64,000 bases of DNA. Origin: a virus (lineage: Duplodnaviria; Heunggongvirae; Uroviricota; Caudoviricetes). Below, piece by piece: positions 1-64,000 of the stretch (positions are counted from its first letter, which is position 1; every line of letters begins with the position of its first letter). The translations under genes were made by a program, and so were the position numbers. Below the pieces are notes generated by a model. The model was not told where the DNA came from. It saw nothing but the letters and a program-made list of their open reading frames with translations, and ran no database searches. The DNA lies in the IMG/VR virus record IMGVR_UViG_3300044535_000502. One strand, 5' to 3'.

Positions 1-1926
1 TTCCCATTCATTGACCGCCTGAACGTATACACTAAAGGTGGTATTTCAACTGGCGTCAAATTTACGGATGAAGAGTCTGAGTTTGTTCGCAAGGTAGAAG
101 CCGCTGAGACTTGGGATGATGTTGTAGAAATCACTGGCGCAATTTTTGATTACTCTAAGCAAGATCAACAAAAGCAAAACAAACTTCCTGCCATGCAATT
201 TAGTATGGACATGGATGAAATGGACGATGGTGAATTCTCTGAGTCTGATTATGATTCGGACCAGTCTGATGATTCGGAAGAAACAACTGGTAATGGTCCA
301 GATAAAGAAACTGATGGATCATCCGATAGTGGTTCAGGTAAAGAAACTAATGGATCATCCGAAGATGGTGAGCAAAAGCCTGGCAATAAAAAGTCAAATG
401 CTGATGCACAAAAGTCTGATGAAAAAAGCGAAGACACAAAACCTGGCAACCAAATCAATCGTTTCAAACCAACTCAGTCTGTAGCTGGTCAAGATGATTT
501 TGAGCCAACGTGTGAAACGGATGAGGCTTACCGTGAAAATGAGTATAAACTTCTGGACGAAAAGTCTAAAGACTATTCTTACATGAATGTTCCTACACCG
601 ATCATGTCTGAAATTTTGACACCAGCATCCATTGTGCATAAACAAATGCAAGAGTTTTGGAGCCCATATTTGCGCGCCGAGCAAGATGCATTGGTCAAAG
701 ATTTCAAAAACAACAATGATCGATATATCAGCCTGTTGGCCAAAGAATTTGAAATGCGCAAAGCCGCAGAAAAGTTTTCAAAGACTAAAGTGTCTAATAC
801 TGGTGACATTGATGTGAATCGCATCTACAAATACCAAATTGACGACAACATTTTCAAGAAAATGAACCGTGTGCCGAAAGGTAAATCGCATGGTTTGATT
901 CTGCTGTTGGATCGCTCTGGTTCAATGAAGGGTCAAATGGCAGCGGCCATTGAGCAGATTTTGATTCTTGTTATGTTCTGCCGTAAAGTCAATATTCCTT
1001 TTGTGGTATATGGTTTTGGTAATGAAACAGACGGCTTCAAAATGGATCATGGTCGTACTGCCAAAGATTCATTTACCCGCGGCGAAAATGAGTTGGCATT
1101 CTCCCACGTATTCTTGCGTGAGTATTTCAATTCACGTATGGGTAATGTTGAATTCAATAACTGTGTTCGTAACATGGTTACATTGGCTGATGCATATTCT
1201 AAAAAGAATTATGGTGATGTGCGCAATTTTCGTATTCCTTTGAGTGAGCCATTGTCTGCAACACCTATGATGGAAGCAATGGTTGCATTGAAGCCACTGA
1301 CTGAGCAATTCCGCAAAGTGAACAATCTTGATATCGTGAACCTTGCGTTGATTCATGATGGTGATGCTGATGAAATTTCGTACCATTACGTGGATGGTGG
1401 TACCAACACAATGTACAATTATTTCAACAGTAAGAACTATGTTTTGGTTGACACTAAAACAAAGTTTCAGAAGCTGGCTCCTAGTGGCAATTACGACACC
1501 GCCCTGCGTAGTGTAGTTTTTGATTGGTATCGCAATGCAACTGGAGCCAAAATCATTGGTTTCTATATTGCAGGTACTGGTGCCTCAGCACGGTCTAATT
1601 TGTCTCGCCGTTACACTGACTCTACAGGTCAAAACTTGTATGAGAAATATCCTGATCGTGATGGCGGTTATCACAAGCGCCAAGAACTGGCTAAAAAACT
1701 CACCGAGGATTTGAAGGAAGAGCGGTTTGTGGAATCTTTCAATCATGGCTACAATAAGTTTTTCTTTATTCCTGGTGATGCTGACCTGCAAGCCGATGAT
1801 GGTGAACTGGAAATTTCTGGTAGCTTCACAGCAAGCAAACTAAAGAATGCATTTATCAAGATGAATAAAAAGAAGCAAGTCAGCCGCGTTCTTGTGAACC
1901 GATTCATTACAGAAATTGCTGTGTGA
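1..1926 (+). CDS. CobT-like von Willebrand factor A (vWA) domain protein; the 5' end lies outside the window (the frame is open from nt 1)
   Basis: The frame of ORF 193..1926 stays open back to position 1. There is an acidic D/E/S-rich stretch and a MIDAS-like motif LLLDRSGSM, and the gene sits directly upstream of a MoxR-type AAA ATPase (the CobS/CobT arrangement). Confidence 0.6.
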   Translation, partial: FPFIDRLNVYTKGGISTGVKFTDEESEFVRKVEAAETWDDVVEITGAIFDYSKQDQQKQNKLPAMQFSMDMDEMDDGEFSESDYDSDQSDDSEETTGNGPDKETDGSSDSGSGKETNGSSEDGEQKPGNKKSNADAQKSDEKSEDTKPGNQINRFKPTQSVAGQDDFEPTCETDEAYRENEYKLLDEKSKDYSYMNVPTPIMSEILTPASIVHKQMQEFWSPYLRAEQDALVKDFKNNNDRYISLLAKEFEMRKAAEKFSKTKVSNTGDIDVNRIYKYQIDDNIFKKMNRVPKGKSHGLILLLDRSGSMKGQMAAAIEQILILVMFCRKVNIPFVVYGFGNETDGFKMDHGRTAKDSFTRGENELAFSHVFLREYFNSRMGNVEFNNCVRNMVTLADAYSKKNYGDVRNFRIPLSEPLSATPMMEAMVALKPLTEQFRKVNNLDIVNLALIHDGDADEISYHYVDGGTNTMYNYFNSKNYVLVDTKTKFQKLAPSGNYDTALRSVVFDWYRNATGAKIIGFYIAGTGASARSNLSRRYTDSTGQNLYEKYPDRDGGYHKRQELAKKLTEDLKEERFVESFNHGYNKFFFIPGDADLQADDGELEISGSFTASKLKNAFIKMNKKKQVSRVLVNRFITEIAV

Positions 1927-1932
1927 TTTTTA

Positions 1933-1972
1933 CAACATACCACTTGACTTTGTGGTATGTTCCTTGTATAAT
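1933..1972 (+). promoter_or_regulatory. stem-loop (ACATACCAC/GTGGTATGT) overlapping a sigma70-like promoter (TTGACT-17-TATAAT)
   Basis: A 9-bp perfect inverted repeat is present at about 1933-1958. A -35 TTGACT lies at about 1944-1949 and a -10 TATAAT at about 1967-1972, upstream of the cobS-like gene. Confidence 0.5.
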
Positions 1973-2005
1973 TAGTTTATTGATTTGATTGATTTGGAGT
2001 TTATT

Positions 2006-3196
2006 ATGCGTACCATTCAGATGGACAAGCGTGAGAAGTTTATTGCCATTGCCAGCGCAACTGGTAAAGAGTTTATGACATTGCAGGAAGTCAAAAGCCT
2101 GTGTGCAGAAAATGATATCAAGGAACCTCAATGGTTCCTCAAAGACCTAGCCAATCGCGCAGGACGCGGCATGTATAAAATGCCTACTGCATTGGTTCAA
2201 AATGTTGTTCCCATGACTACTAAAAAGCCAGACACTAAAAAAGAAGTGGTTGATGCACCACGAATCTCCAATCTTGTAACTCAGTTGGAAACTGAGAATC
2301 TTGTTCCACAAAAGTACAAGAATTATGTTCCGTTTGGTAATTTTGATGACTTGGTTTCCATCTTCAAAAGCAACCAATTCTTTCCCATCTTTATCACTGG
2401 TCAATCTGGTAACGGTAAGACCATGTCCGTCGAACAGGCTTGTGCCAAACTTGGTCGCAAATTTATCTGTGTGTCAATGACACCTGACACCGATGAAGGC
2501 GACTTGCTTGGTAACTATGTACTGATTAATGGTCAGATGGAATGGCGTGATGGTCCTGTTACCGTAGCAGCCCGCCAAGGCGCTGTATTGTGTATTGACG
2601 AAATCGATTATGGTGCACAGAATTTGGCATGTCTCCAACGTGTTCTGGAAGGCAAACCATTCTTGCTGAAAAAGAAGAATGAATTGGTTGCACCCGCTGA
2701 GGGCTTTACCGTTGTTGCTACGGCTAACACAAAAGGTAAAGGCTCCGATGATGGTCGTTATATGTTCACCAACGTTTTGAACGAAGCCTTCCTTGAGCGT
2801 TTCTTGAATACCTATGAACAAGAATATCCACCAACCGCAGTTGAAAAGAAAATTGTGCGTAAGGAAATGGCTGCATTCGGTCGTCAAGATGATGAATTTG
2901 CCGATCTGTTGGTGACTTGGGCTGATATCACACGGAAGACCTTTGCAGAAGGTGGTGTGGACGAGATTATCTCCACTCGCCGTTTGGTACACATCTGCAA
3001 AACTTATGGTGTGCATGGTGACCGCCTGAAGGCTGTTGGCTTGTGTCTGAATCGTTTTGATATCGATACCAAGACATCCTTCCTTGACTTGTACACTAAA
3101 CTGGACGTTGAGGCTACAAAAGCCAAAATTCCTGCTGACGAACAGGCTGTTCCCACAATGAAGCGCGTTCCAGTTGATGAAGAAATTCCTTTCTAA
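2006..3196 (+). CDS. cobS: CobS-like MoxR-family AAA+ ATPase
   Basis: Walker A motif GQSGNGKTM and Walker B motif VLCIDEID. The ~397 aa length is typical of phage CobS. The start was chosen at MRTIQ, which has a GGAG ribosome-binding site 7 nt upstream. Confidence 0.7.
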   Translation: MRTIQMDKREKFIAIASATGKEFMTLQEVKSLCAENDIKEPQWFLKDLANRAGRGMYKMPTALVQNVVPMTTKKPDTKKEVVDAPRISNLVTQLETENLVPQKYKNYVPFGNFDDLVSIFKSNQFFPIFITGQSGNGKTMSVEQACAKLGRKFICVSMTPDTDEGDLLGNYVLINGQMEWRDGPVTVAARQGAVLCIDEIDYGAQNLACLQRVLEGKPFLLKKKNELVAPAEGFTVVATANTKGKGSDDGRYMFTNVLNEAFLERFLNTYEQEYPPTAVEKKIVRKEMAAFGRQDDEFADLLVTWADITRKTFAEGGVDEIISTRRLVHICKTYGVHGDRLKAVGLCLNRFDIDTKTSFLDLYTKLDVEATKAKIPADEQAVPTMKRVPVDEEIPF

Positions 3197-3211
3197 TTGA
3201 CACATGTTTAC

Positions 3212-3245
3212 CGCCCAGAGTATTGATTTACTCTGGGCGTTATGC
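3212..3245 (+). terminator. rho-independent terminator hairpin
   Basis: cgcccagagta...tactctgggcg forms an 11-bp stem followed by a T-rich tract. Confidence 0.6.
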
Positions 3246-3310
3246 TATCATGTGTAATGAGATTTCAATCACCTCTCACAAAACAAGTGTGATTTTATTA
3301 TGGAGTTCTT

Positions 3311-3574
3311 ATGAACGTAAAACAGAAAATGTTGCTTGCTCTGAGCAAAACTGAGGGATACAATACCTTTACTACCGCACAAGCCCGTGTACGATTTGGC
3401 ATTTCCAATGTCGCCGCACGGATCGGCGAGTTGCGCAAAGAAGGTCATGCTATCTATACCAACACCAAGACTTTGGAAGATGGTCGCAAGATTAGTTTCT
3501 ATCGCCTGGGTACACCAACTAAGCGCATGTTGGCTACTCAGTCTAAAACAAAGCGTGTTGCCACTTTTGCCTGA
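3311..3574 (+). CDS. small winged-helix/HTH DNA-binding protein
   Basis: 87 aa. The pattern ...TAQARVRFGISNVAARIGELRKEGHAIYT... resembles a helix-turn-helix followed by a wing. The ORF is flanked by terminators. Confidence 0.45.
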   Translation: MNVKQKMLLALSKTEGYNTFTTAQARVRFGISNVAARIGELRKEGHAIYTNTKTLEDGRKISFYRLGTPTKRMLATQSKTKRVATFA

Positions 3575-3594
3575 TTGATCAATAAAATCTGATC

Positions 3595-3632
3595 AAGGGA
3601 GTGATATATACTGTATCACTCCCTTTATTTAT
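3595..3632 (+). terminator. rho-independent terminator
   Basis: aagggagtgatat...atcactccctt forms a stem followed by TATTTA. It is preceded by a TGATCA...TGATCA inverted repeat. Confidence 0.6.
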
Positions 3633-3641
3633 GGAAACATT

Positions 3642-4457
3642 ATGGAAATCAAAGTCAAAATTGAAGATTTGAAAAAGAACAAACTGTTCATTGCAACGCC
3701 AATGTATGGTGGTATGAATCACGGCATGTATATGAAATCTTGCCTGGATTTACAGACGATGATGATGAAGTATGGAGTTGAAATTCGTTTTTCTTTCCTA
3801 TTCAACGAATCATTAATTACCCGCGCAAGAAATTATCTGGTCGATGAATTTTTGCGTTCCGATTGTACGCATATGCTATTCATAGACTCTGACGTACATT
3901 TTAGTCCTCAAGACGTTGTGGCACTACTTGCTTTGGATAAAGATGTTATTGGCGGACCATATCCAAAGAAGTCAATCAATTGGAATAATATTGCTGAGGC
4001 TGCAAGGAAACATCCTGATATGCCCGCAAGCGAATTGGAAAACTTGGTGGGCGATTACGTTTTCAACGTAGTAAAAGGCACACAACAATTCACAGTGACT
4101 GAGCCATTGGAAGTTCTTGAGATTGGTACAGGATTTATGATGGTGAAACGTGAAGTTTTCCCTGTGCTGGCCGAAGCCTATCCTCAGTTGCGATACAAAC
4201 CCGATCACGTTGGTCAAGCCAACTTTGATGGCACACGTTATATCCACGCATACTTTGACACAATCATTGATACCAAAGACAGTGCAACTGGCGGTGGCTC
4301 TGATCGTTATTTGTCTGAGGACTATATGTTCTGCCAACTGTGGAGAAAAACTGGTGGTAAAATCTATCTGTGCCCATGGATGAAGACCCAACATATTGGC
4401 ACATACGCTTTCACTGGTAACATGCCTAAGATTGCAGAGTTGACTGGAAAGTTGTAA
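3642..4457 (+). CDS. putative glycosyltransferase (GT-A-like, DxD motif)
   Basis: 271 aa. A FIDSDVHF DxD-like motif is present, and a Gly-rich N-terminal stretch LFIATPMYGG. Confidence 0.35.
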   Translation: MEIKVKIEDLKKNKLFIATPMYGGMNHGMYMKSCLDLQTMMMKYGVEIRFSFLFNESLITRARNYLVDEFLRSDCTHMLFIDSDVHFSPQDVVALLALDKDVIGGPYPKKSINWNNIAEAARKHPDMPASELENLVGDYVFNVVKGTQQFTVTEPLEVLEIGTGFMMVKREVFPVLAEAYPQLRYKPDHVGQANFDGTRYIHAYFDTIIDTKDSATGGGSDRYLSEDYMFCQLWRKTGGKIYLCPWMKTQHIGTYAFTGNMPKIAELTGKL

Positions 4458-4807
4458 TGCGACATTTCACTGATGATGAAACTGTACATGTGAGTGCGAC
4501 TGATACCACACCCGGTCGCAAATTTGACAGTGACAAGTTGCGCTATGATTTGGTGCCGCCACTAGCACTGGAAGAAATGGTAAAGGTTCTGACGTTTGGT
4601 GCACAGAAGTATGAGCCAGACAACTGGCAAAAAGTGCCTGATTCCAAACGCAGATACTTTGCCGCCTTACAAAGGCATCTATGGGCATGGAAACAAGGTG
4701 AAAAACTAGATTCTGAATCTGGTATTCATCACCTCGCTCACGCCGCATGTTGTTTGTATTTCCTATACGAACATGATGTGAAATATTCTGTTGACAAAGC
4801 AGAATGA
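4457..4807 (+). CDS. all-alpha NTP pyrophosphohydrolase-like protein (MazG-like; resembles a dATP/dGTP diphosphohydrolase N-terminal domain)
   Basis: 116 aa. Motifs ...LVPPLALEEMVKVLTFGAQKYEPDNW... and ...HHLAHAACCLYFLYE. Translationally coupled to the upstream gene by an ATGA overlap. Confidence 0.4.
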   Translation: MRHFTDDETVHVSATDTTPGRKFDSDKLRYDLVPPLALEEMVKVLTFGAQKYEPDNWQKVPDSKRRYFAALQRHLWAWKQGEKLDSESGIHHLAHAACCLYFLYEHDVKYSVDKAE

Positions 4808-4841
4808 ATGTTGTACAATTGATTTTTTATTGGAGTATATT

Positions 4842-5525
4842 ATGAAGCTATCTAAAGACACACTAAGCATTTTGAAGAATTTCGCCAACATCAATGATGG
4901 AATTGTGTTCCGTCAAGGTAATGTTTTGCGTACATGTGACGCACAGAAACAAATTCTCGCTGAGACTACCATCAGTGAGGTTATTCCAAATGATTTTGGT
5001 ATCTTTGACTTGAATCGTTTTCTGTCAGCACTTGATCTTGAAGGTGAGAATTCAACACTTGTGTTTGAAGAATCTACGAATTCCGTTGTTGTCTCTGCGG
5101 CATCAGGACGAAGCAAAACAGTTTACCGCATTTGTGATGCGAGCAACATCAAAAACGCACCGGAAAAGAGTGTGAACATGCCAACACCTGATGTGACATT
5201 TCAGTTGTCACAGGAAGATTTGGAACACATTGTAAAAGCATCTGGTCGTCTTGCTACGCCACACGTTGCTCTCAAATCTGATGGATCAAAAATCTTCCTT
5301 CATGCACTAGACAACAAAAATACATCGTCACATACGAATGAACTTGAGGTTGGTGTTGGAAATGGCAAGCGATATTCTATGCTATTTAAAACAGAAAACT
5401 TGAAGATGATTCCTGGCGCATATGAAGTGTCAATTTCATTCAAGGGTATCGCAAGTTTCAAGAATACCGCAAAGCAGATTCAGTATTGGATCGCAACTGA
5501 GATTGGTTCAAACAGCGAAGCCTGA
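4842..5525 (+). CDS. 45: sliding clamp (T4 gp45 homolog)
   Basis: The N-terminus MKLSKDTLSILKNFANINDGIV is almost identical to T4 gp45 (MKLSKDTTALLKNFATINSGIM). The 227 aa length matches. A GGAG ribosome-binding site is present. Confidence 0.93.
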   Translation: MKLSKDTLSILKNFANINDGIVFRQGNVLRTCDAQKQILAETTISEVIPNDFGIFDLNRFLSALDLEGENSTLVFEESTNSVVVSAASGRSKTVYRICDASNIKNAPEKSVNMPTPDVTFQLSQEDLEHIVKASGRLATPHVALKSDGSKIFLHALDNKNTSSHTNELEVGVGNGKRYSMLFKTENLKMIPGAYEVSISFKGIASFKNTAKQIQYWIATEIGSNSEA

Positions 5526-5531
5526 TTGATA

Positions 5532-6092
5532 TCATTTTCTTCTGGTTTTAGGTCTAAGTCTGAAAAACGTTGGATACTTTTCACTATCCAATCGTTTTCT
5601 GATACTGATTCCAGGAAAAGAAGATTGGGCTTTTCCCACCGAATCATAAACAACGCCATCACAAGAGACTGGACATGAGTTTGCTTTTGTAATCGCCTCA
5701 AAAAAATTGCAAGATTGCTTTTTACCCAGCATTCCATATGTCGCGTAATCTTTCGGATTCTTATTTGAGTGAATTCTTTTTATAGCTGCTCTGTAGTTTG
5801 GTGAATTTGATGTGTCTCCGCCATCACCACCACTAGTCATATTGTATTTTGGTTTGAGTTGATCTATCCAATACATTTCTCGTTGATTCAAAACTTCCGG
5901 AGACTCAACTTCTTCCAAAATGGAAAATGTGAAGTTTTCTACTCCATATTTTCTCATGGCGCGGTGTATGTATGTTTGACTTTTGTTGTGGGTTGCGTTA
6001 TACTTGTGCCTATAGAATCGTTCTTGATGATTCTTAGTCTTACCAATATAAAAATCATCGGTAAGTTTGTTGGTGATTTGATAAATAATCAT
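5532..6092 (-). CDS. GIY-YIG homing endonuclease (Seg-like)
   Basis: IIYQITNKLTDDFYIGKT carries the GIY...YIG spacing, followed by conserved R/H/N/E residues. It is inserted in reverse orientation between gp45 and gp44, as T4 seg genes are. Confidence 0.7.
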   Translation of the reverse strand: MIIYQITNKLTDDFYIGKTKNHQERFYRHKYNATHNKSQTYIHRAMRKYGVENFTFSILEEVESPEVLNQREMYWIDQLKPKYNMTSGGDGGDTSNSPNYRAAIKRIHSNKNPKDYATYGMLGKKQSCNFFEAITKANSCPVSCDGVVYDSVGKAQSSFPGISIRKRLDSEKYPTFFRLRPKTRRK

Positions 6093-6182
6093 GCTGGCAT
6101 GGTCCTTTCATGTTAGAATAGGTGCGAGTTCCCGCTCGGCGACCTATACCTATTTATATATTTTGTTATTTGAAAGTGAAAT

Positions 6183-7124
6183 ATGAGTTTAGATCATCTT
6201 TTGTGGGTGGAACGGTATCGCCCAAAAACAATCGCGGAGTGTATTCTTCCTGACCGACTGAAAGCTCCTTTTCAGGAGTACGTCAACAAGAACGAAATTC
6301 CAAACCTGTTGCTACATGGTGGCGCAGGTGTTGGTAAGACTACTGTTGCTAAAGCGATGTGTAATGAAGTTGATGCAGACTATTTGGTCATCAATGGCTC
6401 AGATGAAACTGGTGTTGATATGGTACGAAGCAAGATCAAAGACTTTGCTTCTACCATGTCATTCACTGGTGGACGAAAGGTCATCATCGTTGATGAGGCT
6501 GATTATCTTTCACCTAACGCACAAGCCGCATTCAGGAATGTGATTGAAGAGTTTGCATCAAATTGTTCTTTCATCTTCACATGCAACTTCAAAAACAAGA
6601 TCATTGATCCACTGCACAGCCGATGTGCTGTTGTGGATTTCACACTGAAATCACCTGAGAAAACTGGAATGGCTGGTCAATTCTTCAAGCGTGTTTCCGG
6701 TATTCTTGCTGAGGAAAATGTCAAGTTTGATCCTAAAGTAATCGCTGAGGTTGTGAAGAAACACTTTCCAGACTTTCGCCGTGTTCTGAATGAACTACAA
6801 AGATATTCATCCAACGTAGACAAGACTATTGACGTTGGCATTCTGTCACAGGTTGGTGACGTTAGCATGGGTGAAGTCATCAAGTTTTTGAAAGACAAAG
6901 ACTTTGGTGCCTTGCGCAAGTGGGTTGCATCAAGTGATATTGATCCAGCTACACTGTATCGTAAACTCTACGATGGAATGTATGATGTGTTGCAGCCACA
7001 GAGTATTCCTCAAGCTGTGATTATTCTCGCAGACTATCAGTATAAACATGCATTCGTTGCTGATGCAGAAATCAACACGGTTGCATGTTTGACTGAGTTG
7101 ATGGTTGGTGTGGAATTCAAATGA
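6183..7124 (+). CDS. 44: clamp loader large subunit (T4 gp44 homolog)
   Basis: RYRP..ECILP, Walker A motif LLHGGAGVGKTT, SRC motif and FPDFRRVLNELQRYSS align with T4 gp44. 313 aa. Confidence 0.93.
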   Translation: MSLDHLLWVERYRPKTIAECILPDRLKAPFQEYVNKNEIPNLLLHGGAGVGKTTVAKAMCNEVDADYLVINGSDETGVDMVRSKIKDFASTMSFTGGRKVIIVDEADYLSPNAQAAFRNVIEEFASNCSFIFTCNFKNKIIDPLHSRCAVVDFTLKSPEKTGMAGQFFKRVSGILAEENVKFDPKVIAEVVKKHFPDFRRVLNELQRYSSNVDKTIDVGILSQVGDVSMGEVIKFLKDKDFGALRKWVASSDIDPATLYRKLYDGMYDVLQPQSIPQAVIILADYQYKHAFVADAEINTVACLTELMVGVEFK

Positions 7125-7408
7125 TTACGTTTTTTAAACCAACCATTGAGTGGATCAAAAATGACATTGACTCTCATCCTTTTCGTTTTGGCGTTGAGTT
7201 GCTTGCTTGGGCTATTTCAATTGGCTGTAGCATTACCATGGCTCTTACAGTCCCGAATCCGCCCCTACTTGCTCTTTATCCTATTTGGATCATCGGCTGC
7301 GGTCTCTATGCTTGGGCTGCTTTTACTCGCAAATCTTTTGGCATGTTGGCTAACTACCTCTTGCTTACTACCATAGACACTATCGGTTTGATTAGGATGT
7401 TAGCATGA
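7121..7408 (+). CDS. hypothetical small membrane protein
   Basis: 95 aa and hydrophobic (2-3 predicted transmembrane segments). ATGA overlap with gp44. Confidence 0.35.
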   Translation: MITFFKPTIEWIKNDIDSHPFRFGVELLAWAISIGCSITMALTVPNPPLLALYPIWIIGCGLYAWAAFTRKSFGMLANYLLLTTIDTIGLIRMLA

Positions 7409-7986
7409 GTTATTTGTATGATGATGGTGGTAGATCATTGGGTTGGTTTACTCAAACTGAAATTCGTGAGATGAAAAATCATATTACTGCGGCAGTATAT
7501 GCATTTGCTTTTCTTGATGAAAAGCCAAGTGATAAAGTTTTGCCATACGAACTTGAAGATACTTTCTACATTGGCATGTCTGGTGGAACATCTTTTGAGT
7601 ACACATATGACAGTAACAAAAAAGAATATTTCACAGGATTCGCATATCGCCAGAAATATCACTGGCGCAACTTGACAAAGATAAATGATACTTTTGATGA
7701 AAAGTATAGAGGCTTTCATGACTATTATTTGCCTAAAATAAATCCACACAAAACAATTTTTATGAATGTTTGTGTTCCTGGCAATTCCATTCTATCACAA
7801 AATGTTAGAGGATATCTGAGTGTTGTTGAGCAGGAGTTTATATACCTATATCAAAGACGTTGGAGTAAACCTCCTCTTTTGAATCTTGCTGAAAATACAA
7901 CAAGGAATACGGGAATACCTTCTTCTAAATCCGGTCAATTGCGTGACTTCGGAATCAAAAATAATCTGAATGAGTTTTTATCATGA
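7405..7986 (+). CDS. hypothetical protein; possibly a degenerate GIY-YIG/Seg-like nuclease
   Basis: A FYIGMSGG (YIG-like) motif and downstream R/H/Y residues resemble the 5532..6092 endonuclease. It sits between gp44 and gp62, where T4 carries seg genes. Confidence 0.25.
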   Translation: MSYLYDDGGRSLGWFTQTEIREMKNHITAAVYAFAFLDEKPSDKVLPYELEDTFYIGMSGGTSFEYTYDSNKKEYFTGFAYRQKYHWRNLTKINDTFDEKYRGFHDYYLPKINPHKTIFMNVCVPGNSILSQNVRGYLSVVEQEFIYLYQRRWSKPPLLNLAENTTRNTGIPSSKSGQLRDFGIKNNLNEFLS

Positions 7987-8270
7987 AGCTAGACCAATCA
8001 ACTAAATTAGATACAACCAGTATCATTTCCAGTTTGCCCACATCATATGCACCGGCATCTTCTGGTTTGACTGCTACAATAACTGGATCGTTTCCCACAG
8101 TTGTTCCTTATCCATTGTCTTATCAATTTAGGGTTGTGGAATGGACAAAAGATGGACAGCCCGATGGTGTTGAACTACAGGTGAAACATACAAAGCACGA
8201 TCAGTATGGAAATGTTGTCAGTGAGGAACTATGGAATAAAGTTCCTCGCATTAAACTGGATAGAGTATGA
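7983..8270 (+). CDS. hypothetical protein
   Basis: 95 aa ORF, coupled to its neighbours by ATGA overlaps. Confidence 0.3.
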   Translation: MKLDQSTKLDTTSIISSLPTSYAPASSGLTATITGSFPTVVPYPLSYQFRVVEWTKDGQPDGVELQVKHTKHDQYGNVVSEELWNKVPRIKLDRV

Positions 8271-8653
8271 GTAATCCCTTTGAATATGCAAATCAAATTC
8301 TGCAGGGTAAGAAACAACTGATCGTTGATGAATCTACTGAGGCTGAATACGTACCATTCATGGTCAACCGAGCACTGTCCTACCATAAAGACTGTGTATT
8401 GTATGCCAATGAAATGAATCGTAGACACCAGCTGGACAAAAAGCTACAGAATGATTTTTTACTAAATACTATCAGGGCTAAGAAAAGGCCTTTCAATAAG
8501 TGGATAAAGCCTGAAAAAAGTGATGATATAGCATGTATAAAATCTTTCTACGGTTTCTCTGATGCGAAAGCTAGGGATGCACTCAGACTGCTTACTGACA
8601 AACAAATCCAAGAATTAAAAGAAAAGACCGATAAAGGTGGATTGGGGAAGTAG
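8267..8653 (+). CDS. 62: candidate clamp loader small subunit (gp62-like)
   Basis: Synteny: it lies between gp44 and regA as in T4. The ...YVPFMVNRALS... region weakly resembles T4 gp62 (SKFMVENALSQ). Confidence 0.4.
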   Translation: MSNPFEYANQILQGKKQLIVDESTEAEYVPFMVNRALSYHKDCVLYANEMNRRHQLDKKLQNDFLLNTIRAKKRPFNKWIKPEKSDDIACIKSFYGFSDAKARDALRLLTDKQIQELKEKTDKGGLGK

Positions 8654-8655
8654 CC

Positions 8656-9057
8656 ATGGTAGATTTATCAACATTTGTTGAGGTGAAGCTGAAAGAACAA
8701 GATGATTTTTTGAAAGTACGTGAGACATTAACACGGATTGGTGTGTCTTCTCGCAAAGAGAAAATACTGTACCAGTCGTGCCATATCCTACATAAGCGCG
8801 GTCAATATTACATTACACATTTTAAAGAACTGTTTGCATTGGATGGAAAGCCATCTAGTATCGTAGACAACGACATTGAAAGACGTAATGCAATTGCCAA
8901 ATTGCTTGAGCAGTGGGGCTTAGTTACGATTGTTAATCCAGAAATTATGGTAGACAAGATCGCTGAGATTCACCATATCAAAATCATTCCCTTCCGTGAG
9001 AAAGACGATTGGGAGCTAGTCAGCAAATACAACATAGGTAAGAAGAGTCCAGAGTGA
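8656..9057 (+). CDS. regA: translational repressor RegA
   Basis: FLKVRETLTRIGV...ILYQSCHILHKRGQYYITHFKELFALDG closely matches T4 RegA (FLKVKETLTRMGI...VLYQSCHILQKKGLYYIVHFKEM). Confidence 0.88.
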   Translation: MVDLSTFVEVKLKEQDDFLKVRETLTRIGVSSRKEKILYQSCHILHKRGQYYITHFKELFALDGKPSSIVDNDIERRNAIAKLLEQWGLVTIVNPEIMVDKIAEIHHIKIIPFREKDDWELVSKYNIGKKSPE

Positions 9058-9066
9058 TTTTATATT

Positions 9067-9249
9067 ATGAAAAAAGTGAAAGAGAAATTGACAAAGCTAA
9101 AGAACATCTACACAGGTGAAATTGTCATAACAAGCAACCTGTATGAGAAACGTGTCGATAGCACAATGACATTCATACAGGTATACACAGAGCAAAACCC
9201 ACAAAGAAAATATTTTGTGAATGGTGCTGCATTTGTCAAAATTGTATAA
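9067..9249 (+). CDS. hypothetical protein
   Basis: 60 aa ORF downstream of regA. Confidence 0.3.
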   Translation: MKKVKEKLTKLKNIYTGEIVITSNLYEKRVDSTMTFIQVYTEQNPQRKYFVNGAAFVKIV

Positions 9250-9252
9250 ATA
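9245..9252 (+). promoter_or_regulatory. T4-type late promoter TATAAATA
   Basis: Exact TATAAATA match, 170 nt upstream of the hsp20 start. Confidence 0.55.
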
Positions 9253-9424
9253 ACAGAACCCACCTTAGGGCCGTTTGACGTTAACGGTTAGAGAATGAGT
9301 GATCATTTTCAGGCGTCCGGATGAATAAGACTGTACCTCGTTAGTGTACGCTGGAGAAAGTAACCAGCACAACGATACGCTTTCGAGGTATCATTTCACA
9401 ACTTGCTTTTATAGGAGAAAACTT

Positions 9425-9907
9425 ATGACATTAGGACGTATAAACTTTGGACCATTGGTCCCACAAACTGTCGGCTTTGATCGTTTCTTTGATGCATTCG
9501 ATCAACTCGCACTAGAAAAACTTCCAGCAAACACTTTTCCACCACATAACATCGTCAAGCTAGACGACAACAATTATTTGGTTGAACTTGCTGTTGCGGG
9601 ATTCTCGGAAGACGAAATCGAAATCGAGACACTAAAGGGTGAATTGACCATCACAGGCAAGAAAGCTACTGTGGATGAGAATCGTTCTTATTTGCATCGA
9701 GGCATCGGTACTCGCGCATTCAAGAAAGTTGTTCGCCTGGCGGACACGGTTCAGGTGGATGGAGCGGGTCTGGAGAACGGTATTCTGACCGTCAAGCTAG
9801 TGAACGTCATTCCTGAGGAAAAGCTGCCAAAACGCATTCCAATCGCTTCTGGTGGTAACGATAAAGTACTCAAATCTACCAAAAATAAAACTCTTCTTCA
9901 AGAGTAA
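9425..9907 (+). CDS. hsp20: small heat shock protein (Hsp20/alpha-crystallin family)
   Basis: The alpha-crystallin domain pattern is present: PPHNIVKLDDNNYLVELAVAGFSEDEIEIE...LTITGKK...GILTVKL. The start was chosen at MTLGRINF, which follows an AGGAG ribosome-binding site. Confidence 0.88.
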   Translation: MTLGRINFGPLVPQTVGFDRFFDAFDQLALEKLPANTFPPHNIVKLDDNNYLVELAVAGFSEDEIEIETLKGELTITGKKATVDENRSYLHRGIGTRAFKKVVRLADTVQVDGAGLENGILTVKLVNVIPEEKLPKRIPIASGGNDKVLKSTKNKTLLQE

Positions 9908-9910
9908 TAC

Positions 9911-9955
9911 TTGACAGGAAAGCCTTTCTGTGCTATACTAACAGCATAGAAAGGC
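9911..9955 (+). promoter_or_regulatory. sigma70-like promoter (TTGACA-17-TATACT) overlapping a 13-bp stem-loop; it may also act as the hsp20 terminator
   Basis: TTGACAggaaagcctttctgtgcTATACT. gcctttctgtgct/agcatagaaaggc forms a hairpin followed by a T-rich run, 10 nt upstream of the phosphoesterase ATG. Confidence 0.5.
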
Positions 9956-9965
9956 ATCTTATATT

Positions 9966-10883
9966 ATGAAAATTGCACTCGCATCCGATCTACACCTAGA
10001 ATTCGGAACAATCTCCCTCCAAAACACAGAAAACGCCGATGTTCTGATTCTTTCAGGTGACATTTGCTTAGCCAATGAGTTGAACGACCAGGATGTCCAT
10101 AATCTGTTGGGCGCATCCGACAAGTCTAATCGATATCACACATTCTTCCAAGAATGCTCCGAGCGATTTCCTACAGTCTTGTATGTTGCTGGCAACCATG
10201 AACACTATCATGGTGATTATGCACTGTCTCTTCCCAGACTCAAAGAGAAACTTGGATATCTGAAAAATCTACACATTCTAGACCGTGAATATGTTACAGT
10301 AAATGGTGTGACATTTATTGGCGGCACTTTGTGGACAGATATGAACAATGGTGATGCACTAACATTATACCATGTTCGTAGCATGATGAACGATTTCCGC
10401 ATTGTTAAAAATAGCAAGCGCGTAGTCACTCGTAAAGTTCCTGTATACAAACGTGGCGATGATGGCCAATACGTACTTGATGAAAAAGGAATGGCGATTC
10501 CTGATGGATTCAAATTCAAAGAAGATATTGCGTCATTCAGCCCAGAAGATGCATATGCGGATCATGTAGCCATGAAGGAATATATTCGCCATGTTATTGA
10601 GGGAATGTTTGATGAAAAATTTGTAGTTGTGGGTCACCACGCTCCATGTAAATTGTCAACAAAGCCACAATATCAAAACGATGTGATGATGAATGGTGCA
10701 TACTCTTCTGACTTGTCAGAGTTTATTCTTGATCATCCACAGATCAAACTATGGACACACGGTCATACACATGATCGTTTTGACTACATGATCGGCTCAA
10801 CTCGCATTGTATGTAATCCACGCGGATACATCAATTATGAAGATTGCGCTGATCGTTTTGAACTTCAATACCTTGACATATGA
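9966..10883 (+). CDS. calcineurin-like metallophosphoesterase
   Basis: Motifs D-x-H (ASDLHLE), GD (LSGDICL), GNHE (VAGNHEHY), and GHHAP / GHTH histidine motifs. 305 aa. Confidence 0.7.
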   Translation: MKIALASDLHLEFGTISLQNTENADVLILSGDICLANELNDQDVHNLLGASDKSNRYHTFFQECSERFPTVLYVAGNHEHYHGDYALSLPRLKEKLGYLKNLHILDREYVTVNGVTFIGGTLWTDMNNGDALTLYHVRSMMNDFRIVKNSKRVVTRKVPVYKRGDDGQYVLDEKGMAIPDGFKFKEDIASFSPEDAYADHVAMKEYIRHVIEGMFDEKFVVVGHHAPCKLSTKPQYQNDVMMNGAYSSDLSEFILDHPQIKLWTHGHTHDRFDYMIGSTRIVCNPRGYINYEDCADRFELQYLDI

Positions 10884-11275
10884 TTGATTGCTTAATTCTT
10901 GGTGACAGTATTGCAGTAGGAACACACATGGCTAGACCGGAGTGTGTTGTACATGCAAAAACTGGTTGGAACAGTATGCAGTGGAATCGTAACTATCTAA
11001 AAAATGATTTATCTGCAAAGACTGTGATCATTAGTTTAGGTAGCAATGATCATAATGGCATTAGAACTAAAGCAGAGCTTCAACGTATTCGTGAGAAAGT
11101 TGGAACAGCTAGAGTTTTTTGGATTTTACCTGCAATAAAACCAGACATTCAGATGATGATCCAAGATGTGTCAAAAGAGTATGGTGACACCGTTCTTCCA
11201 ATTACAGGATTGAGTAAAGATGGCGTTCATCCTACCACTTCAGGTTATAAACAAATTGCGGAGAAAACAAAATGA
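10880..11275 (+). CDS. SGNH/GDSL-family hydrolase-like protein
   Basis: An N-terminal LILGDSIAVG (GDSxxxG) motif and a C-terminal DGVHPT (DxxH) motif. 131 aa. Confidence 0.45.
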   Translation: MIDCLILGDSIAVGTHMARPECVVHAKTGWNSMQWNRNYLKNDLSAKTVIISLGSNDHNGIRTKAELQRIREKVGTARVFWILPAIKPDIQMMIQDVSKEYGDTVLPITGLSKDGVHPTTSGYKQIAEKTK

Positions 11276-11305
11276 CTGCATGTTCAACTAACATACATAA
11301 TTGCT

Positions 11306-11734
11306 ATGAAGACAAAGCACATTGAAGCATTCATGACGACTGCTGAAACATTTGCTAACTGTTCAACCGCAGTTAGATTGCAGGTCGGTGCTATCGTTGT
11401 AAAAGATGATAGAATTATATCCATCGGATATAACGGCATGCCATCTGGCTGGGACAATACATGTGAGAATATTGTTGGTTATGATAAGGGTGCACCCGTA
11501 CTAAAAACAAAACCAGAGGTATTACATGCAGAAACCAACGCAATTGCAAAACTGGCAAAAAGTACCGAGTCTGGCGACGGTGCTACTATGTTTATCACTC
11601 ATGCCCCTTGTATTGATTGCGCCAAACTTGTTTTTCAAAGTGGTATCTCTTCTGTGTATTATCGTAATCATTATCGTAATGCTGATGGCGTTCAGTTCTT
11701 GGAGAGAGCCGGAGTGAAAGTGGAAAAATTATGA
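11306..11734 (+). CDS. cd: dCMP deaminase
   Basis: HAETNAI (H-A-E zinc ligand and catalytic Glu) and PCIDCAK (PCxxC) motifs. 142 aa. Confidence 0.85.
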   Translation: MKTKHIEAFMTTAETFANCSTAVRLQVGAIVVKDDRIISIGYNGMPSGWDNTCENIVGYDKGAPVLKTKPEVLHAETNAIAKLAKSTESGDGATMFITHAPCIDCAKLVFQSGISSVYYRNHYRNADGVQFLERAGVKVEKL

Positions 11735-12045
11735 ACATGCGAAGAAATTTTTTAAAAGGTGCAGGCATCATCGGTGCATTCGCTGTGGGTGCAGCATCTT
11801 ATAGGCAAGTAAAAGAGATTGGAGAAGCCAATCGTGATATTACACATCTTGCACCACCGAAAACTGCTTACACGCTACAACTTACTGGATCATATGATGA
11901 ACCAAAAGCTCCAGCTAGTCCTTATGGAATTCAATTTCATTCTAATCCGCGTGTGACAAACTCTGTTGCAATGGCTGTGGGAAAAGATGACAGATTGTGG
12001 ATGAAAATTGGTGATGAATGGAAGAGGGTGTCAATTGAAGGATAA
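11731..12045 (+). CDS. small exported protein with a twin-arginine (Tat) signal peptide
   Basis: MNMRRNFLKGAGIIGAFAVGAA matches the Tat consensus (S/T)RRxFLK followed by a hydrophobic region. Confidence 0.45.
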   Translation: MNMRRNFLKGAGIIGAFAVGAASYRQVKEIGEANRDITHLAPPKTAYTLQLTGSYDEPKAPASPYGIQFHSNPRVTNSVAMAVGKDDRLWMKIGDEWKRVSIEG

Positions 12046-12553
12046 AACTTATAGTGCTGAAATCGTGGAGATTCTGGATAATGGTGATGCCATTCTACAG
12101 TTGCCTGATGATTTGGTGCAAGACATGGGTTGGTACGAAGGTACCAGATTAAATATTAGTATGGAAAATGGAGCAATTATTTTGAAAAAACTGAACACCG
12201 ACATGAATCAGGACGTGAATACATTCATTGATGCATGTGACCAACTGCCTAGCAAAGAAAATGTTAGCTTGTATCGTAATCTGATCAATGAAGAGTATTG
12301 GGAATTTCAAGACGCAATGAAAGCCAATGATGAGGTTGAACAACTTGATGCTTGCATGGACATGATCTGGGTTATCTTGGGTTACTGCAAGATGAAAGGT
12401 TACGATGTTGATGGAGCATGGGCTGAGGTTGCGCGAAGTAACTTAGCCAAAATTGATTTGGTAACTGGTAAAGTTATCAAACGTGCGGATGGTAAAGTTC
12501 TAAAACCTGAGGGTTGGACTGCTCCAGAGCTTGCACCTTTCGTGAAAGCCTGA
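12008..12553 (+). CDS. AbrB/SpoVT-like N-terminal domain fused to a MazG-like NTP pyrophosphohydrolase domain
   Basis: N-terminus ...AEIVEILDNGDAILQLPDDLVQDMGW.. resembles the AbrB swapped-hairpin fold. C-terminus EEYWEFQDAM...DACMDMIWVILGYCKMKGYD is MazG-like. The start is uncertain because it overlaps the upstream gene by 38 nt. Confidence 0.4.
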   Translation: MVMNGRGCQLKDKTYSAEIVEILDNGDAILQLPDDLVQDMGWYEGTRLNISMENGAIILKKLNTDMNQDVNTFIDACDQLPSKENVSLYRNLINEEYWEFQDAMKANDEVEQLDACMDMIWVILGYCKMKGYDVDGAWAEVARSNLAKIDLVTGKVIKRADGKVLKPEGWTAPELAPFVKA

Positions 12554-12557
12554 TATA

Positions 12558-12836
12558 ATGAACGAAGATACCAGAGAGATACTGCTGATTCTCCAAGAAG
12601 AATGTGCAGAGGTAACTCAAGCAATCAGTAAGTGCTTTCGTTTCGGTCCTGACCAGATAAAACCTGGTAAAGATTGTACGAATATCCAGATGCTCCAAGA
12701 AGAATTGGGTGATCTGTTAGCCATGATTGATTTGCTTGTGAAAAAAGATGTTGGTGTAGAATGGAAAGGACTAATGCTTGCTAAACAATATAAATTTGAA
12801 AAACTTAAACAATGGAGTAACATCGAAATTGAATAA
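12558..12836 (+). CDS. mazG: MazG-like nucleotide pyrophosphohydrolase
   Basis: ILLILQEECAEVTQAI...QEELGDLLAMIDLLV carries the MazG EExxE...ExxD signature. 92 aa. Confidence 0.55.
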   Translation: MNEDTREILLILQEECAEVTQAISKCFRFGPDQIKPGKDCTNIQMLQEELGDLLAMIDLLVKKDVGVEWKGLMLAKQYKFEKLKQWSNIEIE

Positions 12837-13077
12837 TATCGATACATCGAAGCTAGCCTATAAATTGGCTGTAGCAAATAATCTGCAAGCATACAAGTAT
12901 GACTTGTTTCTGCGTGAGTTTGACAACATGGTCGAGCTTGTTGGTCTGGTCAATGATCCAACATTGAACATCAATGACTTCCGCGGTCGTGAAATGTTGT
13001 TTCCCAAGAAGTGGGTAACACTGAAAACATTTTTCGGTGAAGCTAATGTCAACAAGTTGCTGGAGCCAGCACGATGA
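12778..13077 (+). CDS. hypothetical protein (start uncertain)
   Basis: 99 aa ORF. It overlaps the upstream gene, and an in-frame TTG near 12829 is a possible alternative start. Confidence 0.25.
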   Translation: MLNNINLKNLNNGVTSKLNNIDTSKLAYKLAVANNLQAYKYDLFLREFDNMVELVGLVNDPTLNINDFRGREMLFPKKWVTLKTFFGEANVNKLLEPAR

Positions 13078-13376
13078 CATTGAAACTTGTTACCTTCAAA
13101 ACCAATCAGACGGTTCTTGGTGATGTTGAGCAAGAGTATGCTGGCGACTTGATTGTTATCAAGAAGCCTGTCCAAGTCGCAACTCAAGTAACCAAAGATG
13201 GTCCAATGCTTGGATTTATTCCATACCTAGAATATGCACAAGAGTTTGAAACTGGCATCACAATCTATCGCAGTGACATTCTTACCATCAATTCACCTGT
13301 GCGTGAGCTAGAAAATCAGTATAATACAATGTTCGGATCAGGCATCCAGATTGCATCAACAATTCCAAAATATTAA
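13074..13376 (+). CDS. hypothetical protein
   Basis: 100 aa. ATGA overlap at both ends, immediately upstream of the DNA polymerase. Confidence 0.35.
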   Translation: MTLKLVTFKTNQTVLGDVEQEYAGDLIVIKKPVQVATQVTKDGPMLGFIPYLEYAQEFETGITIYRSDILTINSPVRELENQYNTMFGSGIQIASTIPKY

Positions 13377-15926
13377 ATGAGCAACTTTTACACAAACGTA
13401 ATCAGTATTGGCAACAATATTCTTTATCGTGGTGTAGAAAACGGGCGGCGAGTAAAGATGAAAATTGCTTACTCGCCGTCACTGTTTTTGACTACCAATA
13501 AACAAACACAATGGAAGAATCTTCAAGGTGAGTACCTTGATGAAATCAAGCCTGGGTCCATTCGTGAGTGCCGAGATTTCATCGAAAAGTATGACGGTGT
13601 TCAGAACTTCAAGATTTTTGGCATGACCAAGTATGAGTACGCATTTATTGCGGACGAACATAAGGGTATGGTCGATTGGAAGCAAGAAAACATTGCTATT
13701 GATATCATCGATATTGAAGTTGGCTCAGAGAATGGTTTTCCTGATCCATATAAAGCCAATGAGCCTATCACTGCTATCGCAGTGAAGCGAATCGGTGGGC
13801 ACATGAAAGTGTATGGTTGCGGTAATTTCAACAACTATAATGATAACGTCACATATCTAAAGTGTCGTGATGAATATGATTTGTGTAAGAGATTCGTTGA
13901 AGATTGGTTTCATGACTGCCCAGATATCATAACTGGTTGGAACACCAAGTTCTTTGATATTCCATATCTGTACAACCGATTCATGAAGATTCTTGGTGAA
14001 GAGCAAACCAAGCGCCTTTCACCATGGAACATGATTCATGAGCGTAAGGCTGTTGTGAATGGTCGTGATATGACCGCGTATGAAATCAAAGGTGTTGCAT
14101 CGCTGGACTACATTGAATTGTACAAATGGTTTGCGCCAGGCGGTAAGTCACAAGAGTCATATCGTCTAGACAACATCGCCAACGTTGAGTTGGGTAAGAG
14201 CAAGCTGTCATATGATGAATTTGACAGTCTGCACCAACTGTATAAGATGAACTATCAAAAGTTCATTGAATACAACATCGTTGACGTTTTGCTGATTGAA
14301 GAGCTTGAAGACAAGTTGAAGTTGCTGGAGTTGTCGCTGACTCTTGCGTTTGATACCAAGTCTAATTTTGAAGATGTATTCACACAGACTCGCATGTGGG
14401 ATGCAATCATGCACAACTATCTACTGGAACGCAATATCATTGTTCCTCCTAAAGGTAGCACTAAGAAAGATGGTGCTTTTGAGGGTGCATATGTCAAAGA
14501 ACCACAGATTGGCCTACATAAGTGGGTCGCATCTTTTGACTTGAATTCGCTGTACCCGCATTTGATGATGCAATACAACATCTCGCCAGAAACTCTGATT
14601 GATCCAAAAGATTATACTCCTGCTATGCGCAAGATTTTATCTTCCAGTGTTGACGTTGAACGCCTGTTGAATCAGGAGATTGATTTCGCTGATCTTGATA
14701 ATGCTACATTGACGCCGAATGCACAATTCTTTCGCACAGATATCCAAGGCTTTGTGCCTAAGATGCTTGAGGACATGTACAATGATCGTAAGAAATTCAA
14801 GAAGATGATGTTGGGTGCGCAACAGGAATACGAGAATGAAAAAGATCCTGTTAAACGCACAGAATTGGAAAATAAAATTGCTAGATATAATAATCTGCAA
14901 CTTGCTAAGAAAGTTTCATTGAACTCTGCATATGGTGCTATGGGTTCACAGTACTTCCGTTTTTATGACTTGAGAATTGCGTTAGCCGTTACTCTTGCTG
15001 GTCAGTTGTCGATTCGCTGGATTGAAAATAAACTCAATGGCTACATGAATAGCCTACTGAAAACGAATGGAACTGATTATGTTATTGCATCGGATACGGA
15101 CTCGATATATCTCAGGCTTAATGAGCTTGTTACAAAGGTGTATGGTGCGCCAGATAAACTATCGCTACCTCCAGCAAAAGTCATCGAATTCATGGACCGT
15201 GTATGTGAAGATAAAATTCAACCGTTTATTGATAAGTCTTATCTTGACCTTGCTACGTATGTAAAAGCATTTGCACAGAAGATGCAAATGAAGCGTGAAG
15301 GCTTGTCTGATAAAGGTATCTGGACTGCTAAGAAGCGATATATTCTGAACGTGTACAACAACGAAGGTGTCCAGTATGCTGAACCACATATGAAAGTTAT
15401 GGGTTTGGAAATGGTCAAGTCATCAACTCCATCAGCTATCCGTGAAAAGATGAAGCAAACGATCAAGTTGATTGTTACCACTGATGAAGATACTGTGCAG
15501 AAATTCATTGAGGAATTCCGAAATGAGTTTGGTCAATTACCGCCTGAAGAGATATCATTTCCTCGTTCTGTGAATGGTCTAAACACATACTCAGACAGTA
15601 GCCAGATATATACTAAGGGTACACCAATTCATGTCAAGGGTGCGCTACTCTACAATTACCTTTTGAAAAAGCATGATCTGACCAAAAAGTATCAGGTAAT
15701 TCAAGAAGGTGAAAAGCTGAAATTTACATATCTACGTCAGCCGAACCCAATCAACGATACGGTAATCTCTTATCCATCTAGACTGCCTACTGAGTTTAGA
15801 CTTGACAACTACGTAGATTATGATGTACAATTCCAGAAAGCATATTTGGATCCAATTAAAATCATTCTTGATTGCATTGATTGGAAGCCAGAGAAAACAA
15901 ATTCACTTGAGAGCTTCTTTGGCTGA
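13377..15926 (+). CDS. 43: family B DNA polymerase (T4 gp43 homolog)
   Basis: Exonuclease motifs are present (DIEV.. exo I). Polymerase motif A is DLNSLYPHLMMQYN and motif C is YVIASDTDSIYL, and a KKRY motif is present. 849 aa. Confidence 0.95.
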   Translation: MSNFYTNVISIGNNILYRGVENGRRVKMKIAYSPSLFLTTNKQTQWKNLQGEYLDEIKPGSIRECRDFIEKYDGVQNFKIFGMTKYEYAFIADEHKGMVDWKQENIAIDIIDIEVGSENGFPDPYKANEPITAIAVKRIGGHMKVYGCGNFNNYNDNVTYLKCRDEYDLCKRFVEDWFHDCPDIITGWNTKFFDIPYLYNRFMKILGEEQTKRLSPWNMIHERKAVVNGRDMTAYEIKGVASLDYIELYKWFAPGGKSQESYRLDNIANVELGKSKLSYDEFDSLHQLYKMNYQKFIEYNIVDVLLIEELEDKLKLLELSLTLAFDTKSNFEDVFTQTRMWDAIMHNYLLERNIIVPPKGSTKKDGAFEGAYVKEPQIGLHKWVASFDLNSLYPHLMMQYNISPETLIDPKDYTPAMRKILSSSVDVERLLNQEIDFADLDNATLTPNAQFFRTDIQGFVPKMLEDMYNDRKKFKKMMLGAQQEYENEKDPVKRTELENKIARYNNLQLAKKVSLNSAYGAMGSQYFRFYDLRIALAVTLAGQLSIRWIENKLNGYMNSLLKTNGTDYVIASDTDSIYLRLNELVTKVYGAPDKLSLPPAKVIEFMDRVCEDKIQPFIDKSYLDLATYVKAFAQKMQMKREGLSDKGIWTAKKRYILNVYNNEGVQYAEPHMKVMGLEMVKSSTPSAIREKMKQTIKLIVTTDEDTVQKFIEEFRNEFGQLPPEEISFPRSVNGLNTYSDSSQIYTKGTPIHVKGALLYNYLLKKHDLTKKYQVIQEGEKLKFTYLRQPNPINDTVISYPSRLPTEFRLDNYVDYDVQFQKAYLDPIKIILDCIDWKPEKTNSLESFFG

Positions 15927-15948
15927 TGTGCTGACAATAAATAATGAT

Positions 15949-15975
15949 AAGAGGGATAGTTTCCCTCTATAAAAT
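15949..15975 (+). terminator. rho-independent terminator after gene 43
   Basis: agagggatagtttccctct forms a hairpin followed by ATAAAATAAT. Confidence 0.55.
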
Positions 15976-16008
15976 AATCAACAATATAACAAACGAAACG
16001 GAGTAAAT

Positions 16009-17064
16009 ATGAGTTTGCTTGAGAAAATGAAAAAAATCAATTCGTTGAAAAATACGGAACTGCTAAGTGAGTCTTCTTTTTTCAATAAAAAAGAATGTGT
16101 CGCAACAAGTGTTCCCATTATCAACATCGCACTATCTTCTGAAGTTGACGGTGGTCTAAGTTCTGGTCTAACTTTTTTAGCTGGTCCATCTCGTCACTTC
16201 AAGTCGCTTTTGGGATTAGTGATGGTAAAAGCATATATGGATCATCACAAGGATTCTATATGTTTATTTTATGATTCTGAGTTCGGAATCACACCAGAAT
16301 ATATCAAAACCAATGGTATAGACACTGAACGGGTGTTACATATACCAATTGAACACCTTGAACACCTGAAGTTTGATTTATCAAAGCGACTTGAAGCACT
16401 TGAGCGGGGCGATAAAGTTGTTATCTTTATAGATTCTGTTGGTAACCTGGCATCCAAAAAAGAGGTTGAAGATGCTCTTGATGGTAAATCAGTGGCTGAC
16501 ATGACTCGGGCCCGTGTGATGAAATCATTATGGAGAATTGTTACTCCGCATCTGACAACTAAAGACATTCCTTGTATTGCTGTAAATCACACATACCAAA
16601 CTATGGAATTGTATTCCAAATCTGTTATGAGTGGTGGCACTGGTGGAATGTATTCCGCTAATCAGGTATTCATTATCGGTAAAGCGCAAGAGAAAGAAGG
16701 ATCAGATTTGGTAGGATATAATTTTACTATCAACATTGAAAAGTCTAGATTCGTCCGTGAAAAATCTAAATTTCCTTTCTTAGTCACTTTTGAGGGTGGT
16801 ATTCAGAAATATTCAGGCTTGATGGATATTGCACTTGAAGGTAACTTTGTGCAGAAGCCAAGCAATGGATGGTATGCAAAGGTTGACCAAGAGACTGGTG
16901 AATTAGGTGATAAAAAGCGTTTGGCAGACACGGATAATGCAGAGTATTGGGAACCACTGTTAGCTGATGCTAAATTCAAAGATTATGTGAAAGGTAAATA
17001 TGGGATTGCTTACGGAAGCCTTTTGGCAGAAACTCCTGTTCTGGAGAGCGCCGAAGTCAATTGA
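16009..17064 (+). CDS. uvsX: recombinase UvsX (RecA-like)
   Basis: Extensive identity to T4 UvsX: FYDSEFGITPEY, VIFIDSVGNLASKKE, IPCIAVNHTYQT, GGTG.MYSA. 351 aa. Confidence 0.95.
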   Translation: MSLLEKMKKINSLKNTELLSESSFFNKKECVATSVPIINIALSSEVDGGLSSGLTFLAGPSRHFKSLLGLVMVKAYMDHHKDSICLFYDSEFGITPEYIKTNGIDTERVLHIPIEHLEHLKFDLSKRLEALERGDKVVIFIDSVGNLASKKEVEDALDGKSVADMTRARVMKSLWRIVTPHLTTKDIPCIAVNHTYQTMELYSKSVMSGGTGGMYSANQVFIIGKAQEKEGSDLVGYNFTINIEKSRFVREKSKFPFLVTFEGGIQKYSGLMDIALEGNFVQKPSNGWYAKVDQETGELGDKKRLADTDNAEYWEPLLADAKFKDYVKGKYGIAYGSLLAETPVLESAEVN

Positions 17065-17368
17065 GGTCGGGAAGGACTTTTCCTTCCACGACTTTGAAGA
17101 TAGTGATTTGACTGGTATCCTCATACTCCGACCAGAGTATGAGGGTGTCATTTATTATTATACTAATGCCAGCATAGAAGAAGTTGGCATGGGCGCAAGA
17201 CTCAAGTTTGGTTATCAAGTTGTCAAACCTGGTAATCACAACAAAAAAGACTTAGAAAATAGTGAGGAATTTGTTACAATGATAGGTGACATCCTCTCTC
17301 AAATTATTTTAACGGAAACACAAATTGAATCGCCTAGAAAAATCTATTCTGAAGAGTCTGATTTATAA
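17000..17368 (+). CDS. hypothetical protein (start uncertain; overlaps the uvsX 3' end)
   Basis: 122 aa ORF between uvsX and gene 41. Confidence 0.25.
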   Translation: MGLLTEAFWQKLLFWRAPKSIEVGKDFSFHDFEDSDLTGILILRPEYEGVIYYYTNASIEEVGMGARLKFGYQVVKPGNHNKKDLENSEEFVTMIGDILSQIILTETQIESPRKIYSEESDL

Positions 17369-18722
17369 TGAAGACTTTACCAGAAAAACAATACCTTTCA
17401 TTCAAGAGGAATACTTCTCTGATAACGTAGAGAAACTTGTATTCAATGAAGTTCGTGAGTTTCTGGACAAATACAAGAATTTGCCGACACATGAAGCATT
17501 GATTATTAATCTCACTGAGGGTAAGAATCATACCGAAGAGCAGGTTCGTGGCGCCATTGAGTTACTGAATGAAATTCATGAGCAACGTAATGAAGAAACC
17601 AACATTGATTGGTTGACTGACCAGACAGAAAAGTTTTGTCAGGACAAAGCAATCTACAATGCTATCATGGAATCTGTAACGATTCTTGATGATAAGAAAA
17701 GCACCAAAGGCAAAGGTGAGATTCCCAAGATTCTTGCTGATGCATTGGGTGTATCATTTGACCAGAACGTTGGTCATGACTACATCAGTGATTATGAAAG
17801 TCGTTTTGAATTCTATCACAGGAAAGAAGAACGTGTTCCGTTTGATCTGGATTACTTCAACAAAATCACCAAGGGTGGTTTGCCTAACAAGACACTGAAT
17901 ATTGCACTTGCTGGTACCGGTGTTGGTAAGAGTTTGTTCATGTGTCACGTTGCTGCTGGTTGTATCTCGGCTGGCACCGATGTGTTGTACATCACCATGG
18001 AAATGTCTGAGGAAAAGATTGCAGAACGAATCGATGCGAATCTGTTGAATATTGCAATCAATGATCTCCACGTTATCAGTAAAGATGAATATGTTCGCAG
18101 ATTCAAAGCTGTTCAGAACAAAGCACAAGGTAAGTTAGTCATCAAAGAGTATCCAACTGCGGCTGCTGGATCAATGCACTTCCGTTCACTGTTGAACGAA
18201 TTGCACCTGAAAAAGAACTTTCGACCAAAGATCATCTTTATCGACTATCTGAACATCTGCTGTTCCTCTAGAATGAAGATGGGTGCAAGTGTAAACTCAT
18301 ACACATACATCAAAGCTATTGCTGAAGAGTTGCGCGGCCTTGCAGTTGAATTCAACGTGCCTATCGTTTCTGCAACACAGACAACACGAAGTGGTTTCAG
18401 CAACTCAGACGTTGGCCTTGAAGATACCTCAGAATCATTTGGTTTGCCTGCAACTGCTGACTTTATGTTCGCATTGATCAGTACAGAAGAATTGCACCAA
18501 CTGAATCAAATCATGGTGAAACAACTCAAGAATCGATACAGTGATCCTAACGAGAATAAGAAATTCGTGATTGGTGTTGACAAATCCAAGATGAGGCTGT
18601 ATGATGTTGAGGATATTGCACAGAACATCATAGATTCTGGTCAAGTTGATGACAAGCCTATCAATACCTTTGGTAATCGTGAGCGTAAATTCAACTCAAA
18701 GTTCGAAGGTGTTCGTGTATAA
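17325..18722 (+). CDS. 41: replicative DNA helicase (T4 gp41 homolog, DnaB-like)
   Basis: Walker A motif LAGTGVGKS, ITMEMSEEKIAERIDANLL, and the C-terminus match T4 gp41. 465 aa. Confidence 0.95.
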   Translation: MNRLEKSILKSLIYNEDFTRKTIPFIQEEYFSDNVEKLVFNEVREFLDKYKNLPTHEALIINLTEGKNHTEEQVRGAIELLNEIHEQRNEETNIDWLTDQTEKFCQDKAIYNAIMESVTILDDKKSTKGKGEIPKILADALGVSFDQNVGHDYISDYESRFEFYHRKEERVPFDLDYFNKITKGGLPNKTLNIALAGTGVGKSLFMCHVAAGCISAGTDVLYITMEMSEEKIAERIDANLLNIAINDLHVISKDEYVRRFKAVQNKAQGKLVIKEYPTAAAGSMHFRSLLNELHLKKNFRPKIIFIDYLNICCSSRMKMGASVNSYTYIKAIAEELRGLAVEFNVPIVSATQTTRSGFSNSDVGLEDTSESFGLPATADFMFALISTEELHQLNQIMVKQLKNRYSDPNENKKFVIGVDKSKMRLYDVEDIAQNIIDSGQVDDKPINTFGNRERKFNSKFEGVRV

Positions 18723-18725
18723 ATA
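18718..18725 (+). promoter_or_regulatory. T4-type late promoter TATAAATA
   Basis: Exact TATAAATA match overlapping the gene 41 stop codon, 20 nt upstream of the next ORF. Confidence 0.5.
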
Positions 18726-18745
18726 TCCAATAAATGGAGATTTTT

Positions 18746-19495
18746 ATGGCCGCTCAACAAGGCTTCCAATACGAAATAAATGCCGCTAATGTCTTGAAAC
18801 CTATGGGTCTTGTGCCTAAAAGTTTTAAGCCAGCGGGAGCAGGACATGATCAACCAGATTTGATGCTTGAACATAAGAAAGACAAAGCTGGTTGTGAATT
18901 GAAAATCACGGCAGCGTCCGCTGGTTCCCTTGTTTTGAAATATGATGCGAAAGATAAAAAAAGTCCCTGGAAATTTGGCAATGTCAGTGAAGATGATGCT
19001 GAAAAGTTCTTTATTAAGAATCTAGCTGAAGAAGTTGGATTATTCAAAAGACTTAAAGCTGAGTGGAAAGAAATTCCTTTCAAGAGAGATAAAGATCCAT
19101 TATGGGAAGCCACTGCAGGTAAACTATCTCCTCAAAAGAGATATGAAAGGGATAGAGATACTTTTCAAGATATTCGTGGTGAGATTAGTGCAAAAGAAAT
19201 TGAAGATTATTACAACAAAAAAGATACTTACTATGTAAATGTTGGCACTCACGGTTTCTACTTAATGGGCTCAAAAAATCCCTTAAAGCTGAAAGACGTT
19301 CCTCGCTTCGGTACTTCTGCAAAAGCAACTTATAGAGCCAGGGTTCAATATAAAGGTAGCGGCAATTATCAGTTCACTTTTGAAATGCAATTTTCTATAC
19401 CATCAAGCAAAAAATCACCATTCAACATTGCTCCAGTTGATGGCAAAAGTGTCACAATTATCAAAAAAGATTTAAGTTTAGGGTGTTTTACGTAA
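18746..19495 (+). CDS. hypothetical protein (late-expressed?)
   Basis: 249 aa. The start was chosen at MAAQQG, which has a GGAG ribosome-binding site 6 nt upstream. No recognisable motif. Confidence 0.4.
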   Translation: MAAQQGFQYEINAANVLKPMGLVPKSFKPAGAGHDQPDLMLEHKKDKAGCELKITAASAGSLVLKYDAKDKKSPWKFGNVSEDDAEKFFIKNLAEEVGLFKRLKAEWKEIPFKRDKDPLWEATAGKLSPQKRYERDRDTFQDIRGEISAKEIEDYYNKKDTYYVNVGTHGFYLMGSKNPLKLKDVPRFGTSAKATYRARVQYKGSGNYQFTFEMQFSIPSSKKSPFNIAPVDGKSVTIIKKDLSLGCFT

Positions 19496-20727
19496 TGAAA
19501 TTCAAAGAATTCCTAACAGAGTCCTCAAAAGAAGGCAAGAACGTTCACCTAGAGCATATCGAGGAAGAAGTTCTAAATCGCGGTGTAGCTGGTACGAGAG
19601 ATGCAATCAACTTTTTGCGATCACTCAGAGACATGCTTGCTGGCAATTCAGACGGCAAGGTAAACATTACCACAAAATGGGACGGTGCACCTGCTGTATT
19701 TGCTGGCACTAATCCAGAGAATGGTAAGTTCTTTGTAGCCACAAAAGGCATCTTCAACAAAGATGCAAAGCTGAACTACACCGATGAAGATATTGACAGA
19801 AATCATCCAGGTGAAGGCCTGAATAAGAAACTGAAGGTTGCACTAGCATACTTGCCTAAGATTGGTATCGATGGCATTCTGCAAGGCGACATGATGTTTG
19901 CTAAAGGTGATATCAAGAAAGCAACGATTGATGGTGTCAAGTATGTGACATTTCAACCAAACACAATCGTGTATGCGGTTCCTGAAGATTCTGCACTAGC
20001 TAAGTCCATGTTGACAGCACAAATGGGTATTGTGTTTCATACGGCATACACAGGAAAGACAATCGCAGATTTGAAGTCTTCATTCAACATCGATATTGGT
20101 AGAATGAAAGCAACTAAGGATGTTTGGTTCCGTGATGCATATTTCGTTGACGCATCTGGTACAGTCACATTTACCGAAAAAGAGACTAAAGAAATCACAG
20201 CTATTTTATCTCAAGCAGGATCCCTGTTCCAAAGAACCAGTAGCATGACCCTGAATCGTATTGCTACCTCTGAGATATTCAATGTTCAGATCAAAACATA
20301 CAACAACACGAAAGTTCGTTCCGGTGAACACATCAAAGATACAACGGAACATGCGAAAGGACTGTTGAAATGGATTGAAGACAAGCTGAACAAAGAGATT
20401 ATTGCCGCTAAAAGAGAAGACACTAAACTCAAGCGTCAAGCTGAAAAGAATGAAATCATGCGATTCTATCGAAGCAACTTTGCCGAGCTTGTTAAGATTT
20501 TTGATATCATGAATATGATCGTTGATTCCAAGAATATCATTATCAAAAAGTTACAACAGATGCGTCAAGTTACTGGTGCATTCTTACGTACAGATGATGG
20601 ATTTAAGGTCACGAATCCAGAAGGCTTTGTTGCTGTTGATCGACTAAAAGGTAATGCCGTCAAGTTGGTTGATAGACTTGAATTCAGTCATGCAAACTTC
20701 ACCGCACAGAAAGCGTGGGACAAATAA
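19495..20727 (+). CDS. putative RNA ligase (Rnl1/RnlA-like nucleotidyltransferase, KxDG motif)
   Basis: TTKWDGAPAV resembles T4 Rnl1 motif I (TKEDGSL). The downstream ATKGIF resembles KSKGSI. 410 aa. TAATG overlap with the upstream gene. Confidence 0.45.
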   Translation: MKFKEFLTESSKEGKNVHLEHIEEEVLNRGVAGTRDAINFLRSLRDMLAGNSDGKVNITTKWDGAPAVFAGTNPENGKFFVATKGIFNKDAKLNYTDEDIDRNHPGEGLNKKLKVALAYLPKIGIDGILQGDMMFAKGDIKKATIDGVKYVTFQPNTIVYAVPEDSALAKSMLTAQMGIVFHTAYTGKTIADLKSSFNIDIGRMKATKDVWFRDAYFVDASGTVTFTEKETKEITAILSQAGSLFQRTSSMTLNRIATSEIFNVQIKTYNNTKVRSGEHIKDTTEHAKGLLKWIEDKLNKEIIAAKREDTKLKRQAEKNEIMRFYRSNFAELVKIFDIMNMIVDSKNIIIKKLQQMRQVTGAFLRTDDGFKVTNPEGFVAVDRLKGNAVKLVDRLEFSHANFTAQKAWDK

Positions 20728-21032
20728 TGCAGTCATTCAAAGAACTGGTGAAAGAAGCATCTTATGCTGGTAACATCGGCATTATGGAACTTATCAAATT
20801 CAAGCAAAAAGCTACACCTGAACAGAAAAAGAAATTTGATGATCATGTGAAGAACAAGCGAACAAAGGATGCTTGGGATATGGTCCAGAAAGTCACTGGA
20901 GTTCAGCTACATAAAAGTGTGCATGAAGAAAAGAAGTCTCCTAATCCAGACATTCTGCCACCAGCTGGCGCAGGGCAAGAGGGCACAGACTTGCTAGTCA
21001 AGCGATACAAACGAGATACTCCAGGTCAGTAA
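20727..21032 (+). CDS. hypothetical basic protein
   Basis: 101 aa and Lys-rich. TAATG coupling to the upstream gene. Confidence 0.35.
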   Translation: MQSFKELVKEASYAGNIGIMELIKFKQKATPEQKKKFDDHVKNKRTKDAWDMVQKVTGVQLHKSVHEEKKSPNPDILPPAGAGQEGTDLLVKRYKRDTPGQ

Positions 21033-21048
21033 CTAACTCAATTATATT

Positions 21049-21777
21049 ATGAACCCATTGATCACAGTAATTACACCAACAACAGGAACTGCTCAATTAG
21101 CTGACGCAGTTCGGTCTGTTGATAATCAAACATACAAGAACATACAGCATCTAATCGTTGTTGATGGAGTTGAGCATTATGAAAATGCACTAGATTCCAT
21201 TGTCGGATCACGATATGCTAGTATACTCACATTACCATATAACACAGGTCATAGCCAATACAATGGTCATCGTATCTATGGTGCTATGACATTTATTGCT
21301 GAGGGCGAATACCTGTGCTTTCTAGACCAAGACAATTGGTACGATGATAATCACATTGAATCGCTAGTTAACCAACTCACAAGAGGTAATGATTGGGCAT
21401 ACTCATTACGCAAAATCGTTGATCAGGATGGCAACTACATTTGTAATGATGACTGTGAATCACTTGGTAAGTGGCAATCGGTGATCGGTGACAATTTTGT
21501 TGATGTGAACTGTTTCATGATACCGAAGATGGCCGCACTAGAATTTGCTCCATATTGGTATCGTAGAGCTAGACATCCTAACGATCAACCTGAAGTTGAT
21601 AGAATTCTTTCGGCATTTATGATGGCCAAGTCGAAAACATTTGACACGAATGGTCAATATACTGTAAACTATAGGGTGGCGAGTCGCGCAGACTCTGTAC
21701 AGGACTCATTCTTTATTCGCGGTAATAATGCGATGCAACAGCATTTGAAAGGAAACTATCCATGGCGAAAGATTTAA
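21049..21777 (+). CDS. glycosyltransferase family 2
   Basis: The N-terminus VITPTTGTAQLADAVRSVDNQTYKNIQHLIVVDG carries the typical GT2 signature, and a DQD (DxD) motif is present. Confidence 0.6.
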   Translation: MNPLITVITPTTGTAQLADAVRSVDNQTYKNIQHLIVVDGVEHYENALDSIVGSRYASILTLPYNTGHSQYNGHRIYGAMTFIAEGEYLCFLDQDNWYDDNHIESLVNQLTRGNDWAYSLRKIVDQDGNYICNDDCESLGKWQSVIGDNFVDVNCFMIPKMAALEFAPYWYRRARHPNDQPEVDRILSAFMMAKSKTFDTNGQYTVNYRVASRADSVQDSFFIRGNNAMQQHLKGNYPWRKI

Positions 21778-22646
21778 TAATTGGTGCATTTAGTAACTAC
21801 AGCGACTTCAACGTTGTCAAGCCGTGGATTCATTCCATCAAAGAAACTGGCTTCGATGGTGATATTGTACTGATTGCAATTGATGCACCGAAAAGTATTG
21901 TGTTAGAGATTGAAGACGCTGGTGTGACTGTTGTTGAGCATCCAAAGCAAGGCAACATGATGATTCACATGATGCGCTTCCTATACATCTACGATTTCCT
22001 GAAAAAGTACCATAACAAATATCGCTATGTCATCACTACAGATGTTCGTGATGTGATATTTCAGAGCAATCCTAGCTTGTATCTACACAATCTATATGGT
22101 AGCTACAAAGGTATCGTAGCACAATCGGAAGCAATCCAGATTCAGCATGAGCGATGGAATCGTGAAAACATCATCAAAAACTTTGGTCAATACTTCTATG
22201 AGGATATCAAAGAACATGAAGTATTCAACGTGGGCATCCTAGCGGGCACAACAGAATACATCAAGGACCTGTGCTTTGCACTATTTCAAATGTCTAGTAA
22301 TCGTCCCGACTGGGTTGCTGATCAAGCTGCATATAATATGTTGCTGAGTTTCAAGCCATGGAACGAGGTGGCGACATGTCTTCCACTGATGGATGGCTGG
22401 GCATTGAATGCACATGTGACAAATAAACCAGACCAGATGGACGAGTTTGGTCCATATTTACTTGAGGATCGTCCATACATGGAAGATGGTGTTGTTAAGA
22501 ACGCCGATGGTGAGCCTTTCGTTATTGTGCATCAGTACGACCGAGTGCCTGAGTGGACAAAATACTTCTATGATAAGTATGATGTGAAGATTACAACTGA
22601 AACTGATACTGGGTCATCTCCTAAGTATTTTACTATTACTACATGA
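21762..22646 (+). CDS. putative nucleotide-sugar-dependent glycosyltransferase (GT-A-like)
   Basis: 294 aa. The pattern IIGAFSNYSDFNVVKPWIHS...YVITTDVRDVIFQSNP is typical of GT-A-fold transferases. Confidence 0.35.
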   Translation: MAKDLIIGAFSNYSDFNVVKPWIHSIKETGFDGDIVLIAIDAPKSIVLEIEDAGVTVVEHPKQGNMMIHMMRFLYIYDFLKKYHNKYRYVITTDVRDVIFQSNPSLYLHNLYGSYKGIVAQSEAIQIQHERWNRENIIKNFGQYFYEDIKEHEVFNVGILAGTTEYIKDLCFALFQMSSNRPDWVADQAAYNMLLSFKPWNEVATCLPLMDGWALNAHVTNKPDQMDEFGPYLLEDRPYMEDGVVKNADGEPFVIVHQYDRVPEWTKYFYDKYDVKITTETDTGSSPKYFTITT

Positions 22647-22655
22647 AAGAATATT

Positions 22656-23210
22656 ATGAGCGATTACATTGTAATGAATACTAATCCTGCCAATGAGTGG
22701 ATTTGTTCAGGTAAAGGACTTCTGCTACTATTGCGTGATAAGGGACCACAGGTTGGTTTGGAGATCGGCTGTGCTGAAGGCCACACAACACACTATTTGC
22801 TGAAAAACTTACCTGAGTTGGTGTTGCATGGTATTGATCCGTATGTCAACTATGAAGACTGGAATGGTAGATTCCTGACAGATCGTGTTGACATGCACAA
22901 ACAGATTCTGGATTACTGTGCTGAGTTCGGTGATAGATTCGTCATGCATCGTGATTTCTCGGATAATATGGTCAATCATTTTGAAGATGACTCACTCGAT
23001 TTCATATTTATTGATGGAATACACACATACGAACAAGTCACGATTGACTGTGAGAATTACTTCAGTAAAGTAAAATCTGGTGGTGTTTTTGCAGGTCACG
23101 ATTACAATGTCATCGAAGGTGTAAATCGTGCGGTAAATGAATTTGCAGCCAAGCACGGCGCAGAAGTACAAACTTGTGCAAACGATGTATGGTACTGGAT
23201 CAAGAAATGA
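22656..23210 (+). CDS. class I SAM-dependent methyltransferase (TylF/CmcI-like O-methyltransferase family)
   Basis: Motif I GLEIGCAEGHTT. The downstream DFIFIDGIHTYE...GGVFAGHDY pattern is typical of this family. Confidence 0.55.
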   Translation: MSDYIVMNTNPANEWICSGKGLLLLLRDKGPQVGLEIGCAEGHTTHYLLKNLPELVLHGIDPYVNYEDWNGRFLTDRVDMHKQILDYCAEFGDRFVMHRDFSDNMVNHFEDDSLDFIFIDGIHTYEQVTIDCENYFSKVKSGGVFAGHDYNVIEGVNRAVNEFAAKHGAEVQTCANDVWYWIKK

Positions 23211-24004
23211 GTGAGACTGTCACAATTGTAACTGCGTTCTTTGACATTGGTAGGTCAAATTGGGAAGGTACTCTAAATGGTCAGCAACTGCCACACTACC
23301 TAAAGCGTGACACACAGACATATCTGGACAGATTCAAGCGACTAACTGAGCTAAAGAATCCTATCGTTGTTTTCACCGAAAGCAAATTCATTGACACCAT
23401 CAAGAGTTATCGTGACGATATCATCTGTGTTGTTGCTGATAACATTTTTGAAGACAACAACCAGCTACTGAGTCGTATCGCACACATTCAAAGACGCCCT
23501 GAGTTTATTGCGCATCTGAATCAACCAACGATGCCTGAGTATTGGTCGCCACATTATGTGTTCATAAATTACGCCAAATCTTTGTTTGTCAATACAGCAA
23601 TTAAGATGGGTCATGTGTCAACAGGCACGGCTGCTTGGTTAGACTTTGGATATGTGCGTGAAGATACATTCTGTCCTGCTGGAATGGAATGGAAGTTCAA
23701 CACACAGAATCTAATCAATCTGTTCTGTTTCTCCAACCCTGACGAAGCTGAACCTATATTCAATATCGTCAAGACAAATAATGTGTACGTCCAAGGCTGT
23801 CACATCGTTGCACCAGTTGAAAAGTGGAAGCAAATGGCAACACTCATGACACGGGCAATAATGAACTACATTGAAGTGGATTTGATTGATGATGATCAGT
23901 CCATGTTGCTCATGTCATACAAAATGTCACCGCACGACTTCAAAATCAATTATGTCAATCCTGACTATTGGTTTGTCATATTCAGAGACTTCAATCACAC
24001 ATGA
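23207..24004 (+). CDS. hypothetical protein, possibly involved in glycan or LPS modification
   Basis: 265 aa. ATGA overlap with the methyltransferase. Carries a TVTIVTAFFDIGRSNW motif (HtrL/YibB-like?). Confidence 0.3.
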   Translation: MSETVTIVTAFFDIGRSNWEGTLNGQQLPHYLKRDTQTYLDRFKRLTELKNPIVVFTESKFIDTIKSYRDDIICVVADNIFEDNNQLLSRIAHIQRRPEFIAHLNQPTMPEYWSPHYVFINYAKSLFVNTAIKMGHVSTGTAAWLDFGYVREDTFCPAGMEWKFNTQNLINLFCFSNPDEAEPIFNIVKTNNVYVQGCHIVAPVEKWKQMATLMTRAIMNYIEVDLIDDDQSMLLMSYKMSPHDFKINYVNPDYWFVIFRDFNHT

Positions 24005-24660
24005 ATGTATTCATCGTAACTTCCGCTTTGCTCACACAAGCTGGCGTTTTCAATACAATACAGAGGTTCAACGACACACTGGACACACTGAAATCTATTC
24101 GTGAGAAAGATCCAACAGCTATGATCTTTCTCGCTGATATCTCAGTTGCGCCACTTGGTGGAATGATAGATGAACTGCAAGAATATTGTAAGGTTGTGAG
24201 TTTCAATGATCATCATGCAGTCAAGATGTTTTCAACTCATGGCATGAAGAGTCATGGTGAAACAGTCATTCTTATGGAAATGCTGAATTTCATAAAGAGG
24301 CAAGGAATCGTGTGTGATAGAATATTCAAGTTGTCTGGTAGATATGTCCTTGATGATGGCTTTGACATTTCATATTATACAGACAAGCAAGGACATTATG
24401 TGTTTAAGCGCCGCAATGAAACATGGATGAATCCTGTTGTTTCTGGTGCAACACATTGCTTGGACACAAGACTGTTCTCACTGTGCTCCAGTCTAGCTGA
24501 TGATTATTTTGAAATATTACAGAAAAATCTCAATATTCTTGGACAATTGGACACAGAACATGTGCATTTTTTGCACATTCCAAAAGATAAGCTGGTTGAG
24601 GTTGACCGTGTGTATTGCACAGGAATGATCGCCAGGACTGGAGAATTAGTCAGAGATTGA
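24001..24660 (+). CDS. hypothetical protein, weak paralog of the preceding gene
   Basis: 219 aa. ATGA overlap. Its N-terminus MNVFIVTSALL resembles the neighbouring gene's TVTIVTAFF. Confidence 0.3.
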   Translation: MNVFIVTSALLTQAGVFNTIQRFNDTLDTLKSIREKDPTAMIFLADISVAPLGGMIDELQEYCKVVSFNDHHAVKMFSTHGMKSHGETVILMEMLNFIKRQGIVCDRIFKLSGRYVLDDGFDISYYTDKQGHYVFKRRNETWMNPVVSGATHCLDTRLFSLCSSLADDYFEILQKNLNILGQLDTEHVHFLHIPKDKLVEVDRVYCTGMIARTGELVRD

Positions 24661-24714
24661 CAATTGTTTTTTGCTAAATAGACTATAATGAAACTTGCTG
24701 TAGAGGCGGAGTAA

Positions 24715-27246
24715 ATGAAGTTCAGACAATATTTAGAAGAAACAACAGAAAAACATGCGGTCCTTGCGTTCGGACGCATGAATCCACCAACAACCGGTCA
24801 TGCAAAACTGGTTGATAAAGTCAAAGATGTTGCTAAGTCTGTGAGAGGAACACACCACGTGGTTCTATCGCATTCACAGGACGCTGAGAAGAATCCACTC
24901 TCAGGTGAGCAAAAAGTCAAACACGCACAACGATATTTTCCTGACACGAATATCACAACCTCCAGTAAAGAACATCCAAACTTTCTGGCTCAAGCATCAA
25001 AACTCCACAAAGCTGGCGCTACACATTTGCACATGGTTGCAGGATCCGATAGAACTGGTGAGTATGAGAAGATTTTACACAAATACAATGGCGTAAAAGG
25101 TACGCATGGATACTTCAAGTTTCGTGGTATTCACGTACACTCCGCTGGTGAGCGTGATCCTGATGCTGAGGGTGTATCTGGTATGTCTGCATCCAAGATG
25201 CGTAGCCATGCATCAAAAGGCAACTTCAAAGAATTCAAAAAAGGCATTCCAAGTCACGTAGCGCCAGAACACGCTAAAGAATTGTATAATGATGTGCGCA
25301 AGGGAATGCAAGTCAAAGAAGATTTCCGATCACAAATTCAGATGATCCTATCTGAGGGTGTCCACGATAAAGGCATCTTCAAGGCTGTGTTTCTATCGGG
25401 CGGTCCAGGCTCAGGTAAAGACTATGTGTTGGATAACACACTTGCTGGTCATGGCTTGATTGAAATCAACTCAGACAAAGCACTTGAGTTTCTGATGGAC
25501 AAGAATAATCTGGACAAGAAAATGCCAGAGACTGAAGCTGATGCACGGACACTTGTTCGCGGTAAAGCAAAAGACATGACAGAGTTGAAGCAGAAGCTGG
25601 CGCTGTTGGGTCGCAACGGCATCATTATCAATGGCACAGGCGATGATCCCGCAAAGTATGCCAAGATAAAGAAAAACTTAGAAGAAATTGGCTATGAAAC
25701 TTCTATGGTTGCCGTTGTTACACGCGATGAAATTTCTGCACAGAGAAACGTTGAGCGTGGGCAAAGAGGTGGTCGTACAGTTCCTGAGAATATTCGTAAA
25801 GAAAAGTGGGACGCAGTAAACAATTCACGCCCAGAGATGGCTAAGTTGTTTGGCAACAGCTATATTGAATTTGATAACTCTGAAGACTTGCGCACCGCAG
25901 CACCAGAAGTGGTCAAAGCCAAGAAAGAAGAGATGAACAACATCTTCAAGACTGTCCAAAAGTTTGTTCAAGCACCACCTAAGAATGAGCAAGCTAAGGC
26001 TTGGGTTGCTGGTGAACTACAGAAGAAAGACACCTTGCCTGTTCCTAAGAAAGGCACGGAACTGTCTATTCCACACTCCGCTGAGGGCGAAAACAAAGCA
26101 ACTGATGAAGCTAGACGCCTTGGGCTACAATACTATGGCTATGGCCGATATGGTAAGAATGGTAAAGTCACACATCACACAGTTCACGGAACTTTGGTGC
26201 AGGATCCAACACACGCTGAACAGCAAAAGATGATTAAGAAAACTGCTGAAGTTCCTATGAGTGGAGCTAGTAGCCAAAAGCCTGTGCCCAAGAAACCAGT
26301 CAAAGAGTCTATCAACGAAGATTTTCAGAATCTTTTTGAGGCCGTTTCAGTTACTTTCAAAGCTGATACCCCAGAAGAGCTACAAAAAGCAATGAAGATG
26401 CTGACTGGCAATGGAGATGCAGAAGTGGAAGAGCAGGAAGTTGAGGAGCACGTGGACCACACAGAAATGTCTGATTCTGGTGCATACAATCTATTGACGC
26501 TCGGAAAATCCATGTTTGTCTCCGAAAGTATCAGTGGTGAAAGAACTGCCGTAAAAGATGGAGCTACATATATTGCATCAGGCAACAAGCCTAAAGTATA
26601 TGCAATACGAAACAATGCTGCTAAAGACGCACACACCAAAGGTGGTGAAGTCGTTAAGACAGACAAAGGTTACATAGTTAAATTAAAGGAGAATGTAAAT
26701 GTTGAAATTCGTGAAAAGTTTCTTTGTGAAGAGCAAACCGCCAGTGGAACCGGAGCCACAACCATTGCCGAAAGTGGAAGCACCAGCCGTAGTGCCGGAG
26801 TCAGCACCGGAGCCACAACCATTGCCGAAAGTGGAAGTTCCGGTCGTAGTAGTACCAGAGCCATTACCGAAAGTGGAAGTGGAAGTTCCAGTGGTAACAG
26901 TGCAGGAACAAGTGCCAGTGCCAGTGCCGAAGCCAGCACCAAAAACATCCACGAAGCCAGCCGCTTTAAAGGCAAGCTCACCCTCTCGCAAGCCAAAAAC
27001 ACGTTCAAAGAAGCCATCGACAAAGGCATAGAAACTGGCATGTCCATGGCTGCTGGTGGCGAAGGCATTGGGCGTGACATGGGCGAAATCAATGACAAGA
27101 ATGGCAAAGTGAATCCTCTGAAAAAGAAACCTGTTGCTGAAATGGGTGGGGATTCAACCACAGCGTCAATTGGTGCACAAAAACAAGATGAACTGGCTAA
27201 ACATGGCATATCACTTAGCACGTTCAGAGGAAAGAATTACCTATGA
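24715..27246 (+). CDS. multidomain protein: N-terminal cytidylyl/adenylyl-transferase-like domain, central P-loop kinase domain, and a C-terminal Ser/Thr/Gly-rich repeat region
   Basis: MNPPTTGH is an HxGH-type motif and GMSASKMR an ISSTxxR-like motif, together indicating the nucleotidyltransferase alpha/beta fold. GGPGSGKD is a Walker A motif with a downstream lid. The C-terminus carries TTIAESGS repeats. A GGAG ribosome-binding site is present. 843 aa. Confidence 0.5.
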   Translation: MKFRQYLEETTEKHAVLAFGRMNPPTTGHAKLVDKVKDVAKSVRGTHHVVLSHSQDAEKNPLSGEQKVKHAQRYFPDTNITTSSKEHPNFLAQASKLHKAGATHLHMVAGSDRTGEYEKILHKYNGVKGTHGYFKFRGIHVHSAGERDPDAEGVSGMSASKMRSHASKGNFKEFKKGIPSHVAPEHAKELYNDVRKGMQVKEDFRSQIQMILSEGVHDKGIFKAVFLSGGPGSGKDYVLDNTLAGHGLIEINSDKALEFLMDKNNLDKKMPETEADARTLVRGKAKDMTELKQKLALLGRNGIIINGTGDDPAKYAKIKKNLEEIGYETSMVAVVTRDEISAQRNVERGQRGGRTVPENIRKEKWDAVNNSRPEMAKLFGNSYIEFDNSEDLRTAAPEVVKAKKEEMNNIFKTVQKFVQAPPKNEQAKAWVAGELQKKDTLPVPKKGTELSIPHSAEGENKATDEARRLGLQYYGYGRYGKNGKVTHHTVHGTLVQDPTHAEQQKMIKKTAEVPMSGASSQKPVPKKPVKESINEDFQNLFEAVSVTFKADTPEELQKAMKMLTGNGDAEVEEQEVEEHVDHTEMSDSGAYNLLTLGKSMFVSESISGERTAVKDGATYIASGNKPKVYAIRNNAAKDAHTKGGEVVKTDKGYIVKLKENVNVEIREKFLCEEQTASGTGATTIAESGSTSRSAGVSTGATTIAESGSSGRSSTRAITESGSGSSSGNSAGTSASASAEASTKNIHEASRFKGKLTLSQAKNTFKEAIDKGIETGMSMAAGGEGIGRDMGEINDKNGKVNPLKKKPVAEMGGDSTTASIGAQKQDELAKHGISLSTFRGKNYL
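26745..26945 (+). repeat. GC-rich tandem repeat (~57-bp unit, about 3 copies) inside the 24715..27246 CDS
   Basis: ggagccacaaccattgccgaaagtggaag recurs at about 26751, 26808 and 26857. It leaves long open frames on both strands. Confidence 0.7.
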
Positions 27247-27620
27247 AAAACTATAAAGATTTTGTCACTGAAGCTGGGCGCTGCTGGAAAGGCTATAAAC
27301 CTGTTCCAGGTAAGAAAGCATACTCACCCGATTCTTGTATGAAAGAAGAAACTGTAGTGGAAGCCGCAGTTGATGCTAAAGGACTAAAAAGCTCTACTGG
27401 TGGTCTAACTCAAAAGGGTCGTGACTACTACAACAGAAAAGATGGCGGCAATCTAAAAGCACCGGTTACAACACCACCATCAAAATTGACACCGGGCAGT
27501 AAAGCTGCTAACCGTCGCAAGTCATTCTGTGCTAGAATGGGTGGAGTGGAAGGTCCGATGAAGAAACCTAACGGAGAGCCGTCCCGTAAAGCTCTCGCAC
27601 TAAGAAAATGGAATTGCTAA
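27243..27620 (+). CDS. hypothetical basic protein
   Basis: 125 aa, Lys/Arg/Gly-rich. ATGA overlap with the upstream gene. Confidence 0.35.
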   Translation: MKNYKDFVTEAGRCWKGYKPVPGKKAYSPDSCMKEETVVEAAVDAKGLKSSTGGLTQKGRDYYNRKDGGNLKAPVTTPPSKLTPGSKAANRRKSFCARMGGVEGPMKKPNGEPSRKALALRKWNC

Positions 27621-29273
27621 GTGGCACAATTTAATAAAGATATTGGTGCGCTAGATCCGAAGATTTCATCTCGATATGAGGTGATGATGTTGGCTAATAA
27701 CGCTAATGGTGATATCGTTTCTCTCTCAAATCCTTTACCAGTAACTCTTGGTTCAGAAAATATCACAATTACTGGAAACGTGAATTTTGTGGATACGGTT
27801 AATGTCGCAAGTTCGCCAGAAAACCCAGTTCATACACACATTACGGAAGTTGGCACAAGTGGTTTATTGACTGTATCTTATATGCCAATAGGCGGAAATG
27901 TTAACATTGGCACAGACGGCATCGTTAGTTTATCGGCAAACACATTGTCAGCATTGGAAAATACCACAGTTACTATCAGCGGCACTCCTACAGTTAACAT
28001 TGGCACTATGCCTGAGGTAGAGATTAAAAACGACAGCGGCAATCCTATACCTATTAGTGGTAATGTAAATGCTACCCTAACTGGCACCAGTGCTGTAACT
28101 TTGGGGGCAGCGGCCACTGATGCGTTTGGACGGTTGCGTGTAAGTAATCCATATACACTGTTCGATGGTGGTCTGCGTTACTTTGACAATACATACAAGT
28201 GGGACCAAGTGGACACAGGCTCTGTCACTTCCTCTTTCTTACCTAACGAAAGTTCTATTCTAATGAGCGCTACAGGAGCAGGATCGGCCATTCGTCAGAC
28301 TAAACAGGTATTTTCCTACCAGCCTGGTAAGAGTCTATTGGTTCTGTTGACCTTTGTTATGAACGCTCCTACCGCTGGCGTTACACAACGAGCAGGCTAT
28401 TTCGGAGCACAGAACGGCATCTACTTTGAAGTAGCAGACACCACAAAAAATCTAGTTATTAGAAAATACACTTCTGGTTCAGTAGATGACACTACGGAAA
28501 AATTCCCTCAAAGTTTGTGGAATGGTGATAAATTAGATGGAACTGGAGCCAGCGGAATAACATTAGATGTAACCAAAGCACAAATCTTCTGGACAGACAT
28601 AGAATGGTTAGGTGTAGGGACAGTTCGTTGTGGATTTGTGATTAACGGACAGTTCATCGTTTGTCACAGTTTTCATCATGCCAACATATTAAACAAGGTC
28701 TATATGACCAGTGCTACGTTACCCCTACGATATGAATTGATCAGCACTGGACCCGCAGCCTCAATGAGAGCAATCTGTAGTACAGTTATGTCGGAAGGCG
28801 GTTATAGTAATCGCAGTTTTACCCGTGCCATAGGAACAGCACTAACTGGTAAGGACCTCAGCAATACCGTGTACAGACCATTAGTCTGTTTACGCATGAA
28901 GTCAACAGCCCCGGACTCTATTGTAGTGCCCACTGCGTTCGATGTATTTGGACTACAACAAGCAGCCTTTTCATATCGCATTATTCTCAATCCCACATTG
29001 ACTGATGCTAATTGGACCAGTGCTGACACAGACAGTACAGTAGAGTATGACATCTCTGCTACAGCATTATCTGGCGGCAAAGTAATAACGCAAGGTGTAT
29101 TTGTAGGATCTAATAAGGGCGGATCCGCTCAAGTTACTAGCAACGAAATAGACTTTAGTCAACAGTTAGGTAGAACTATAGCAGGTGTATCAGACATATG
29201 GTGTTTGGCAGCAATAGCCACTACCAACAACGATGATGCTGTGGGCATTGTAAACTGGCAGGAACATAACTAA
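27621..29273 (+). CDS. large beta-rich protein, probably a virion structural protein or adhesin (possible GTG start)
   Basis: 550 aa. The N-terminus has short Thr/Gly/Asn/Val repeats (NVNIGTDG.., TVNIGTMP..), which suggest a beta-helix. The C-terminus looks jelly-roll-like. Confidence 0.35.
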   Translation: MAQFNKDIGALDPKISSRYEVMMLANNANGDIVSLSNPLPVTLGSENITITGNVNFVDTVNVASSPENPVHTHITEVGTSGLLTVSYMPIGGNVNIGTDGIVSLSANTLSALENTTVTISGTPTVNIGTMPEVEIKNDSGNPIPISGNVNATLTGTSAVTLGAAATDAFGRLRVSNPYTLFDGGLRYFDNTYKWDQVDTGSVTSSFLPNESSILMSATGAGSAIRQTKQVFSYQPGKSLLVLLTFVMNAPTAGVTQRAGYFGAQNGIYFEVADTTKNLVIRKYTSGSVDDTTEKFPQSLWNGDKLDGTGASGITLDVTKAQIFWTDIEWLGVGTVRCGFVINGQFIVCHSFHHANILNKVYMTSATLPLRYELISTGPAASMRAICSTVMSEGGYSNRSFTRAIGTALTGKDLSNTVYRPLVCLRMKSTAPDSIVVPTAFDVFGLQQAAFSYRIILNPTLTDANWTSADTDSTVEYDISATALSGGKVITQGVFVGSNKGGSAQVTSNEIDFSQQLGRTIAGVSDIWCLAAIATTNNDDAVGIVNWQEHN

Positions 29274-29299
29274 TTAACATAAAACAAAAAGGAAAAACC

Positions 29300-31093
29300 A
29301 TGTTCAACGATAAAATTCTAAAATCAGTGGCCGAAGCAGTGAAAGCTGTTGTGGACGAAGCACTGAAAGGCGATCAACACAAGATCGATAAAAACAAAAA
29401 CGGCAAAGTTGATGCACACGACTTCAAGTTGTTGCGCAAAGAGGAAGCCAAGAAGCCTGCTAGCCCATTTGACTGGAAGAATACTCCACGCCAAACTGCT
29501 GAAAAAGGTGAGAAGACTGGCCACGATGCTAAGAAAATCTCCACAGGCACTGTGTACACTAAGAAGTATACAAAAGAAGAAGCATCTCAAGAAGAGTTCA
29601 ACAAAGAGATCAAGATAGCACAAGACAAGTCCATTGGCAAGAGCAAAGCTGAAGTTGCAAAGCCTGCTGTGCAAGCTGTCAAGCAAGAATCTGTTGAACA
29701 ACTAGATGAACTGAGCAAGAAGACTCTTGGTAAATATATTAAGGCTGCCCGAGATAATGTGAGAAATAGATCATACATGATAGGACGTGATGTTTCTAAA
29801 CTTAAACCGTCCCCACAACATGTCCGTAAAGTTAAAAATTCAACTACTGGTATACAAAGAGCGGTAGATCGTTTGACTAAAGAAGAAGTTGAACAAATTG
29901 ATGAGTTAAGTAAGAAGACACTCGGTTCATACATCAATAAAGCTGTAAGCAGTGTAGCAAATAAAGATTATAATATTGGACGTCTGCACTTTGGCGACCA
30001 ACCTGAAAAAAAAGCTGATGTGAAACAGCAAGCCCGCGAAATAAAAAAAGATGAACGTGTGATTAAAAAGCGAAATCGCGGCGTTGATCGCGCTGTTAAA
30101 CGTTTGACTAGAGAAGAATATGAAAACTTAGATGAACTTGAATTTACTGTTGAAGATGTTGAAAACTTCATGCAAACTGAAGAATTTGAACAACTAGATG
30201 AACTGAGCAAGAAGACTCTTGGTAAATATATCAATAAAGCCCAAGGCAGGGTGAGGTATGCCGCACACGAGGTAGGTCATCATCTTACTACACTGGAACG
30301 AAATCGTAGGACGCCAGGAAACTTCCGTAGACTTAAAAATTCAACTACTGGTATACAAAGAGCGGTAGATCGTTTGACTAAAGAAGAAGTTGAACAAATT
30401 GATGAGTTAAGTAAGAAGACACTCGGTTCATACATCAATAAAGCTGTAAGAAGTCAAGCAGATAGAGAGCATAATATTGCAAGCGTGGCGTATGGTGCCC
30501 AACCTGAAAAAAAAGCTGATCAGGTTCGTAACGCCCGCGAAATGAAAGCAGATCAGCGTGTGATTAAAAAGCGAGACCGCGGCGTTAAAAAAGCTGTTAA
30601 ACGTTTGACTAGAGAAGAATATGAAAACTTAGATGAACTTGAATTTACTGTTGAAGATGTTGAAAACTTCATGCAAACTGAAGAATTTGAACAACTAGAT
30701 GAACTAAAGAAGTCTACACTAGCATCCTATGTCAAGAAAGCATCTCATGATGTTGCACACAAGGGCGCATTGACTCGTCAACATGCTAATGATTCAGAAG
30801 CTGCACGTAAAGATTCACGCTACAATGATGCTAGAAAGAGCATGGAGAAAGCAGATAAAACTTTTGCTAAGTCTTGGAAGCGCCGCGAAAACATGGGCAA
30901 AGCTGTTGATCGTTTAGCTAAGGAAGAAGTTGAGCAAATTGAAGAGCGTTCATTGACCACCGCTGAAAAGGCTGCATTGGAAAAGAATGTCAAAGGCATG
31001 AAGAAGAACATTGCTGGCTTCAAAGAGCGTTATGGCAAAGATGCTAAGTCTGTTATGTACGCTACGGCCACCAAGCAAGCCAAGGGAGAGTAA
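29300..31093 (+). CDS. Lys/Glu-rich internally repeated protein (EEVEQIDELSKKTLGSYINKA motif repeated five or more times)
   Basis: 597 aa. A strong ribosome-binding site AAAGGAAA is present. Two ~167-aa tandem units are nearly identical. Confidence 0.6.
   Translation: MFNDKILKSVAEAVKAVVDEALKGDQHKIDKNKNGKVDAHDFKLLRKEEAKKPASPFDWKNTPRQTAEKGEKTGHDAKKISTGTVYTKKYTKEEASQEEFNKEIKIAQDKSIGKSKAEVAKPAVQAVKQESVEQLDELSKKTLGKYIKAARDNVRNRSYMIGRDVSKLKPSPQHVRKVKNSTTGIQRAVDRLTKEEVEQIDELSKKTLGSYINKAVSSVANKDYNIGRLHFGDQPEKKADVKQQAREIKKDERVIKKRNRGVDRAVKRLTREEYENLDELEFTVEDVENFMQTEEFEQLDELSKKTLGKYINKAQGRVRYAAHEVGHHLTTLERNRRTPGNFRRLKNSTTGIQRAVDRLTKEEVEQIDELSKKTLGSYINKAVRSQADREHNIASVAYGAQPEKKADQVRNAREMKADQRVIKKRDRGVKKAVKRLTREEYENLDELEFTVEDVENFMQTEEFEQLDELKKSTLASYVKKASHDVAHKGALTRQHANDSEAARKDSRYNDARKSMEKADKTFAKSWKRRENMGKAVDRLAKEEVEQIEERSLTTAEKAALEKNVKGMKKNIAGFKERYGKDAKSVMYATATKQAKGE
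29836..30835 (+). repeat. ~500-bp tandem duplication (2 copies) within the 29300..31093 CDS
   Basis: Segments at about 29841-29950 and 30341-30450 are near-identical, as are 30003-30210 and 30503-30710. Confidence 0.7.
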
Positions 31094-31094
31094 T

Positions 31095-32762
31095 ATGAGA
31101 AGTTTCAAGCAGATTGCAAGTCTTGTCCGCGGTGAGGACATTTTGGAAGAGGGTAAAAAGTCTCTTGGAACAGGATGGATGCTGAAGGCTGATCCGAAGT
31201 TGGGAAAAGCTGTCAAAGATAAGCTCGACCTTGCTAAAAAACGTCAGGCAACTTATGGTGATAAATCTGCTGGCAAATCCATCAAAGAAGAAGAAACCAT
31301 TGAAGAAGCTGGTCTGTGGGACAACATTCATGCCAAGCGTGAAAGAATCAAAAAAGGTTCAGGTGAACGTATGCGTAAGCCTGGCTCAGAGGGTGCACCA
31401 TCCGAGAAGGATTTGAAAAACTCACAGACTAATGAAGAGGTTGAACTGGCCGAAGCTGACGCCAAAGACTATCACTCAGTACATGTCAATGGTCGTCACT
31501 GGAAAACATTTGATACCAAGTCTCATGCCGAGAACGTTGCAAAGAAAGTCAAAGGCGCTACAGTACATAAGTATGATGCTGAGAGACTGCAACAAAACTA
31601 TGGTGCAAAATCTGCGGCTAGAAATGCGGCACGTGGTAAGCAGTGGGATGAGTCTGTTGATGTTGAGCAACTAGATGAAATGCCTGGTGCTAACATGGAT
31701 ACCCGTGCTGTGCATCAACATCTGAAGAAGCGTGGTTGGAAACTTTCGCGCACATCAGGTAGCCACGATGTATACACACATCCAGAAGCAAAGCACCACA
31801 TTCCAGTTCCACGTCATCGTCAATTAAAGGCACCATTGGTCAAAGGTATTCTGAAACAAGCTGAAATCAATGAGCAAGCTGAATCGGATACCACCGAAAA
31901 AACTGAGATGGCCCAAACGCAACTACACTTCATCAAGTATGCCGCTGAAGAAATTCTTGAGTTCATTGAGATGGGTGGTGAAATTGAAGAGTGGTATCAG
32001 AACAAACTATCTAAAGTTCAAAGTGATGTAGAATCACTACACTCATACATTGAAGGTGAGTCTCGCCGTACAGGGATGAAGGAAGAAGTTGAGCAGATTG
32101 ATGAGTTGTCAAAGAAAACTCTTGGCTCCTATGTCAATAAAGCAATGGACAGCGCAAGAGAATTGCCTGGCACCGGCACAAACGCTGAGGCGAGTAAGAA
32201 GACAAAACGATACGCTGCTGTTTCTGCTGCTGCATATCGCACACAAGGTCTTGCACCAAGAAAAGGTACTGATATGTTTAAGAAGTACAAAGCTGAGAGT
32301 GTTGTGGCGGAAGAAGTTGGTCAAACTAGCAACTCCAACGAGAATCCGGACGCTGGTCGTTTCACATCCGGACCAGCTAAGAAGCCTGCGAAGCCTACAC
32401 CTATCATTACTGCTGAACAAACTGCAACAGACTTGGGTAAAGAGCGTTATGAGGTTCCATTTGATGGTCCTTATACCAAAAATACAACAAAAGTGACAAC
32501 AGACAAATCTGGCGCAAAACACACAGCAATGTCTAGAGTTAAGCACCTCGCAAAGACTGCTGCACGTAAACAAGCAGGTCTAAAAGAAGAGCAAGAGCCG
32601 GAAGATTCTTTTGAGAAAACAAGCACACCTGCGAAACGTTCACTGTCTAAGACTGCTGGCATCGTAAAAGATTTGGCTAAGAATTCTAAGTCATCTAGCA
32701 AAGAAAAAGCTGATACATTCCAAGCTGAACCTGAGCTATCATCACAGATCATCAAAACATAA
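31095..32762 (+). CDS. Lys/Glu-rich protein with an embedded HicA-toxin-like (YcfA) domain and one copy of the EEVEQIDELSKKTLGSY repeat
   Basis: Residues ~201-257 read KKRGWKLSRTSGSHDVYTHPEAKHHIPVPRHRQLKAPLVKGILKQAEI, which matches the HicA signature (GSH..HP..VP.H..L..g.L..IlkqA). The start was chosen at MRSFKQ, which has an AAGGGAGAG ribosome-binding site. Confidence 0.55.
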   Translation: MRSFKQIASLVRGEDILEEGKKSLGTGWMLKADPKLGKAVKDKLDLAKKRQATYGDKSAGKSIKEEETIEEAGLWDNIHAKRERIKKGSGERMRKPGSEGAPSEKDLKNSQTNEEVELAEADAKDYHSVHVNGRHWKTFDTKSHAENVAKKVKGATVHKYDAERLQQNYGAKSAARNAARGKQWDESVDVEQLDEMPGANMDTRAVHQHLKKRGWKLSRTSGSHDVYTHPEAKHHIPVPRHRQLKAPLVKGILKQAEINEQAESDTTEKTEMAQTQLHFIKYAAEEILEFIEMGGEIEEWYQNKLSKVQSDVESLHSYIEGESRRTGMKEEVEQIDELSKKTLGSYVNKAMDSARELPGTGTNAEASKKTKRYAAVSAAAYRTQGLAPRKGTDMFKKYKAESVVAEEVGQTSNSNENPDAGRFTSGPAKKPAKPTPIITAEQTATDLGKERYEVPFDGPYTKNTTKVTTDKSGAKHTAMSRVKHLAKTAARKQAGLKEEQEPEDSFEKTSTPAKRSLSKTAGIVKDLAKNSKSSSKEKADTFQAEPELSSQIIKT

Positions 32763-32788
32763 ATAAACAATAACAAAAGGAGTCATAA

Positions 32789-33349
32789 ATGACACTATGG
32801 GCAAAATCAGATTCAAGCAACGCGGCACCAAAACACGCAGGCGTTGCAGCTACTAACAATGCAAACGGAGCAACACTGTTTGGTAGCACAACTATCGGTG
32901 CATTCACACCTAGACAAGCTGTTGGCATTTTCGGTGTTGACAGTACTGAACAGGGCGTTGCGGCTAATCCAAAAGGAGCACACGCAGGTTGGGTTGTTGT
33001 AAAGCAAGGCACAGGTCCTGTTGCAACACTTACAGCGAATGCAAGTTCATACTCACCTGACGGTAACGTATTCTTGACATTCACTGGCGGTGGCACAGGT
33101 AACACTTCCGCTAACGCACGTATCGTTACAAACGGTGCAAAGTTGATTACTGGTATTACACTGACAACTGGTGGTAACTACTTGGCTGCACCAACAATCG
33201 GCGCGGTGCCAAACTCTAACGTATCAATTACAATCACCATGGGTGGTCGTGTCGGGCGCGAACACACAGAGACTCTTGTTGCTATGGGCAGCATCGGTCA
33301 AGCAGGTGTTGCTGACGCTTCCGATGACACAGTGTTTGCAGACAGCTAA
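32789..33349 (+). CDS. Gly/Thr/Ala-rich protein, probably structural
   Basis: 186 aa. A strong AAGGAG ribosome-binding site is present. Low-complexity G/T/A/N composition. Confidence 0.4.
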   Translation: MTLWAKSDSSNAAPKHAGVAATNNANGATLFGSTTIGAFTPRQAVGIFGVDSTEQGVAANPKGAHAGWVVVKQGTGPVATLTANASSYSPDGNVFLTFTGGGTGNTSANARIVTNGAKLITGITLTTGGNYLAAPTIGAVPNSNVSITITMGGRVGREHTETLVAMGSIGQAGVADASDDTVFADS

Positions 33350-33711
33350 TGAATTTCAAAGAATTCATCACGGAGTCAATGGATGGTGGAGATGAAGTCT
33401 CCATTGACTCAGTAACGCAGGGTAAACTCAATCTGTTGTTGATGGTTGAGCTAACTCAGCCTGTCTTGACACCAGAATCGGGTATCGCAAAGATTCGTAA
33501 AATACTTTATCTTGAGGGAATCGCATTTGAGTCCCTTTATGATTTGAACACTGAAGGTGAAGAATTAGCAACACACTTATCTGGCGATAGTTTTCTGTAT
33601 ATTCTGTATTATCCAACGGATGATGGATACTATGATTTTTATGCTGAGATTATGGATGAAAGTGGTGTAGAGCAAGCAATGTCTGAACTGGAAGGGGAAG
33701 ACGAAAGCTAA
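33349..33711 (+). CDS. hypothetical acidic protein
   Basis: 120 aa, highly acidic. TAATG coupling. Confidence 0.35.
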   Translation: MNFKEFITESMDGGDEVSIDSVTQGKLNLLLMVELTQPVLTPESGIAKIRKILYLEGIAFESLYDLNTEGEELATHLSGDSFLYILYYPTDDGYYDFYAEIMDESGVEQAMSELEGEDES

Positions 33712-33712
33712 A

Positions 33713-34105
33713 ATGTCTTTTGATGATTTGACTAGTGAGAACATCCTACTATATGCAGTCAAGGCTTATGATAAGCCTAATTGCATTATGAGTGAGTTCA
33801 AAGAAGACATGAAGCGGTTCAATTATTTGAAGCGCCTGTTCTATCGTTATCGAAAAGAAGGCGAGATGCGTGAGCGTCTTGTCATCAATCACTTGATAGT
33901 GCTATACAATGTTTTTGGTGTTGAAGTTGCTACTAGAATGTTGTTTTTCAAGGTACATAAAGAGGATTACCACACACTCAAAACATATCTGCTGTTTCTA
34001 AATTACATGCCGAGTGTTGTTATGGGTATTAGAGGCAATAACATCATATCGTCAGACATAGATGTTGACATGAAAGTTGCTGAGGTTCTTAGGGAAATAA
34101 AATGA
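33713..34105 (+). CDS. hypothetical protein
   Basis: 130 aa ORF. Confidence 0.35.
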   Translation: MSFDDLTSENILLYAVKAYDKPNCIMSEFKEDMKRFNYLKRLFYRYRKEGEMRERLVINHLIVLYNVFGVEVATRMLFFKVHKEDYHTLKTYLLFLNYMPSVVMGIRGNNIISSDIDVDMKVAEVLREIK

Positions 34106-34434
34106 CAATAAAAGAAGATGCTCCAACAAACTCTGTAGGTGGTGGTAATGTAGCTGGTATCGGTGTGCCAAACCCTAATATTCCAAATCAAGCTGAACCA
34201 GGCATTAAACGTAAGAAGTTTGCTGGTTCTACCGTATTCACTGTGCCATCCAAATCCTTTGTCATGGCTAAGATGCTGAAACGTAAGGGCGCCAGATTTG
34301 AATCCTATCTTGGTGATTCTGGTGTGTCCAAAGAGATTGCAGACTATGCTAATGCCAACTGGAAAGAAGGCATTGTGCTAGAAGATGAACAAACTGGTGC
34401 AATGGTATACCTGAGATACGGCAGAGGCAACTAA
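34102..34434 (+). CDS. hypothetical protein
   Basis: 110 aa. ATGA overlap with the upstream gene. Confidence 0.35.
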   Translation: MTIKEDAPTNSVGGGNVAGIGVPNPNIPNQAEPGIKRKKFAGSTVFTVPSKSFVMAKMLKRKGARFESYLGDSGVSKEIADYANANWKEGIVLEDEQTGAMVYLRYGRGN

Positions 34435-34435
34435 A

Positions 34436-34891
34436 ATGTGGATTTTGCAATGGCTTCCTAACTGGATTTTCTATGCTTGCTTTTTAGCTGGTGTATTAGG
34501 TCTTGCTGCAACTTTTGTCATGAAGTTCATTCCGTTTGTATATGTCTATAAGACACCGATACAGATGGTGTCTATTATTTTGATAGCATTGGGCACTTAC
34601 ATGGCAGGTGCAATCAGTAACAACGAACAGTGGGAAGCAAGAGTTAAGGAACTTCAAATCAAAGTCGCTGAAGCGCAAGCCAAAGCTGCGGAAGAGAATG
34701 TCAAAATTGTTGAGAAAGTGGTCAACAATACAAAGATCGTTAAAGAGCGTGGTGAAGAAGTTATCAAGTATGTTGACAAAGAGGTTATCAAGTACGACAC
34801 AAAATTTATCGCTGGCGGTGAGTGTGAAATACCTAAAGAATTCATAATTTCACTGAACAAAGCAGCAACACCGCCGGATGCAAAAAAATGA
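34436..34891 (+). CDS. i-spanin-like protein (N-terminal transmembrane segments plus a periplasmic coiled coil)
   Basis: N-terminal hydrophobic segments followed by EQWEARVKELQIKVAEAQAKAAEENVKIVEK, a coiled coil. It is followed by an overlapping lipoprotein gene. Confidence 0.5.
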   Translation: MWILQWLPNWIFYACFLAGVLGLAATFVMKFIPFVYVYKTPIQMVSIILIALGTYMAGAISNNEQWEARVKELQIKVAEAQAKAAEENVKIVEKVVNNTKIVKERGEEVIKYVDKEVIKYDTKFIAGGECEIPKEFIISLNKAATPPDAKK

Positions 34892-35154
34892 AATCAATCA
34901 TAACATGCTTTATGGTATTTCTGTTGGTGGGTTGTTCAACAACTGTGCCCGTCACTATGAAATTTCCAGATGCTCCACTTATGCTGAAACAAAAATGTGC
35001 TCCACTGAAGCTGTTAGCTGAGGACGCAAAGTTGAGTGATATTGCAAAAAATGTTACCGAGAATTACAACATGTATTATAGCTGTGCAGTCAAAATGGAT
35101 GCATGGATTGAGTGGCATGAAAAACAACAAAAAATATTTGAGGTGTTACAATAA
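34888..35154 (+). CDS. o-spanin-like outer-membrane lipoprotein
   Basis: A signal peptide with the lipobox LLVGC|S. 88 aa. ATGA overlap with the i-spanin-like gene. Directly upstream of the endolysin. Confidence 0.5.
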   Translation: MKSIITCFMVFLLVGCSTTVPVTMKFPDAPLMLKQKCAPLKLLAEDAKLSDIAKNVTENYNMYYSCAVKMDAWIEWHEKQQKIFEVLQ

Positions 35155-35780
35155 TGGAACTAACTAAAGACCAACTAAGGAAACTTCTACCGAAGAATCC
35201 ATACATCGACAACTGGCATGCCGCGCTGTCACAATTGCTGCCTGATTATAACATCAATACACCACAGCGTATCGCAGCATTTGTTGCACAGTGTGCCCAT
35301 GAGTCTGGTAACTTCATGGTACTCAAAGAAAATCTGAATTATAAGGCTGTAACTCTACGCAAGATTTTTCCAAAGTATTTTCCAACTGATGCTATGGCAA
35401 ACGAATATGCAAGTAAGCCAAACAAGCAGGAAGCTATTGCTAATCTGGTGTATGCTAATCGTATGGGCAATGGTGCACCAGAAACTGGTGACGGCTGGCG
35501 CTATGCTGGCAAGGGCTTGATTCAATTGACGGGCAAGAGCAACTACACATGGTTTGCAGAATCTCTACAAATTTCAGTAGAAGATGCGTCCGAATATCTG
35601 TTGACGTTTGAAGGTGCTGCACAATCAGCTTGCTGGTTCTGGGAAACAAACAATCTGAATCAGTGGGCTGACAAGGGTGATATTGTTACATTGACAAAGC
35701 GAATCAACGGCGGCACTATTGGTCTTGAGGATCGTATCAAGCATTATGAACATGCGCTCCATGTCTTGGGAGCACACTAA
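35154..35780 (+). CDS. endolysin, glycoside hydrolase family 19 (chitinase-like lysozyme)
   Basis: GH19 signature: ...AQCAHESGNF... and GKGLIQLTGKSNY. 208 aa. Confidence 0.75.
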   Translation: MELTKDQLRKLLPKNPYIDNWHAALSQLLPDYNINTPQRIAAFVAQCAHESGNFMVLKENLNYKAVTLRKIFPKYFPTDAMANEYASKPNKQEAIANLVYANRMGNGAPETGDGWRYAGKGLIQLTGKSNYTWFAESLQISVEDASEYLLTFEGAAQSACWFWETNNLNQWADKGDIVTLTKRINGGTIGLEDRIKHYEHALHVLGAH

Positions 35781-36073
35781 TGAACAGTGATGTGAAATTA
35801 TTTAAGTGGCTAGGTGTATTAATTCTTTTACCTCTAGCACTAGCTATTTTTGGTGGTGATAGATTTCGCTATCCTTGCCAAAATCCAGAAAACTGGGATA
35901 AACCAGTTTGTCAAAAACCAGCATGTGATGTGACAAGAACTTGCCCTGAACATGTATTCAAAGGGCAGAGAGACCCTAGATTAGGACCACCAGATGAAAA
36001 TAAAAATGTTTTGGGAGCAGTTGCGCCAGCGACTTGCCCAGCGCCAGCTAAAGGAGAAGCCTGTGCAAAATAA
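35780..36073 (+). CDS. small Cys-rich membrane-anchored or secreted protein
   Basis: An N-terminal hydrophobic segment (LGVLILLPLALAIFGG) and 7 Cys in 97 aa. TAATG coupling to the endolysin. Confidence 0.35.
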   Translation: MNSDVKLFKWLGVLILLPLALAIFGGDRFRYPCQNPENWDKPVCQKPACDVTRTCPEHVFKGQRDPRLGPPDENKNVLGAVAPATCPAPAKGEACAK

Positions 36074-36077
36074 TGTA

Positions 36078-36542
36078 ATGTACACCGAAGAGCAATTGAT
36101 GGCCCGATTGAAGTTTTTCATCGGCGTATGTCTTGCATTGACTCTAACTGGTATCGTATTTGTTGTGTTGTACTCACTAATTTTTGTGACACAACCACTG
36201 AATGCTATCAGCCCAATTGATCAGAAATTCTTTGAGTTGATTGTGCCTATTGCCACTTTCTTGACTGGTACACTATCAGGCATTATGCTTGCTGGCGGCA
36301 CTAAAGAAGAGAATGATGCAAAGATGGCTATGATGAAGCAAGCACAAGATAATGCTAATTCGGCCGCTAAGAATACTGTTGAGTTTGCAAGAGTACAAGC
36401 TGAGCCTGCTAAAGCATCTGTAGCACCTGTTATGAGAGCAGAGACATCTTTCAATGTTGAAGCACCTGCACCAGCTGGACAAGTTATCATGGGCTACGGC
36501 GGCAAGCCAGCACCTGCACCTGCACCACAGCCGGAGCTATAA
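36078..36542 (+). CDS. membrane protein (2 transmembrane segments, Ala/Pro-rich tail); holin candidate
   Basis: The start was chosen at MYTEEQ. Two hydrophobic helices are followed by PAPAPAPQPEL. Confidence 0.35.
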   Translation: MYTEEQLMARLKFFIGVCLALTLTGIVFVVLYSLIFVTQPLNAISPIDQKFFELIVPIATFLTGTLSGIMLAGGTKEENDAKMAMMKQAQDNANSAAKNTVEFARVQAEPAKASVAPVMRAETSFNVEAPAPAGQVIMGYGGKPAPAPAPQPEL

Positions 36543-36775
36543 TGCTAAACGGGATGCTAGACGACTCACATAACAATTCTCTTAGTAGTAAGAGAGTTGT
36601 GACTTTTCTAGCATTTGTGTTATGTGGTACAGCATTCATTGCTAATCTATTTTGGGACTACAAAGTGGAATCATACATGTTTGAGGGTATGATATATTTG
36701 ACAATGGCTGGTCTTGGATTCACTGCATCTGAGAAATTCGCATCTATAAATAAGAAAACGGAGAAAAACTCATGA
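36542..36775 (+). CDS. small membrane protein
   Basis: 77 aa with 2 predicted transmembrane segments. TAATG coupling. Confidence 0.35.
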   Translation: MLNGMLDDSHNNSLSSKRVVTFLAFVLCGTAFIANLFWDYKVESYMFEGMIYLTMAGLGFTASEKFASINKKTEKNS

Positions 36776-36963
36776 AAAAACTAATTGCATCACTTGTGTT
36801 GGCTTTTGCACTGATTCCAGCATATGCAACGGACAAACAACCAGAAACTAAAAAAGTTTGCGTTGAAGAAAAAGACGCAAAATCTGGTAAAGTAAAAGAA
36901 GTCTGCAAGACAATCAAGATTCATAAGAAACTTGAAGGCACTAAAGTTCCAGAGAAAAAATAA
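36772..36963 (+). CDS. small secreted Lys-rich protein
   Basis: Signal peptide MKKLIASLVLAFALIPAYA. 63 aa. Confidence 0.35.
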   Translation: MKKLIASLVLAFALIPAYATDKQPETKKVCVEEKDAKSGKVKEVCKTIKIHKKLEGTKVPEKK

Positions 36964-37400
36964 TGTCTGACGAAAAAGAGTGTATCGATATGAAAGTGGA
37001 TGTGGGTGTTCTAAAGACACAGGTTTCATCACTGACTGTGCTTTGTGATAAAATGGACAAAGTTATCGATAGACTCATGGACAATCATGATCGTGTCGTC
37101 AATCAAATCTATAATGATATGGAAAAAAGAAAAAGTGACACGGTTGCAGACATAAAGGAGATGCATTCTCGCATCTCCACAGTTGACAGGAACCTATCAG
37201 ATAAGATAGAATTGACGGAACGCCGTATTATGGAGGAAATCAAGTCACTGAGGGCTGATATTTCCAAGCATAATAAGGAAGAAGATTCCGCGCTAAAAAA
37301 GATCCTTGAATGGAAATGGTTTGTTACCGGTGGTGTAGTCATATTCGCATGGCTGGTAACAAATGTTAATCTAGCAACACTAGGTAAACTATTCAATTAG
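36963..37400 (+). CDS. coiled-coil protein with a C-terminal transmembrane anchor
   Basis: 145 aa. The C-terminal WFVTGGVVIFAWLVT segment is a transmembrane anchor. Confidence 0.35.
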   Translation: MSDEKECIDMKVDVGVLKTQVSSLTVLCDKMDKVIDRLMDNHDRVVNQIYNDMEKRKSDTVADIKEMHSRISTVDRNLSDKIELTERRIMEEIKSLRADISKHNKEEDSALKKILEWKWFVTGGVVIFAWLVTNVNLATLGKLFN

Positions 37401-37401
37401 C

Positions 37402-37429
37402 TTGACTTTTTGGTGGATGTGTATATAAT
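37402..37429 (+). promoter_or_regulatory. sigma70-like promoter TTGACT-16-TATAAT immediately upstream of the primase gene (near-leaderless)
   Basis: The -10 ends about 9 nt before the primase ATG. Confidence 0.4.
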
Positions 37430-37437
37430 GTATAGCT

Positions 37438-38469
37438 ATGAGTCTGTCCACCGATCTATCATTCGTTCAACGAATCACACACCGTTTCAATAAGTATCAG
37501 CGCAAGTCTGATTACCTATTCAACGTCCGTTGTCCTCTATGCGGGGACTCACACAAAAACAAGACCAAGATGCGTGGGTATATCTACCGGCGCGGAAATG
37601 GTCTTTTTTACCTTTGCCACAACTGTGGTGAGAGTATGTCTCTTGGTAATTTTATCAAGCGACTTGATGGTACCATCCACAAAGAATATGTCCTAGAGAA
37701 ATACAAGTCTGGTGAATACAATGGTGTATCAACTCGCCGAACATTGTTTGATGTTCCTGTGACCAGATTTGGTAAGGTAGAGAAAAAGATTTTCGATAAT
37801 GCCGAACGATGCGATAAGCTACCTGACCAACACTTCTGTGTTTCTTATTTGAAGAATCGTAAGATTCCACTAGAGCATTACAAGAATCTATACTTCACTG
37901 CAAACTACAAAAAGTTCTGTGATGAGGTATATCCTGACCATGGCAAAGATAAGATCACCGCTGATGCAAGACTGGTCATACCGTTCTATGATTCATATAA
38001 CGCACTGATTGGTGTATCCGGTCGTGCGTTGGTGACTGCTGACTATAAGTTGCGCTATGTCACTATCAAGACAAATACCAGTGAGAACAAGTTAATCTAT
38101 GGCCTAGACCGCATAGATATATCTCAACCCATAAAGATTGTCGAAGGACCGATTGACTCGTTGTTCTTGGACAATTGTGTTGGCTCTGGAGATTCCAGCT
38201 TGACCATCACAGCAAAGCAATTGAATGCTGAAAAGACAGTCCTGATATATGACAATGAACCTAGAAATAGAGAAATCGTCAATCTCATGGGCGATGCAAT
38301 CAAACATGGCCATAACATCGTTGTATGGCCCGACACCGTAGACGGCAAAGATATCAATGAAATGGTTATGAGTGGGATATCACCTGATGAAATAGAAGAT
38401 ATCATAAGTAATAACACCTTCAAAGGTATCGAAGCACAAATTAATTTTAATTATTGGAAGAAAGTATAA
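37438..38469 (+). CDS. 61: DNA primase (T4 gp61 homolog)
   Basis: Zn ribbon RCPLCGDSHKNKTKMRGYIY..CHNCG. The Toprim region RLVIPFYDS, IVEGPIDSLF and YDNEPRN closely matches T4 gp61. Confidence 0.93.
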   Translation: MSLSTDLSFVQRITHRFNKYQRKSDYLFNVRCPLCGDSHKNKTKMRGYIYRRGNGLFYLCHNCGESMSLGNFIKRLDGTIHKEYVLEKYKSGEYNGVSTRRTLFDVPVTRFGKVEKKIFDNAERCDKLPDQHFCVSYLKNRKIPLEHYKNLYFTANYKKFCDEVYPDHGKDKITADARLVIPFYDSYNALIGVSGRALVTADYKLRYVTIKTNTSENKLIYGLDRIDISQPIKIVEGPIDSLFLDNCVGSGDSSLTITAKQLNAEKTVLIYDNEPRNREIVNLMGDAIKHGHNIVVWPDTVDGKDINEMVMSGISPDEIEDIISNNTFKGIEAQINFNYWKKV

Positions 38470-38470
38470 C

Positions 38471-39154
38471 ATGAAAGCGCGACTGATTAGCTATAGTAAA
38501 CCCTCCCGTGAGATTGCCAATGAAGGCTTATATGATATGCAAGAACTAATTGCATTTTGTGCAAGAGTATCAAATCCTGCAAACCAACTAAACACAGAAA
38601 CATCCACAAAACTGATCAATTACTTGGTCAAGAATAAGCACTGGAGTCCTCTGGAGATGGTGTCTGCATGTGTTGAAGTTGAAACTACCCGCGATATCGC
38701 CCGACAGATTCTACGCCACAGGTCATTCTCTTTTCAGGAGTTTAGCCAACGATATGCTGATCCAACTAAGGACCTAGATTTTGTGTTTCGTGAAGCGAGG
38801 CTGCAAGACACCAAGAATCGTCAAAATTCAATTGAACTTGATATGAATAATGATAGTCATCGTCAGATTGCATATCAGTGGCAAAATTTACAGCGAGATT
38901 TAATTCAAAAATCAAAGGAAGTCTATGCTTGGGCAATGGAAAAGGGTATTGCAAAAGAGCAAGCCAGAGCCATTCTACCCGAAGGAAATACCGTGTCACG
39001 CATGTACATCAATGGTACACTGCGTTCCTTCATTCACTACATAGAAGTCCGCTCTGAAAAAGCAACGCAAAAAGAACACAGGGAAATGGCAATTGAAATT
39101 GCCAAAGTGATCGCTGAGGTATTTCCTTTGGCGCAAGAGTTCGTATCAAAATAA
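38471..39154 (+). CDS. thyX: flavin-dependent thymidylate synthase ThyX
   Basis: ThyX motif RHRSFSFQEFSQRY (RHRxxxxxS). 227 aa. Confidence 0.85.
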   Translation: MKARLISYSKPSREIANEGLYDMQELIAFCARVSNPANQLNTETSTKLINYLVKNKHWSPLEMVSACVEVETTRDIARQILRHRSFSFQEFSQRYADPTKDLDFVFREARLQDTKNRQNSIELDMNNDSHRQIAYQWQNLQRDLIQKSKEVYAWAMEKGIAKEQARAILPEGNTVSRMYINGTLRSFIHYIEVRSEKATQKEHREMAIEIAKVIAEVFPLAQEFVSK

Positions 39155-39168
39155 TAACAGGAGACAAG

Positions 39169-40962
39169 ATGGAAAGTATCGTTCACGATATTAGAGTGGA
39201 TTATTCTCGGGATAATCTATTCGATGATTTAGGTAGGAAGCGCCTTAAAGAAAGCTACATGAAAGATGAGGAACAATCACCACAGGAGAGATTCGCGTTT
39301 GTCAGCAAAACTTTTGGATCTAATCAAGCACATGCTCAGAGGTTGTATGAATATTCTTCTAAGCATTGGCTCAGCTATTCTACACCTATCCTTTCTTTTG
39401 GTCGTAGCAGCCGGGGCCTACCTATTTCTTGCTTTCTACCATATCTCCACGATAGTGCAGAAGGTTTGGTGGATTGTCTCTCGGAGGTAAACTGGCTGAG
39501 TATGCTCGGCGGAGGTATTGGAATTGGATTCGCTATTCGTTCTGCTGATGACAAGTCTACTGGCATCATGCCTCATCTTAGGACTTATGATGCATCAAGC
39601 CTCGCCTATAGGCAGGGCCGTACTCGCCGCGGTTCTTATGCCGCTTATCTTGATATTAGCCATCCAGATATTCCTCTATTTTTGGATATGAGGAAGCCAA
39701 CTGGTGATCCAAATATGCGGGCCTTGAACTTGCATCACGGTATCAATATCACCGATGACTTCATGCAATTGGTTGAGCAGGCTATGTTGGATCCAAATGC
39801 TGATGATAGTTGGCACTTCCGTGATCCACATGATAACACCATTCGTGATACAGTATCAGCTAAAGAGTTGTGGCAACAAGTCCTTGAAATGCGTATGTTG
39901 ACAGGTGAGCCATACATCCACTTCATTGACACAAGCAATCGTGCAATGCCACAGTTTCAGAAAGACTTGGGCTTGAAGATTGCACAATCCAATCTGTGTT
40001 CTGAAATCATTCTTCCAACAAACAAAGACCGCACCGCGGTGTGTTGCCTGTCTTCCGTGAATCTGGAGTACTATGATGAATGGAAAGATGATCCACTATT
40101 CATTCGTGATATCGCAGAGATGTTAGACAACGTTTTGCAATACTTCATCGACAATGCACCAGACACCATCGCAAGGGCTAAATTCTCTGCTATGCGTGAG
40201 CGAAGCATTGGTATCGGTGCACTGGGCTTCCATGCATTCTTGCAGAAAAAGGGAATTGCATTTGAAGGTGTGATGGCTAAGTCATACAACATCCAGATGT
40301 TCAAGAACATCCATACAAAGGGCGCTGTTGCTAATCTTGAGTTGGGTAAAGAGCGAGGTGAGGCACCTGATGCTGTCGGCACAGGCCGCAGATTCAGCCA
40401 CATGTGGGCTATTGCACCAAATGCATCATCGTCCATCATCATGGGCAATACATCACCATCCATTGAACCATACCGCGCAAATGCTTATCGCCAAGACACA
40501 CTGAGTGGTTCTTCACTGAACAAGAATCGTTGGTTGGACAAGATCATTCAGAAAGAAGCTGAGACTCATACAGATGGCTGGGCTGATGAAGTTTGGTCGT
40601 CAATCATTGCCAACGATGGCTCGGTGCAACACCTAACATGGATGAATGAAAATGATCGTGAAGTGTTCAAGACTTCTATGGAGATTGATCAGCGTTGGGT
40701 CATTGAACACGCCGCAGATAGACAGCCATACATTGATCAAGCACAGAGTTTGAATCTATTCTTCCGTCCAGATGCACACATCAAGTATATCCATGCTTGC
40801 CATTTCCTAGCATGGAAACGTGGGTTGAAGACTTTGTACTATTGCCGCAGTGAGAAGTTGGCTAAAGCGGATAAGGTATCAAAGCGCATTGAGCGTGAAA
40901 TCATCAAAGAATTGGACTTGAGTGCAATCATTGGTGGTGATGAATGCCTAGCTTGCCAATAA
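39169..40962 (+). CDS. nrdA: ribonucleotide reductase class I alpha subunit (no ATP-cone)
   Basis: Active-site motif NLCSEI and a C-terminal CxxC redox pair (ECLAC). 597 aa. Confidence 0.85.
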   Translation: MESIVHDIRVDYSRDNLFDDLGRKRLKESYMKDEEQSPQERFAFVSKTFGSNQAHAQRLYEYSSKHWLSYSTPILSFGRSSRGLPISCFLPYLHDSAEGLVDCLSEVNWLSMLGGGIGIGFAIRSADDKSTGIMPHLRTYDASSLAYRQGRTRRGSYAAYLDISHPDIPLFLDMRKPTGDPNMRALNLHHGINITDDFMQLVEQAMLDPNADDSWHFRDPHDNTIRDTVSAKELWQQVLEMRMLTGEPYIHFIDTSNRAMPQFQKDLGLKIAQSNLCSEIILPTNKDRTAVCCLSSVNLEYYDEWKDDPLFIRDIAEMLDNVLQYFIDNAPDTIARAKFSAMRERSIGIGALGFHAFLQKKGIAFEGVMAKSYNIQMFKNIHTKGAVANLELGKERGEAPDAVGTGRRFSHMWAIAPNASSSIIMGNTSPSIEPYRANAYRQDTLSGSSLNKNRWLDKIIQKEAETHTDGWADEVWSSIIANDGSVQHLTWMNENDREVFKTSMEIDQRWVIEHAADRQPYIDQAQSLNLFFRPDAHIKYIHACHFLAWKRGLKTLYYCRSEKLAKADKVSKRIEREIIKELDLSAIIGGDECLACQ

Positions 40963-40976
40963 CAAAAGGAATAAAA

Positions 40977-41414
40977 ATGAAAAAAATAATAATCGGTGCT
41001 ATGATAGCACTAACCGCAATCGCAAGTTTTGCACAAAAAGAAAAAGCTGGTGTTGCATATGATGCAGTATTGACCAGAGTAATTGATGGTGACACAGTGG
41101 CGTTTCAAGCTAACTGGTTGCCTGAGCCTCTGAAAAAGGAATTGAGTGTCCGTGTATTTGGTGTTGATACACCTGAGAAGGGTCATCGCGCAATGTGCCC
41201 AAGTGAAGATGCACGTGGTCAAGCTGCAACTGCATTCACTAAGGCACAAATCAATGGGGCACAGAAACGCCAAGTTGTATTGATGGGTTGGGACAAATAT
41301 GGTGGGCGTGTATTGGGTGATATTTTGCTTGACGGCAAGAGCCTGCGTCAAATGTTGATAACAAATGGTTTTGCCCGTGAGTACTACGGCGAAGCTAAAA
41401 CATCATGGTGCTGA
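40977..41414 (+). CDS. secreted staphylococcal-nuclease (SNase/thermonuclease)-like nuclease
   Basis: Signal peptide MKKIIIGAMIALTAIASFA. SNase motifs VIDGDTV and VRVFGVDTPEKG. Confidence 0.65.
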   Translation: MKKIIIGAMIALTAIASFAQKEKAGVAYDAVLTRVIDGDTVAFQANWLPEPLKKELSVRVFGVDTPEKGHRAMCPSEDARGQAATAFTKAQINGAQKRQVVLMGWDKYGGRVLGDILLDGKSLRQMLITNGFAREYYGEAKTSWC

Positions 41415-41415
41415 T

Positions 41416-41661
41416 ATGAGAAAAGTATTGAGATTCACCGCATCATGGTGCCAACCATGCAAAGCTATGGCTAAATTGATAGATGGTGTTGACACCAACC
41501 TACCGATTGAAGTCATTGATATTGATGAACAGTCTGAATTGGCTGTTGATTATGGAATCAGATCGGTTCCTACACTGGTCATGCTTGATGAAAACATCGA
41601 AGTTCGTAGAATGGTCGGCCTGGTGACAAAAGATAAATTAGAAAATTGGATAAAAGAATGA
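41416..41661 (+). CDS. thioredoxin/glutaredoxin-like redoxin (NrdH-like)
   Basis: WCQPCK active site. 81 aa. Located between nrdA and nrdB. Confidence 0.75.
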   Translation: MRKVLRFTASWCQPCKAMAKLIDGVDTNLPIEVIDIDEQSELAVDYGIRSVPTLVMLDENIEVRRMVGLVTKDKLENWIKE

Positions 41662-42644
41662 CAAAGAAAAATGTAGAATCAAAACTGACTGATGAACGTA
41701 GTTCGTTCAAACCATTTTCTTATCCTTGGGCCTACGATGCATGGTTGAAACACGAACAGAGTCACTGGTTGCATACAGAATGTCCGATGATGGAGGACGT
41801 CAAGGACTGGAAGAAAAGACTTACTGATGATGAAAAGAAGTTTCTGACAAACATCTTTAGATTCTTCACACAAGGTGACATTGACGTTGCTGGTGGTTAT
41901 GTGAAGAACTATCTTCCATACTTCCCACAGCCAGAAGTTCGTATGATGTTGTTGGGCTTCGCAGCACGGGAAGCATTGCATGTGGCTGCATATAGTCACT
42001 TGATTGAAACTCTTGGTCTGCCTGAAACAACCTACAATGAATTTCTATCGTATCAGGAGATGAAGGACAAGCATGACTATGTGCTAGATATCTCAAACAA
42101 GAATGGCACTAAAGAAAACACAGCAAGGCACATTGCGGTGTTCAGTGCATTCACTGAAGGTATGCAATTGTTTAGCTCATTCATTATGTTGTTGAACTTC
42201 CCACGCCATGGTAAGATGAAAGGCATGGGTCAAATCGTTACCTGGTCTATCGTTGATGAAACGATGCATGCCGAGAACATGATGAAATTGTTCAAGACAT
42301 ACATCGGTGAGAATCCAGAAATCTGGAACGATGAACTCAAAGGCTCCATCTACACCATCGCTGAGAAAATGGTAGAATTGGAAGATAGATTCATTGATTT
42401 GGCTTTCGGTATCGCAGAGGGAGAAGGTCTGACCAAGGATGAATTGAAGAAATACATCCGTTACATTGCTGACCGTAGACTGATTGGTTTGGGTATGAAA
42501 GGTATCTTTAAGGTCAAGAGGAATCCATTACCATGGGTGGAAGAAATGATCAATGCTCCTACACATACCAACTTCTTTGAGAATCGGAGCACAGACTATG
42601 CCAAAGGTGCCTTGTCTGGCACATGGGATGACGTTTGGGCATAA
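41658..42644 (+). CDS. nrdB: ribonucleotide reductase class I beta subunit
   Basis: Ferritin-like di-iron ligands (E..H: AAREALHVAAYSHLIETLG; E..H later). ATGA overlap with the redoxin gene. Confidence 0.9.
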   Translation: MTKKNVESKLTDERSSFKPFSYPWAYDAWLKHEQSHWLHTECPMMEDVKDWKKRLTDDEKKFLTNIFRFFTQGDIDVAGGYVKNYLPYFPQPEVRMMLLGFAAREALHVAAYSHLIETLGLPETTYNEFLSYQEMKDKHDYVLDISNKNGTKENTARHIAVFSAFTEGMQLFSSFIMLLNFPRHGKMKGMGQIVTWSIVDETMHAENMMKLFKTYIGENPEIWNDELKGSIYTIAEKMVELEDRFIDLAFGIAEGEGLTKDELKKYIRYIADRRLIGLGMKGIFKVKRNPLPWVEEMINAPTHTNFFENRSTDYAKGALSGTWDDVWA

Positions 42645-42653
42645 GGTAAAAAT

Positions 42654-42688
42654 GAACAGGGCAGCTTTACAACTGCTCTGTTTTGTAT
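42654..42688 (+). terminator. rho-independent terminator after nrdB
   Basis: gaacagggcag...ctgctctgtttt forms a hairpin followed by T-rich sequence. Confidence 0.5.
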
Positions 42689-42700
42689 TATAATGGAGTC

Positions 42701-42976
42701 ACTATGACATTAAACAAAAAACTTCAAGAACTAGCTAGAGATGCAGGCTTTGCATTCTGGGACAATGAACCATATGGTCCTGGTCCAGATAACATCGATT
42801 GGTCCTCACTGTATGATGAACAACTTCAAGGCCTATATGATAGGATGCTTGAGGAAGTTATCCAATCGGTTGAAGAGTCTTGCAAAAAGAAAACGTTTAC
42901 CACATATGATCATGGCATGATTGGTGGCATCAAGAAGCAAATTGTTGAGGACTTACTGAAAGAGTTTGGTAAATGA
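42701..42976 (+). CDS. hypothetical protein
   Basis: 91 aa. The start follows a GGAG ribosome-binding site. Confidence 0.35.
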   Translation, partial: TMTLNKKLQELARDAGFAFWDNEPYGPGPDNIDWSSLYDEQLQGLYDRMLEEVIQSVEESCKKKTFTTYDHGMIGGIKKQIVEDLLKEFGK

Positions 42977-43206
42977 AGTTGATTGATTTAATTCACCAAC
43001 TTGAAGACCTGTATTACTCTTACGATGCTGAATACCACTCCGTAATGGGTGAACCAGAAATTATGATTGATGCCTTTGATTTGGTTGGTGATCATAAGTT
43101 TGAGTATGCTGGCTTTGGACCAGAAATTTACATTGACAAAAGCGCCGATGGCGTGTATGATATAATTCGTGCATTCAAAACAAAGGAAGAAGAAAATGGC
43201 AACTGA
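42973..43206 (+). CDS. hypothetical protein
   Basis: 77 aa. ATGA overlap. Confidence 0.35.
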   Translation: MKLIDLIHQLEDLYYSYDAEYHSVMGEPEIMIDAFDLVGDHKFEYAGFGPEIYIDKSADGVYDIIRAFKTKEEENGN

Positions 43207-43372
43207 AGCTAAACAAGAGAAAGTAAAAGAGTTGGATCGCAAAGCTATCCAAATCGCAACATCAACCACCGGCACAGGACAGATAATGCTGTTTGCATTG
43301 TGTGATGATGGCACAATTCACATGATACGACCAACAACTGATATTGGTTGGGCACAAGTCAAAAAACTATGA
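43196..43372 (+). CDS. hypothetical protein
   Basis: 58 aa. The start was chosen at MATEAK. Confidence 0.3.
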   Translation: MATEAKQEKVKELDRKAIQIATSTTGTGQIMLFALCDDGTIHMIRPTTDIGWAQVKKL

Positions 43373-43521
43373 GTAAGACCATGCTCGGCGTTGCCGTACT
43401 GATATACAATTTTGCAATTGTTGCAGGCACAGCATGGCTTGTTGCGGTGCATGACTGGTCTGGCTGGTGGTTCATGTTATCGCTTGCAATTATGATGAAC
43501 ATAAAGAACAAAGATGAATGA
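43369..43521 (+). CDS. small hydrophobic membrane peptide (~50 aa)
   Basis: MSKTMLGVAVLIYNFAIVAGTAWLVAV.... ATGA overlaps at both ends. Confidence 0.35.
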   Translation: MSKTMLGVAVLIYNFAIVAGTAWLVAVHDWSGWWFMLSLAIMMNIKNKDE

Positions 43522-43810
43522 TGTAACGTTCACTTCACATGACTATCCTATCGGTGGCAAAATGGTTGTTGGTTCATATATGGTGTCTGAGTTGGATGCA
43601 ATTGATATGATGAACAATGTTGTTGGCGGCAAAGAAGAGATAAAAAAGCGTTTACTAATGGAAATGCTGGAATACATGTTAGAAAACAAACTGGTAGAGT
43701 TTACTATGGTTGAGGATCATGCCCGTGCTACTCGCACCTTCCGTGTTCGTGCATATCTAGCACCAAATGATCAAGTGAAAATTCTACGTACTGCCTATAA
43801 GATTGATTAG
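43514..43810 (+). CDS. hypothetical protein
   Basis: 98 aa ORF. Confidence 0.35.
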   Translation: MNDVTFTSHDYPIGGKMVVGSYMVSELDAIDMMNNVVGGKEEIKKRLLMEMLEYMLENKLVEFTMVEDHARATRTFRVRAYLAPNDQVKILRTAYKID

Positions 43811-43835
43811 ACTCGGTACTCTAGTAAAATCATGT

Positions 43836-43900
43836 TGCAATACAACATTTTCTGATATATAATTGTATGGTGTTGCTCACTAACGAGGACACCATATAAC
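43836..43900 (+). promoter_or_regulatory. sigma70-like promoter (TTGCAA-17-TATAAT, extended -10 TG) followed by an 8-bp stem-loop (TATGGTGT/ACACCATA)
   Basis: Intergenic, upstream of 43985..44197. Confidence 0.4.
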
Positions 43901-43984
43901 ATGCTAAAAACAATTCTATCAACAATCGCTGAGATAAAACATCTATTCAGCAAAGCACCAATCGCTTTACAATAAGGATACAAA

Positions 43985-44197
43985 ATGGACAATACTAAAT
44001 TCAAAGAACTAGCACTGACTGCTATTCAAATCAATTCAACTGCTACACACTCAGGCATCGATGCATTGAAGAAATTTGCAGGTACTGAATATGCTACATA
44101 CTTACATGGACTAACCAATGTAGCGGACGAAATTACCAAGAATGCAAGAAAAATCATCGAGAGCACGGAACTTGCTTTTGCAGGAAATAAGAAGTAA
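43985..44197 (+). CDS. hypothetical protein
   Basis: 70 aa ORF. Confidence 0.3.
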   Translation: MDNTKFKELALTAIQINSTATHSGIDALKKFAGTEYATYLHGLTNVADEITKNARKIIESTELAFAGNKK

Positions 44198-44387
44198 CAC
44201 CTCATACTTCCAGCCTGCGCTAAAGAACGGATGGATTATAAAATTCTCCGTTCATAAAAATTCAGATGTTTTATTAATCATTGTGTCCAAGTACACAGGA
44301 CAGACATTCTTGAGGTATTTCATTGATGAGGACGATGCCGTTAAATTCATCAACATGATAACAATGCTGGATCCCACTGTTTTGTCT

Positions 44388-44395
44388 GTATAAAT
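44388..44395 (+). promoter_or_regulatory. T4-type late promoter TATAAATA
   Basis: Exact match 25 nt upstream of the 44420 ORF. Confidence 0.5.
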
Positions 44396-44419
44396 ATAAG
44401 ATCAATTGAGGATATACAG

Positions 44420-44752
44420 ATGGCAACTTATTTGGTAGCAACAGGCGTTAAATTTCCTGATGACACAATACGAACTTCAGCTAGAGAAATTATACAGGTA
44501 ATCGGTACAAACACTACAGCCGTGGCTTTCCGCACGTATGTGTTGACCGCATCATTGACACTAACTCTGCCCTCATCTCCCACCGCAGGAGATTGGGTGA
44601 AAATACAAAACAGTAGCGGTACAACCACAGCCGTTATCGCAAGAAACGGTAGCAACATTATGTCATTGGCTGAGAACATGACACTTGACGCAAACTTTGT
44701 ACCGTTACAGCTTGTTTACGCCGATGCAACACGCGGCTGGGTTTTTAATTAA
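44420..44752 (+). CDS. hypothetical late protein (structural?)
   Basis: 110 aa. Preceded by a late promoter and an AGGA ribosome-binding site. Confidence 0.4.
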   Translation: MATYLVATGVKFPDDTIRTSAREIIQVIGTNTTAVAFRTYVLTASLTLTLPSSPTAGDWVKIQNSSGTTTAVIARNGSNIMSLAENMTLDANFVPLQLVYADATRGWVFN

Positions 44753-44762
44753 GGAATAACAC

Positions 44763-45551
44763 ATGAGTACGATGAGTCAATTTTTTGCTGCTGGCGGAGT
44801 GCCAATTCAATACAGCACAAATACCTCCGGCAGCTTTACTACACCAGTCTCAGGTAAGTATTTGATCACTGCAATCGGAGGTGGCGGTGGCGGTGGCGGC
44901 GGCGGTGCGTACCGTGGAGGTGGTGGTGGAGGACTGGCACAGTCGCTTGTATCCCTTTCTTCCGGTGTCGTGCTGACACTGACTGTTGGTGCAGGCGGCG
45001 CAGGCGGATATCCAGGCACAGCTGGTGGCACTACAACGGTATCAGGCTCAGGCATCACAACATTGACAGCAAACGGTGGTGCAATTTCCACAGGCACTGG
45101 TGGTGCTGGAGGCACTGCCTCTGGCGGAAATATTATGAATGTGACAGGTGGAAGCGCAGGAAATGGAGATTATTTTGGAGGAGGCGCTGTTGGAGTATAT
45201 GGAACGACACCCGCAGCATCGTCCGTCCAATATGCAGGAGCATCAGTGACTGGTGCTCTTGTGGGTGTAGAACATACTTCCGATGGCTTTCTTGGTGGAA
45301 GACTACTGCAACCTCTCGGTGGAATTTATTACTACTGGTGGGGAGATTATGGCCGTCAAATTACTCCACATCCTGGACAGGGAGGCATGAGCGGCTCGGG
45401 CAATGGCTTTGCGGCGCAGGCTGGACTATTTGCGGGTGGCGGTTATAGCGGCGCAGCAGGAAAATTTGGTGGAGGAGGCTTCACCAACTACCAAGGCTAC
45501 GCCGTTGCTGGTGGTGTTGGTGGTGTAATCATTGAATATTTTCTTGCATAA
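44763..45551 (+). CDS. glycine-rich protein (fiber or structural-like)
   Basis: 262 aa with long Gly runs (GGGGGGGGGAYRGGGGGG) and GAGG repeats. Confidence 0.4.
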   Translation: MSTMSQFFAAGGVPIQYSTNTSGSFTTPVSGKYLITAIGGGGGGGGGGAYRGGGGGGLAQSLVSLSSGVVLTLTVGAGGAGGYPGTAGGTTTVSGSGITTLTANGGAISTGTGGAGGTASGGNIMNVTGGSAGNGDYFGGGAVGVYGTTPAASSVQYAGASVTGALVGVEHTSDGFLGGRLLQPLGGIYYYWWGDYGRQITPHPGQGGMSGSGNGFAAQAGLFAGGGYSGAAGKFGGGGFTNYQGYAVAGGVGGVIIEYFLA

Positions 45552-45563
45552 CGGAGCAAACAT

Positions 45564-45713
45564 ATGATATATGAAATACTAAACGAAGATGGTGAAGTCA
45601 CCAACAGGATCGCAGCCGACATTGAATTTATGTTGTCTAACTATCCAGATGGTAATTACAATGAGTTGCCGGAACCTCCTGAGGTTCCGAATATTCTCAC
45701 GGCACAACCATAA
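45564..45713 (+). CDS. small acidic ORF (49 aa)
   Basis: A GGAG ribosome-binding site is present. It ends just before a terminator. Confidence 0.25.
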   Translation: MIYEILNEDGEVTNRIAADIEFMLSNYPDGNYNELPEPPEVPNILTAQP

Positions 45714-45739
45714 CAACCTAACCACCAGGTAAACAATCA

Positions 45740-45767
45740 ATCCCGAGCTTGACTCGGGATTTTCTTT
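45740..45767 (+). terminator. rho-independent terminator
   Basis: atcccgagcttgactcgggat forms a hairpin followed by TTTCTTT. Confidence 0.6.
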
Positions 45768-45783
45768 GGAGTATAATAGACTC

Positions 45784-46044
45784 ATGAAATACACACAACA
45801 ATTTGAATTACATGAAAAAGAATTGCACTGGAACTATCGTATCAAGTGGTATGCCGCGCCCAATCCACACGACAATGATAAGTACTGGGAACATGAAGAA
45901 AACTGGTACATCCTGATTGGGATAGGTGATAGGTTGTTTGACTATGAAGAATTTGAATATGATTACTACCAACAGACAACTATTACCATCCTAGGTATTG
46001 TATTCGGTAAGGGCTATTCATATCAAGATGAAAGAATATTATGA
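45784..46044 (+). CDS. hypothetical protein
   Basis: 87 aa ORF. Confidence 0.3.
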   Translation: MKYTQQFELHEKELHWNYRIKWYAAPNPHDNDKYWEHEENWYILIGIGDRLFDYEEFEYDYYQQTTITILGIVFGKGYSYQDERIL

Positions 46045-46235
46045 GAATTGATGATGAGGTCGATAGGATCAATGCATTGTTGTTGCCTCTGCTTGGCAAC
46101 CAGCGGATGGTCAACCTGTGGTGGGACACACCAAATTATGCATTGGACATGAAGACACCTGCGGATGTGTGGGAGTATGACCAAAAGAGAGTCTTTGATT
46201 ATATACGGAAACAATACAGTGGTGATTATTCATGA
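46041..46235 (+). CDS. hypothetical protein
   Basis: 64 aa. ATGA overlap. Confidence 0.3.
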   Translation: MRIDDEVDRINALLLPLLGNQRMVNLWWDTPNYALDMKTPADVWEYDQKRVFDYIRKQYSGDYS

Positions 46236-46684
46236 AGACAATCATATGTGGTGGGCGTGGTTTTGAAGACTGGAAGTATTTCAGTGGATACATGAGTACA
46301 ATACCACCATGGGTTGAAATCACTGAGGTAGTATCCGGTCATGCAGCCGGTGCTGATACACTTGGTGAGCGTTGGGCCACAATGCATGGCAAGCAACTGA
46401 AATTATTTCCGGCTGATTGGGACACACATGGGCGCAAAGCAGGACCCATGAGGAATGTGGAAATGTCTAAGTATGCCGAACAGTGCATAGCATTTTGGAA
46501 TGGCACATCAACCGGCACGAAACATATGATAGATACATCAATCAAAGCCGGATTGTGGACATACGTGATTCGGACTGATATACCATGGTGCAAAGAATTC
46601 AAAACAATCGTGCATCTAAGTAAGACAATAAAAGAACCAATTTTGAACAACGTGGAAATATACAATGAAAACAGTAACGTGTGA
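46232..46684 (+). CDS. SLOG-superfamily (DUF2493/YspA-like) protein
   Basis: ICGGRGF...VVSGHAAGADTLGERWA...GPMRN...AFWNGTSTGT resembles the phage DUF2493 / SLOG Rossmann-like fold. Confidence 0.45.
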   Translation: MKTIICGGRGFEDWKYFSGYMSTIPPWVEITEVVSGHAAGADTLGERWATMHGKQLKLFPADWDTHGRKAGPMRNVEMSKYAEQCIAFWNGTSTGTKHMIDTSIKAGLWTYVIRTDIPWCKEFKTIVHLSKTIKEPILNNVEIYNENSNV

Positions 46685-46964
46685 CGTTTGCGGCGATGGT
46701 CAGGCTGAGATAAAACTGACCGACAACCTATTTTATTATGAGTGTGATACATGCCACTCAGATTATAGTGACCTTACATTATCACAGTGCAATATCCTAA
46801 CACGGTATGAGTATCCAGAGTTTGACGATTGGTTCAATGAACTGCAAGGATTCAGCATGAGGTCAGAGTGGCTCCTGAGCCATTTCAGTGATGACCCACG
46901 CACCAAGCAGATTGTTATTGATTATTTGAAAGCAGCATTTGTCTGCGGAAGGGCACGTAAATAA
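46665..46964 (+). CDS. zinc-ribbon protein
   Basis: CDVCGDG...CDTCHS forms a CxxC...CxxC arrangement. Confidence 0.35.
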   Translation: MKTVTCDVCGDGQAEIKLTDNLFYYECDTCHSDYSDLTLSQCNILTRYEYPEFDDWFNELQGFSMRSEWLLSHFSDDPRTKQIVIDYLKAAFVCGRARK

Positions 46965-47554
46965 TGTTTATGTTTGATGTGGAGACGCTAGGTAAGCGAT
47001 CCAATTCTGTTATTCTATCAATGGCTTGTACCTGGTTTGATCCTGAGTCCAAGCCAAGGCCCGAGACACTCCGAGCAAATACGTTCTTTGCCAAATTCAG
47101 TGTATCGGATCAAATCCAACGCCTGAAACGTGAGAGCGACAAAAGCACCATTGAATGGTGGTCTAAACAATGTGACAATGTACGGATCAAGTCCTTCAAG
47201 CCATCCACCGCTGATGTACCATTTGAACAGGGCTATGAAAGGATGTGCAAGTGGGCCCGGTCCTTTGATGAACCGGACAGTTGGGTATGGGCCCGTGGTA
47301 ATCTGGATCAATTAGTCCTGGATGATATCGTAGAGCAATGCGAGTTGGAGCATATCTTTCCACACTACAGGTGGCGAGATGTCCGTACAGCGGTAGATTT
47401 TCTGTATGGTACCAAGAATGGCTATGTGAAAGTGGACTATCCAAAGTGGGACTCCTTTCTTGAAATTACAAAGCACAACCCAGTGGACGATTGTATCCTG
47501 GATGTGATGCAAATCTTATATGGCGTAACAGGTGAAGAAGATGTTAGACGATGA
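46964..47554 (+). CDS. dexA: DnaQ-like DEDD 3'-5' exonuclease (T4 DexA-like)
   Basis: MFMFDVETLG is the Exo I D-x-E motif (T4 DexA: MFDFIIDFETMG). The C-terminal HNPVDDCILD is the Exo III H..D motif. Confidence 0.55.
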   Translation: MFMFDVETLGKRSNSVILSMACTWFDPESKPRPETLRANTFFAKFSVSDQIQRLKRESDKSTIEWWSKQCDNVRIKSFKPSTADVPFEQGYERMCKWARSFDEPDSWVWARGNLDQLVLDDIVEQCELEHIFPHYRWRDVRTAVDFLYGTKNGYVKVDYPKWDSFLEITKHNPVDDCILDVMQILYGVTGEEDVRR

Positions 47555-47921
47555 TGTAGTAGCAGCATGGGTATTACAGGCGTTGGTTTGGAATGAGAAG
47601 CGTAAGCCAATCTATTGGGTGATAACAGGAAATCACCAAGAATATGTGGAATACATCCGCCATATTACAGACATTCATCCAGAAAGGTTGGAGCAATATG
47701 ATTATCGGTATGTCCGGCATGTTGATATAATCAGAGGTCAAAGAAACATGCGAGGCTCATTCATCGGCACCTGGTATAATAGAGAAGACGCAAGAATAAT
47801 CTATGGAATCATAAGTGCAAGCCACATCGGGTACGCCGAAAACACATACAATCCAGGACTATTCACCGCAAGAAAGGTCCTAGACCGATATGGTAAACCA
47901 GTAGGAGCAGTAGGTGCCTAG
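47532..47921 (+). CDS. hypothetical protein, paralog A of a tandem pair
   Basis: Shares YW(V/I)I(T/A)G...EYV..I...HPE..EQY.YRYV....GSFIGTWYNREDA..IY.II.S with 47914..48225. Confidence 0.4.
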   Translation: MKKMLDDDVVAAWVLQALVWNEKRKPIYWVITGNHQEYVEYIRHITDIHPERLEQYDYRYVRHVDIIRGQRNMRGSFIGTWYNREDARIIYGIISASHIGYAENTYNPGLFTARKVLDRYGKPVGAVGA

Positions 47922-48225
47922 AATTAATAAAACACAATATTGGATCATAGCCGGGTGTTGGCGGCAATATGGAGATTATGTCCGTGATATCGCAAAAAAT
48001 CATCCGGAAAAATGGGAGCAATATCAATATCGGTACGTAACTGATCCATGTATGCTCCATGGCCTAAAAGAAATCCATGGCTCATTCATCGGCACCTGGT
48101 ATAATAGAGAAGACGCATCCGAAATCTATAGAATCATCCGATCCAGTTATTCATTTGAATCTAATGCAACAGTCTTTTCAATGAACAAAGTAAAGCAAAT
48201 TATTCTGGAGCACCACAACAAATGA
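47914..48225 (+). CDS. hypothetical protein, paralog B of a tandem pair
   Basis: See 47532..47921. GSFIGTWYNREDA is identical in both. Confidence 0.4.
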   Translation: MPRINKTQYWIIAGCWRQYGDYVRDIAKNHPEKWEQYQYRYVTDPCMLHGLKEIHGSFIGTWYNREDASEIYRIIRSSYSFESNATVFSMNKVKQIILEHHNK

Positions 48226-48422
48226 ATAAAATTATCCTCAGCAGACAAGAACTAATAGACATTCAGAAGTTTATAGATACATTTCCGAATGCACCAAGAG
48301 TAACAATAGAATGTGATGATTCATCCGGTATAGGAACAATCCTCACAGCAAGCGTAGACGTACCAATAAGCAACTATGACACGACAGTAACAGTATCAAT
48401 CACAGACGAATCCGACTGGTAA
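48222..48422 (+). CDS. hypothetical protein
   Basis: 66 aa. ATGA overlap. Confidence 0.3.
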   Translation: MNKIILSRQELIDIQKFIDTFPNAPRVTIECDDSSGIGTILTASVDVPISNYDTTVTVSITDESDW

Positions 48423-48437
48423 ACAAAAGGAAAACCA

Positions 48438-48626
48438 ATGACAAATCAAGAAATCAATCAAAAGATCCAAGAGCTAATTCAATACTATATCAATGGTAAA
48501 CAAGCAGAGTTTGAAGCATCCACCTATAGCAGTATCACATTCAAGACAAACAAGTACCAAGAGATGGTCAATGAGTATAAAGAACTAATGGAAATGGCTC
48601 AAAAGATAGCTCAATCATTGAAATAA
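48438..48626 (+). CDS. hypothetical protein
   Basis: 62 aa. An AAAGGAAAA ribosome-binding site is present. Confidence 0.35.
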   Translation: MTNQEINQKIQELIQYYINGKQAEFEASTYSSITFKTNKYQEMVNEYKELMEMAQKIAQSLK

Positions 48627-48720
48627 TAGCAATATCCTTTCAATAATGGTGTAATCCTAGCAATATCCTTGCTGAAACCACTGTATAAAAGCACAGTGCT
48701 ACTCCACTACTGACGTTTCC

Positions 48721-48728
48721 TATAAATA
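48721..48728 (+). promoter_or_regulatory. T4-type late promoter TATAAATA
   Basis: Exact match 8 nt upstream of the 48736 ATG. It is preceded by a 13-bp direct repeat (tagcaatatcctt x2) and a hairpin (cactgt..acagtg). Confidence 0.45.
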
Positions 48729-48735
48729 TTGCATT

Positions 48736-49053
48736 ATGAAAACATGCCCGGTATGTGGCGCCCAACATAAAAAGAGAGGGCGTTTTTGTGGTCAATCATG
48801 CGGCAATAGTCGCCCACAGTCCGATGAATTGAAGGCGCAGAAGTCCGCGAAACTATTGGCCTATCACGCGAGTCCTGAAGGAGCCGCCACCAGGTCCATC
48901 GCATCGGATTTTGCCAATCGCCTGAATAAGAATAGAGCCCTTGAGCGGTCCGGTGAATACGTCCTTGAGGATCCGGATTGGATGCTGGACATTCCGCTGA
49001 CCACAGATAACATGCATACATATCACGATGAGGACGATACCTCATGGTTATAA
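48736..49053 (+). CDS. zinc-ribbon protein
   Basis: N-terminal CPVCG....CGQSCG. 105 aa. Confidence 0.35.
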   Translation: MKTCPVCGAQHKKRGRFCGQSCGNSRPQSDELKAQKSAKLLAYHASPEGAATRSIASDFANRLNKNRALERSGEYVLEDPDWMLDIPLTTDNMHTYHDEDDTSWL

Positions 49054-49067
49054 GAATAAAGGAAATG

Positions 49068-49226
49068 CATGAATACAATAAAGCACGAATGCGAAAATTG
49101 TGACAACGCCTTCAAGATAGTATATGATGGAGACGAGTGCAACGCCGATCCAATTCATTGTCCTTTCTGTGCCGAGTATCTAATTGATACGCCGTCCGAG
49201 GAGTCCGATGACAGCATGGACGATTG
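49068..49226 (+). CDS. small zinc-ribbon ORF (52 aa)
   Basis: CENC...CPFC. An AAAGGAAA ribosome-binding site is present. Confidence 0.3.
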
Positions 49227-49615
49227 ATAACGGTAAGCCAGTTACGGATGAAATGCTTGATGGGCACTGGGGTTTCATCTATGTTATAATGAACAAGGTG
49301 ACCGGTCGCCGCTATGTTGGTAAGAAGTTCTTCACCAAAGCTGGCTATAGAACAGTAAAGGGTAAGAGGAAGAAGATCCGCCTTGCTAGTGATTGGCAAG
49401 ATTACTATGGATCCAATAAGACTTTGCTAGAGGATGTGGCTACACTTGGGGTAGATAACTTTGAGCGGTACATCATCCGCCTGTGTAAGACCCGCTCCGA
49501 GTGTACCTATTATGAAACCCACTTTATATTTCAGTATGAGGCACTACTAAGCGACAGATGGTACAATGAGTGGTGTTCATGTAAAGTGATGAAGCGGAAC
49601 TTGATCCAACGGTAG
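49208..49615 (+). CDS. GIY-YIG homing endonuclease-like protein
   Basis: GFIYVIMNKVTGRRYVGKK carries the GIY-(10)-YVG spacing, with conserved R/E/N residues downstream. Confidence 0.55.
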   Translation: MTAWTIDNGKPVTDEMLDGHWGFIYVIMNKVTGRRYVGKKFFTKAGYRTVKGKRKKIRLASDWQDYYGSNKTLLEDVATLGVDNFERYIIRLCKTRSECTYYETHFIFQYEALLSDRWYNEWCSCKVMKRNLIQR

Positions 49616-49659
49616 CCCACTCCCACCGTCCACCCTGCCTTTTGCTTCGATCTGATACA

Positions 49660-49705
49660 ATTATACCACAGGTGGATCTGGTGTCAAGTCAGTGGAAAGT
49701 ATGCA
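49660..49705 (-). promoter_or_regulatory. early promoter cassette copy 1 (TTGACA-16-TATAAT on the minus strand; orphan/antisense)
   Basis: The plus strand reads attata...tgtcaagtcagtggaaagtatgc. No minus-strand gene lies downstream; it points into the GIY-YIG gene. Confidence 0.5.
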
Positions 49706-49832
49706 TAAATGCCTGGATTGGTACTACCATACTATCCACGCAATAACCATCAATAGAATCGGATATCCGAAATCCGGGCTCTTGGAACCCGCATGCCTAT
49801 TGACTTGGAGAAGACCGTTTTAAAATCAATGA

Positions 49833-50270
49833 TTATGAGGCCACTTGAACCTCAACGATAACGAAAGGAACAGGCTTCACATGAACCAGGGCTAACTCAT
49901 CCAGAAGTTTACTCAGTTCCTCGCGATTCTTAGCAATACAATTCGTTACACGATTAACCTGCCTTTTCATGGCACCGGCTCGACCTCTTTGATCATGCAT
50001 GATAGCAGTTAGGAGCTCATTTTTATACCACGCCAATCTATGAGTGTTATATTCAATTTGTCTATCTGTAAAATCAATATCATAATCTAAAGTTAGAGCA
50101 TACATTCGCAAAAGGTTATCGAGAGCCTTTTCTGCGTTTCTATGTAAAATGAATGTGTGATCAATACCATAATGTTGTTGGGCGCAGTGCGCGGCTCGGG
50201 ATATCCGATTTCCACACATCACGGTATCAATGCTATCTCCGGTGTATACAACAGCGTATTTGATTTTCAT
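49833..50270 (-). CDS. hypothetical protein
   Basis: The start was chosen at MKIKYAVVYTGDS. 145 aa. Confidence 0.35.
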   Translation of the reverse strand: MKIKYAVVYTGDSIDTVMCGNRISRAAHCAQQHYGIDHTFILHRNAEKALDNLLRMYALTLDYDIDFTDRQIEYNTHRLAWYKNELLTAIMHDQRGRAGAMKRQVNRVTNCIAKNREELSKLLDELALVHVKPVPFVIVEVQVAS

Positions 50271-50272
50271 AA

Positions 50273-50488
50273 TTACAGAATATAGGTTTTGGCTGATTTG
50301 CTCAACTCGGCATAAACACATTCACGGACTTCCGTATCCAGCGCCTCAGCATAACGTGAGTCATAGGACAATGCAGTCAACATAGCATCAACTGTAGTCC
50401 AGGACAATTTAGCAGCTTTAGCCGCTAAGGTGATGTTACGGACAGCAGCATCTCCGGCTGGAGTAAACATGGCGTAGGTCTTTTTCAT
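50273..50488 (-). CDS. hypothetical protein
   Basis: The start was chosen at MKKTYAMF, just downstream of cassette copy 2. 71 aa. Confidence 0.4.
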   Translation of the reverse strand: MKKTYAMFTPAGDAAVRNITLAAKAAKLSWTTVDAMLTALSYDSRYAEALDTEVRECVYAELSKSAKTYIL

Positions 50489-50504
50489 AATCAATTCTCG
50501 CTTT

Positions 50505-50550
50505 CTTCCATACAATTATACCAGGATTCCGGTAATTGTCAAGTCAGTGG
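50505..50550 (-). promoter_or_regulatory. early promoter cassette copy 2
   Basis: The plus strand reads attataccaggattccggtaattgtcaagtcagtggaaag, which is the reverse complement of TTGACAATTACCGGAATCCTGGTATAAT. Confidence 0.65.
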
Positions 50551-50561
50551 AAAGTTCTCTT

Positions 50562-50948
50562 TTACCACAAGGCGTGGTTATCGCGCCATTCCCGTATGTG
50601 AGCACCGCGGTCCCTCATTGAATCGAAGGTTTCAGCCGGTTCCTTATCCAGACGGTCTACAATATATTTGAATTCAGCATAGGATAATTTGAACCATTCG
50701 CCTCTGATTAGTCTCTTGGAGTAATTCTTATGTAAATACAATTCAACGTCATATGGTTCTGGAATTTGAGGTGAGATATATTCTATGCCCAACTGCAACC
50801 AGTTTCCGGTATTCAAAGTTGACAGGCGTTTGGCTACACCTTTATTGCTTTTGGAAACACCAATTTTGAATGGCCATGTTCCAGTTCCACTAGTCCAACC
50901 TTTGTGGGGTTTGATGGGTCCAATTAAGTATACATGTCCAATGGCCAT
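50562..50948 (-). CDS. T5orf172 (MUG113-like) domain protein
   Basis: GHVYLIGPIKP...FKIGVSKSNKGVAKRLSTLNTGN...GEWF matches the T5orf172 / GIY-YIG-like DNA-binding domain pattern. Confidence 0.5.
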   Translation of the reverse strand: MAIGHVYLIGPIKPHKGWTSGTGTWPFKIGVSKSNKGVAKRLSTLNTGNWLQLGIEYISPQIPEPYDVELYLHKNYSKRLIRGEWFKLSYAEFKYIVDRLDKEPAETFDSMRDRGAHIREWRDNHALW

Positions 50949-50950
50949 AT

Positions 50951-51114
50951 TACTCTCCGATTACAATGGTATCACCCCAAACATGGATGTCCGAGGCGAA
51001 AACTGGGCTTTGATACTCTTGGTTCATGGCCATCTCAACGCTGGCATCCTGGTCTGGCAATGCTTGCAAAATACGGATCAATTCTGCTACAGTCAATTGG
51101 GTTTGCATGGTCAT
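50951..51114 (-). CDS. small leader ORF (54 aa), first gene after cassette copy 3
   Basis: MTMQTQLTVAELIRILQALPDQDASVEM.... Its stop lies 2 nt from the next start. Confidence 0.35.
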
Positions 51115-51135
51115 CTTTCGTCTTAGTATGGTTCT

Positions 51136-51182
51136 ATTATAACAGGATTCCAGTAATTGTCAAGTCAGAAGAAAGTATTACA
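51136..51182 (-). promoter_or_regulatory. early promoter cassette copy 3
   Basis: The plus strand reads attataacaggattccagtaattgtcaagtcagaagaaagta. Confidence 0.6.
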
Positions 51183-51314
51183 TAATGGCTAGGTGGAGAA
51201 TCACCGCCAATGTATTCAGTGCCAAAGCCACGGCATGGAGTATAATGGAGGGTTTGTTCTCAGATACGGACAAAAAGTATGCACTGGTCACAACAAATAG
51301 TAGGTTAATATAAA

Positions 51315-51542
51315 TCATTCTTCAACTCCGAAATGTTCTTTAATGATTTCATCGGCAAATAAATCGTGTATGCCTTTACCAGTGGAACACCGTTTGGTAA
51401 GTTCCATACATTTTTTCACAATCAACTCGGCGAACTTTTCACTATATTGATACACCCACATCCCACTTCGGTCTGAACTTCCGGTATTTTTATCAGCATA
51501 CCTACCAGCCTCAAACATTAGTTCTTCAATTCGTTCGTTCAT
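51315..51542 (-). CDS. member of the MNERIKEL/EKFAELIV/HFGVEE small-protein family (copy A)
   Basis: MNERIEELMFEA...EKFAELIVKKCMEL...KEHFGVEE. The start was set at the internal ATG that overlaps the upstream stop (ATGA). Confidence 0.5.
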   Translation of the reverse strand: MNERIEELMFEAGRYADKNTGSSDRSGMWVYQYSEKFAELIVKKCMELTKRCSTGKGIHDLFADEIIKEHFGVEE

Positions 51543-51787
51543 ACAATCTCCATAATATGCCAAACAAATGACCCCTCGAGACAGGTCCCAATGTAGAACA
51601 TATTCTCGTCCAGTTCCCATCCAGTCCCTACAACCTCAAAGGTTCGAGGTTCTATTTGAGCATCAGTGTCTACCAGTGCCCACATACAGAAATCTTTTCC
51701 CTGCATATTGCAATGGAGTATACGGGCACCAACCGGCATTTCTGTGTCGGAGCGACCGGTTACTGTGTATTTGTAAATTGTTTTCAT
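51539..51787 (-). CDS. hypothetical protein
   Basis: 82 aa. ATGA overlaps at both ends. Confidence 0.4.
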   Translation of the reverse strand: MKTIYKYTVTGRSDTEMPVGARILHCNMQGKDFCMWALVDTDAQIEPRTFEVVGTGWELDENMFYIGTCLEGSFVWHIMEIV

Positions 51788-52017
51788 TCTTGGACTCCAT
51801 AGCGTGTACGAATGTCGTGAGCGTAACCACCGAGTTCGGGCATGATGTATGAATCTTCGTCCAACATCTTAGCACAATCTTCGGCGATCAATTGGGCGAA
51901 CTTTTCTCCCCAGCCACTGACTAATTCAACAGCTTTTTCTCTAGACACTGGCGTAACTGGATCACCGTAGTGACTCTGAAAAGCCTCAATCATAAGTTCT
52001 TTAATTCGTTCGTTCAT
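51784..52017 (-). CDS. member of the MNERIKEL family (copy B)
   Basis: MNERIKELMIEA...EKFAQLIAEDCAKM...RYGVQE. Confidence 0.5.
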   Translation of the reverse strand: MNERIKELMIEAFQSHYGDPVTPVSREKAVELVSGWGEKFAQLIAEDCAKMLDEDSYIMPELGGYAHDIRTRYGVQE

Positions 52018-52163
52018 AATATAATCTTGATAATGTAATCGTGCTTGATGTTGGCTTCCAGAAACATTCTCCGTGCTTCTGCTTTATTAGCAGCATCAAC
52101 CTCAAAGTGTTCTAGCCCAGGTCTTTGGTAGGACTTATAGACCACAAAGTAATGCTTGGTCAT
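52014..52163 (-). CDS. hypothetical protein (49 aa; the track gives a longer alternative, 52014..52232)
   Basis: A start at MTKHYFVVYK avoids overlap with the 52165..52329 ORF. Confidence 0.3.
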   Translation of the reverse strand: MTKHYFVVYKSYQRPGLEHFEVDAANKAEARRMFLEANIKHDYIIKIIL

Positions 52164-52164
52164 G

Positions 52165-52329
52165 TCACTCCGACCAGCTGGAGATATACTCCTCAATGTT
52201 TTCAATCTCCGTACGGAGTGCATCTGGAGCAACCTTCTCCAATAGCTTTAGGATATCCACCAGAGCATCCTCAGGGACCATATCATACTGGTCCACCATA
52301 TCCATGTATTGTTGGGCTAGGGTTTTCAT
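52165..52329 (-). CDS. small ORF (54 aa)
   Basis: MKTLAQQYMDMVDQYDMVPEDALVDILKLLEK.... ATGA overlap with the upstream gene's stop. Confidence 0.3.
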   Translation of the reverse strand: MKTLAQQYMDMVDQYDMVPEDALVDILKLLEKVAPDALRTEIENIEEYISSWSE

Positions 52330-52532
52330 CCGATTACATCAATTACTTCGTTCTTATCCACCAGAAGAAAACTGGTAGGCTCTGAGCGCCAAGGCAACTG
52401 GACAGGTTCGTCCAGCTCTACTGAGTATTGGACACTGCCACCATACTTCACGCGACTGGAGACAACTCGACCAGTGACGGCTGTGCCAAGGTAGCAAGCC
52501 GAGATTTTTTGTCCATCTAATATCCACGACAT
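52326..52532 (-). CDS. hypothetical protein
   Basis: 68 aa. An AAGGAAA ribosome-binding site is present. Confidence 0.4.
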   Translation of the reverse strand: MSWILDGQKISACYLGTAVTGRVVSSRVKYGGSVQYSVELDEPVQLPWRSEPTSFLLVDKNEVIDVIG

Positions 52533-52545
52533 GGTATTTCCTTAT

Positions 52546-52723
52546 TCAAGCCAGAAGTTTAGCGGCGCGTTCGCAGGCAGTGTCCAATGCAGCCTGAGCA
52601 TGGCACCATTCTTCATAGGCGCGGAGAACATGACTCCGATCTTCTTGGTCGCTGTTTTTTGCTTCGTGAAATGCCACCAGCTTTTCGGCGTATTGGAGGG
52701 CGAGTTCTTGGACAGTATATTTC
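52546..52723 (-). CDS. small leader ORF (59 aa), first gene after cassette copy 4
   Basis: MKYTVQELALQYAEKLVAFHEAKNSDQEDRSH.... Confidence 0.4.
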
Positions 52724-52752
52724 ATTGGTATCTTTCGTCTTGGTATGGTTCT

Positions 52753-52800
52753 ATTATACCAGGATTCTGGTAATTGTCAAGTACATCAAAAGTACTCACT
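52753..52800 (-). promoter_or_regulatory. early promoter cassette copy 4
   Basis: The plus strand reads attataccaggattctggtaattgtcaagtacatcaaaagtactcac. Confidence 0.65.
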
Positions 52801-53128
52801 TGGACATATACTCAATCCACTCCAATAGAATGGCCTTTGCATCCACGTACGGTACACCAAACTCCCGTTCAATATAGGGTGTAGCTCCCCACATGTTGGT
52901 GGCACCAGAATCCCTCAGTTGGATTAGGTAGTCGTGGTGCTCTTGTGTGAGGACTTTACCTAGTAGGGTTTTTTCCCTGGGCTCTACTCGTTCCGGAAGA
53001 CCATCCATGCATTCGTCACACCAGTTGGCGCCACTACCCACATAGACACTACCGTCTTCGGTATGGATTTCTGTTACGGTTTGTTCATGGCCGCAATCGG
53101 TGCAGCGGTACAATGCTTTAACGTTCAT
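52796..53128 (-). CDS. zinc-ribbon protein
   Basis: CTDCGHE...CDEC. 110 aa. Confidence 0.4.
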   Translation of the reverse strand: MNVKALYRCTDCGHEQTVTEIHTEDGSVYVGSGANWCDECMDGLPERVEPREKTLLGKVLTQEHHDYLIQLRDSGATNMWGATPYIEREFGVPYVDAKAILLEWIEYMSK

Positions 53129-53337
53129 TCTTCAACTCCGAAATGTTTTGTAATCTTATTGAAGACCTCAAAGTTACCAGTTGCTTGTCCATCAGTAAGT
53201 GCAATCTCGGCACATTCTGCCACAATCAACTGGGCGAACTTTTCTTTATCAAAATCTTCAATCATTACCTGAGTTGTGGCATTCCAGTATTTGCTTCTAG
53301 TAGCCTGTTCAGCAAGTTCTTTTATTCGTTCACTCAC
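53125..53337 (-). CDS. member of the MNERIKEL family (copy C; apparent GTG start)
   Basis: (V/M)SERIKELAEQA...EKFAQLIVAECAEI...KHFGVEE. Confidence 0.45.
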   Translation of the reverse strand: MSERIKELAEQATRSKYWNATTQVMIEDFDKEKFAQLIVAECAEIALTDGQATGNFEVFNKITKHFGVEE

Positions 53338-53477
53338 ATACTTCCCTTCAAATCAATCATTGCGACTAGAGCCATAATCGCTATGAATTCAATGGGCTTT
53401 TCAATCACATTGATACCCAAAAGACCCAGCACTAGGCCAAGGACGGCATACAAAATCAAACTAATCATTAACATCAT
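53334..53477 (-). CDS. small hydrophobic membrane peptide (47 aa)
   Basis: MMLMISLILYAVLGLVLGLLGINVIEKPIEF.... Confidence 0.3.
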   Translation of the reverse strand: MMLMISLILYAVLGLVLGLLGINVIEKPIEFIAIMALVAMIDLKGSM

Positions 53478-53486
53478 TTTCTCCTA

Positions 53487-53723
53487 TTAAGTCTTATAGT
53501 GGTTAGCATAGCGGTTGAACAGACTGGCCAGGTACTCACCTTTTGTGAACCAAAATGCTAAGTCATAGCATTCATCCACCATTTTCAATGCTTTCTTTGG
53601 CAACCAAAAGGTAGCTTTTTCATTATCTGCTACTACAAATTTGATAGCTGCTGGTGACTCTTGGAGCACCTTTACTGTCAGTGCAGCACGGACATTGCGG
53701 CCTGACCAAATTGTTGTGTACAT
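53487..53723 (-). CDS. hypothetical protein, first gene after cassette copy 5
   Basis: 78 aa. Confidence 0.4.
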   Translation of the reverse strand: MYTTIWSGRNVRAALTVKVLQESPAAIKFVVADNEKATFWLPKKALKMVDECYDLAFWFTKGEYLASLFNRYANHYKT

Positions 53724-53752
53724 GTTCTTTCCTTCTCTGGTGTATGGCTCTA

Positions 53753-53798
53753 TTATACCAGGTTTCTGGTAATTGTCAAGTCAGACTAAAGTACTAAT
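53753..53798 (-). promoter_or_regulatory. early promoter cassette copy 5
   Basis: The plus strand reads attataccaggtttctggtaattgtcaagtcagactaaagtac. Confidence 0.65.
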
Positions 53799-54007
53799 TT
53801 CACTAGGTGGTAGATTCCAGGTATGACGGCTAACATCACCCATAAAGATAGGATCAGGAAAATCAAAATGGCCTGTATCAAGGCTAGTATAAAGTCAAAC
53901 ATGGTTCTGGGGTGGGGTGGTGTAGAGGGGTTCGATTTCTTTGTCTTCCTCGGGAGTCGGTGAATATCCATAAAGTTTCCAATCACCAATTCGTTTAGCC
54001 ATACCAT
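53786..54007 (-). CDS. small membrane protein
   Basis: 73 aa. A C-terminal hydrophobic helix LILSLWVMLAVIPGIY. Confidence 0.35.
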   Translation of the reverse strand: MVWLNELVIGNFMDIHRLPRKTKKSNPSTPPHPRTMFDFILALIQAILIFLILSLWVMLAVIPGIYHLVKLVL

Positions 54008-54025
54008 CCGTGCCGTAGTGGAATC

Positions 54026-54406
54026 TCACACGCCACGCCACGCCACAGGCTCCTGCACAGGTGCTGCGGTTTTGAGTCGGTCTATTGCAAGATACGGGTT
54101 GTCACCCCACTTGCAGCCGAGGGCATCATGCAAATCTAAGCAGACCTGAGCCATCGCATAGGCTTGCGCTACGTTAATCGGCTCTTGCTGTGCTGGCTGT
54201 GCTGCGGGTTCCATCACGCATTCAACGCACGAACAATAGCCCGTTCCACAGTTGGGTGGGCGTTTCTGCACAGGTGCTTCAAGGGCTTGCTTGATGGCGG
54301 TGATGGCTTTACTCGCCATTGATGTGCCGTGACCTTGCGATGGTAGATAGTCCATGTTCCACTCCAACGCCTCCAGCGCCAGCTTCAATGCTTCTTTGTC
54401 ATTCAT
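54026..54406 (-). CDS. hypothetical protein
   Basis: 126 aa. A GAAGGAAACC ribosome-binding site is present. Confidence 0.4.
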   Translation of the reverse strand: MNDKEALKLALEALEWNMDYLPSQGHGTSMASKAITAIKQALEAPVQKRPPNCGTGYCSCVECVMEPAAQPAQQEPINVAQAYAMAQVCLDLHDALGCKWGDNPYLAIDRLKTAAPVQEPVAWRGV

Positions 54407-54418
54407 GGTAGGTTTCCT

Positions 54419-54574
54419 TCAATCAATAAAAACGGGTGTATCAGCCAACACGATAGCCACATCATAGGACTTACGTGCCTTGAACACGGCTGCGGCTTTC
54501 AACTGCGCCTCATATGAGGTGGATGCAGTTACGGTGATAACGCGGTTTTTGTAGAATGCTTGGTAAGTTCTCAT
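54419..54574 (-). CDS. small leader ORF (51 aa), first gene after cassette copy 6
   Basis: MRTYQAFYKNRVITVTASTSYEAQLKAAAVFK.... Confidence 0.4.
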   Translation of the reverse strand: MRTYQAFYKNRVITVTASTSYEAQLKAAAVFKARKSYDVAIVLADTPVFID

Positions 54575-54602
54575 TGGTGTCTTTCTATCTGGTATGGTTC
54601 TA

Positions 54603-54650
54603 TTATACCAGGTTTCTGGTAATTGTCAAGTACAGTAAAAGTACTCAATT
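54603..54650 (-). promoter_or_regulatory. early promoter cassette copy 6
   Basis: The plus strand reads attataccaggtttctggtaattgtcaagtacagtaaaagtactcaa. Confidence 0.65.
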
Positions 54651-54851
54651 ATCAAATTCACACAATTGGTGGTGGTACAGGTCCCACTCTTCGCCCACGT
54701 TCATCCAGTCCGCCACTTTCATAGCTTCGTCCTCGGAATCAAACCGTTTCAGGTCTTCACCTGAGCGAATACCTGGGCTAATGGTTGTCCATCGCACCAG
54801 ACGGAAGTCCATAGTCTTGTCATGGAACTCTACAGTGTATACTTTTGTCAT
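54645..54851 (-). CDS. hypothetical protein
   Basis: 68 aa. Confidence 0.4.
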   Translation of the reverse strand: MTKVYTVEFHDKTMDFRLVRWTTISPGIRSGEDLKRFDSEDEAMKVADWMNVGEEWDLYHHQLCEFDN

Positions 54852-55072
54852 ACAAACAGGTCTCCGTACATTTCTTCGTAAGCGGCATCAAAATCCTCAC
54901 GGATCCACTCAATGGTATATCCGTTCAGTGCGTAGTTATCAGCCATGGCTTGCAAGCGGCGCAGGGCCTGTTCAGCAGTCAGACCCATGCTTGCCATGAT
55001 ACTCAGATTGCTCCAGTGAGCAAAGTTATTGCTATCTTTGTGGGCACTGACTTGGACGAATTGTTTGGTCAT
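54848..55072 (-). CDS. hypothetical protein, first gene after cassette copy 7
   Basis: 74 aa. Confidence 0.4.
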   Translation of the reverse strand: MTKQFVQVSAHKDSNNFAHWSNLSIMASMGLTAEQALRRLQAMADNYALNGYTIEWIREDFDAAYEEMYGDLFV

Positions 55073-55097
55073 TTGGAATCTTTCTGTCTATGGCTCT

Positions 55098-55145
55098 ATT
55101 ATACCAGGTTATAGGTAATTGTCAAGTCAGTGAAAAGTACTCAAT
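55098..55145 (-). promoter_or_regulatory. early promoter cassette copy 7
   Basis: The plus strand reads attataccaggttataggtaattgtcaagtcagtgaaaagtactcaa. Confidence 0.65.
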
Positions 55146-55344
55146 TTCCTGCATAGATGGAAACATACTCTTCACCTTCGTCTAGGTCAAATGGACCACA
55201 ATCACCATCTACTTCATCGGTAATGAATGCTGAGGACAATGGACCACAATCACCTGAGGCGCCGTGCCGATAGAAAACTTCCTTATCGCCATGACCCTCG
55301 GTTTGGAGTTTTTGCAATTGTTCAATAAATTTATTCAGTTTCAT
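55141..55344 (-). CDS. hypothetical acidic protein
   Basis: 67 aa. A TAGGATGA ribosome-binding site is present. Confidence 0.4.
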   Translation of the reverse strand: MKLNKFIEQLQKLQTEGHGDKEVFYRHGASGDCGPLSSAFITDEVDGDCGPFDLDEGEEYVSIYAGN

Positions 55345-55350
55345 AATATC

Positions 55351-55400
55351 ATCCTACGAATTCGTCAATGGTACGGATCAAGTCAGTGGAAAGTACTCAG
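55351..55400 (-). pseudogene. degenerate cassette plus a 3' remnant of a paralog of gene 56047..56343 (encodes ...[11 protein letters not shown])
   Basis: A 27-nt identity (CGTACCATTGACGAATTCGTAGGATGA) with the 3' end of 56047..56343. The upstream AAAGTACTCAG box is retained, but the -35/-10 elements are replaced. Confidence 0.4.
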
Positions 55401-55403
55401 TAT

Positions 55404-55787
55404 TTACAAGTTCAACAATTCACGCTCTTCCGCAGTCAACAATTCATTGACCTTACGCAATGCCTCTGCCTTTACTTCGGCCAGGCGCTTACGTTCAGCA
55501 AGTTCCGCTTCATGGCGATCCAGATCATATTCCAACGATTCTAATTGTTCTTGGCTATCGGGAGAATGTGCGTAAGCCAAAGAGAAATAATCATAACGGT
55601 CGTTACGGTTAGTAAGTTGGAACTTGTTGTTGTTACTTACAGTGAGTTCAAAGTATGCTTTTGTAGCACGTGCCAGAGCAAGCATGAGGCGCTGTGGATA
55701 TTCATCCACTTGCTTTGCGAGGTATGTTTCACGCTCTTGGGCGTATCGTGCATTACGTTGTGCTACTGTTTCACGTGCCATTTCCAA
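55404..55787 (-). CDS. coiled-coil protein
   Basis: 127 aa, Glu/Arg/Leu-rich. Confidence 0.4.
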   Translation of the reverse strand: MEMARETVAQRNARYAQERETYLAKQVDEYPQRLMLALARATKAYFELTVSNNNKFQLTNRNDRYDYFSLAYAHSPDSQEQLESLEYDLDRHEAELAERKRLAEVKAEALRKVNELLTAEERELLNL

Positions 55788-55814
55788 CTCCTGTTTCTTT
55801 CTATCTAAGTCTCT

Positions 55815-55862
55815 ATTATACCAGGTTATAGGTAATTGTCAAGTCAGTCGGAAGTACTCTTT
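55815..55862 (-). promoter_or_regulatory. early promoter cassette copy 8
   Basis: The plus strand reads attataccaggttataggtaattgtcaagtcagtcggaagtactc. Confidence 0.65.
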
Positions 55863-56050
55863 TTATTGGGTGTGAATAGTTCCAACGCCTTAGCTGGATA
55901 AATCTGGACTGAACCCACCTCTGTGAAACTTTCCACAGCATAGCCTTCTGGTGTAAGTTTGGTGCTATAAGTTCCCACAATGGTGCCATGCCACTGTGAG
56001 CCAGACACTTTTCTAACGGTGTCACCTAGTTTGAATTTCATTTGGATCAT
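55844..56050 (-). CDS. small protein (DUF2158-like SH3/KOW-like?)
   Basis: [27 protein letters not shown] overlap with the upstream gene. Confidence 0.35.
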
Positions 56051-56343
56051 CCTACGAATTCGTCAATGGTACGAATCAAGTCCTCAGCATATACGTCCAC
56101 CACTATCTTGCGGACTTTCACTGTAGGAACGCCTTTGACCTTACGGACTTGCATAAATGTGATGTTATACAGGTCAGGGCAAGGCTTGTATTGGATATAC
56201 ACCAAACCTTTGAATGGTGTCATACCAGTTGTTTTAAATTGTAAGCCATCACCCATATCAGTGAGGTCTACTGCACCCCAAGCATACATAGCCCATGGGT
56301 CTAGATATCCAATTTGATCAAGAATAGTCCGAGCGATTTTCAT
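56047..56343 (-). CDS. hypothetical protein
   Basis: 98 aa. The C-terminus ...[12 protein letters not shown] is duplicated as a remnant at 55351..55400. Confidence 0.4.
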
Positions 56344-56457
56344 GATAACTCCAATGAAAGGATTAACCTAAGGTCTCAACGGAGCCACTAACAGTGCCAC
56401 CAACCAAGACCAACACAACACAAACAACGACTAAAAATTCAAACATAAAAACTCCAA

Positions 56458-56646
56458 TCAAACAAAGTCAAAAGCAAATTGATCACCAACAGGAGAGACA
56501 ATCACGCCGTAAGCGGGATTTTCCAAAATCGTTTGGATTTTAGCGGCCTCACGTGGAGTGCATGTCACGAAAAGAGTACCGCTGGTGAATTCAGCATCGG
56601 TGGTGACTTTAGCAACAAGGGAGAGGATTTTTGATTCGAAGGCCAT
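56458..56646 (-). CDS. hypothetical protein, first gene after cassette copy 9
   Basis: 62 aa. Confidence 0.4.
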   Translation of the reverse strand: MAFESKILSLVAKVTTDAEFTSGTLFVTCTPREAAKIQTILENPAYGVIVSPVGDQFAFDFV

Positions 56647-56675
56647 GATTTGTCTTTCTTACTGTCTATGGCTCT

Positions 56676-56722
56676 ATTATACCAGGTTTCCGGTAAGTGT
56701 CAACCAATACCTGACTAAACTT
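56676..56722 (-). promoter_or_regulatory. early promoter cassette copy 9 (variant upstream region)
   Basis: The plus strand reads attataccaggtttccggtaagtgtcaacc. Confidence 0.55.
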
Positions 56723-56745
56723 GGTGTAAGACTAAAGTATTACTT

Positions 56746-57351
56746 TTAGTATATCCAAAATCCTAATCGTTCTGCTGAGGGCGATTCGTACCATGAAGAA
56801 CCTGGTGGTTGCTCAATGGATTCGTTTTTCCAAACGGGTATTATAGTGTTGCATGAATGGTTGGTGAAGTCGTCATTGTACCTTGCATGGACTTCAATCG
56901 GATTACCACCAACATACTCTACATTGATCCATTCGTATTTTTCTGATAAGTGCTTTAGCGGAAGTGGTATTGGAATGTGCTTATCTATTTTAGTCCATCT
57001 GCAAAATCTATCAAGCCTATCACTGTTTCTAAACCCTTGTACACAAATGTGTTGTTGACCATAATGATAGTCTACTGAGATATGGTCACCAGTGAAAAAC
57101 TCACACCAAAAATAACCATCTGGAATTGCGTTAACATCATTGGGCGTTAGCCATTGCTTTGCTGCACCACGACTCATCATGCGGAGATTGGTTATAGGGC
57201 GAACAATGTACCAATTAGGGCTATCAACTGGAACACCTGCGGGCGCGGCTTTATATCCAAGTTTCTTGGCTAGGATTAGCTTATCATAAATCCAAAGATC
57301 GTCAGCATCTAATGTATGCCAAACATCTTTGTCATCTATCAGGAAAGTCAA
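56746..57351 (-). CDS. hypothetical protein
   Basis: 201 aa. DKLILAKKLGYKAAPAGV is weakly ATP-grasp-like. Confidence 0.3.
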   Translation of the reverse strand: MTFLIDDKDVWHTLDADDLWIYDKLILAKKLGYKAAPAGVPVDSPNWYIVRPITNLRMMSRGAAKQWLTPNDVNAIPDGYFWCEFFTGDHISVDYHYGQQHICVQGFRNSDRLDRFCRWTKIDKHIPIPLPLKHLSEKYEWINVEYVGGNPIEVHARYNDDFTNHSCNTIIPVWKNESIEQPPGSSWYESPSAERLGFWIY

Positions 57352-57526
57352 TCGGTTTACCTGAGTTGGTATAGTGGCGTTCTTTGATACCTTCTTTTTT
57401 GGCTAGTGCTATGGCTTCGTTTCGGAGCTTTACAAACTCCTCATATGCTTCCTGAGTGCCTATTCTATAACCACCATCACCTGCGTTCATATCTGCGCCA
57501 GCTTTGATATTGTCTTTATCGTTCAT
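57332..57526 (-). CDS. hypothetical protein
   Basis: 64 aa. Confidence 0.3.
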   Translation of the reverse strand: MNDKDNIKAGADMNAGDGGYRIGTQEAYEEFVKLRNEAIALAKKEGIKERHYTNSGKPIDFPDR

Positions 57527-57741
57527 ACCATCATGTCTATAATGTTTTGTTGATTGTGTTTGGTCACGACTGCATTTTTATCATACACTTCAATGGTATC
57601 ATGATAGCTTCTGGTGACTACTGAGCCATTGGGATACGTGGTTTGTTCCCAGACTGTTTTGTTTATAACGCCTTTACCCACGGCTGAGGTGGGTAATACA
57701 CCTGTGAAACTGGTGTTATAAAATGTTATGGGTTGATTCAC
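57523..57741 (-). CDS. hypothetical protein
   Basis: 72 aa. ATGA overlap. Confidence 0.35.
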   Translation of the reverse strand: MNQPITFYNTSFTGVLPTSAVGKGVINKTVWEQTTYPNGSVVTRSYHDTIEVYDKNAVVTKHNQQNIIDMMV

Positions 57742-57959
57742 TCTGGTACCTCGATAAGTTGGAATATCTTATACTCGCGCTTTTCCTTACCTCTGTTATC
57801 TGGGCGTGACTGACAGTATGCTTGGAAGTTCTTGGCTTCTTCCATTGTGCCATAAAAGACTTCGCTACCAGATGCATACAGACCTACGTGACCGCTATCG
57901 CCTTCCCAATAGAAGCCTACGCCATACATAAACTTCTTTGCTTCTTTCTTTTTAGTCAT
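57738..57959 (-). CDS. hypothetical protein
   Basis: 73 aa. ATGA overlap. Confidence 0.35.
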   Translation of the reverse strand: MTKKKEAKKFMYGVGFYWEGDSGHVGLYASGSEVFYGTMEEAKNFQAYCQSRPDNRGKEKREYKIFQLIEVPE

Positions 57960-58273
57960 TCCGGCACTCTTCCAAACAAACAGTATATTTCAAACCACTT
58001 TGTGGGTGCATTCTCTATAAAATAGGGATTCACTCTCCATGACATACCATCAGGACCCCACTGCCAGTGTCTGGTACCAAATCTAATATTGAACCAAAGG
58101 TTGCTCATATTACACACCATCAGTCAAATAGATGAACACCCTGAAACCGGCTACAATTGTTCCAAGTACAATACCCGCTGGCGGAAATACTATAATGGCA
58201 ACAGTCAAAAGTCCGATTAGGAATCCGATTGATAACTGCACAGACAACGGCAATGATTTAAATTTATTCCACA

Positions 58274-58552
58274 TTACTTAACTCCAAAATGATTTACAAT
58301 TTCACGACCAGCTTCACTAGCAGCCATATCCCATGTATGTCCGAACGTTTTTCTAACTTCAACATCAGTATCTGGAAAAGGTGTTGCTCTGGCAATTCTA
58401 GCACATTCCTGAACAATTAGCTCGGCAAACTTTTCTAATGTGATCCACTCGTCTGTACTGTCAGTTTCAACAGTTTTGATTTCATGTGTTTCAGTTAGAT
58501 CATAAAGGTAATAGCCGGCTTCTCTTGCAAGGTCTTTAATTCGTTCGTTCAT
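58274..58552 (-). CDS. member of the MNERIKEL family (copy D)
   Basis: MNERIKDLAREA...EKFAELIVQECARI...NHFGVK. Confidence 0.5.
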   Translation of the reverse strand: MNERIKDLAREAGYYLYDLTETHEIKTVETDSTDEWITLEKFAELIVQECARIARATPFPDTDVEVRKTFGHTWDMAASEAGREIVNHFGVK

Positions 58553-58994
58553 ACGTAGCCTTTCCTAACTTGGCATCTACCATACGGTGTCGCTCAATGT
58601 CTTCTATAAACTTTTCATTAGGTCGGTTGATAACATAAGCCGGTCTACCACCAAAGTACACTGCAAAGCCACCAACCAAGTCGCTTTCAATGATACAAAC
58701 ATATGCACTGGTAATAGCTTGACCACCAATCCCACCGAAGCCTAGTGCTGTGCTACTCCAGGTCTGTGGAAACATATTGTACACAGTCAAGTCATATAAT
58801 GAATGCTTGCGAGACTTCTCAACAAAACAATCGGCTGGTGCTACCGCTGTTTTCATTTCTTCTCGCGTCAGCGTAGCTCGCCACTTATCATGTTTGGCCC
58901 AGTCGCGGTCTTGATACTTGTATTCAGGAAACGCCACATATGCGGCATGAGCCATACAGCCAGCTAGGGTTTCAATAGGGTTAGTTGCGTTCAT
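58536..58994 (-). CDS. hypothetical protein
   Basis: 152 aa. Confidence 0.35.
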   Translation of the reverse strand: MNATNPIETLAGCMAHAAYVAFPEYKYQDRDWAKHDKWRATLTREEMKTAVAPADCFVEKSRKHSLYDLTVYNMFPQTWSSTALGFGGIGGQAITSAYVCIIESDLVGGFAVYFGGRPAYVINRPNEKFIEDIERHRMVDAKLGKATYERTN

Positions 58995-59233
58995 TCTTCA
59001 ATTCCGAAATGTTCTTTTATCTTTTCACTGATAAGATGTGTATATTCACACTCCTCGGTATCGGGAGTGTTCATCTGAGCAACTTCGGCACATTCCTTCA
59101 CAATCAACTCAGCAAACTTTTCATGGTCAAAGAATTCACGGTAATGTGTAATACCTGTATCAGGATTATACACATCAGTCGTCACTGTTGCTTCCAGAAT
59201 AAATTCTTGGATTCGCGTATTAGTCGTGGTCAT
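58991..59233 (-). CDS. member of the MNERIKEL family (copy E; start uncertain)
   Basis: ...IQEFILEA...EKFAELIVKECAEV...KEHFGIEE. Confidence 0.4.
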   Translation of the reverse strand: MTTTNTRIQEFILEATVTTDVYNPDTGITHYREFFDHEKFAELIVKECAEVAQMNTPDTEECEYTHLISEKIKEHFGIEE

Positions 59234-59702
59234 ATTCTTGAACATCAAAACCTTCACGGGTCGCAAACACCTTGCAGTGATCGCCGAACATGTCAAGGAA
59301 CACATCATCCGAAATCTTAGAAAGCAATTTGCGCAATGCTTCACTATTCGCAGAAACGGAATCAGGAATCAATTCTTCATTGTGATCACCATAGTCGGGA
59401 TCATTGATCCAAACAGTTTCATCATCACCTTCATATTCACCATACCGGACACTATCATAGTCCACTGCATTGGAAACAAATGCGTATGATGCATAGCAAT
59501 TGAATGTACATGCATCTCCATCATTGAAGTATGGAGTGTATTGACGCCAGCCGACAACCTTTACCTCAGGATTTGCATCAAAGAATTCTTTGAATGCAAG
59601 TTTGAAAATTTCTTGGCCGCGTTTCTGGTATGTCGCTTTCAGTTCTTCCATTTCGGCGTTCATTTGGTCGAACAATGCTTCGATTTCGTTGATTTGTTTC
59701 AT
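59220..59702 (-). CDS. hypothetical acidic protein
   Basis: 160 aa. Confidence 0.35.
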   Translation of the reverse strand: MKQINEIEALFDQMNAEMEELKATYQKRGQEIFKLAFKEFFDANPEVKVVGWRQYTPYFNDGDACTFNCYASYAFVSNAVDYDSVRYGEYEGDDETVWINDPDYGDHNEELIPDSVSANSEALRKLLSKISDDVFLDMFGDHCKVFATREGFDVQEYDHD

Positions 59703-59704
59703 GA

Positions 59705-60130
59705 TTAAACTCCAAATTTAGTTGATACGTCTTCAATAATAATTTCTTGTGGAACGAACTCGACCACAATAGATTCTGCTACACGGGTGTAGAACCCATC
59801 ACCACCATAACCAGTGTACTCGCCGATAATGTCCATTGCAATATCTAGAGGTTCATAGATGCTATCTGGCCGTGAATGTTTCAGAAAAACTCTAATAACA
59901 GCTTCCTGAAATGCTTCAAGTTCACTATCCCTAGGATTATACATGTTACCGAATACTGTTTTGTCGTTGCTGTTACTACCCACAATCAACTTCAAAAGAT
60001 CAATATGAAAATTAACTTCATCTTCATTCAAACCCTCGACAGTTTTGGTATTGTAATTGTCTGCGTCATTTTCCCAAGAGGTGACGGTAATACGATATCC
60101 AGCTTTAATTATTGACATGTTAGTCCTCAA
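59705..60130 (-). CDS. hypothetical protein
   Basis: 141 aa. Confidence 0.35.
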   Translation of the reverse strand: MRTNMSIIKAGYRITVTSWENDADNYNTKTVEGLNEDEVNFHIDLLKLIVGSNSNDKTVFGNMYNPRDSELEAFQEAVIRVFLKHSRPDSIYEPLDIAMDIIGEYTGYGGDGFYTRVAESIVVEFVPQEIIIEDVSTKFGV

Positions 60131-60476
60131 GTTTGATAAATTTACTACGGTTGGTTTTCATTGTGCCTGACATCCAAGGTTGGAGCGTCATGTTGTTTAG
60201 ATACATTTCCATGGTAGGAATGAAGCCTAGGTCTTGCTGAATGTGGTCTTCGGCAATGTCTCTTGGGCTGTACTCTTTGCCATCTGAATTAATTCTGGTT
60301 CTACCGAACATTTGTTCAACGACAAAACAGCCAAAAGCAGAGTGTAGTACGGCTCGGTGCCGCACATCTGCAACCGATGCTTTAGAGCTGTCAATGAAGT
60401 CGTCAATGTCTGCGTAGTCATCGGCGACTCCTCCATATTTTTTAGCGTGGATTTTTCCATGCAGATAGGCTTTCAT
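60120..60476 (-). CDS. hypothetical protein
   Basis: 118 aa. Confidence 0.35.
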   Translation of the reverse strand: MKAYLHGKIHAKKYGGVADDYADIDDFIDSSKASVADVRHRAVLHSAFGCFVVEQMFGRTRINSDGKEYSPRDIAEDHIQQDLGFIPTMEMYLNNMTLQPWMSGTMKTNRSKFIKLED

Positions 60477-60493
60477 TCACCACTCCGAAATGT

Positions 60494-61291
60494 TTACTTA
60501 CCCATCATCAAAGCATTGAAGTTGGATGGCACAACGATTGTCTGCACCTTGCCGTTCTTGATACCTTCTGAGATATTCAACATAGCTTGTGCTTGCATGA
60601 ATGCAATGGAACTGCCTGAGTTGTTAGCCAATGCAGCCATACGACGGCTTTCGGCCTCAGCAGTTTTCACTTCCACTTCCTTTTGCTTCAATTCGTTTTT
60701 GCTACGAACCAATGCGTTAGCGGATTCTACCACTGTATCACTTGGCAATACGTTACGGATCATGACCTGGGAGATAGTGATACTACCGTCAAGTTTTTCC
60801 TCAGCAAGGTTTCGCTGAATTTCATCCTTGATATAGTTTTCCATATCCGTGCGGTTATCAGCCATGTCCAATGCTTCATACTTTCGTGCGGCTTTGTAGA
60901 TGGCATTCCGTGCGTTTTGCACCACATAGTTATACATCACATATGTGTCACCTTTGAATTCTGCGTGGAACGATTTGTTCTTTGCGGAGTATAGTTCAGC
61001 AACGGTTTGTGGATTGATGTTGTAAACAACCACAGCGTCCAAGTCTTTCATGGTGCTGTTGTCTTTTGCAACGGGTGTCATATTCTCCAGGACTACGTTA
61101 ACGTCCTTGACTGGGAAAGTCAAAATAGTGCCAACGATAGTTTGGTTGAATGATCCAGGCAGCAACTCACCAGACTGCACCTGTTTATCAAAGCCGACAC
61201 GAACACCGACCTCACCAGTTTCAATACGAGTACATGCGGAAGTCAAAGCAACGGCTGCGGCGATAGCGCCAAGTTTCAGGTAACGATTCAT
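60494..61291 (-). CDS. SPFH/band-7 (stomatin/prohibitin-like) domain lipoprotein
   Basis: Signal peptide with the lipobox LTSAC at the MNRYLKLGAIAAAVALTSAC start. SPFH-like core GEVGVRVGF.... A GGAG ribosome-binding site is present. Confidence 0.5.
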   Translation of the reverse strand: MNRYLKLGAIAAAVALTSACTRIETGEVGVRVGFDKQVQSGELLPGSFNQTIVGTILTFPVKDVNVVLENMTPVAKDNSTMKDLDAVVVYNINPQTVAELYSAKNKSFHAEFKGDTYVMYNYVVQNARNAIYKAARKYEALDMADNRTDMENYIKDEIQRNLAEEKLDGSITISQVMIRNVLPSDTVVESANALVRSKNELKQKEVEVKTAEAESRRMAALANNSGSSIAFMQAQAMLNISEGIKNGKVQTIVVPSNFNALMMGK

Positions 61292-61292
61292 A

Positions 61293-61379
61293 TTAAAGAA
61301 CTCCAAAAGAAAAAAGAACAAAACAAACAAGGAAGCCCAGGATGAAATACAAGGGCCTTAGCAAAAGGTCACTGAACAT
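61293..61379 (-). CDS. small hydrophobic peptide (28 aa)
   Basis: MFSDLLLRPLYFILGFLVCFVLFSFGVL. A GGAG ribosome-binding site is present. Confidence 0.25.
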   Translation of the reverse strand: MFSDLLLRPLYFILGFLVCFVLFSFGVL

Positions 61380-61388
61380 GATAACTCC

Positions 61389-61565
61389 TTAAAAGAGGAC
61401 AACAATACCAACAAGAATTGCTACTGCGATAAGAGAACACATTGTAGCATAGCCAACAACTTTTGTCAACTGCCATTTTTGTTTACCAGACAAACTTCGG
61501 AACATGGTAATCAAGAATGCAATGAGGGCGCTTAGGATCGCCCAGGCCAAAATAACTCGGATCAT
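61389..61565 (-). CDS. small membrane protein (58 aa, 2 predicted transmembrane segments)
   Basis: MIRVILAWAILSALIAFLITMF...ATMCSLIAVAILVGIVVLF. Confidence 0.35.
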   Translation of the reverse strand: MIRVILAWAILSALIAFLITMFRSLSGKQKWQLTKVVGYATMCSLIAVAILVGIVVLF

Positions 61566-61647
61566 GGTTTCATCATAAAAAGGAAGTAATAAAAGAAAGG
61601 ACCAAACATCAGAGTGGCGATGATGGCGGCTTGGAAGATTTCAGTAA
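61562..61647 (-). CDS. small hydrophobic peptide (29 aa), first ORF after cassette copy 10
   Basis: MKLITEIFQAAIIATLMFGPFFYYFLFMMKP. ATGA overlap with the next ORF. Confidence 0.25.
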
Positions 61648-61654
61648 TCAGTTT

Positions 61655-61700
61655 CATAGGTTCTATTATACAGATTGGTGGAGACTTGTCAAGTGGTTTT
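61655..61700 (-). promoter_or_regulatory. early promoter cassette copy 10 (variant spacer)
   Basis: The plus strand reads attatacagattggtggagacttgtcaagtggtttt. Confidence 0.55.
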
Positions 61701-61980
61701 ACATTGACCAAAAAGATTCTGACGCAGGATTACAACACCATGGTGTGTCGCGGTCGATTTGGACATCCTCGCCAGTCATGTAACTTTTGACGGTAATTGT
61801 GGTTGGGTGACATTCAAAGCGCCACCCTTTTGTCGCGGGATACAGGTCATACAATTCGTTGCACTCGCGGCGGATCGTGGCTTCATCACGGTTAGGCCAC
61901 ACGGTAGTGGAGAACAGGCGCTCACCAGTCTTGCAACGGCGGTCGGCTTTGTAAATATACATTGTATAATTTTGCTTCAT
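61699..61980 (-). CDS. hypothetical protein
   Basis: 93 aa. Confidence 0.4.
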   Translation of the reverse strand: MKQNYTMYIYKADRRCKTGERLFSTTVWPNRDEATIRRECNELYDLYPATKGWRFECHPTTITVKSYMTGEDVQIDRDTPWCCNPASESFWSM

Positions 61981-61989
61981 AACTACTCC

Positions 61990-62157
61990 TTAGAAAAGTT
62001 TGGCACCTTCAGCCATGAACACACGATAGGCGCGCATGGTATCATAACTGTATGCTGACATACCACGCTCTTGGATATCCAGAAGTGTTTCCAAAAGACC
62101 CAAGCCCAAGTGTTCGGCTTCTTGGTTGATTTGCGCGATTGCCGTGGTGATATCCAT
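61990..62157 (-). CDS. small leader ORF (55 aa), first gene after cassette copy 11
   Basis: MDITTAIAQINQEAEHLGLGLLETLLDIQERG.... Confidence 0.4.
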   Translation of the reverse strand: MDITTAIAQINQEAEHLGLGLLETLLDIQERGMSAYSYDTMRAYRVFMAEGAKLF

Positions 62158-62187
62158 TTTGATTCCTTCGTTTCGTTCTAAGTCTCT

Positions 62188-62237
62188 ATTATACCAGGTT
62201 CTAGGTAATTGTCAAGTACAGTAAAAGTACTCACTTC
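62188..62237 (-). promoter_or_regulatory. early promoter cassette copy 11
   Basis: The plus strand reads attataccaggttctaggtaattgtcaagtacagtaaaagtactcac. Confidence 0.65.
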
Positions 62238-62392
62238 TGAACTTCGTACCACCAGCCATTCAGTCGGAATGTTTCCATGTCCGCTTCGCTGATCCAACCT
62301 TCGCACCAAATATCACCAATTTTGGTGGCTTGCATTGAAGTGCAGCGCAAGGCTTCCAGAGCTTGGAGGCGATAAAAAAGAATTCTTGTCAT
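62231..62392 (-). CDS. small ORF (53 aa)
   Basis: ATGA overlap with the upstream gene. Its stop codon lies within the TGAGTACT box of cassette 11. Confidence 0.35.
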   Translation of the reverse strand: MTRILFYRLQALEALRCTSMQATKIGDIWCEGWISEADMETFRLNGWWYEVQK

Positions 62393-62637
62393 ACTAAGTC
62401 CACCTGTACTTGGATACGCTCGGATTCCATCTTTTCATTGTAGCACGAAAAGGTGGTCGCGAGTCCGGTAATTTTTTCTTTAACCATACGCTCCAGTGCA
62501 AACTGAACCGCGATGCGCTGGTTACGATACATGATATCGTCAGTCCCCGATGCTGTAGTAAAAAATGCTACATTATTGAGGATCACACGGATACGTTGGG
62601 AGTTTTTCAAGCCACGGATCAACTGTTTGGTTCGCAT
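62389..62637 (-). CDS. hypothetical protein, first gene after cassette copy 12
   Basis: 82 aa. Confidence 0.4.
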   Translation of the reverse strand: MRTKQLIRGLKNSQRIRVILNNVAFFTTASGTDDIMYRNQRIAVQFALERMVKEKITGLATTFSCYNEKMESERIQVQVDLV

Positions 62638-62669
62638 TAGGGTCTCGCTTTCTGTCTGTCTAAGGCTCT

Positions 62670-62715
62670 ATTATACCACGCCCATGGTAATTGTCAATAG
62701 GTAAAAGATGTTGGT
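62670..62715 (-). promoter_or_regulatory. early promoter cassette copy 12 (leftmost minus-strand promoter)
   Basis: The plus strand reads attataccacgcccatggtaattgtcaataggtaaaag. Confidence 0.6.
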
Positions 62716-62731
62716 GTTGCAAAAAAACAAC

Positions 62732-62760
62732 TTGACAACCGGTGGAAATGTGCGTAGAAT
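62732..62760 (+). promoter_or_regulatory. plus-strand sigma70-like promoter TTGACA-17-TAGAAT (divergent from cassette 12)
   Basis: cttgacaaccggtggaaatgtgcgtagaat, upstream of 62789..63361. Confidence 0.55.
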
Positions 62761-62788
62761 CGTCGGTGTCGGTACTTGAGAATAATTT

Positions 62789-63361
62789 ATGAATACTAAT
62801 ACATCTTGGAATAAAACTGCTACTACCTTGAAAGGCGATGTAGTACTAAAGCTCTATAAACAGAAGGACTTGTTGCCTAAGGCGCTGTGGTGGATGATTC
62901 ACGATAGCTGCATTCTGTCTGGTTCTTGTACCTCTTCAATATATCATAAAGAAGAGCCAAAAGACTATGATTTCTGGCTCCGTGATCCCGCAAAAATTCA
63001 GTACCTGCGCGACATTATAATTTGTGACTACTCTGACTATATCATGGATGTGGCTGCAAAGTATGGTAATCTACAAAGTTCACAACCGCTAATTACCGAA
63101 AATGCCATCACACTGATCAATGACTTTCAAATAATTACATTGGGTGATTATTACACTGAAAGAAAAAAGTTTGATTATATACATTGCTTGCCATATTTGG
63201 ATTTAGCTGAGAATGTATTTTATATTTCGGAAAATCAACTTGATGTTATTGATAGGAAAAGATTGGTAAAAAATCCTGGTGGTAGAGAGCCTGTTGCGAA
63301 AAGGCAACAGAAATTCCTGGAACGTGGATGGACACTTGACAATGATGACGTTTTGTTGTAA
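62789..63361 (+). CDS. putative Pol-beta-superfamily minimal nucleotidyltransferase-like protein
   Basis: LSGSCTSS...(10 aa)...DYDFWL matches the h[GS]S..x(9-13)DhD pattern. A downstream acidic residue lies in LINDFQIITLGDYY. 190 aa. Confidence 0.3.
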   Translation: MNTNTSWNKTATTLKGDVVLKLYKQKDLLPKALWWMIHDSCILSGSCTSSIYHKEEPKDYDFWLRDPAKIQYLRDIIICDYSDYIMDVAAKYGNLQSSQPLITENAITLINDFQIITLGDYYTERKKFDYIHCLPYLDLAENVFYISENQLDVIDRKRLVKNPGGREPVAKRQQKFLERGWTLDNDDVLL

Positions 63362-63387
63362 GATAGAGAAACTAACTGGAGAAATTT

Positions 63388-63534
63388 ATGTCTGTTATGT
63401 CAGAGCTTTGGATGGATGTTCAAGATATGCTGGAACGCGGCGAGTCGTGGCAAAATGTGGCTGACACGCTGAACGTGCCTGTGTCATGGGTTGAGGAAGT
63501 CGCCCGCGAGATGGCCGAGTTTGAAAATGAATAA
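63388..63534 (+). CDS. small acidic ORF (48 aa)
   Basis: MSVMSELWMDVQDMLERGESW.... ATGA overlap with the next gene. Confidence 0.3.
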   Translation: MSVMSELWMDVQDMLERGESWQNVADTLNVPVSWVEEVAREMAEFENE

Positions 63535-63754
63535 ACAATTTAGAGAACTTGCTGAACAAGCAAGCATTGAGTTTACTTATGACGTAACCGAAACACCAGC
63601 GCGAGCATTTGCTGAATGTTGGGAAGATGAATTGGAAAAGTTTGCCGAGTTGATTGTTCGGCAATGTGCATTGACTGCTGGTCTTATGGAGCATGATGGT
63701 CGTAAAAACATCGGCGCAAATATTCTAGATAGTTTTGGAATTCAAGATGACTGA
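63527..63754 (+). CDS. member of the MNERIKEL family on the plus strand (copy F)
   Basis: MNKQFRELAEQA...EKFAELIVRQCALT...DSFGIQDD. Confidence 0.45.
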   Translation: MNKQFRELAEQASIEFTYDVTETPARAFAECWEDELEKFAELIVRQCALTAGLMEHDGRKNIGANILDSFGIQDD

Positions 63755-63854
63755 GTTTGAAATTGCTGGTCTTATTTTGTTGGCTTGGGTCAATGGCATT
63801 TACCTTGGCTGGCTATTGTGGCGTAAACCTAATTTGAAATACGAAAATGAATAA
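63747..63854 (+). CDS. small membrane peptide (35 aa)
   Basis: MTEFEIAGLILLAWVNGIYLGWLLWRKPNLKYENE. ATGA overlaps at both ends. Confidence 0.3.
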   Translation: MTEFEIAGLILLAWVNGIYLGWLLWRKPNLKYENE

Positions 63855-64000
63855 AGAATTGATTGATGTGGTGCGACAATTACGTGCTAGTGATATAAAG
63901 CAGGACAAATATATTTGTTCTGTTCCTCGGGATATCAATAGTATCTTTTTTGAGAGTGAATATTTTGAACAGTGTCATATCCAACGTACTCTTTTGATTC
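63847..64000 (+). CDS. hypothetical protein, 3' end outside the window
   Basis: MNKELIDVVRQLRASDIKQDKY... The frame stays open to the window end. Confidence 0.3.
   Translation, partial: MNKELIDVVRQLRASDIKQDKYICSVPRDINSIFFESEYFEQCHIQRTLLI

Follow-up and report, generated by a model that had tools for sequence, protein, structure and literature searches.

A HicA-type RNase domain without antitoxin in a candidate head-cargo polyprotein of an uncultured aquatic T4-like phage

HicA is the toxin half of the bacterial HicAB modules, in which it is held in check by an antitoxin. The T4 internal protein IPI* is a restriction inhibitor, and L/I-x-E is the cleavage motif of the T4 prohead protease gp21. 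In the T4 capsid-targeting sequence (CTS), residues 4 and 7 are needed for targeting and residues 8 and 10 for processing, and gp21 cuts both ends of the T4 protein Alt. In the HicA of B. pseudomallei, the substitutions G22C and H24A each abolish toxicity. Among cultured cyanophages, S-SCSM1 carries between gp41 and gp61 genes that mostly encode virion proteins, seven of them detected by mass spectrometry; both its NMNAT and its DUF6321 protein are virion proteins by this method.

The window analysed here comprises 64,000 nucleotides of the IMG/VR virus record IMGVR_UViG_3300044535_000502 and is from an uncultured aquatic T4-like myovirus. Replication core and synteny are T4-like, and the T4-like genes include gp43, UvsX, gp41, gp45, gp44/62, RegA, gp61, UvsW and gp46/47, of which UvsW, gp47 and gp46 were reached in the 10-kb upstream flank, the first gene of the window extending past its edge; the structural module of gp21, gp22 and gp23 lies outside the window and the flank. 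Between the gp41 helicase and the gp61 primase sits the gene under study (31095..32762; all genes and protein features given below are on the + strand), a real gene by its translation, with a frame open without internal stops to a 555-aa protein. At least 1499 homologues were found, and an identical copy is present on 21 public contigs. The ATG lies 1 nt past the stop of the upstream gene 29300..31093, and the strong ribosome-binding site proposed in the sequence-only reading is there, as the Shine-Dalgarno sequence AAGGGAGAG positioned 5 nt before the ATG, inside the 3' end of the upstream gene. No cultured close relative was found when 9 kb around the gene were compared by megablast with 50,697 phage records, and tblastn with the whole 555-aa protein gave as its sole match the 40-aa 'GLW' module in podoviruses.

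The protein had been described as a Lys/Glu-rich repeat protein. The first part of the description agrees with its composition (98 K+R and 86 D+E in 555 aa), but the second holds only for a single copy of a 22-aa unit, EEVEQIDELSKKTLGSYVNKA, present in 5–6 copies in the upstream gene; the protein has no internal repeat. It is rather a modular charged protein. The basic GLW module (aa 72–110, 31308..31424; GLWDNIHAKRERIKKGSGERMRKPGSEGAP) has IEE directly before it, matches phrog_16028 (E 8e-17) and in T7-like cyanophages and pelagiphages makes up a 53-aa ORF by itself. It is followed by a small predicted domain (aa 124–161, 31464..31577; AF2 pLDDT 78–83) with strands at 126–131, 134–139 and 155–160 and a helix at 142–151, which had neither a Pfam nor a PDB match. 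After the HicA module come an acidic helical hairpin (aa 261–326, 31875..32072; pI about 4.4; AF2 helices 260–292 and 299–325) and a single linker/helix unit, EEVEQIDE|LSKKTLGSYVNKA (32079..32150), common to the upstream gene, where it has 5–6 copies. The C-terminal tail (aa 478–555, 32526..32759) is conserved, columns 486–552 being nearly invariant across the family.

Profile matches and the predicted fold together identify aa 196–260 (31680..31874) as a genuine endoribonuclease domain of the HicA family (dsRBD-like), in which the catalytic Gly-x-His is intact. The sequence-only reading had placed a HicA signature at 31695–31866; these nucleotides encode aa 201–257, with which Pfam and the fold agree, and the peptide quoted for it, KKRGWKLSRTSGSHDVYTHPEAKHHIPVPRHRQLKAPLVKGILKQAEI, is found at aa 211–258. 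Pfam PF07927 (HicA_toxin) matched aa 206–258 (31710..31868; E 2.1e-12; profile positions 4–58 of 58) with 47.4 bits, so that the profile search proposed as a check recovered HicA well above the gathering score of 27 bits, and PHROG 353 'toxin' matched the domain with E 1.4e-14. In a phmmer search against PDB sequences, G222-S223-H224 aligned with G22-S23-(H24A) of B. pseudomallei HicA (4c26, 6g26). The AF2 model of aa 201–256 (pLDDT about 88–91) predicts a helix-strand-strand-strand-helix order (H203–212, E216–221, E224–228, E235–239, H246–256). When it was searched with Foldseek against the PDB the top five matches were all HicA (6g26_E, TM 0.86, rmsd 1.5), and the fold also matched 1whz, 4c26 and 4p78.

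The catalytic turn is retained across the family: the Gly in 57/57 and the His, whose conservation in orthologues had been named as a second check, in 56/57 distinct homologous domains. The family's invariant columns all lie in aa 195–254. The subfamily is set apart by unusual invariant histidines (H207, H209, H229, H241) and by an extra invariant N-terminal MPGANMDTR segment absent from canonical HicA. These two features, together with a fold that is dsRBD-like and highly basic (pI 10.4), would suit a domesticated nucleic-acid binder that has no RNase activity and binds, for instance, packaged DNA or an RNA in a structural or regulatory role. However, the Gly and His essential for toxicity are strictly conserved, and a pure binder needs neither of them. 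The domesticated module, one of two options offered earlier for this protein, is thus weakened by the intact catalytic residues, and we consider it improbable.

In the sequences compared, the HicA piece is a discrete and highly conserved cassette that always has [LIV]xE before it. More than 90 protein clusters contain it, and its hosts, all from a single conserved gene cluster, number at least five proteins. Besides the 555-aa protein, the hosts are DUF6321 proteins in other phages, the NMNAT/kinase protein P0143, the 110-aa Gly-rich protein P0124, and minimal 78–83-aa proteins consisting of leader and HicA (e.g. MLTFKEFIAE|G...), which adjoin gp41 and a DUF6321 gene. Four of the five hosts begin with a leader-like sequence (MK.F…), missing or doubtful in some members, and the fifth has no leader. 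In a library of 1.84 billion proteins, the 99 closest cluster representatives were nearly all long multi-module proteins, about 90 of them exceeding 120 aa; a search of another index with the 81-aa HicA segment gave seven proteins. Every diverse representative has [LIV]xE before M.GANM, the N-terminal HicA forms included.

As had been stated earlier, there is no adjacent HicB: no HicB family was found among the neighbouring genes in this window or those of four related phages, nor within ±10 kb in five related phages, nor at E<4e-5 among the 80 small ORFs of the window, for which the 25 best families were listed. The locus also differs from a type II HicAB module in that the domain forms aa 196–260 of a 555-aa protein and is not a stand-alone protein of about 60 aa. 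A cryptic toxin-antitoxin system, in which the hairpin of aa 261–326 or the product of a neighbour neutralises HicA for phage addiction or superinfection exclusion, could draw on the acidic hairpin (pI 4.4) directly following the basic toxin in most of 120 homologues. Yet the hairpin is missing from the DUF6321-type, P0124, P0143 and minimal 78–83-aa forms, the five phages have no HicB-like family in or near the gene, and the phage has the appearance of a strictly lytic, T4-like one, so that such a system appears very improbable. The hairpin as an obligatory fused cis-antitoxin was rejected, since many family members have none.

The N-terminus of the HicA protein resembles the T4 CTS. The T4 sequences (NC_000866) are MKTFKEFTSTTTPVSTITE|A for IPI (MKTFKEF...ITE) and MKTYQEFIAE|A for IPII and IPIII. 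The putative leader MRSFKQIASLVRGEDILEE|G (aa 1–19, 31095..31151) has F4, I7 and [IL]xE at 17–19 in the same register as IPI; having no Glu at position 10, it fits solely the longer, IPI-type form. LEE19 was retained in 37 of 42 homologues. A CTS-like pattern is present on six proteins of the window, the HicA protein and five neighbours. Among 41 related loci, the motif was found on 49 of 957 ORF N-termini versus 11 of 4441 internal Met positions, an N-terminal enrichment of about 20-fold. The DUF6321 and GLW modules of podoviruses that were examined (S-RIP1) have no leader. Since the motif also stands on large enzymes (843 and 410 aa), it might serve another role.

Candidate L/I-x-E cleavage sites are located at the propeptide and module boundaries of the HicA protein. 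It contains 11 [LI]xE sites, compared to 5.3±2.1 in shuffled sequences (P=0.0085), in a motif that fixes two residues only and in a protein that is Glu-rich. Three conserved tripeptides stand directly before modules: LDE195 (80/80), IDE337 (37/37) and IEE71 (30/31). The first ends the junction VDVEQLDE (aa 188–195, 31654..31679), [LI]xE195 being present in 80/80 homologues and LDE|MPGANM preceding HicA directly in all 80 aligned. At the DNA level this junction is one of nine copies of a 29-nt repeat distributed across two genes. The upstream repeat protein showed no enrichment of [LI]xE (8 sites versus 6.1 expected, P=0.25).

Several neighbours share these characteristics. The translationally coupled upstream gene (29300..31093) encodes a 597-aa charged repeat protein with EQ[LI]DE junctions that recur and a 501-bp stretch duplicated in tandem, and its homologue always ends 1 nt before the ATG of the HicA gene in related phages. 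Further upstream are an 843-aa NMNAT-like nucleotidyltransferase with a Zeta-type kinase (24715..27246; leader MKFRQYLEE|T), a DUF6321 protein (27243..27620; leader MKNYKDFVTE|A) whose homologues host the HicA cassette elsewhere, and a homologue of a cyanomyovirus 'virion structural protein' (27621..29273; phrog_1645, E 2e-110) with 41–49% tblastn identity to structural proteins of cyanophages and HMO-2011. A 120-aa acidic protein (33349..33711) begins MNFKEFITE|S, a leader that its homologues in related phages retain, and two more leader-bearing genes, for a DUF6267 protein (MKFKEFLTE|S) and a 101-aa protein (MQSFKELVKE|A), are found at 19495..21032. A literature search on DUF6321, DUF6267 and DUF7207 returned nothing.

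The position of 29300..31093 corresponds to that of charged virion proteins detected by mass spectrometry in S-SCSM1, which carry EEVExxDE linkers. The S-SCSM1 NMNAT starts MKSFLQFLKE|AA, and its cyanophage homologues in general begin MK[SK]F..F[FL].E|A. When the cluster of the window was compared by BLAST with ORF89–98 of S-SCSM1, links were found for NMNAT and DUF7207 only; the remaining correspondences are ones of position and composition, without sequence homology.

The setting can also be read in another way, with HicA as a cytoplasmic, non-packaged RNase that, like T4 RegB, acts inside the producing cell to break down mRNA of the host or the phage, and with motifs unrelated to the head. 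The gene lies amid replication and nucleotide-metabolism genes, its catalytic residues are intact and no antitoxin is present, and T4 encodes the cytoplasmic endoribonuclease RegB (annotation). Directly upstream of the gene no T4 late promoter (TATAAATA) was found, the window containing six against 2.5 expected, and the late-like box closest to the HicA gene, CATAAATA at 32758, comes downstream of it, ahead of the next gene. This reading nevertheless leaves unexplained why the cassette is mostly carried by leader-bearing proteins of one cluster, why [LIV]xE invariably precedes it even in the N-terminal forms, and why proteins detected in virions occupy the corresponding position in S-SCSM1. 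We regard it as unlikely, although less so than the domesticated binder.

The remaining option raised earlier, an injected effector, gains support from the leader, the [LI]xE junctions and the position corresponding to the S-SCSM1 virion cluster; the packaging, cleavage and RNase activity that it calls for are inferred. The HicA protein would then be head cargo of the T4 internal-protein type: a polyprotein packaged in the head and processed by a protease, through which a basic HicA RNase of 65 aa is delivered at injection, a proposal to which we give an even chance of being right. The CTS-like leader would direct the precursor to the prohead core, where a prohead protease of gp21 type would cut after L/I-x-E at LEE19, IEE71, LDE195, I/VxE260, IDE337 and LKE498. 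This would free the basic HicA fragment (predicted 65 aa, pI 10.4), which would be packaged alongside the DNA and enter the next host on ejection. At the onset of infection the injected HicA may cleave host RNA, leading to host shut-off or to the loss of an RNA-dependent defence, and since it would be aimed at the host and not at the producer, no antitoxin would be required. An unspecific RNase injected in this way would also strike early phage transcripts, which speaks against the injection reading.

The EEVEQ[LI]DE linkers, being repeated in the DNA, may double as joints at which recombination transfers the cassette from one cargo protein to another. More tentatively, aquatic T4-like phages in general may possess a modular cargo-polyprotein system with CTS leaders, with linkers serving both as protease sites and as recombination joints, and with an antitoxin-less HicA that is injected; this wider proposal seems to us possible but somewhat less probable than the one for the single protein.

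The antitoxin-less HicA is a strongly conserved mobile cassette in proteins with hallmarks of T4 head cargo, in a lineage widespread in metagenomes. If the proposal is true, the T4 internal-protein paradigm would reach well past the T-even phages, the few enzymes that are injected with phage DNA would be joined by an RNase, and the toxin of a bacterial toxin-antitoxin system would have been repurposed as an injected phage weapon. It would also account for the recurrence of non-structural enzymes such as NMNAT in cyanophage virion proteomes and make CTS leaders and gp21-type sites in aquatic phages directly testable. A natural system of leader and linkers could possibly be used for loading foreign proteins into phage heads.

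In comparison to the described systems, the module shares with the HicA toxins of HicAB systems (B. pseudomallei 4c26/6g26) the fold, the Gly-Ser-His turn, the HP and PxH motifs and the basic surface. It differs from them in having no HicB and in being embedded in a 555-aa phage protein instead of standing alone with 60 aa, and also in its invariant [LI]xE-MPGANMDTR extension and extra invariant histidines.

Polyvalent proteins (PMC5512222) are likewise multi-domain effectors predicted to be injected with the DNA, RNase domains (PBECR) included, but the modules of the HicA protein are tiny, with linkers of protease type between them. Membership among the polyvalent proteins was rejected, as no MPTase, ART, ArdC, helicase/methylase or LPD was found and Pfam finds HicA_toxin only; HicA is not mentioned in the paper describing them (Iyer et al. 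2017, PMC5512222). The ejection proteins of phiKZ and SPN3US are processed by a gp21-like protease and resemble the predicted scheme in that many head-internal proteins are cut after Glu at short motifs, with propeptides that bear multiple redundant sites; their motif is S/A-x-E and they belong to a different phage lineage.

T4 Alt and the NMNAT-like enzymes of cyanomyovirus virions are carried in the head and reach the host together with the DNA, NMNAT having the same leader; they are an ADP-ribosyltransferase and an adenylyltransferase, respectively, whereas an RNase is predicted here. From the T4 internal proteins, each a single small protein, the predicted cargo differs in being a multi-module polyprotein with an enzyme toxin, whereas IPI* inhibits restriction. 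With IPI, IPII and IPIII it has in common a T4-like phage and a leader with an aromatic residue at 4, a hydrophobic one at 7 and a terminal [ILV]xE, and with the internal proteins as a whole the small, basic and variable cargo modules of a hypervariable family in which the leader alone is conserved.

Translation of 31095..32762 (+) gave a stop-free frame with a 555-aa product, the HicA protein, in which the sequence-only reading had proposed a HicA-like domain; the peptide it quoted is aa 211-258, and nucleotides 31695..31866 encode aa 201-257. The profile search it had set as a test recovered HicA: Pfam HicA_toxin (PF07927) matched aa 206-258 with 47.4 bits (curated cut-off 27 bits; E 2e-12; 55 of the 58 profile positions), and PHROG 353 ('toxin') matched with E 1e-14. 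The AlphaFold2 model, with 80 homologues as input, was of low confidence over most of the protein (whole-model mean pLDDT 56), and aa 201-256 reached pLDDT 88-91 with the order helix, three strands, helix. The five top Foldseek matches of the model in the PDB were all HicA proteins, including 6g26_E (TM 0.86, rmsd 1.5 Å), 1whz, 4c26 and 4p78. A 38-aa strand-strand-helix-strand mini-domain at aa 124-161 (31464..31577) was also predicted confidently (pLDDT about 80), and no Pfam or PDB match was found for it.

A PDB sequence search placed G222-S223-H224 opposite G22-S23-A24 of the B. pseudomallei HicA(H24A) structure; toxicity of that protein is lost with G22C or H24A (PMC3969222). Of 57 distinct domain sequences, all retain G222 and 56 retain H224, so the proposed check on the GSH histidine came out positively. 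The domain is HicA, with intact catalytic residues. The HicA fold could still serve here as a non-catalytic nucleic-acid binder, which we consider improbable.

The HicA piece behaves as a cassette that is both conserved and mobile. All invariant columns of an 80-sequence alignment fall in aa 195-254, and among the 120 best homologues the HicA segment begins at positions between residue 5 and residue 464. When 1.84 billion cluster representatives were searched exhaustively, 99 clusters reached E<=1e-10; some 90 of these are 120-1097-aa proteins in which the domain position varies, and ordinary 60-90-aa HicA toxins appeared only at weaker levels. At least five different proteins host the cassette: the window type, DUF6321 proteins (leader-EVEILDE/HicA/..VELDE/DUF6321), the NMNAT/kinase protein P0143, the 110-aa Gly-rich protein P0124 (a homologue of window 34102..34434), and minimal 78-83-aa proteins made of leader and HicA and nothing else, one of which adjoins the gp41 helicase and a DUF6321 gene. 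A 29-nt DNA junction unit occurs in nine copies over the HicA gene and the upstream gene (29300..31093 (+), 597 aa), one immediately before HicA, and such repeats would offer a simple recombination route for cassette transfer. The HicA protein was rightly called highly charged and Lys/Glu-rich (98 K+R, 86 D+E). The description as repeat-containing held only in part: it has no internal repeat, but carries a single copy of a 22-aa unit found 5-6 times in the upstream gene. The upstream gene also has a 501-bp tandem duplication (300-nt core at 29823..30122 and 30324..30623, 87% identical), giving two protein repeats of about 167 aa (aa 174-310 and 341-477).

No HicB could be detected, in agreement with the sequence-only reading: none was found among the genes flanking the HicA gene, in the precomputed Pfam annotation within ±10 kb in five related phages, or from 80 small window ORFs at E<4e-5 among the 25 best families listed. 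That the acidic hairpin (aa 261-326) acts as cis-antitoxin in a cryptic toxin-antitoxin pair is very improbable, because it is missing in many family members. HicA, the T4 capsid-targeting sequence (CTS) and gp21 processing are each already well known. The literature searched contained no description of an antitoxin-less HicA cassette on leader-tagged head-cargo proteins and no mention of the neighbouring DUF families; a search for 'capsid targeting sequence' with 'cyanophage' gave nothing beyond a T4 review, and a survey of polyvalent proteins does not mention HicA (PMC5512222).

The window is clearly from a T4-like myovirus. Its gp43 polymerase has about 52% identity to cyanomyovirus polymerases, it encodes UvsX, gp41 helicase, gp45, gp44/62, RegA, gp61 primase, ThyX and NrdAB, and UvsW, gp47 and gp46 lie immediately upstream of its start. 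No near-identical relative was present among 50,697 phage genomes; an identical HicA protein occurs on 21 metagenomic contigs (longest 143 kb), and at least 1499 homologues exist, on contigs reaching 174-214 kb. The window and four other genomes of the lineage share the gene order sugar-modification genes, NMNAT-like/Zeta-kinase protein (about 800 aa), DUF6321 protein, variable charged protein(s), HicA protein, 187-aa protein, acidic protein (120-128 aa), DUF7207, lysis genes, primase and RNR. The charged protein gene stops 1 nt before the HicA ATG in all lineage genomes compared.

Elsewhere in the window, 21049..24660 encodes glycosyltransferases, a methyltransferase and an HtrL/YibB-like protein, flanked by leader-bearing genes; related phages (L005-L007) have epimerase, methyltransferase and sugar-isomerase genes instead, and the block may have a role in DNA or virion glycosylation. 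A staphylococcal-nuclease-like protein with a hydrophobic, signal-like N-terminus (40944..41414) lies between nrdA and nrdB, overlapping a thioredoxin gene. After the long plus-strand array, the coding strand flips and GC skew changes sign at about 48700..62640, where small ORFs on the minus strand follow one another, few of them with a family match. One of these, of 68 aa (55844..56050 (-)), is a type II dihydrofolate reductase (Pfam DHFR_2, E 2.5e-22), with 67% identity over 52 aa to what we take to be the R67 sequence. Type II (R67-like) DHFR is the plasmid-borne trimethoprim-resistance form, to our knowledge unusual for T4-like phages.

The T4 CTS comprises the first 10 residues, of which 4 and 7 act in targeting and 8 and 10 in processing; gp21 cuts after L/I-x-E, and the CTS is possibly a general route by which T4-like phages load diverse head proteins (PMC9026906; PMC3012670). 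In NC_000866, the internal proteins IPII and IPIII begin MKTYQEFIAE/A and IPI begins MKTFKEFTSTTTPVSTITE/A. Six window proteins have such leaders: DUF6267 (19495..20727, MKFKEFLTE/S), a 101-aa protein (20727..21032, MQSFKELVKE/A), the 843-aa fusion of an NMNAT-like nucleotidyltransferase with a Zeta-toxin-type kinase (24715..27246, MKFRQYLEE/T), DUF6321 (27243..27620, MKNYKDFVTE/A), a 120-aa acidic protein (33349..33711, MNFKEFITE/S) and the HicA protein (MRSFKQIASLVRGEDILEE/G), which fits the IPI form, its [IL]xE lying at residues 17-19. The motif is enriched at N-termini, with none at 570 internal ATG positions of the window. In 41 related loci it stands at 49 of the 957 ORF N-termini and at 11 of the 4441 internal Met residues. 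DUF6321-associated and NMNAT proteins of T4-like cyanophages also bear it (S-RIM8, MKSYNEFISE; S-SSM4, MKKFSDFLTE/AA; P-TIM68, MKSFTSFFTE/A; S-SCSM2R, MKSFSKFFSE/A). The five further leader-bearing window genes suggest, from their N-termini, that an entire group of enzymes is loaded into the head.

The HicA protein has 11 [LI]xE tripeptides, against 5.3±2.1 in shuffles (P=0.0085), and several conserved ones directly precede recognised modules: LEE19 before G (37/42), IEE71 before AGLW of the basic GLW module, aa 72-110 (30/31), LAE120 before the small beta domain (18/44), LDE195 before MPGANM of HicA (80/80), IDE337 before LSKK (37/37) and LKE498 before the C-terminal tail (61/75). After HicA, I/VxE260 has [LI] in 37/80, with E in about 95% of domains and V/I/L opening the tripeptide in about 96%. 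[LIV]xE precedes M.GANM in all diverse representatives, including N-terminal HicA behind a short peptide (MNDNDQLDE/MPGANM, MDQEKEIEE/MAGANM, MTDEFNEEESLME/MPGANM, MLTIDE/MFGANV). Predicted cuts at E195 and E260 would release a 65-aa fragment of pI 10.4.

The HicA protein may be a cargo polyprotein of the T4 internal-protein type, the reading that we favour, with about an even chance of being right. The leader would take the precursor into the prohead, a gp21-type protease would cut at [LI]xE, and the freed basic RNase would be ejected along with the phage DNA and cleave host RNA; we infer each of packaging, cleavage, RNase activity and target. The main weaknesses are that the gp21 gene was not seen in the window or the flanks examined, beyond which the structural module lies, that [LI]xE is short, that the upstream repeat protein is not enriched in it over expectation, that no late promoter could be identified immediately before the HicA gene, and that the leader agrees with the longer IPI form only. 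The alternative of a cytoplasmic, non-packaged RNase we think rather unlikely.

The podovirus S-RIP1 has DUF6321 and GLW modules but lacks the leader. In T7-like cyanophages (S-RIP1, L013 2923..3368; also P-SCSP1 phages) the two are neighbouring small ORFs that stand alone; the T4-like lineage has them fused into leader-bearing proteins. Mass spectrometry of CsCl-purified virions of the cultured T4-like cyanophage S-SCSM1 detected 45 proteins, and NMNAT-like proteins recur in cyanophage virion proteomes (PMC9602691). Seven of the detected proteins (ORF89-93, 95 and 97) lie between gp41 and gp61, the same genome position as the window cluster. ORF91 (NMNAT) begins MKSFLQFLKE/AA, ORF89 and ORF92 are Lys/Glu-rich with linkers EEVENVDE and EEVELDE, and the DUF6321 protein, ORF29, likewise carries a virion-protein annotation. 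Sequence similarity connects S-SCSM1 to the window through NMNAT and DUF7207 alone, the remaining correspondences being positional. The virion-detected 69-aa ORF93 (L060 15627..15836) ends in KKKRTFKEFLEYIE, which is CTS-like, yet C-terminal rather than N-terminal. In size, the predicted 65-aa HicA fragment resembles both stand-alone HicA and the 76-aa T4 IPI* (PMC3012670).

Follow-up and report, generated by a model that had tools for sequence, protein, structure and literature searches.

The accessory region of the window (the whole 64-kb stretch of viral DNA analysed) spans 49616..62722 and holds, on its minus strand, about 47 small genes served by a repeated promoter-like cassette. The majority of these genes abut or overlap, and every gap of at least 55 nt holds a cassette or half cassette, bearing out the original prediction that the repeat occupies nearly every intergenic gap. 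Two seeming exceptions each encode a hydrophobic peptide of 27-28 aa. A run of 5.5 kb and about 17 genes between the cassettes at 56703 and 62215 has no family cassette inside. Pfam matches were obtained for only 5 of 45 region products, in keeping with the earlier description of mostly unannotatable small ORFs. A five-member paralog family lies at 59308-58991, 58552-58274, 53337-53125, 52017-51784, and 51542-51315, and genes immediately 3' of different cassettes are unrelated to each other. Some of the genes may, as originally suggested, act in anti-defence or host takeover. PADLOC, whose models cover defence systems and not anti-defence genes, gave zero matches. A precomputed Gad2 label on one neighbouring gene was not reproduced on re-analysis. 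Relative to sister genomes the region is hyperplastic, as had been proposed, with approximately 46% of it aligning to L001, while in L008 the flank shows near colinearity.

Domains of the T4-like core proteins gp43, gp44, gp62, gp45, RegA, UvsX, and gp41 are found in the same genome, and gp43 is 50-52% identical to that of cyanophage T4-likes. Judged by these genes, the genome is that of an uncultivated T4-like myovirus of a distant lineage. An assembly artefact was ruled out by independent contigs from other assemblies (L018, L020-L022), which are 99.7-100% identical across the array; assemblies made independently from different samples agree exactly in the cassette sequence. Several independent contigs terminate at cassettes.

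Predicted promoter cassettes of the accessory region

A consensus scan of the minus strand of 49.6-62.7 kb gave 12 perfect TTGACA-N16-TATAAT sites, each scoring 12/12, with TTGACA starting at 62697, 62215, 61692, 56703, 55842, 55125, 54629, 53779, 52780, 51163, 50542, and 49687. About 12 recurring copies in 13 kb had been predicted, and all 12 found are on the minus strand. The further claim that every copy is a perfect promoter with an extended -10 holds for both hexamers and the 16-nt spacer in 12/12 sites and for the preceding TG in 11/12. By plain chance, none of twelve such 12/12 promoters would be expected on one strand in 13 kb, and the other 50 kb of the window contains nothing comparable to the array. 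The sigma70 sites used by the plus-strand replication genes are diverse, each with one mismatch and a 17-18-nt spacer, and the cassette therefore represents a distinct promoter class. Its 16-nt spacer is one nucleotide below the usual optimum. Recognition of a sigma70 type is assumed here from the consensus.

The perfect sites can be grouped into 10 strong members of the cassette family and 2 divergent ones, with one upstream-half remnant in addition. The 33-mer of the original prediction, ACTTGACAATTACCAGAAACCTGGTATAATAGA, has 6 matches at no more than 3 mismatches, all on the minus strand, and zero matches in 100 shuffles. A profile of 10 copies, searched with nhmmer --max over 64 kb, recovers its source copies at E 1e-12 to 1e-19, matches 49687 weakly (E 1.7e-4), picks up the remnant at 55378-55402, and reveals no further cassette in the 64 kb, with none in the replication module. 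The copies had been called near-identical; this applies to a core of about 33 nt, whereas over -27..+36 the 10 copies average 67% identity in pairwise comparison. The core pattern was not found in representatives of 185,579 bacterial and archaeal species.

Each cassette has the same order of parts, i.e. stop codon of the upstream gene, GAGTACTTT box, -35, 16-nt spacer containing a TACCAG/CTGGTA palindrome, extended -10 TGGTATAAT, conserved start region AGAGCCATAGA, purine-rich SD, and ATG. In 4 copies the upstream stop falls at one constant place in the TGAGTACTTT box; 4 more have it elsewhere within the upstream box or at its 5' edge. At 64% AT, compared with 57% regionally, the upstream box is mildly AT-rich and not a textbook UP element. 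In 10 copies the predicted 5' UTR, with its SD, spans 19-27 nt up to the first ATG, and the copies head runs of small, tightly packed genes as had been described; 61692 (leaderless) and 49687 (no gene) are exceptions.

As an alternative, the repeats could represent a miniature selfish element of MITE or REP type, or an artefact of assembly or duplication, with only a chance resemblance to a promoter. They are indeed short, multicopy, and exclusively intergenic. However, all copies share one orientation and keep a fixed register relative to the stop and start codons, all 12 have perfect hexamers and 11 have TG, neither terminal inverted repeats nor target duplications were seen, and the copies recur identically in independent assemblies and at orthologous positions in sister genomes. 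This reading is thus very hard to credit.

Individual cassettes, all on the minus strand, differ in their surroundings. Cassette 1 (62635..62722; -35 62697-62692, -10 62675-62670) serves an 82-aa gene starting at ATG 62637, is without the GAGTACTTT box, and faces away from an adjacent plus-strand promoter-like site at 62732-62760. Within cassette 2 (62155..62233; -35 62215, -10 62193-62188, ATG 62157) the upstream stop TGA at 62233-62231 falls in the GTGAGTACTTT box. The divergent perfect promoter at 61655..61701 (-35 61692, -10 61670-61665, ATG 61657), having only ACTTGACAA and TATAATAGA in common with the family, precedes a gene for a 31-aa hydrophobic peptide and is kept in L001, L004, and L006. 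A leaderless mRNA is predicted from this site, as the ATG begins 8 nt past the last -10 base. The cassette at 56644..56748 (-35 56703, -10 56681-56676, ATG 56646) contains a 22-nt insert and an additional half-box on its upstream side, and its type occurs as a second copy at another locus in L001 and L006.

A 662-bp insert specific to the window carries the cassette at 55779..55865 (-35 55842, -10 55820-55815, ATG 55781), where an upstream R67-type DHFR gene reads through the box and ends at a TGA adjoining the -35. The half cassette (55378..55402) consists only of the upstream box GAGTACTTTCCACTGACTTGA, joined through the microhomology GACTTGA to a 37-nt duplicate of the 3' end of the 98-aa gene, giving the direct repeat 55348-55384 / 56046-56082. 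Next are the cassettes at 55070..55143 (stop TGA 55143-55141, -35 55125, -10 55103-55098, ATG 55072), 54572..54647 (stop TGA 54647-54645, -35 54629, -10 54607-54602, ATG 54574), and 53721..53798 (-35 53779, -10 53757-53752, ATG 53723), the latter two with the exact 33-mer. Homology to L001 and L006 breaks within the cassette at 52723..52798 (stop TGA 52798-52796, -35 52780, -10 52758-52753, ATG 52725). The cassette at 51106..51180 (stop TAA 51180-51178, -35 51163, ATG 51108) has its -10 at 51141-51136 (TGTTATAAT). Within that at 50486..50564 (stop TAA 50564-50562, -35 50542, -10 50520-50515, ATG 50488), homology to L002, L003, and L006 breaks, and three independent contigs stop at 50494. The terminal, degenerate cassette at 49616..49707 (-35 49687, -10 49665-49660) is followed not by an SD and ATG but by the G-rich motif GGACGGTGGGAGTGGGC (49627-49611), and past this motif it enters, in antisense orientation, the 3' end of a SegE-like gene that converges on it from the plus strand.

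The spacer palindrome and possible transcript termination

Across 26 core variants, 80% of the stem cells of the palindrome TACCAG-N4-CTGGTA pair, compared with 31-46% in slid controls; a few double changes occur in the stem, and covariation is weak. TTACC is kept in 22 of the 26 distinct variants, distant lineages included, although it lies in a stretch of the spacer not read by sigma70. The non-hexamer parts, i.e. the TTACC...GGTA palindrome and the GAGTACTTT box, may on these grounds be a regulatory site, either an operator through which a phage or host protein switches off all early operons at once, or an RNA hairpin attenuating read-through out of the operon upstream. The equivalent spacer stem-loop of RB49, among the elements described as PeSL, terminates transcription by experiment (PMC2839356), which adds to the case. 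Against it, the 3' arm is the extended -10, so that promoter function accounts for half of the palindrome, the two inner pairs do not form in 9/26 variants, and no candidate regulator was identified.

Intrinsic, rho-independent terminators consist of a G+C-rich stem followed by a U tract. The cassette hairpin is short (4-6 bp), has no U tract after the stem, and is broken in 3/10 window copies; folding z-scores range from -0.1 to -3.5, several copies folding no better than shuffles. A second hairpin, GTAC-N7-GTAC, occurs in only 3/10 copies. No cassette hairpin passes an intrinsic-terminator scan, which gave 16 terminators in the region and 12.3 +/- 4.4 expected, i.e. not above chance. With intrinsic terminators at chance level, the terminator half of the term PeSL stays putative here. 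A regulatory role for the non-hexamer parts seems unlikely overall.

Cassettes in sister genomes and at breakpoints

Sister phages retain cassettes at orthologous positions within a mosaic region; the copies are present and alignable, and the absence from sister genomes named as counter-evidence in the original prediction was not found. Strong copies differ from their positional orthologs at 0-7 sites per 67 nt and from paralogs at 9 or more. The divergent 61692 differs from its ortholog at 13, and this is still its closest match. The rule covers window cassettes with a positional ortholog, excepting the most divergent, 50542 and 49687. As orthologs are closer than paralogs, rapid homogenisation is not seen, contrary to the proposal that copies homogenise by recombination, and cassettes group by position rather than by genome, so that concerted evolution is not apparent at this level of divergence. 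The same 33-nt core is found in phages whose flanking and core genes are about 68% identical; together with the likeness of positional orthologs this indicates purifying selection.

In L001, a 56703-type cassette at 8776-8861 stands ahead of a different gene, a duplication of the cassette only. Two upstream-box types and two downstream types occur in all four combinations, indicating reassortment. Unique homology breakpoints fall inside cassettes in 11 of 51 cases, while cassettes cover 7.6% of the region (p = 0.001 against a uniform distribution). These enriched breakpoints and the reassorted types could mean that cassettes are mobile recombination modules that spread, homogenise, and act as the main engine of gene shuffling through exchange of the PeSL mini-circle type, as could two extra promoter-gene modules in L001 between the 52780-type cassette and its gene, the half cassette at an indel junction, and the contigs ending at cassettes. 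A 442-bp tract, 91% identical between the window and L002 and ending exactly at a -10 box, is of the same kind, given that identity there is only 76% for L003, close to L002, and 68% in the flanks.

However, 40/51 breakpoints coincide with gene junctions, whatever their kind, and 8/11 cassette junctions are hit compared with 23/37 cassette-free ones (Fisher p = 0.40); cassette junctions are therefore not hit significantly more than other gene junctions, and the view that cassettes organise plasticity is at most weakly supported. Some individual cases of breakpoints at cassettes are clear. Clean single-gene indels are common in the cassette-free 5.5-kb operon, cassettes cluster by position and not by genome, and the 91% tract is a T5orf172/GIY-YIG-like gene whose mobility could be nuclease-driven. 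Mobile modules are accordingly an improbable general explanation. A variant, in which co-infecting phages of the clade trade promoter-plus-gene modules in an integron-like market, the standardised linkers being their common 'docking' sequence and the invariant TTACC...GGTA palindrome the recognised or structured crossover site, is more doubtful still; if true, it would account for the identical core at about 68% gene identity, the tract ending at a -10 box, and the assembly breaks at cassettes.

Most probably, the cassettes are very strong sigma70-type early promoters used as standardised intergenic linkers and maintained mainly by selection and vertical inheritance. Host RNA polymerase, still unmodified, would initiate at every linker immediately upon infection; the short operons so transcribed would each comprise 2-8 small accessory genes, except one with about 17. 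The similarity of the core would be upheld chiefly by vertical inheritance and by selection for promoter strength or recognition. Cassettes would now and then be duplicated alone and may sometimes be one type of junction among several for gene gain, loss, or swap. The sequence features, their placement relative to genes, their conservation in relatives, and the mosaicism are seen directly in the DNA; promoter activity, its early timing and strength, and any function of the hairpin are inferred. The design would be that of the PeSL of RB49/phi1, T4/PST, and KVP40/nt-1.

Comparison with known systems

As with integron attC cassettes, a short repeat bounds small promoter-dependent genes gained or lost as units. 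Integron cassettes, however, are promoterless and need an integrase and a folded attC, whereas here the repeat itself is the predicted promoter, the part of the window examined has no integrase, and breakpoints are not repeat-specific. T4 early promoters are 'uber' UP/-35/TGn/-10 promoters thought to out-compete host promoters (Hinton 2010, PMC2988021). The cassettes share with them an excellent -35, TGn, and -10 along with conserved positions beyond the hexamers (PMC2988021), but T4 has GTTTAC-like -35 boxes, A/T-rich UP elements, and enhancement by Alt ADP-ribosylation.

The PeSLs of T4/PST and KVP40/nt-1 (Comeau 2014, PMC4122927) are likewise clade-specific versions of the same composite element. 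Degraded '1/2' elements keeping only the -35 side occur there at indels (Comeau 2014, PMC4122927), resembling the half cassette at 55378-55402. Their promoters are off consensus (TTTACW...TAYWAT and TTGYVH...TAWWAT) and their stem-loops lie upstream of the promoter (PMC4122927), unlike the hexamers here, perfect in 12/12, and the palindrome within the spacer.

The PeSL of RB49/phi1 was defined as a stop codon, upstream box, TTGACA, stem-loop-capable spacer, TATAAT, start region, SD, and ATG (Arbiol 2010, PMC2839356). By published criteria, indels and replacements among close relatives preferentially adjoin the cassettes, and recombination between neighbouring cassettes gives encapsidated mini-circles (Arbiol 2010, PMC2839356; Comeau 2014, PMC4122927). 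RB49 DNA itself shows an AT-rich upstream region, TTGACA, a palindromic GGGGATC..GATCCCC spacer, TATAAT, a conserved start region, GGAGAATCAA, and ATG. Beyond the sigma70 hexamers there is no sequence homology (best profile E 0.84 in 100 kb of RB49). The spacer is 17 nt in RB49 and 16 nt with TG here; the G/C-rich stem GGGGATC/GATCCCC is replaced by TACCAG/CTGGTA, of 4-6 bp, AT-containing and overlapping the extended -10; and the upstream region is less AT-rich. The present phage also belongs to a distant uncultivated lineage. The order of parts from upstream stop to ATG is nonetheless identical, as are clustering in a hyperplastic one-strand region of small ORFan genes and the occurrence of full and half elements at some indel junctions. 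As read from the DNA, the predicted architecture matches the published RB49/phi1 PeSL point for point, as originally proposed for PeSL-like, sigma70-type cassettes of a T4-type phage, and the array appears to be a clean new example of this layout already described in other T4-like phages rather than a new kind of element.

Structure and extent of the cassette array

The promoter-cassette array of the original prediction is real. A consensus scan finds TTGACA-N16-TATAAT, matched at 12 of 12 positions, at 12 sites on the minus strand only, with TTGACA starts at 62697, 62215, 61692, 56703, 55842, 55125, 54629, 53779, 52780, 51163, 50542 and 49687; a TG precedes the -10 box in 11 of them. In the other 50 kb, the plus strand carries only one-mismatch sites, with 17-18-nt spacers and sequence unrelated to the cassette. 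The 33-mer first quoted for the element gives six matches at three mismatches or fewer, on the minus strand each time, versus none in 100 shuffles, and a repeat search groups a 47-80-nt element into families of 8-10 copies across 50.5-62.7 kb. A profile of 10 copies finds these same 10 in the window at E values of 1e-12 to 1e-19, together with a weakly scoring copy at 49687 and an upstream-half fragment at 55378-55402; no further cassette was found in the window by this search. The 61692 site is a distant relative of the cassette, ACTTGACAA and TATAATAGA being common to both. The roughly 33-nt core hardly varies, and mean pairwise identity is 67% over positions -27 to +36.

The gene map comprises 45 minus-strand ORFs and two hydrophobic peptides of 27-28 aa, which fill the only two cassette-free gaps. 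Adjacent genes mostly overlap by a few bases, and all real gaps of at least 55 nt are occupied by a cassette or half cassette. Eight copies have the upstream gene's stop codon inside the upstream box or at its edge, and four of these have it at a fixed position in TGAGTACTTT. Downstream of the -10 box follow a conserved AGAGCCATAGA-like start region, a purine-rich Shine-Dalgarno (SD) sequence and an ATG, for a predicted 5' UTR of 19-27 nt. The cassette thus forms a complete stop-to-start linker. The 31-aa hydrophobic peptide (61562-61657, minus strand) starts 8 nt past the last -10 base of the 61692 promoter, which predicts a leaderless mRNA; the others, of 28 and 27 aa, lie on the same strand at 61293-61379 and 56363-56446.

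In the spacer lies a palindrome, TACCAG-N4-CTGGTA; the extended -10 forms its 3' arm. Taken over 26 distinct variants of this phage and its relatives, 80% of palindrome cells pair; slid controls give 31-46%. Nine variants break the two inner pairs, and covariation is slight. A second hairpin, GTAC-N7-GTAC, lies upstream of the -35 box in three window copies. No U tract follows the cassette hairpins, and terminator-like sites scanned in the array region occur at chance level. That the cassettes act as promoters, fire early or terminate transcription is inferred. The 16-mer CCTGGTATAATAGAGA, identical to the extended -10 plus start region, is also present in two paralogous plus-strand coding sequences (47769-47784 and 48094-48109), where it is in frame (..GTWYNRED..); these copies could be chance occurrences or internal promoters. 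More distant viral contigs (L007 at 5316, L009 at 670, L012 at 1557 and L013 at 3111) contain TTGACAATTAACCGTAAATGTGGTATAAT, followed by tandem AGAATCAG(C/T)GAAGGGCG-like units where SD and ATG would stand.

At 62.7 kb the array ends opposite a promoter-like site that points away from it on the plus strand. The divergent operon opens with a gene (62789-63361, plus strand) labelled PF26128 Gad2 (anti-Gabija) in a precomputed table; the Pfam scan in this analysis returned no match for it. In L018, a contig of another assembly, genes for a DNA ligase and an AAA_33 kinase-like protein lie downstream of it, along with a weak T7-kinase-like match. At 49.6 kb the array meets a convergent SegE-like GIY-YIG endonuclease gene (49184-49615, plus strand). 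A 0.9-kb noncoding RNA running from the last promoter (49687) over 48.7-49.6 kb was considered and rejected, as alignment shows plus-strand coding sequence ending in the SegE-like gene. In place of a gene, the terminal promoter is followed by a conserved G-rich motif, GGACGGTG(G/A)GAGTGGGC (49611-49653, minus strand). It occurs once per genome and invariably past the last cassette, in three lineages with differing flanks, and is found in relatives at L001 10789-10805, L002 2147-2163 and L006 8981-8997. A TGGACG/CGTCCA stem surrounds it in relatives and is partly deleted in the window. The motif folds no better than shuffles, and elsewhere in the databases it matches GC-rich coding DNA that is unrelated. 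It is possibly a small RNA, an antisense start or a convergent-junction hairpin.

Gene content and phage context

No phage close at the DNA level was found by near and distant searches of INPHARED, and the phage was therefore placed by its gp43 DNA polymerase, 50-52% identical to those of cyanophage T4-likes. It further encodes gp45, gp44, gp62, RegA, UvsX, gp41, NrdA and NrdB. Scans of the window for tRNAs and Rfam families were empty. The T4-type late promoter TATAAATA has six sites versus 2.5 expected, numbers too small to interpret. The replication-side module encodes two large proteins with domains of toxin type, one of 843 aa with a Zeta-toxin/AAA_33 kinase domain (24715-27246, plus strand) and one of 583 aa with a HicA-toxin domain (31011-32762, plus strand).

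The array genes are, as anticipated, mostly unannotatable. Pfam matches are limited to five of 45 products: an SPFH/Band 7 protein, DUF6915, an R67-type dihydrofolate reductase, DUF7352 and a T5orf172/MUG113 protein. A few additional products match PHROGs of unknown function when scanned as proteins concatenated with poly-P linkers; Serglycin matches were discarded as spurious products of GS linkers between concatenated proteins. PADLOC gave no match for eight of the larger products. The 65-aa homolog of R67-type (type II) dihydrofolate reductase (55844-56041, minus strand; PF06442, E 6.5e-21) lies inside a 662-bp insert missing from the sister phage L001, and the T5orf172/MUG113 GIY-YIG-type gene (50562-50948, minus strand) lies at the array end. 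Genes immediately behind different cassettes are mutually unrelated. Five genes (59308-58991, 58552-58274, 53337-53125, 52017-51784 and 51542-51315, all minus strand) form a paralog family of 70-105-aa proteins, 35-55% identical, with the motif ..EKFAELIV.EC.. and a C-terminal HFGVEE; the family has no Pfam or PHROG match, and no member stands directly behind a cassette.

Relatives, recombination and plasticity

Scanning IMG/VR for the core identifies the sister contigs L001/L004, L006, L008, L010 and L011, and a more distant group, L002/L003/L005. Protein look-ups add two further sister lineages, L019 and L023, and contigs of other assemblies with 99.7-100% identity over the array. An assembly artefact, the reading that absence of the copies from sister genomes would have favoured, is thereby set aside. 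The core is rare in JGI metagenomes (six stretches), and none was found in 185,579 bacterial and archaeal species (one genome each), so the scan gives no host clue. Sister genomes are mosaic, with about 90-95% identity within blocks; about 46% of the array region aligns to L001, and the adjacent replication-side flank is nearly colinear in L008. Independent assemblies have contig ends at cassettes: position 50494 is the last of L018, L020 and L021 alike, L021 begins at 62679, and a 136.5-kb JGI contig terminates near 49716. Such ends are consistent with strain-level branching there or with repeat-induced breaks.

The cassettes had been proposed to spread or homogenise by recombination and to organise the plasticity of the region. 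Among 51 unique homology breakpoints from 11 loci and about six lineages, 40 fall within 20 nt of a gene junction, and cassettes, covering 7.6% of the region, contain 11 (binomial p = 0.001). This enrichment over a uniform distribution, along with individual cases, favours the proposal; against it, cassette junctions are not hit significantly more often than others (8 of 11 versus 23 of 37, Fisher p = 0.40), and a cassette-free operon shows many clean one-gene indels. A role of the cassettes as organiser of plasticity is at best weakly supported. The same grade applies to homogenisation. Except for the most divergent, 50542 and 49687, every window cassette with a positional ortholog is nearest to that sister ortholog, with 0-7 differences per 67 nt in strong copies and 13 in the divergent 61692, versus at least nine differing positions between paralogs. 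Concerted evolution is not seen in these distances, which give no sign of rapid homogenisation.

Individual rearrangements do involve cassettes. In L001, two additional promoter-gene modules separate the 52780-type cassette from its gene; the 56703 type has been duplicated as a cassette alone, its 87-nt copy standing ahead of a different gene in L001 and L006; and upstream and downstream cassette subtypes are present in all four combinations. The 662-bp insert specific to the window (55384-56046) has its joint at the 7-nt microhomology GACTTGA, which a cassette's -35 region shares with the 3' end of the upstream gene; the joining left behind the half cassette and a 37-nt duplication. The tract at 50514-50955 ends precisely at a -10 box and is 91% identical to L002 and 76% to its close relative L003, versus about 68% in the flanks, which suggests recent transfer of the T5orf172/MUG113 gene. 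Because the tract consists of this GIY-YIG-like gene, nuclease-driven mobility would explain it equally well.

Comparison with PeSL elements

Promoter-early stem-loop (PeSL) elements of RB49/phi1, T4/PST and KVP40/nt-1 are about 100 bp long and combine AT-rich DNA holding the upstream stop codon, -35 and -10 boxes of sigma70 consensus, a stem-loop that mostly lies between these boxes or overlaps the -10, and an SD sequence with start codon; they cluster in hyperplastic regions and are frequent at indels, with '1/2' remnants (Arbiol et al. 2010, PMC2839356; Comeau et al. 2014, PMC4122927). In 100 kb of RB49 DNA this layout is seen directly, as AAAAAGTTG TTGACA GGGGATCnnnGATCCCC TATAAT RCACMCAT... 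GGAGAATCAA ATG. The PeSL-like reading was right in its main point. T4 early promoters also have consensus outside the hexamers (PMC2988021), so that conservation in excess of what promoter function requires is expected for this class.

The breakpoint comparison adds a caution for the PeSL hypothesis, gene-level indels here being equally common at cassette-free and cassette junctions. The cassettes are a compact set of candidate very strong promoters, and their profile can be used to mark early-gene regions in metagenomic relatives. The element is of a known kind, newly described in this lineage, and adds a distant, uncultivated T4-like lineage to the enterobacterial, Yersinia and Vibrio T4-likes from which the PeSL design was known. 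The window profile finds nothing significant in the same 100 kb of RB49 (best E 0.84), so the families share design and not sequence, which suggests that the design is either convergent or very old.

Follow-up and report, generated by a model that had tools for sequence, protein, structure and literature searches.

How did the end of one gene of an uncultured phage come to lie, joined to a piece of a promoter, in front of a different gene? In the window (the whole stretch of 64,000 nucleotides analyzed here, from record IMGVR_UViG_3300044535_000502), the last codons of a 98-aa gene are found twice, once at the end of the intact gene and once as a fragment preceded by part of a repeated promoter cassette. 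The initial annotation took the fragment for what remained of a deleted paralog of the 98-aa gene. Here, the question is addressed by comparing this site with the corresponding gene orders in related viral contigs.

Results

A phage region punctuated by promoter cassettes

The window belongs to a large lytic phage that encodes a family B DNA polymerase, a DnaB-like helicase, and a ribonucleotide reductase. A megablast search with 3 kb around the site returned no GenBank phage match, and the first large ORF has <30% identity to proteins of cyanomyoviruses and Pelagibacter phages (tblastn); judged by these searches, the phage appears to be only distantly related to deposited phages. Between ~49.6 and 62.7 kb, small orphan ORFs on the minus strand are separated by 11 copies of a promoter cassette, each with a σ70-consensus early promoter. 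The cassette is composed of an upstream box, (T)GAGTACTTTnnnCTGAC, a perfect −35 element (TTGACA), a 16-nt spacer containing TG, a perfect −10 element (TATAAT), and a conserved leader, the promoter elements and the spacer being present in all 11 copies, and every copy lies upstream of small ORFs of 50 to 200 aa without a Pfam family. The spacer hairpin, UACC(AG)..(CU)GGUA, has only 4 to 6 bp, and some copies have an additional 6-bp AGUAC/GUACU hairpin upstream. When six cassettes were folded, one was clearly more stable than its shuffled counterparts (z = −3.3), the other five ranging from +0.3 to −1.2. Neither terminator-like sites nor G/C-rich terminator stems were found at the cassettes.

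At least six paralogs of a small family with the motifs MNERIKEL ... EKFAELIV.EC ... HFGVEE are scattered in this hyperplastic region (Table 1), and the related contigs L001 and L003 have further copies. Also, in two proteins encoded elsewhere in the window, a toxin-related domain lies inside a much longer protein (Table 1).

A 37-nt direct repeat flanks a two-gene insert

The sequence CGTACCATTGACGAATTCGTAGGATGA occurs exactly twice in the window, both times on the minus strand (55349–55375 and 56047–56073), and no match to this 27-mer was found in 100 dinucleotide-preserving shuffles, even with 3 mismatches allowed. The recurrence reported at the end of the 98-aa gene is therefore beyond chance, the position originally given for the fragment (55351..55380) being a few bases off. 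Moreover, the identity widens to a direct repeat of 37 nt, GACTTGAT[C/T]CGTACCATTGACGAATTCGTAGGATGAT on the minus strand, whose two copies lie 698 nt apart and are identical at 36 of 37 positions. The in-frame reading of the fragment as the end of a 98-aa gene proved correct, and the 10-bp palindrome ACGAATTCGT described for the fragment is present in both copies of the repeat. An upstream TGA, in TGAGTACT, closes the reading frame of the downstream copy (hereafter, the remnant), which would therefore be untranslated.

Table 1. Positions in the window of the features discussed in the text.
Feature	Position	Strand	Description
98-aa gene	56047..56343	minus	Intact ORF; weak PHROGs match, phrog_9437 (E = 1.4e-4)
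Upstream repeat copy	56046..56082	minus	3' end of the intact 98-aa gene; variant GATTCGT
Inserted segment, 661 nt	55385..56045	minus	DHFR, full cassette, 125-aa gene, and upstream half-cassette; absent from L001, L108, L110, and L111
R67/DfrB-type (type II) DHFR homolog, 65 aa	55844..56041	minus	Pfam PF06442; alternative ATG at 56050 gives 68 aa
Full promoter cassette in the insert	55796..55859	minus	−35 TTGACA at 55842–55837; TG-extended −10 TATAAT at 55820–55815; 12/12 consensus
125-aa gene	55404..55781	minus	Large family, 154 clusters
Truncated cassette, TGAGTACTTTCCACTGACTTGA	55399–55378	minus	Upstream box and first 4 nt of the −35 (TTGA)
Downstream repeat copy (remnant)	55348..55384	minus	Last 11 codons and stop of a 98-aa gene; variant GATCCGT
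67-aa gene	55141..55344	minus	Two GDCGP motifs; directly downstream of the 98-aa gene in relatives
32-aa hydrophobic ORF	56363–56461	minus	Between the 62-aa and 98-aa genes
201-aa gene	56746–57351	minus	phrog_3577
MNERIKEL-family paralogs	51315–51620, 51784–52017, 53125–53337, 58274–58552, 58991–59344	minus	
MNERIKEL-family paralog	~63491–63754	plus	
843-aa protein	24715–27246	plus	Zeta-toxin/AAA_33 kinase domain
583-aa protein	31011–32762	plus	HicA-toxin domain

The remnant is preceded by a truncated cassette that matches the corresponding part of the 11 cassettes and lacks the rest of the −35 element, the spacer, and the −10 element. A cassette box without −35 and −10 had been described at this place; the box is present and the −10 is absent, but the first 4 nt of the −35 are kept. 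A consensus promoter scan detected no promoter in either the truncated cassette or the remnant.

Alignments of the window to L001, L108, and L110 (BLAST) end at 56046 and restart at 55384, and both flanks fall on the same 37 nt of the relative, which means that the 661 nt between the repeats are extra. The first gene of this segment matches PF06442 with 78.9 bits (cutoff 25; E = 2.5e-22) and PDB entry 1vie with E = 3.6e-17 (about 3e-17 for 1vie and 6ny0), 53 residues being aligned to the R67 structures. In the alignment to 6ny0, the motif GSVQIYP is retained, as is another motif of 10 residues; VQIY is the active-site pore motif of R67. Its product is thus a clear homolog of the R67/DfrB type (type II, the trimethoprim-insensitive class). 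The gene has no promoter of its own, directly follows the 98-aa gene, and would use an AGGA located within the end of that gene. Relatives of this dihydrofolate reductase (DHFR) family occur in 151 viral stretches of IMG/VR, and a search for the donor among 80 viral loci gave just 69 to 77% nucleotide identity, limited to the ORF, so none of these was retained as the donor. On the other side of the full cassette, the 125-aa gene belongs to a family whose usual place is behind an rIIB-like gene, in a phage group other than this one and with another promoter cassette. Both the usual place of the 125-aa family and the scattered distribution of the DHFR family indicate that the cargo is foreign to the backbone of this phage.

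No Pfam match was obtained for the 98-, 67-, and 125-aa proteins, and PHROGs gave a single weak match (Table 1). The 98-aa family comprises only seven clusters at 90% identity, and its genes form two groups, one with the window, L108, and L123 and another with L001, L003, L119, and L110, with ~88% identity between them. The 67-aa protein has an internally duplicated motif (GASGDCGPLSS and DGDCGPFDL), and homologs, some of them with their own promoter (L009), turn up in unrelated contexts in at least 15 viral contigs.

Gene order in related contigs

The genomic contexts of six of the seven clusters of the 98-aa family were examined, and five arrangements were found downstream of this gene (Table 2). 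Independent assemblies from JGI and NCBI agree completely (100% identity) over 6.3 kb on the arrangement of the window, which is therefore not an assembly artifact; its 98-aa protein is present in 59 collection blocks.

Table 2. Gene orders downstream of the 98-aa gene (numbers are protein lengths in aa).
Arrangement	Found in	Order
V1	L001, L110, L111	98 → 67 → cassette → 74
V2	L108	98 → 67 → cassette → 69 → 74
V3	L003, L119, L120, and the most distant homolog, L112	98 → cassette → next gene
V4	L123	98 → DHFR → cassette → 69 → 74
V5	Window	98 → DHFR → cassette → 125 → half cassette + 37 nt → 67 → cassette → 74

In V1 and V2, the 98-aa gene ends with ...GACTTGATCCGTACCATTGACGAATTCGTAGGATGA and the 67-aa gene begins 4 nt further on (TATTATG). 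The junction between both genes in L108, L110, and L111 corresponds base for base to the fragment of the window plus the start of its 67-aa gene. According to this comparison, the fragment is the native end of an orthologous 98-aa gene, which always preceded the 67-aa gene and included its ribosome-binding site. The fragment had been said to form now the leader and ribosome-binding region of the 67-aa gene; it is indeed in the leader, but L108, L110, and L111 indicate that it was always the translation-initiation region of that gene. In V3, the TGA stop codon of the 98-aa gene is formed by the first bases of TGAGTACTTT, and in L003 and L119 a cassette with a 69-aa gene takes the place of the 67-aa gene of L001.

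The single difference between both copies of the repeat separates these contigs. The T allele (GATTCGT) of the intact gene in the window is shared with L123, the only other contig with a DHFR gene after the 98-aa gene, and the C allele (GATCCGT) of the remnant is found in L108, L110, L111, L001, and L003. A difference in divergence between the left and right sides of the site with respect to L108 (95.4% and 93.8%) was also considered, being too small to be informative.

Other small differences are present in this part of the genome. A further small indel in this operon concerns the 32-aa hydrophobic ORF, which is absent in L110 and L111 (positions 2989–3001), just 11 nt separating the 62-aa gene from the 98-aa gene in both contigs. 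Also, the 201-aa gene corresponds to a second window-specific insertion of ~592 nt between a 64-aa gene and the next cassette, absent from L001, L003, L108, and L110; it is not flanked by a repeat, and its presence turns the final two residues of the 64-aa protein from EK into DR.

The junction lies within seven shared nucleotides

The last 7 nt of the truncated cassette, GACTTGA (55384–55378), are also the first of the remnant copy of the repeat. In a 602-nt contig from ENA (L124, ERZ28593664), found through a protein index, the 125-aa gene ends in front of TAAATAC, and a complete cassette, TGAGTACTTTCTACTGACTTGACAATTACC...TATAAT, comes next. A three-way comparison of the window, L124, and L108, anchored on GACTTGA, shows that the window is identical to L124 at 298 of 300 positions to the left of this heptamer and at 18 of 60 to the right. 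Conversely, the identity to L108, with its junction between the 98-aa and 67-aa genes, is 17 of 60 positions to the left and 227 of 240 to the right. In the cassette, GACTTGA bridges the end of the upstream box and the first bases of the −35 (ACTGACTTGA, followed by CAATT), and in the 98-aa gene it spans the codons E-D-L-I (GAGGACTTGA, followed by TCCGT).

This comparison supports the proposal that recombination joined a 3' piece of the 98-aa gene to a truncated promoter cassette. Because the switch takes place inside the shared 7 nt, it points to microhomology-mediated illegitimate recombination rather than to an exchange between cassettes; homologous cassette–cassette recombination was not found at this junction, where GACTTGA is the only shared stretch. 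The junction is thus one of a cassette with a coding sequence, the cassette being merely one partner, and for this reason it does not provide the direct evidence, claimed for it initially, that the cassettes mediate gene shuffling.

Such evidence comes from another breakpoint. L123, a contig of 960 nt (ERZ28593942), is 100% identical to the window from ~56100 to 55829, which includes the gene end, the DHFR gene, the upstream box, the −35, and ATTACCT. The alignment of L123 500–560 with window 55843–55790 is identical through TTGACAATTACCT and then becomes unrelated within the cassette spacer, downstream of which L123 has the 69-aa gene and the window has the 125-aa gene. This breakpoint is the best evidence in the data for a cassette-mediated exchange of modules and, together with the series V1 to V4, supports a role of the cassettes as exchange points in general.

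A probable crossover between two variants of the phage

The 37-nt repeat is probably the scar left when two variants of the same phage recombined in a single non-allelic, microhomology-mediated crossover. Variant A would have the order 98-aa gene, DHFR, cassette, 125-aa gene, and full cassette, and variant B the order 98-aa gene, 67-aa gene, cassette, and 74-aa gene. The GACTTGA of the cassette that follows the 125-aa gene in A would be joined to the GACTTGA within the 98-aa gene of B, generating a recombinant that follows A up to the half cassette and from there on B, beginning with the final 30 nt of its 98-aa gene and continuing with its 67-aa gene. The net effect would be a 661-nt module of two genes placed between formerly adjacent genes and flanked by a duplication of 37 nt.

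Several observations agree with this scheme. The T and C alleles and the identity to L123 suggest that the left part of the window comes from the DHFR-bearing variant A and the right part from the 67-bearing variant B, an allele argument based on a single SNP; with this origin of both parts, one non-allelic crossover of A with B yields the structure of the window directly. Moreover, both parental junctions were recovered from metagenomes (L124 for the A side and L108 for the B side), and the left side of type A is independently present in L123 (98 → DHFR → cassette). A long contig of variant A was not found, its two junctions coming from the short contigs L124 and L123, and pattern scans for the end of the 125-aa gene plus a full cassette gave no match in IMG/VR and JGI metagenome contigs. 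L124 is itself a mosaic: in the leader and the first ~77 nt of its 125-aa gene, it shows full identity to the L019 phage group, which has a different promoter type, and the rest is of the window type. This contig could be either a natural intragenic recombinant that shows the entry of the 125-aa gene into the phage group or a chimeric assembly, which the mosaic makes possible. Nonetheless, the relevant 45 nt of L124 have a private variant (TTTCT versus TTTCC), and therefore they cannot stem from reads of the window lineage.

Regarding polarity, sites without the insert are found in both sequence groups of the 98-aa gene; they could arise by precise deletion between the 37-nt repeats and alone do not fix the direction of the change. 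However, the remnant is contiguous with the initiation region of the 67-aa gene as in the intact junction, which indicates that the adjacency of the 98-aa and 67-aa genes predates the arrangement of the window.

A deleted paralog, as originally claimed, would imply that one genome had two full 98-aa genes, generated, for example, by an unequal cassette–cassette exchange that duplicated the 62-32-98 block, and that a deletion from a cassette into the second gene left its last 11 codons. This gives the same end structure and, given that cassettes are exchange points in this phage group, a cassette-mediated tandem duplication is mechanistically possible. Nonetheless, two events are needed, the second being the same illegitimate junction anyway, and no genome with two complete copies was seen in the contexts of six of the seven clusters of the family. 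Moreover, the 98 → 67 adjacency is present in L001, L108, L110, and L111, and the remnant has the allele of the 67-linked ortholog instead of that of the resident copy, all of which makes a deleted paralog unlikely.

The same final structure is obtained equally if a circle of 698 nt, excised from A by recombination between two GACTTGA sites and containing the 37-nt gene end, the DHFR gene, the cassette, the 125-aa gene, and the half cassette, integrated into B in the manner of Campbell through 30 to 37 nt of homology. Integration would duplicate the homologous stretch, since a single crossover leaves the homologous segment as a direct repeat on either side of the insert, and encapsidated mini-circles of cassette-flanked ORFs have been shown in the T4-type phages phi1 and RB49 (PMC2839356). 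However, this route takes two steps where one linear crossover is enough, and circles are not in evidence here. Also, the T and C alleles require the crossover to occur in the first 8 nt of the repeat, whereby it collapses onto the microhomology model; integration of a circle is thus quite improbable.

Expression of the genes around the repeat

The last codons of the 98-aa gene hold a Shine-Dalgarno sequence, AGGA, that serves the next gene. In the remnant, this is the native AGGA of the 67-aa gene (55355–55352), located 7 nt before its ATG at 55344, and in the other copy AGGA lies 8 nt before the ATG of the DHFR gene at 56041. Neither a promoter nor a terminator-like site was found in the remnant, and therefore the 67-aa gene should be cotranscribed with the 125-aa gene from the promoter at 55842–55815, which would drive both. 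The 67-aa gene, presumably the last of a 62-32-98-67 operon in the past, would keep its native Shine-Dalgarno sequence and lose the translational coupling to the 98-aa gene, and the DHFR gene would use the other copy of the same Shine-Dalgarno sequence. A crossover nearer to the ATG would remove the ribosome-binding site at the expense of 67-aa expression; this may be why the joint that survived lies inside the upstream gene.

As both copies of the 37 nt lie directly upstream of a start codon, supply AGGA, and contain the palindrome, it can be asked if they are an independent functional element (a regulatory leader, an RNA structure, or a protein-binding palindrome) duplicated for both downstream genes. 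However, no RNA structure is apparent in the leader: the remnant, the native copy, and the L001 junction fold no better than shuffled sequences (z from +0.7 to +1.9), and an Rfam search over 52–59 kb gave nothing at E ≤ 0.1. No promoter is present, and the differences among relatives lie at synonymous codon positions, the pattern of coding DNA. The palindrome was discarded as a functional site: it spells the codons D-E-F-V and is broken by synonymous change in L001 and L112, so its presence would be incidental. Moreover, in L003, L119, and L112, the same gene end is directly followed by a cassette and not by a start codon. An independent conserved element is, on these grounds, very unlikely.

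Discussion

The closest described system is the modular shuffling associated with PeSL (promoter-early stem-loop) cassettes. In T4-type phages, these strong σ70 promoters with stem-loops are located in hyperplastic regions, where they mediate indels, and mini-circles can arise from them (Arbiol et al. 2010, PMC2839356; Comeau et al. 2014, PMC4122927). Like them, the cassettes of the window are repeated, have ~60 to 80 nt and consensus σ70 promoters, and lie among small orphan genes, with the stop codon of the upstream gene often within the cassette and the Shine-Dalgarno sequence and start codon at its 3' edge. Also, gene-sized indels between close relatives break at or in the cassettes, as in the −35/−10 spacer for L123 and the window. 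However, the joint in the window is one of a cassette with a coding sequence at 7 nt and not a homologous exchange between cassettes, and the hairpins are weak, with 4 to 6 bp and without G/C-rich terminator stems. Moreover, this phage, at most a putative member of the T4 superfamily, has no close relative among GenBank phages.

A second reference is the mosaicism of tailed phages. In the Hendrix/Hatfull model, mosaic joints and the addition of "moron"-type genes arise by illegitimate recombination, followed by selection. The insert described here resembles this pattern, as foreign genes, one of them with its own promoter, are inserted between adjacent backbone genes through a novel joint at a short microhomology, in line with the survival under selection of only those joints at gene boundaries. 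Unlike usual mosaic joints, this one lies inside a gene end and leaves a 37-nt duplication, a scar that is usually unseen, and the recombinant and both parental junctions were all recovered.

With respect to the cargo, the DHFR of the window matches PF06442 well above the threshold and keeps GSVQIYP, as R67/DfrB enzymes do. It differs from R67 in the absence of the long disordered N terminus (65 versus 78 aa) and, instead of being carried by an integron or a plasmid, it is found in the early region of a lytic phage. Phage-borne DfrB homologs had already been reported (PMC7265639; PMC9835603).

A broader reading considers the last ~37 nt of the 98-aa gene as a recurrent docking point for promoter-less ORF modules, with the DHFR-cassette-125 unit being a traveling circle of ~698 nt that integrates by short homology. 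It fits with the three different successors of this gene end in close relatives (the 67-aa gene, the DHFR gene, or a bare cassette) and with an insert flanked by direct repeats. If true, it would mean that genes are transferred by mini-circles in phages other than the classical T4-type coliphages, although no observation requires this reading, which is very unlikely.

Finally, the event inferred here, a crossover between two variants, is ordinary phage mosaic evolution, if cleanly resolved; it adds an example to a known kind of event and no new mechanism. It is rare for environmental data to show a mosaic joint in full, as they do here with the recombinant, the junctions of both parents, and the crossover located to exactly 7 nt. 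In this group of uncultured large lytic phages, the cassettes are involved in two kinds of exchange, the homologous swap between cassettes and the illegitimate joining to coding DNA, and the joint that survived retains the translation-initiation region of the downstream gene. Because the cargo includes a DfrB-like gene, the case illustrates how such genes may move between phage genomes.
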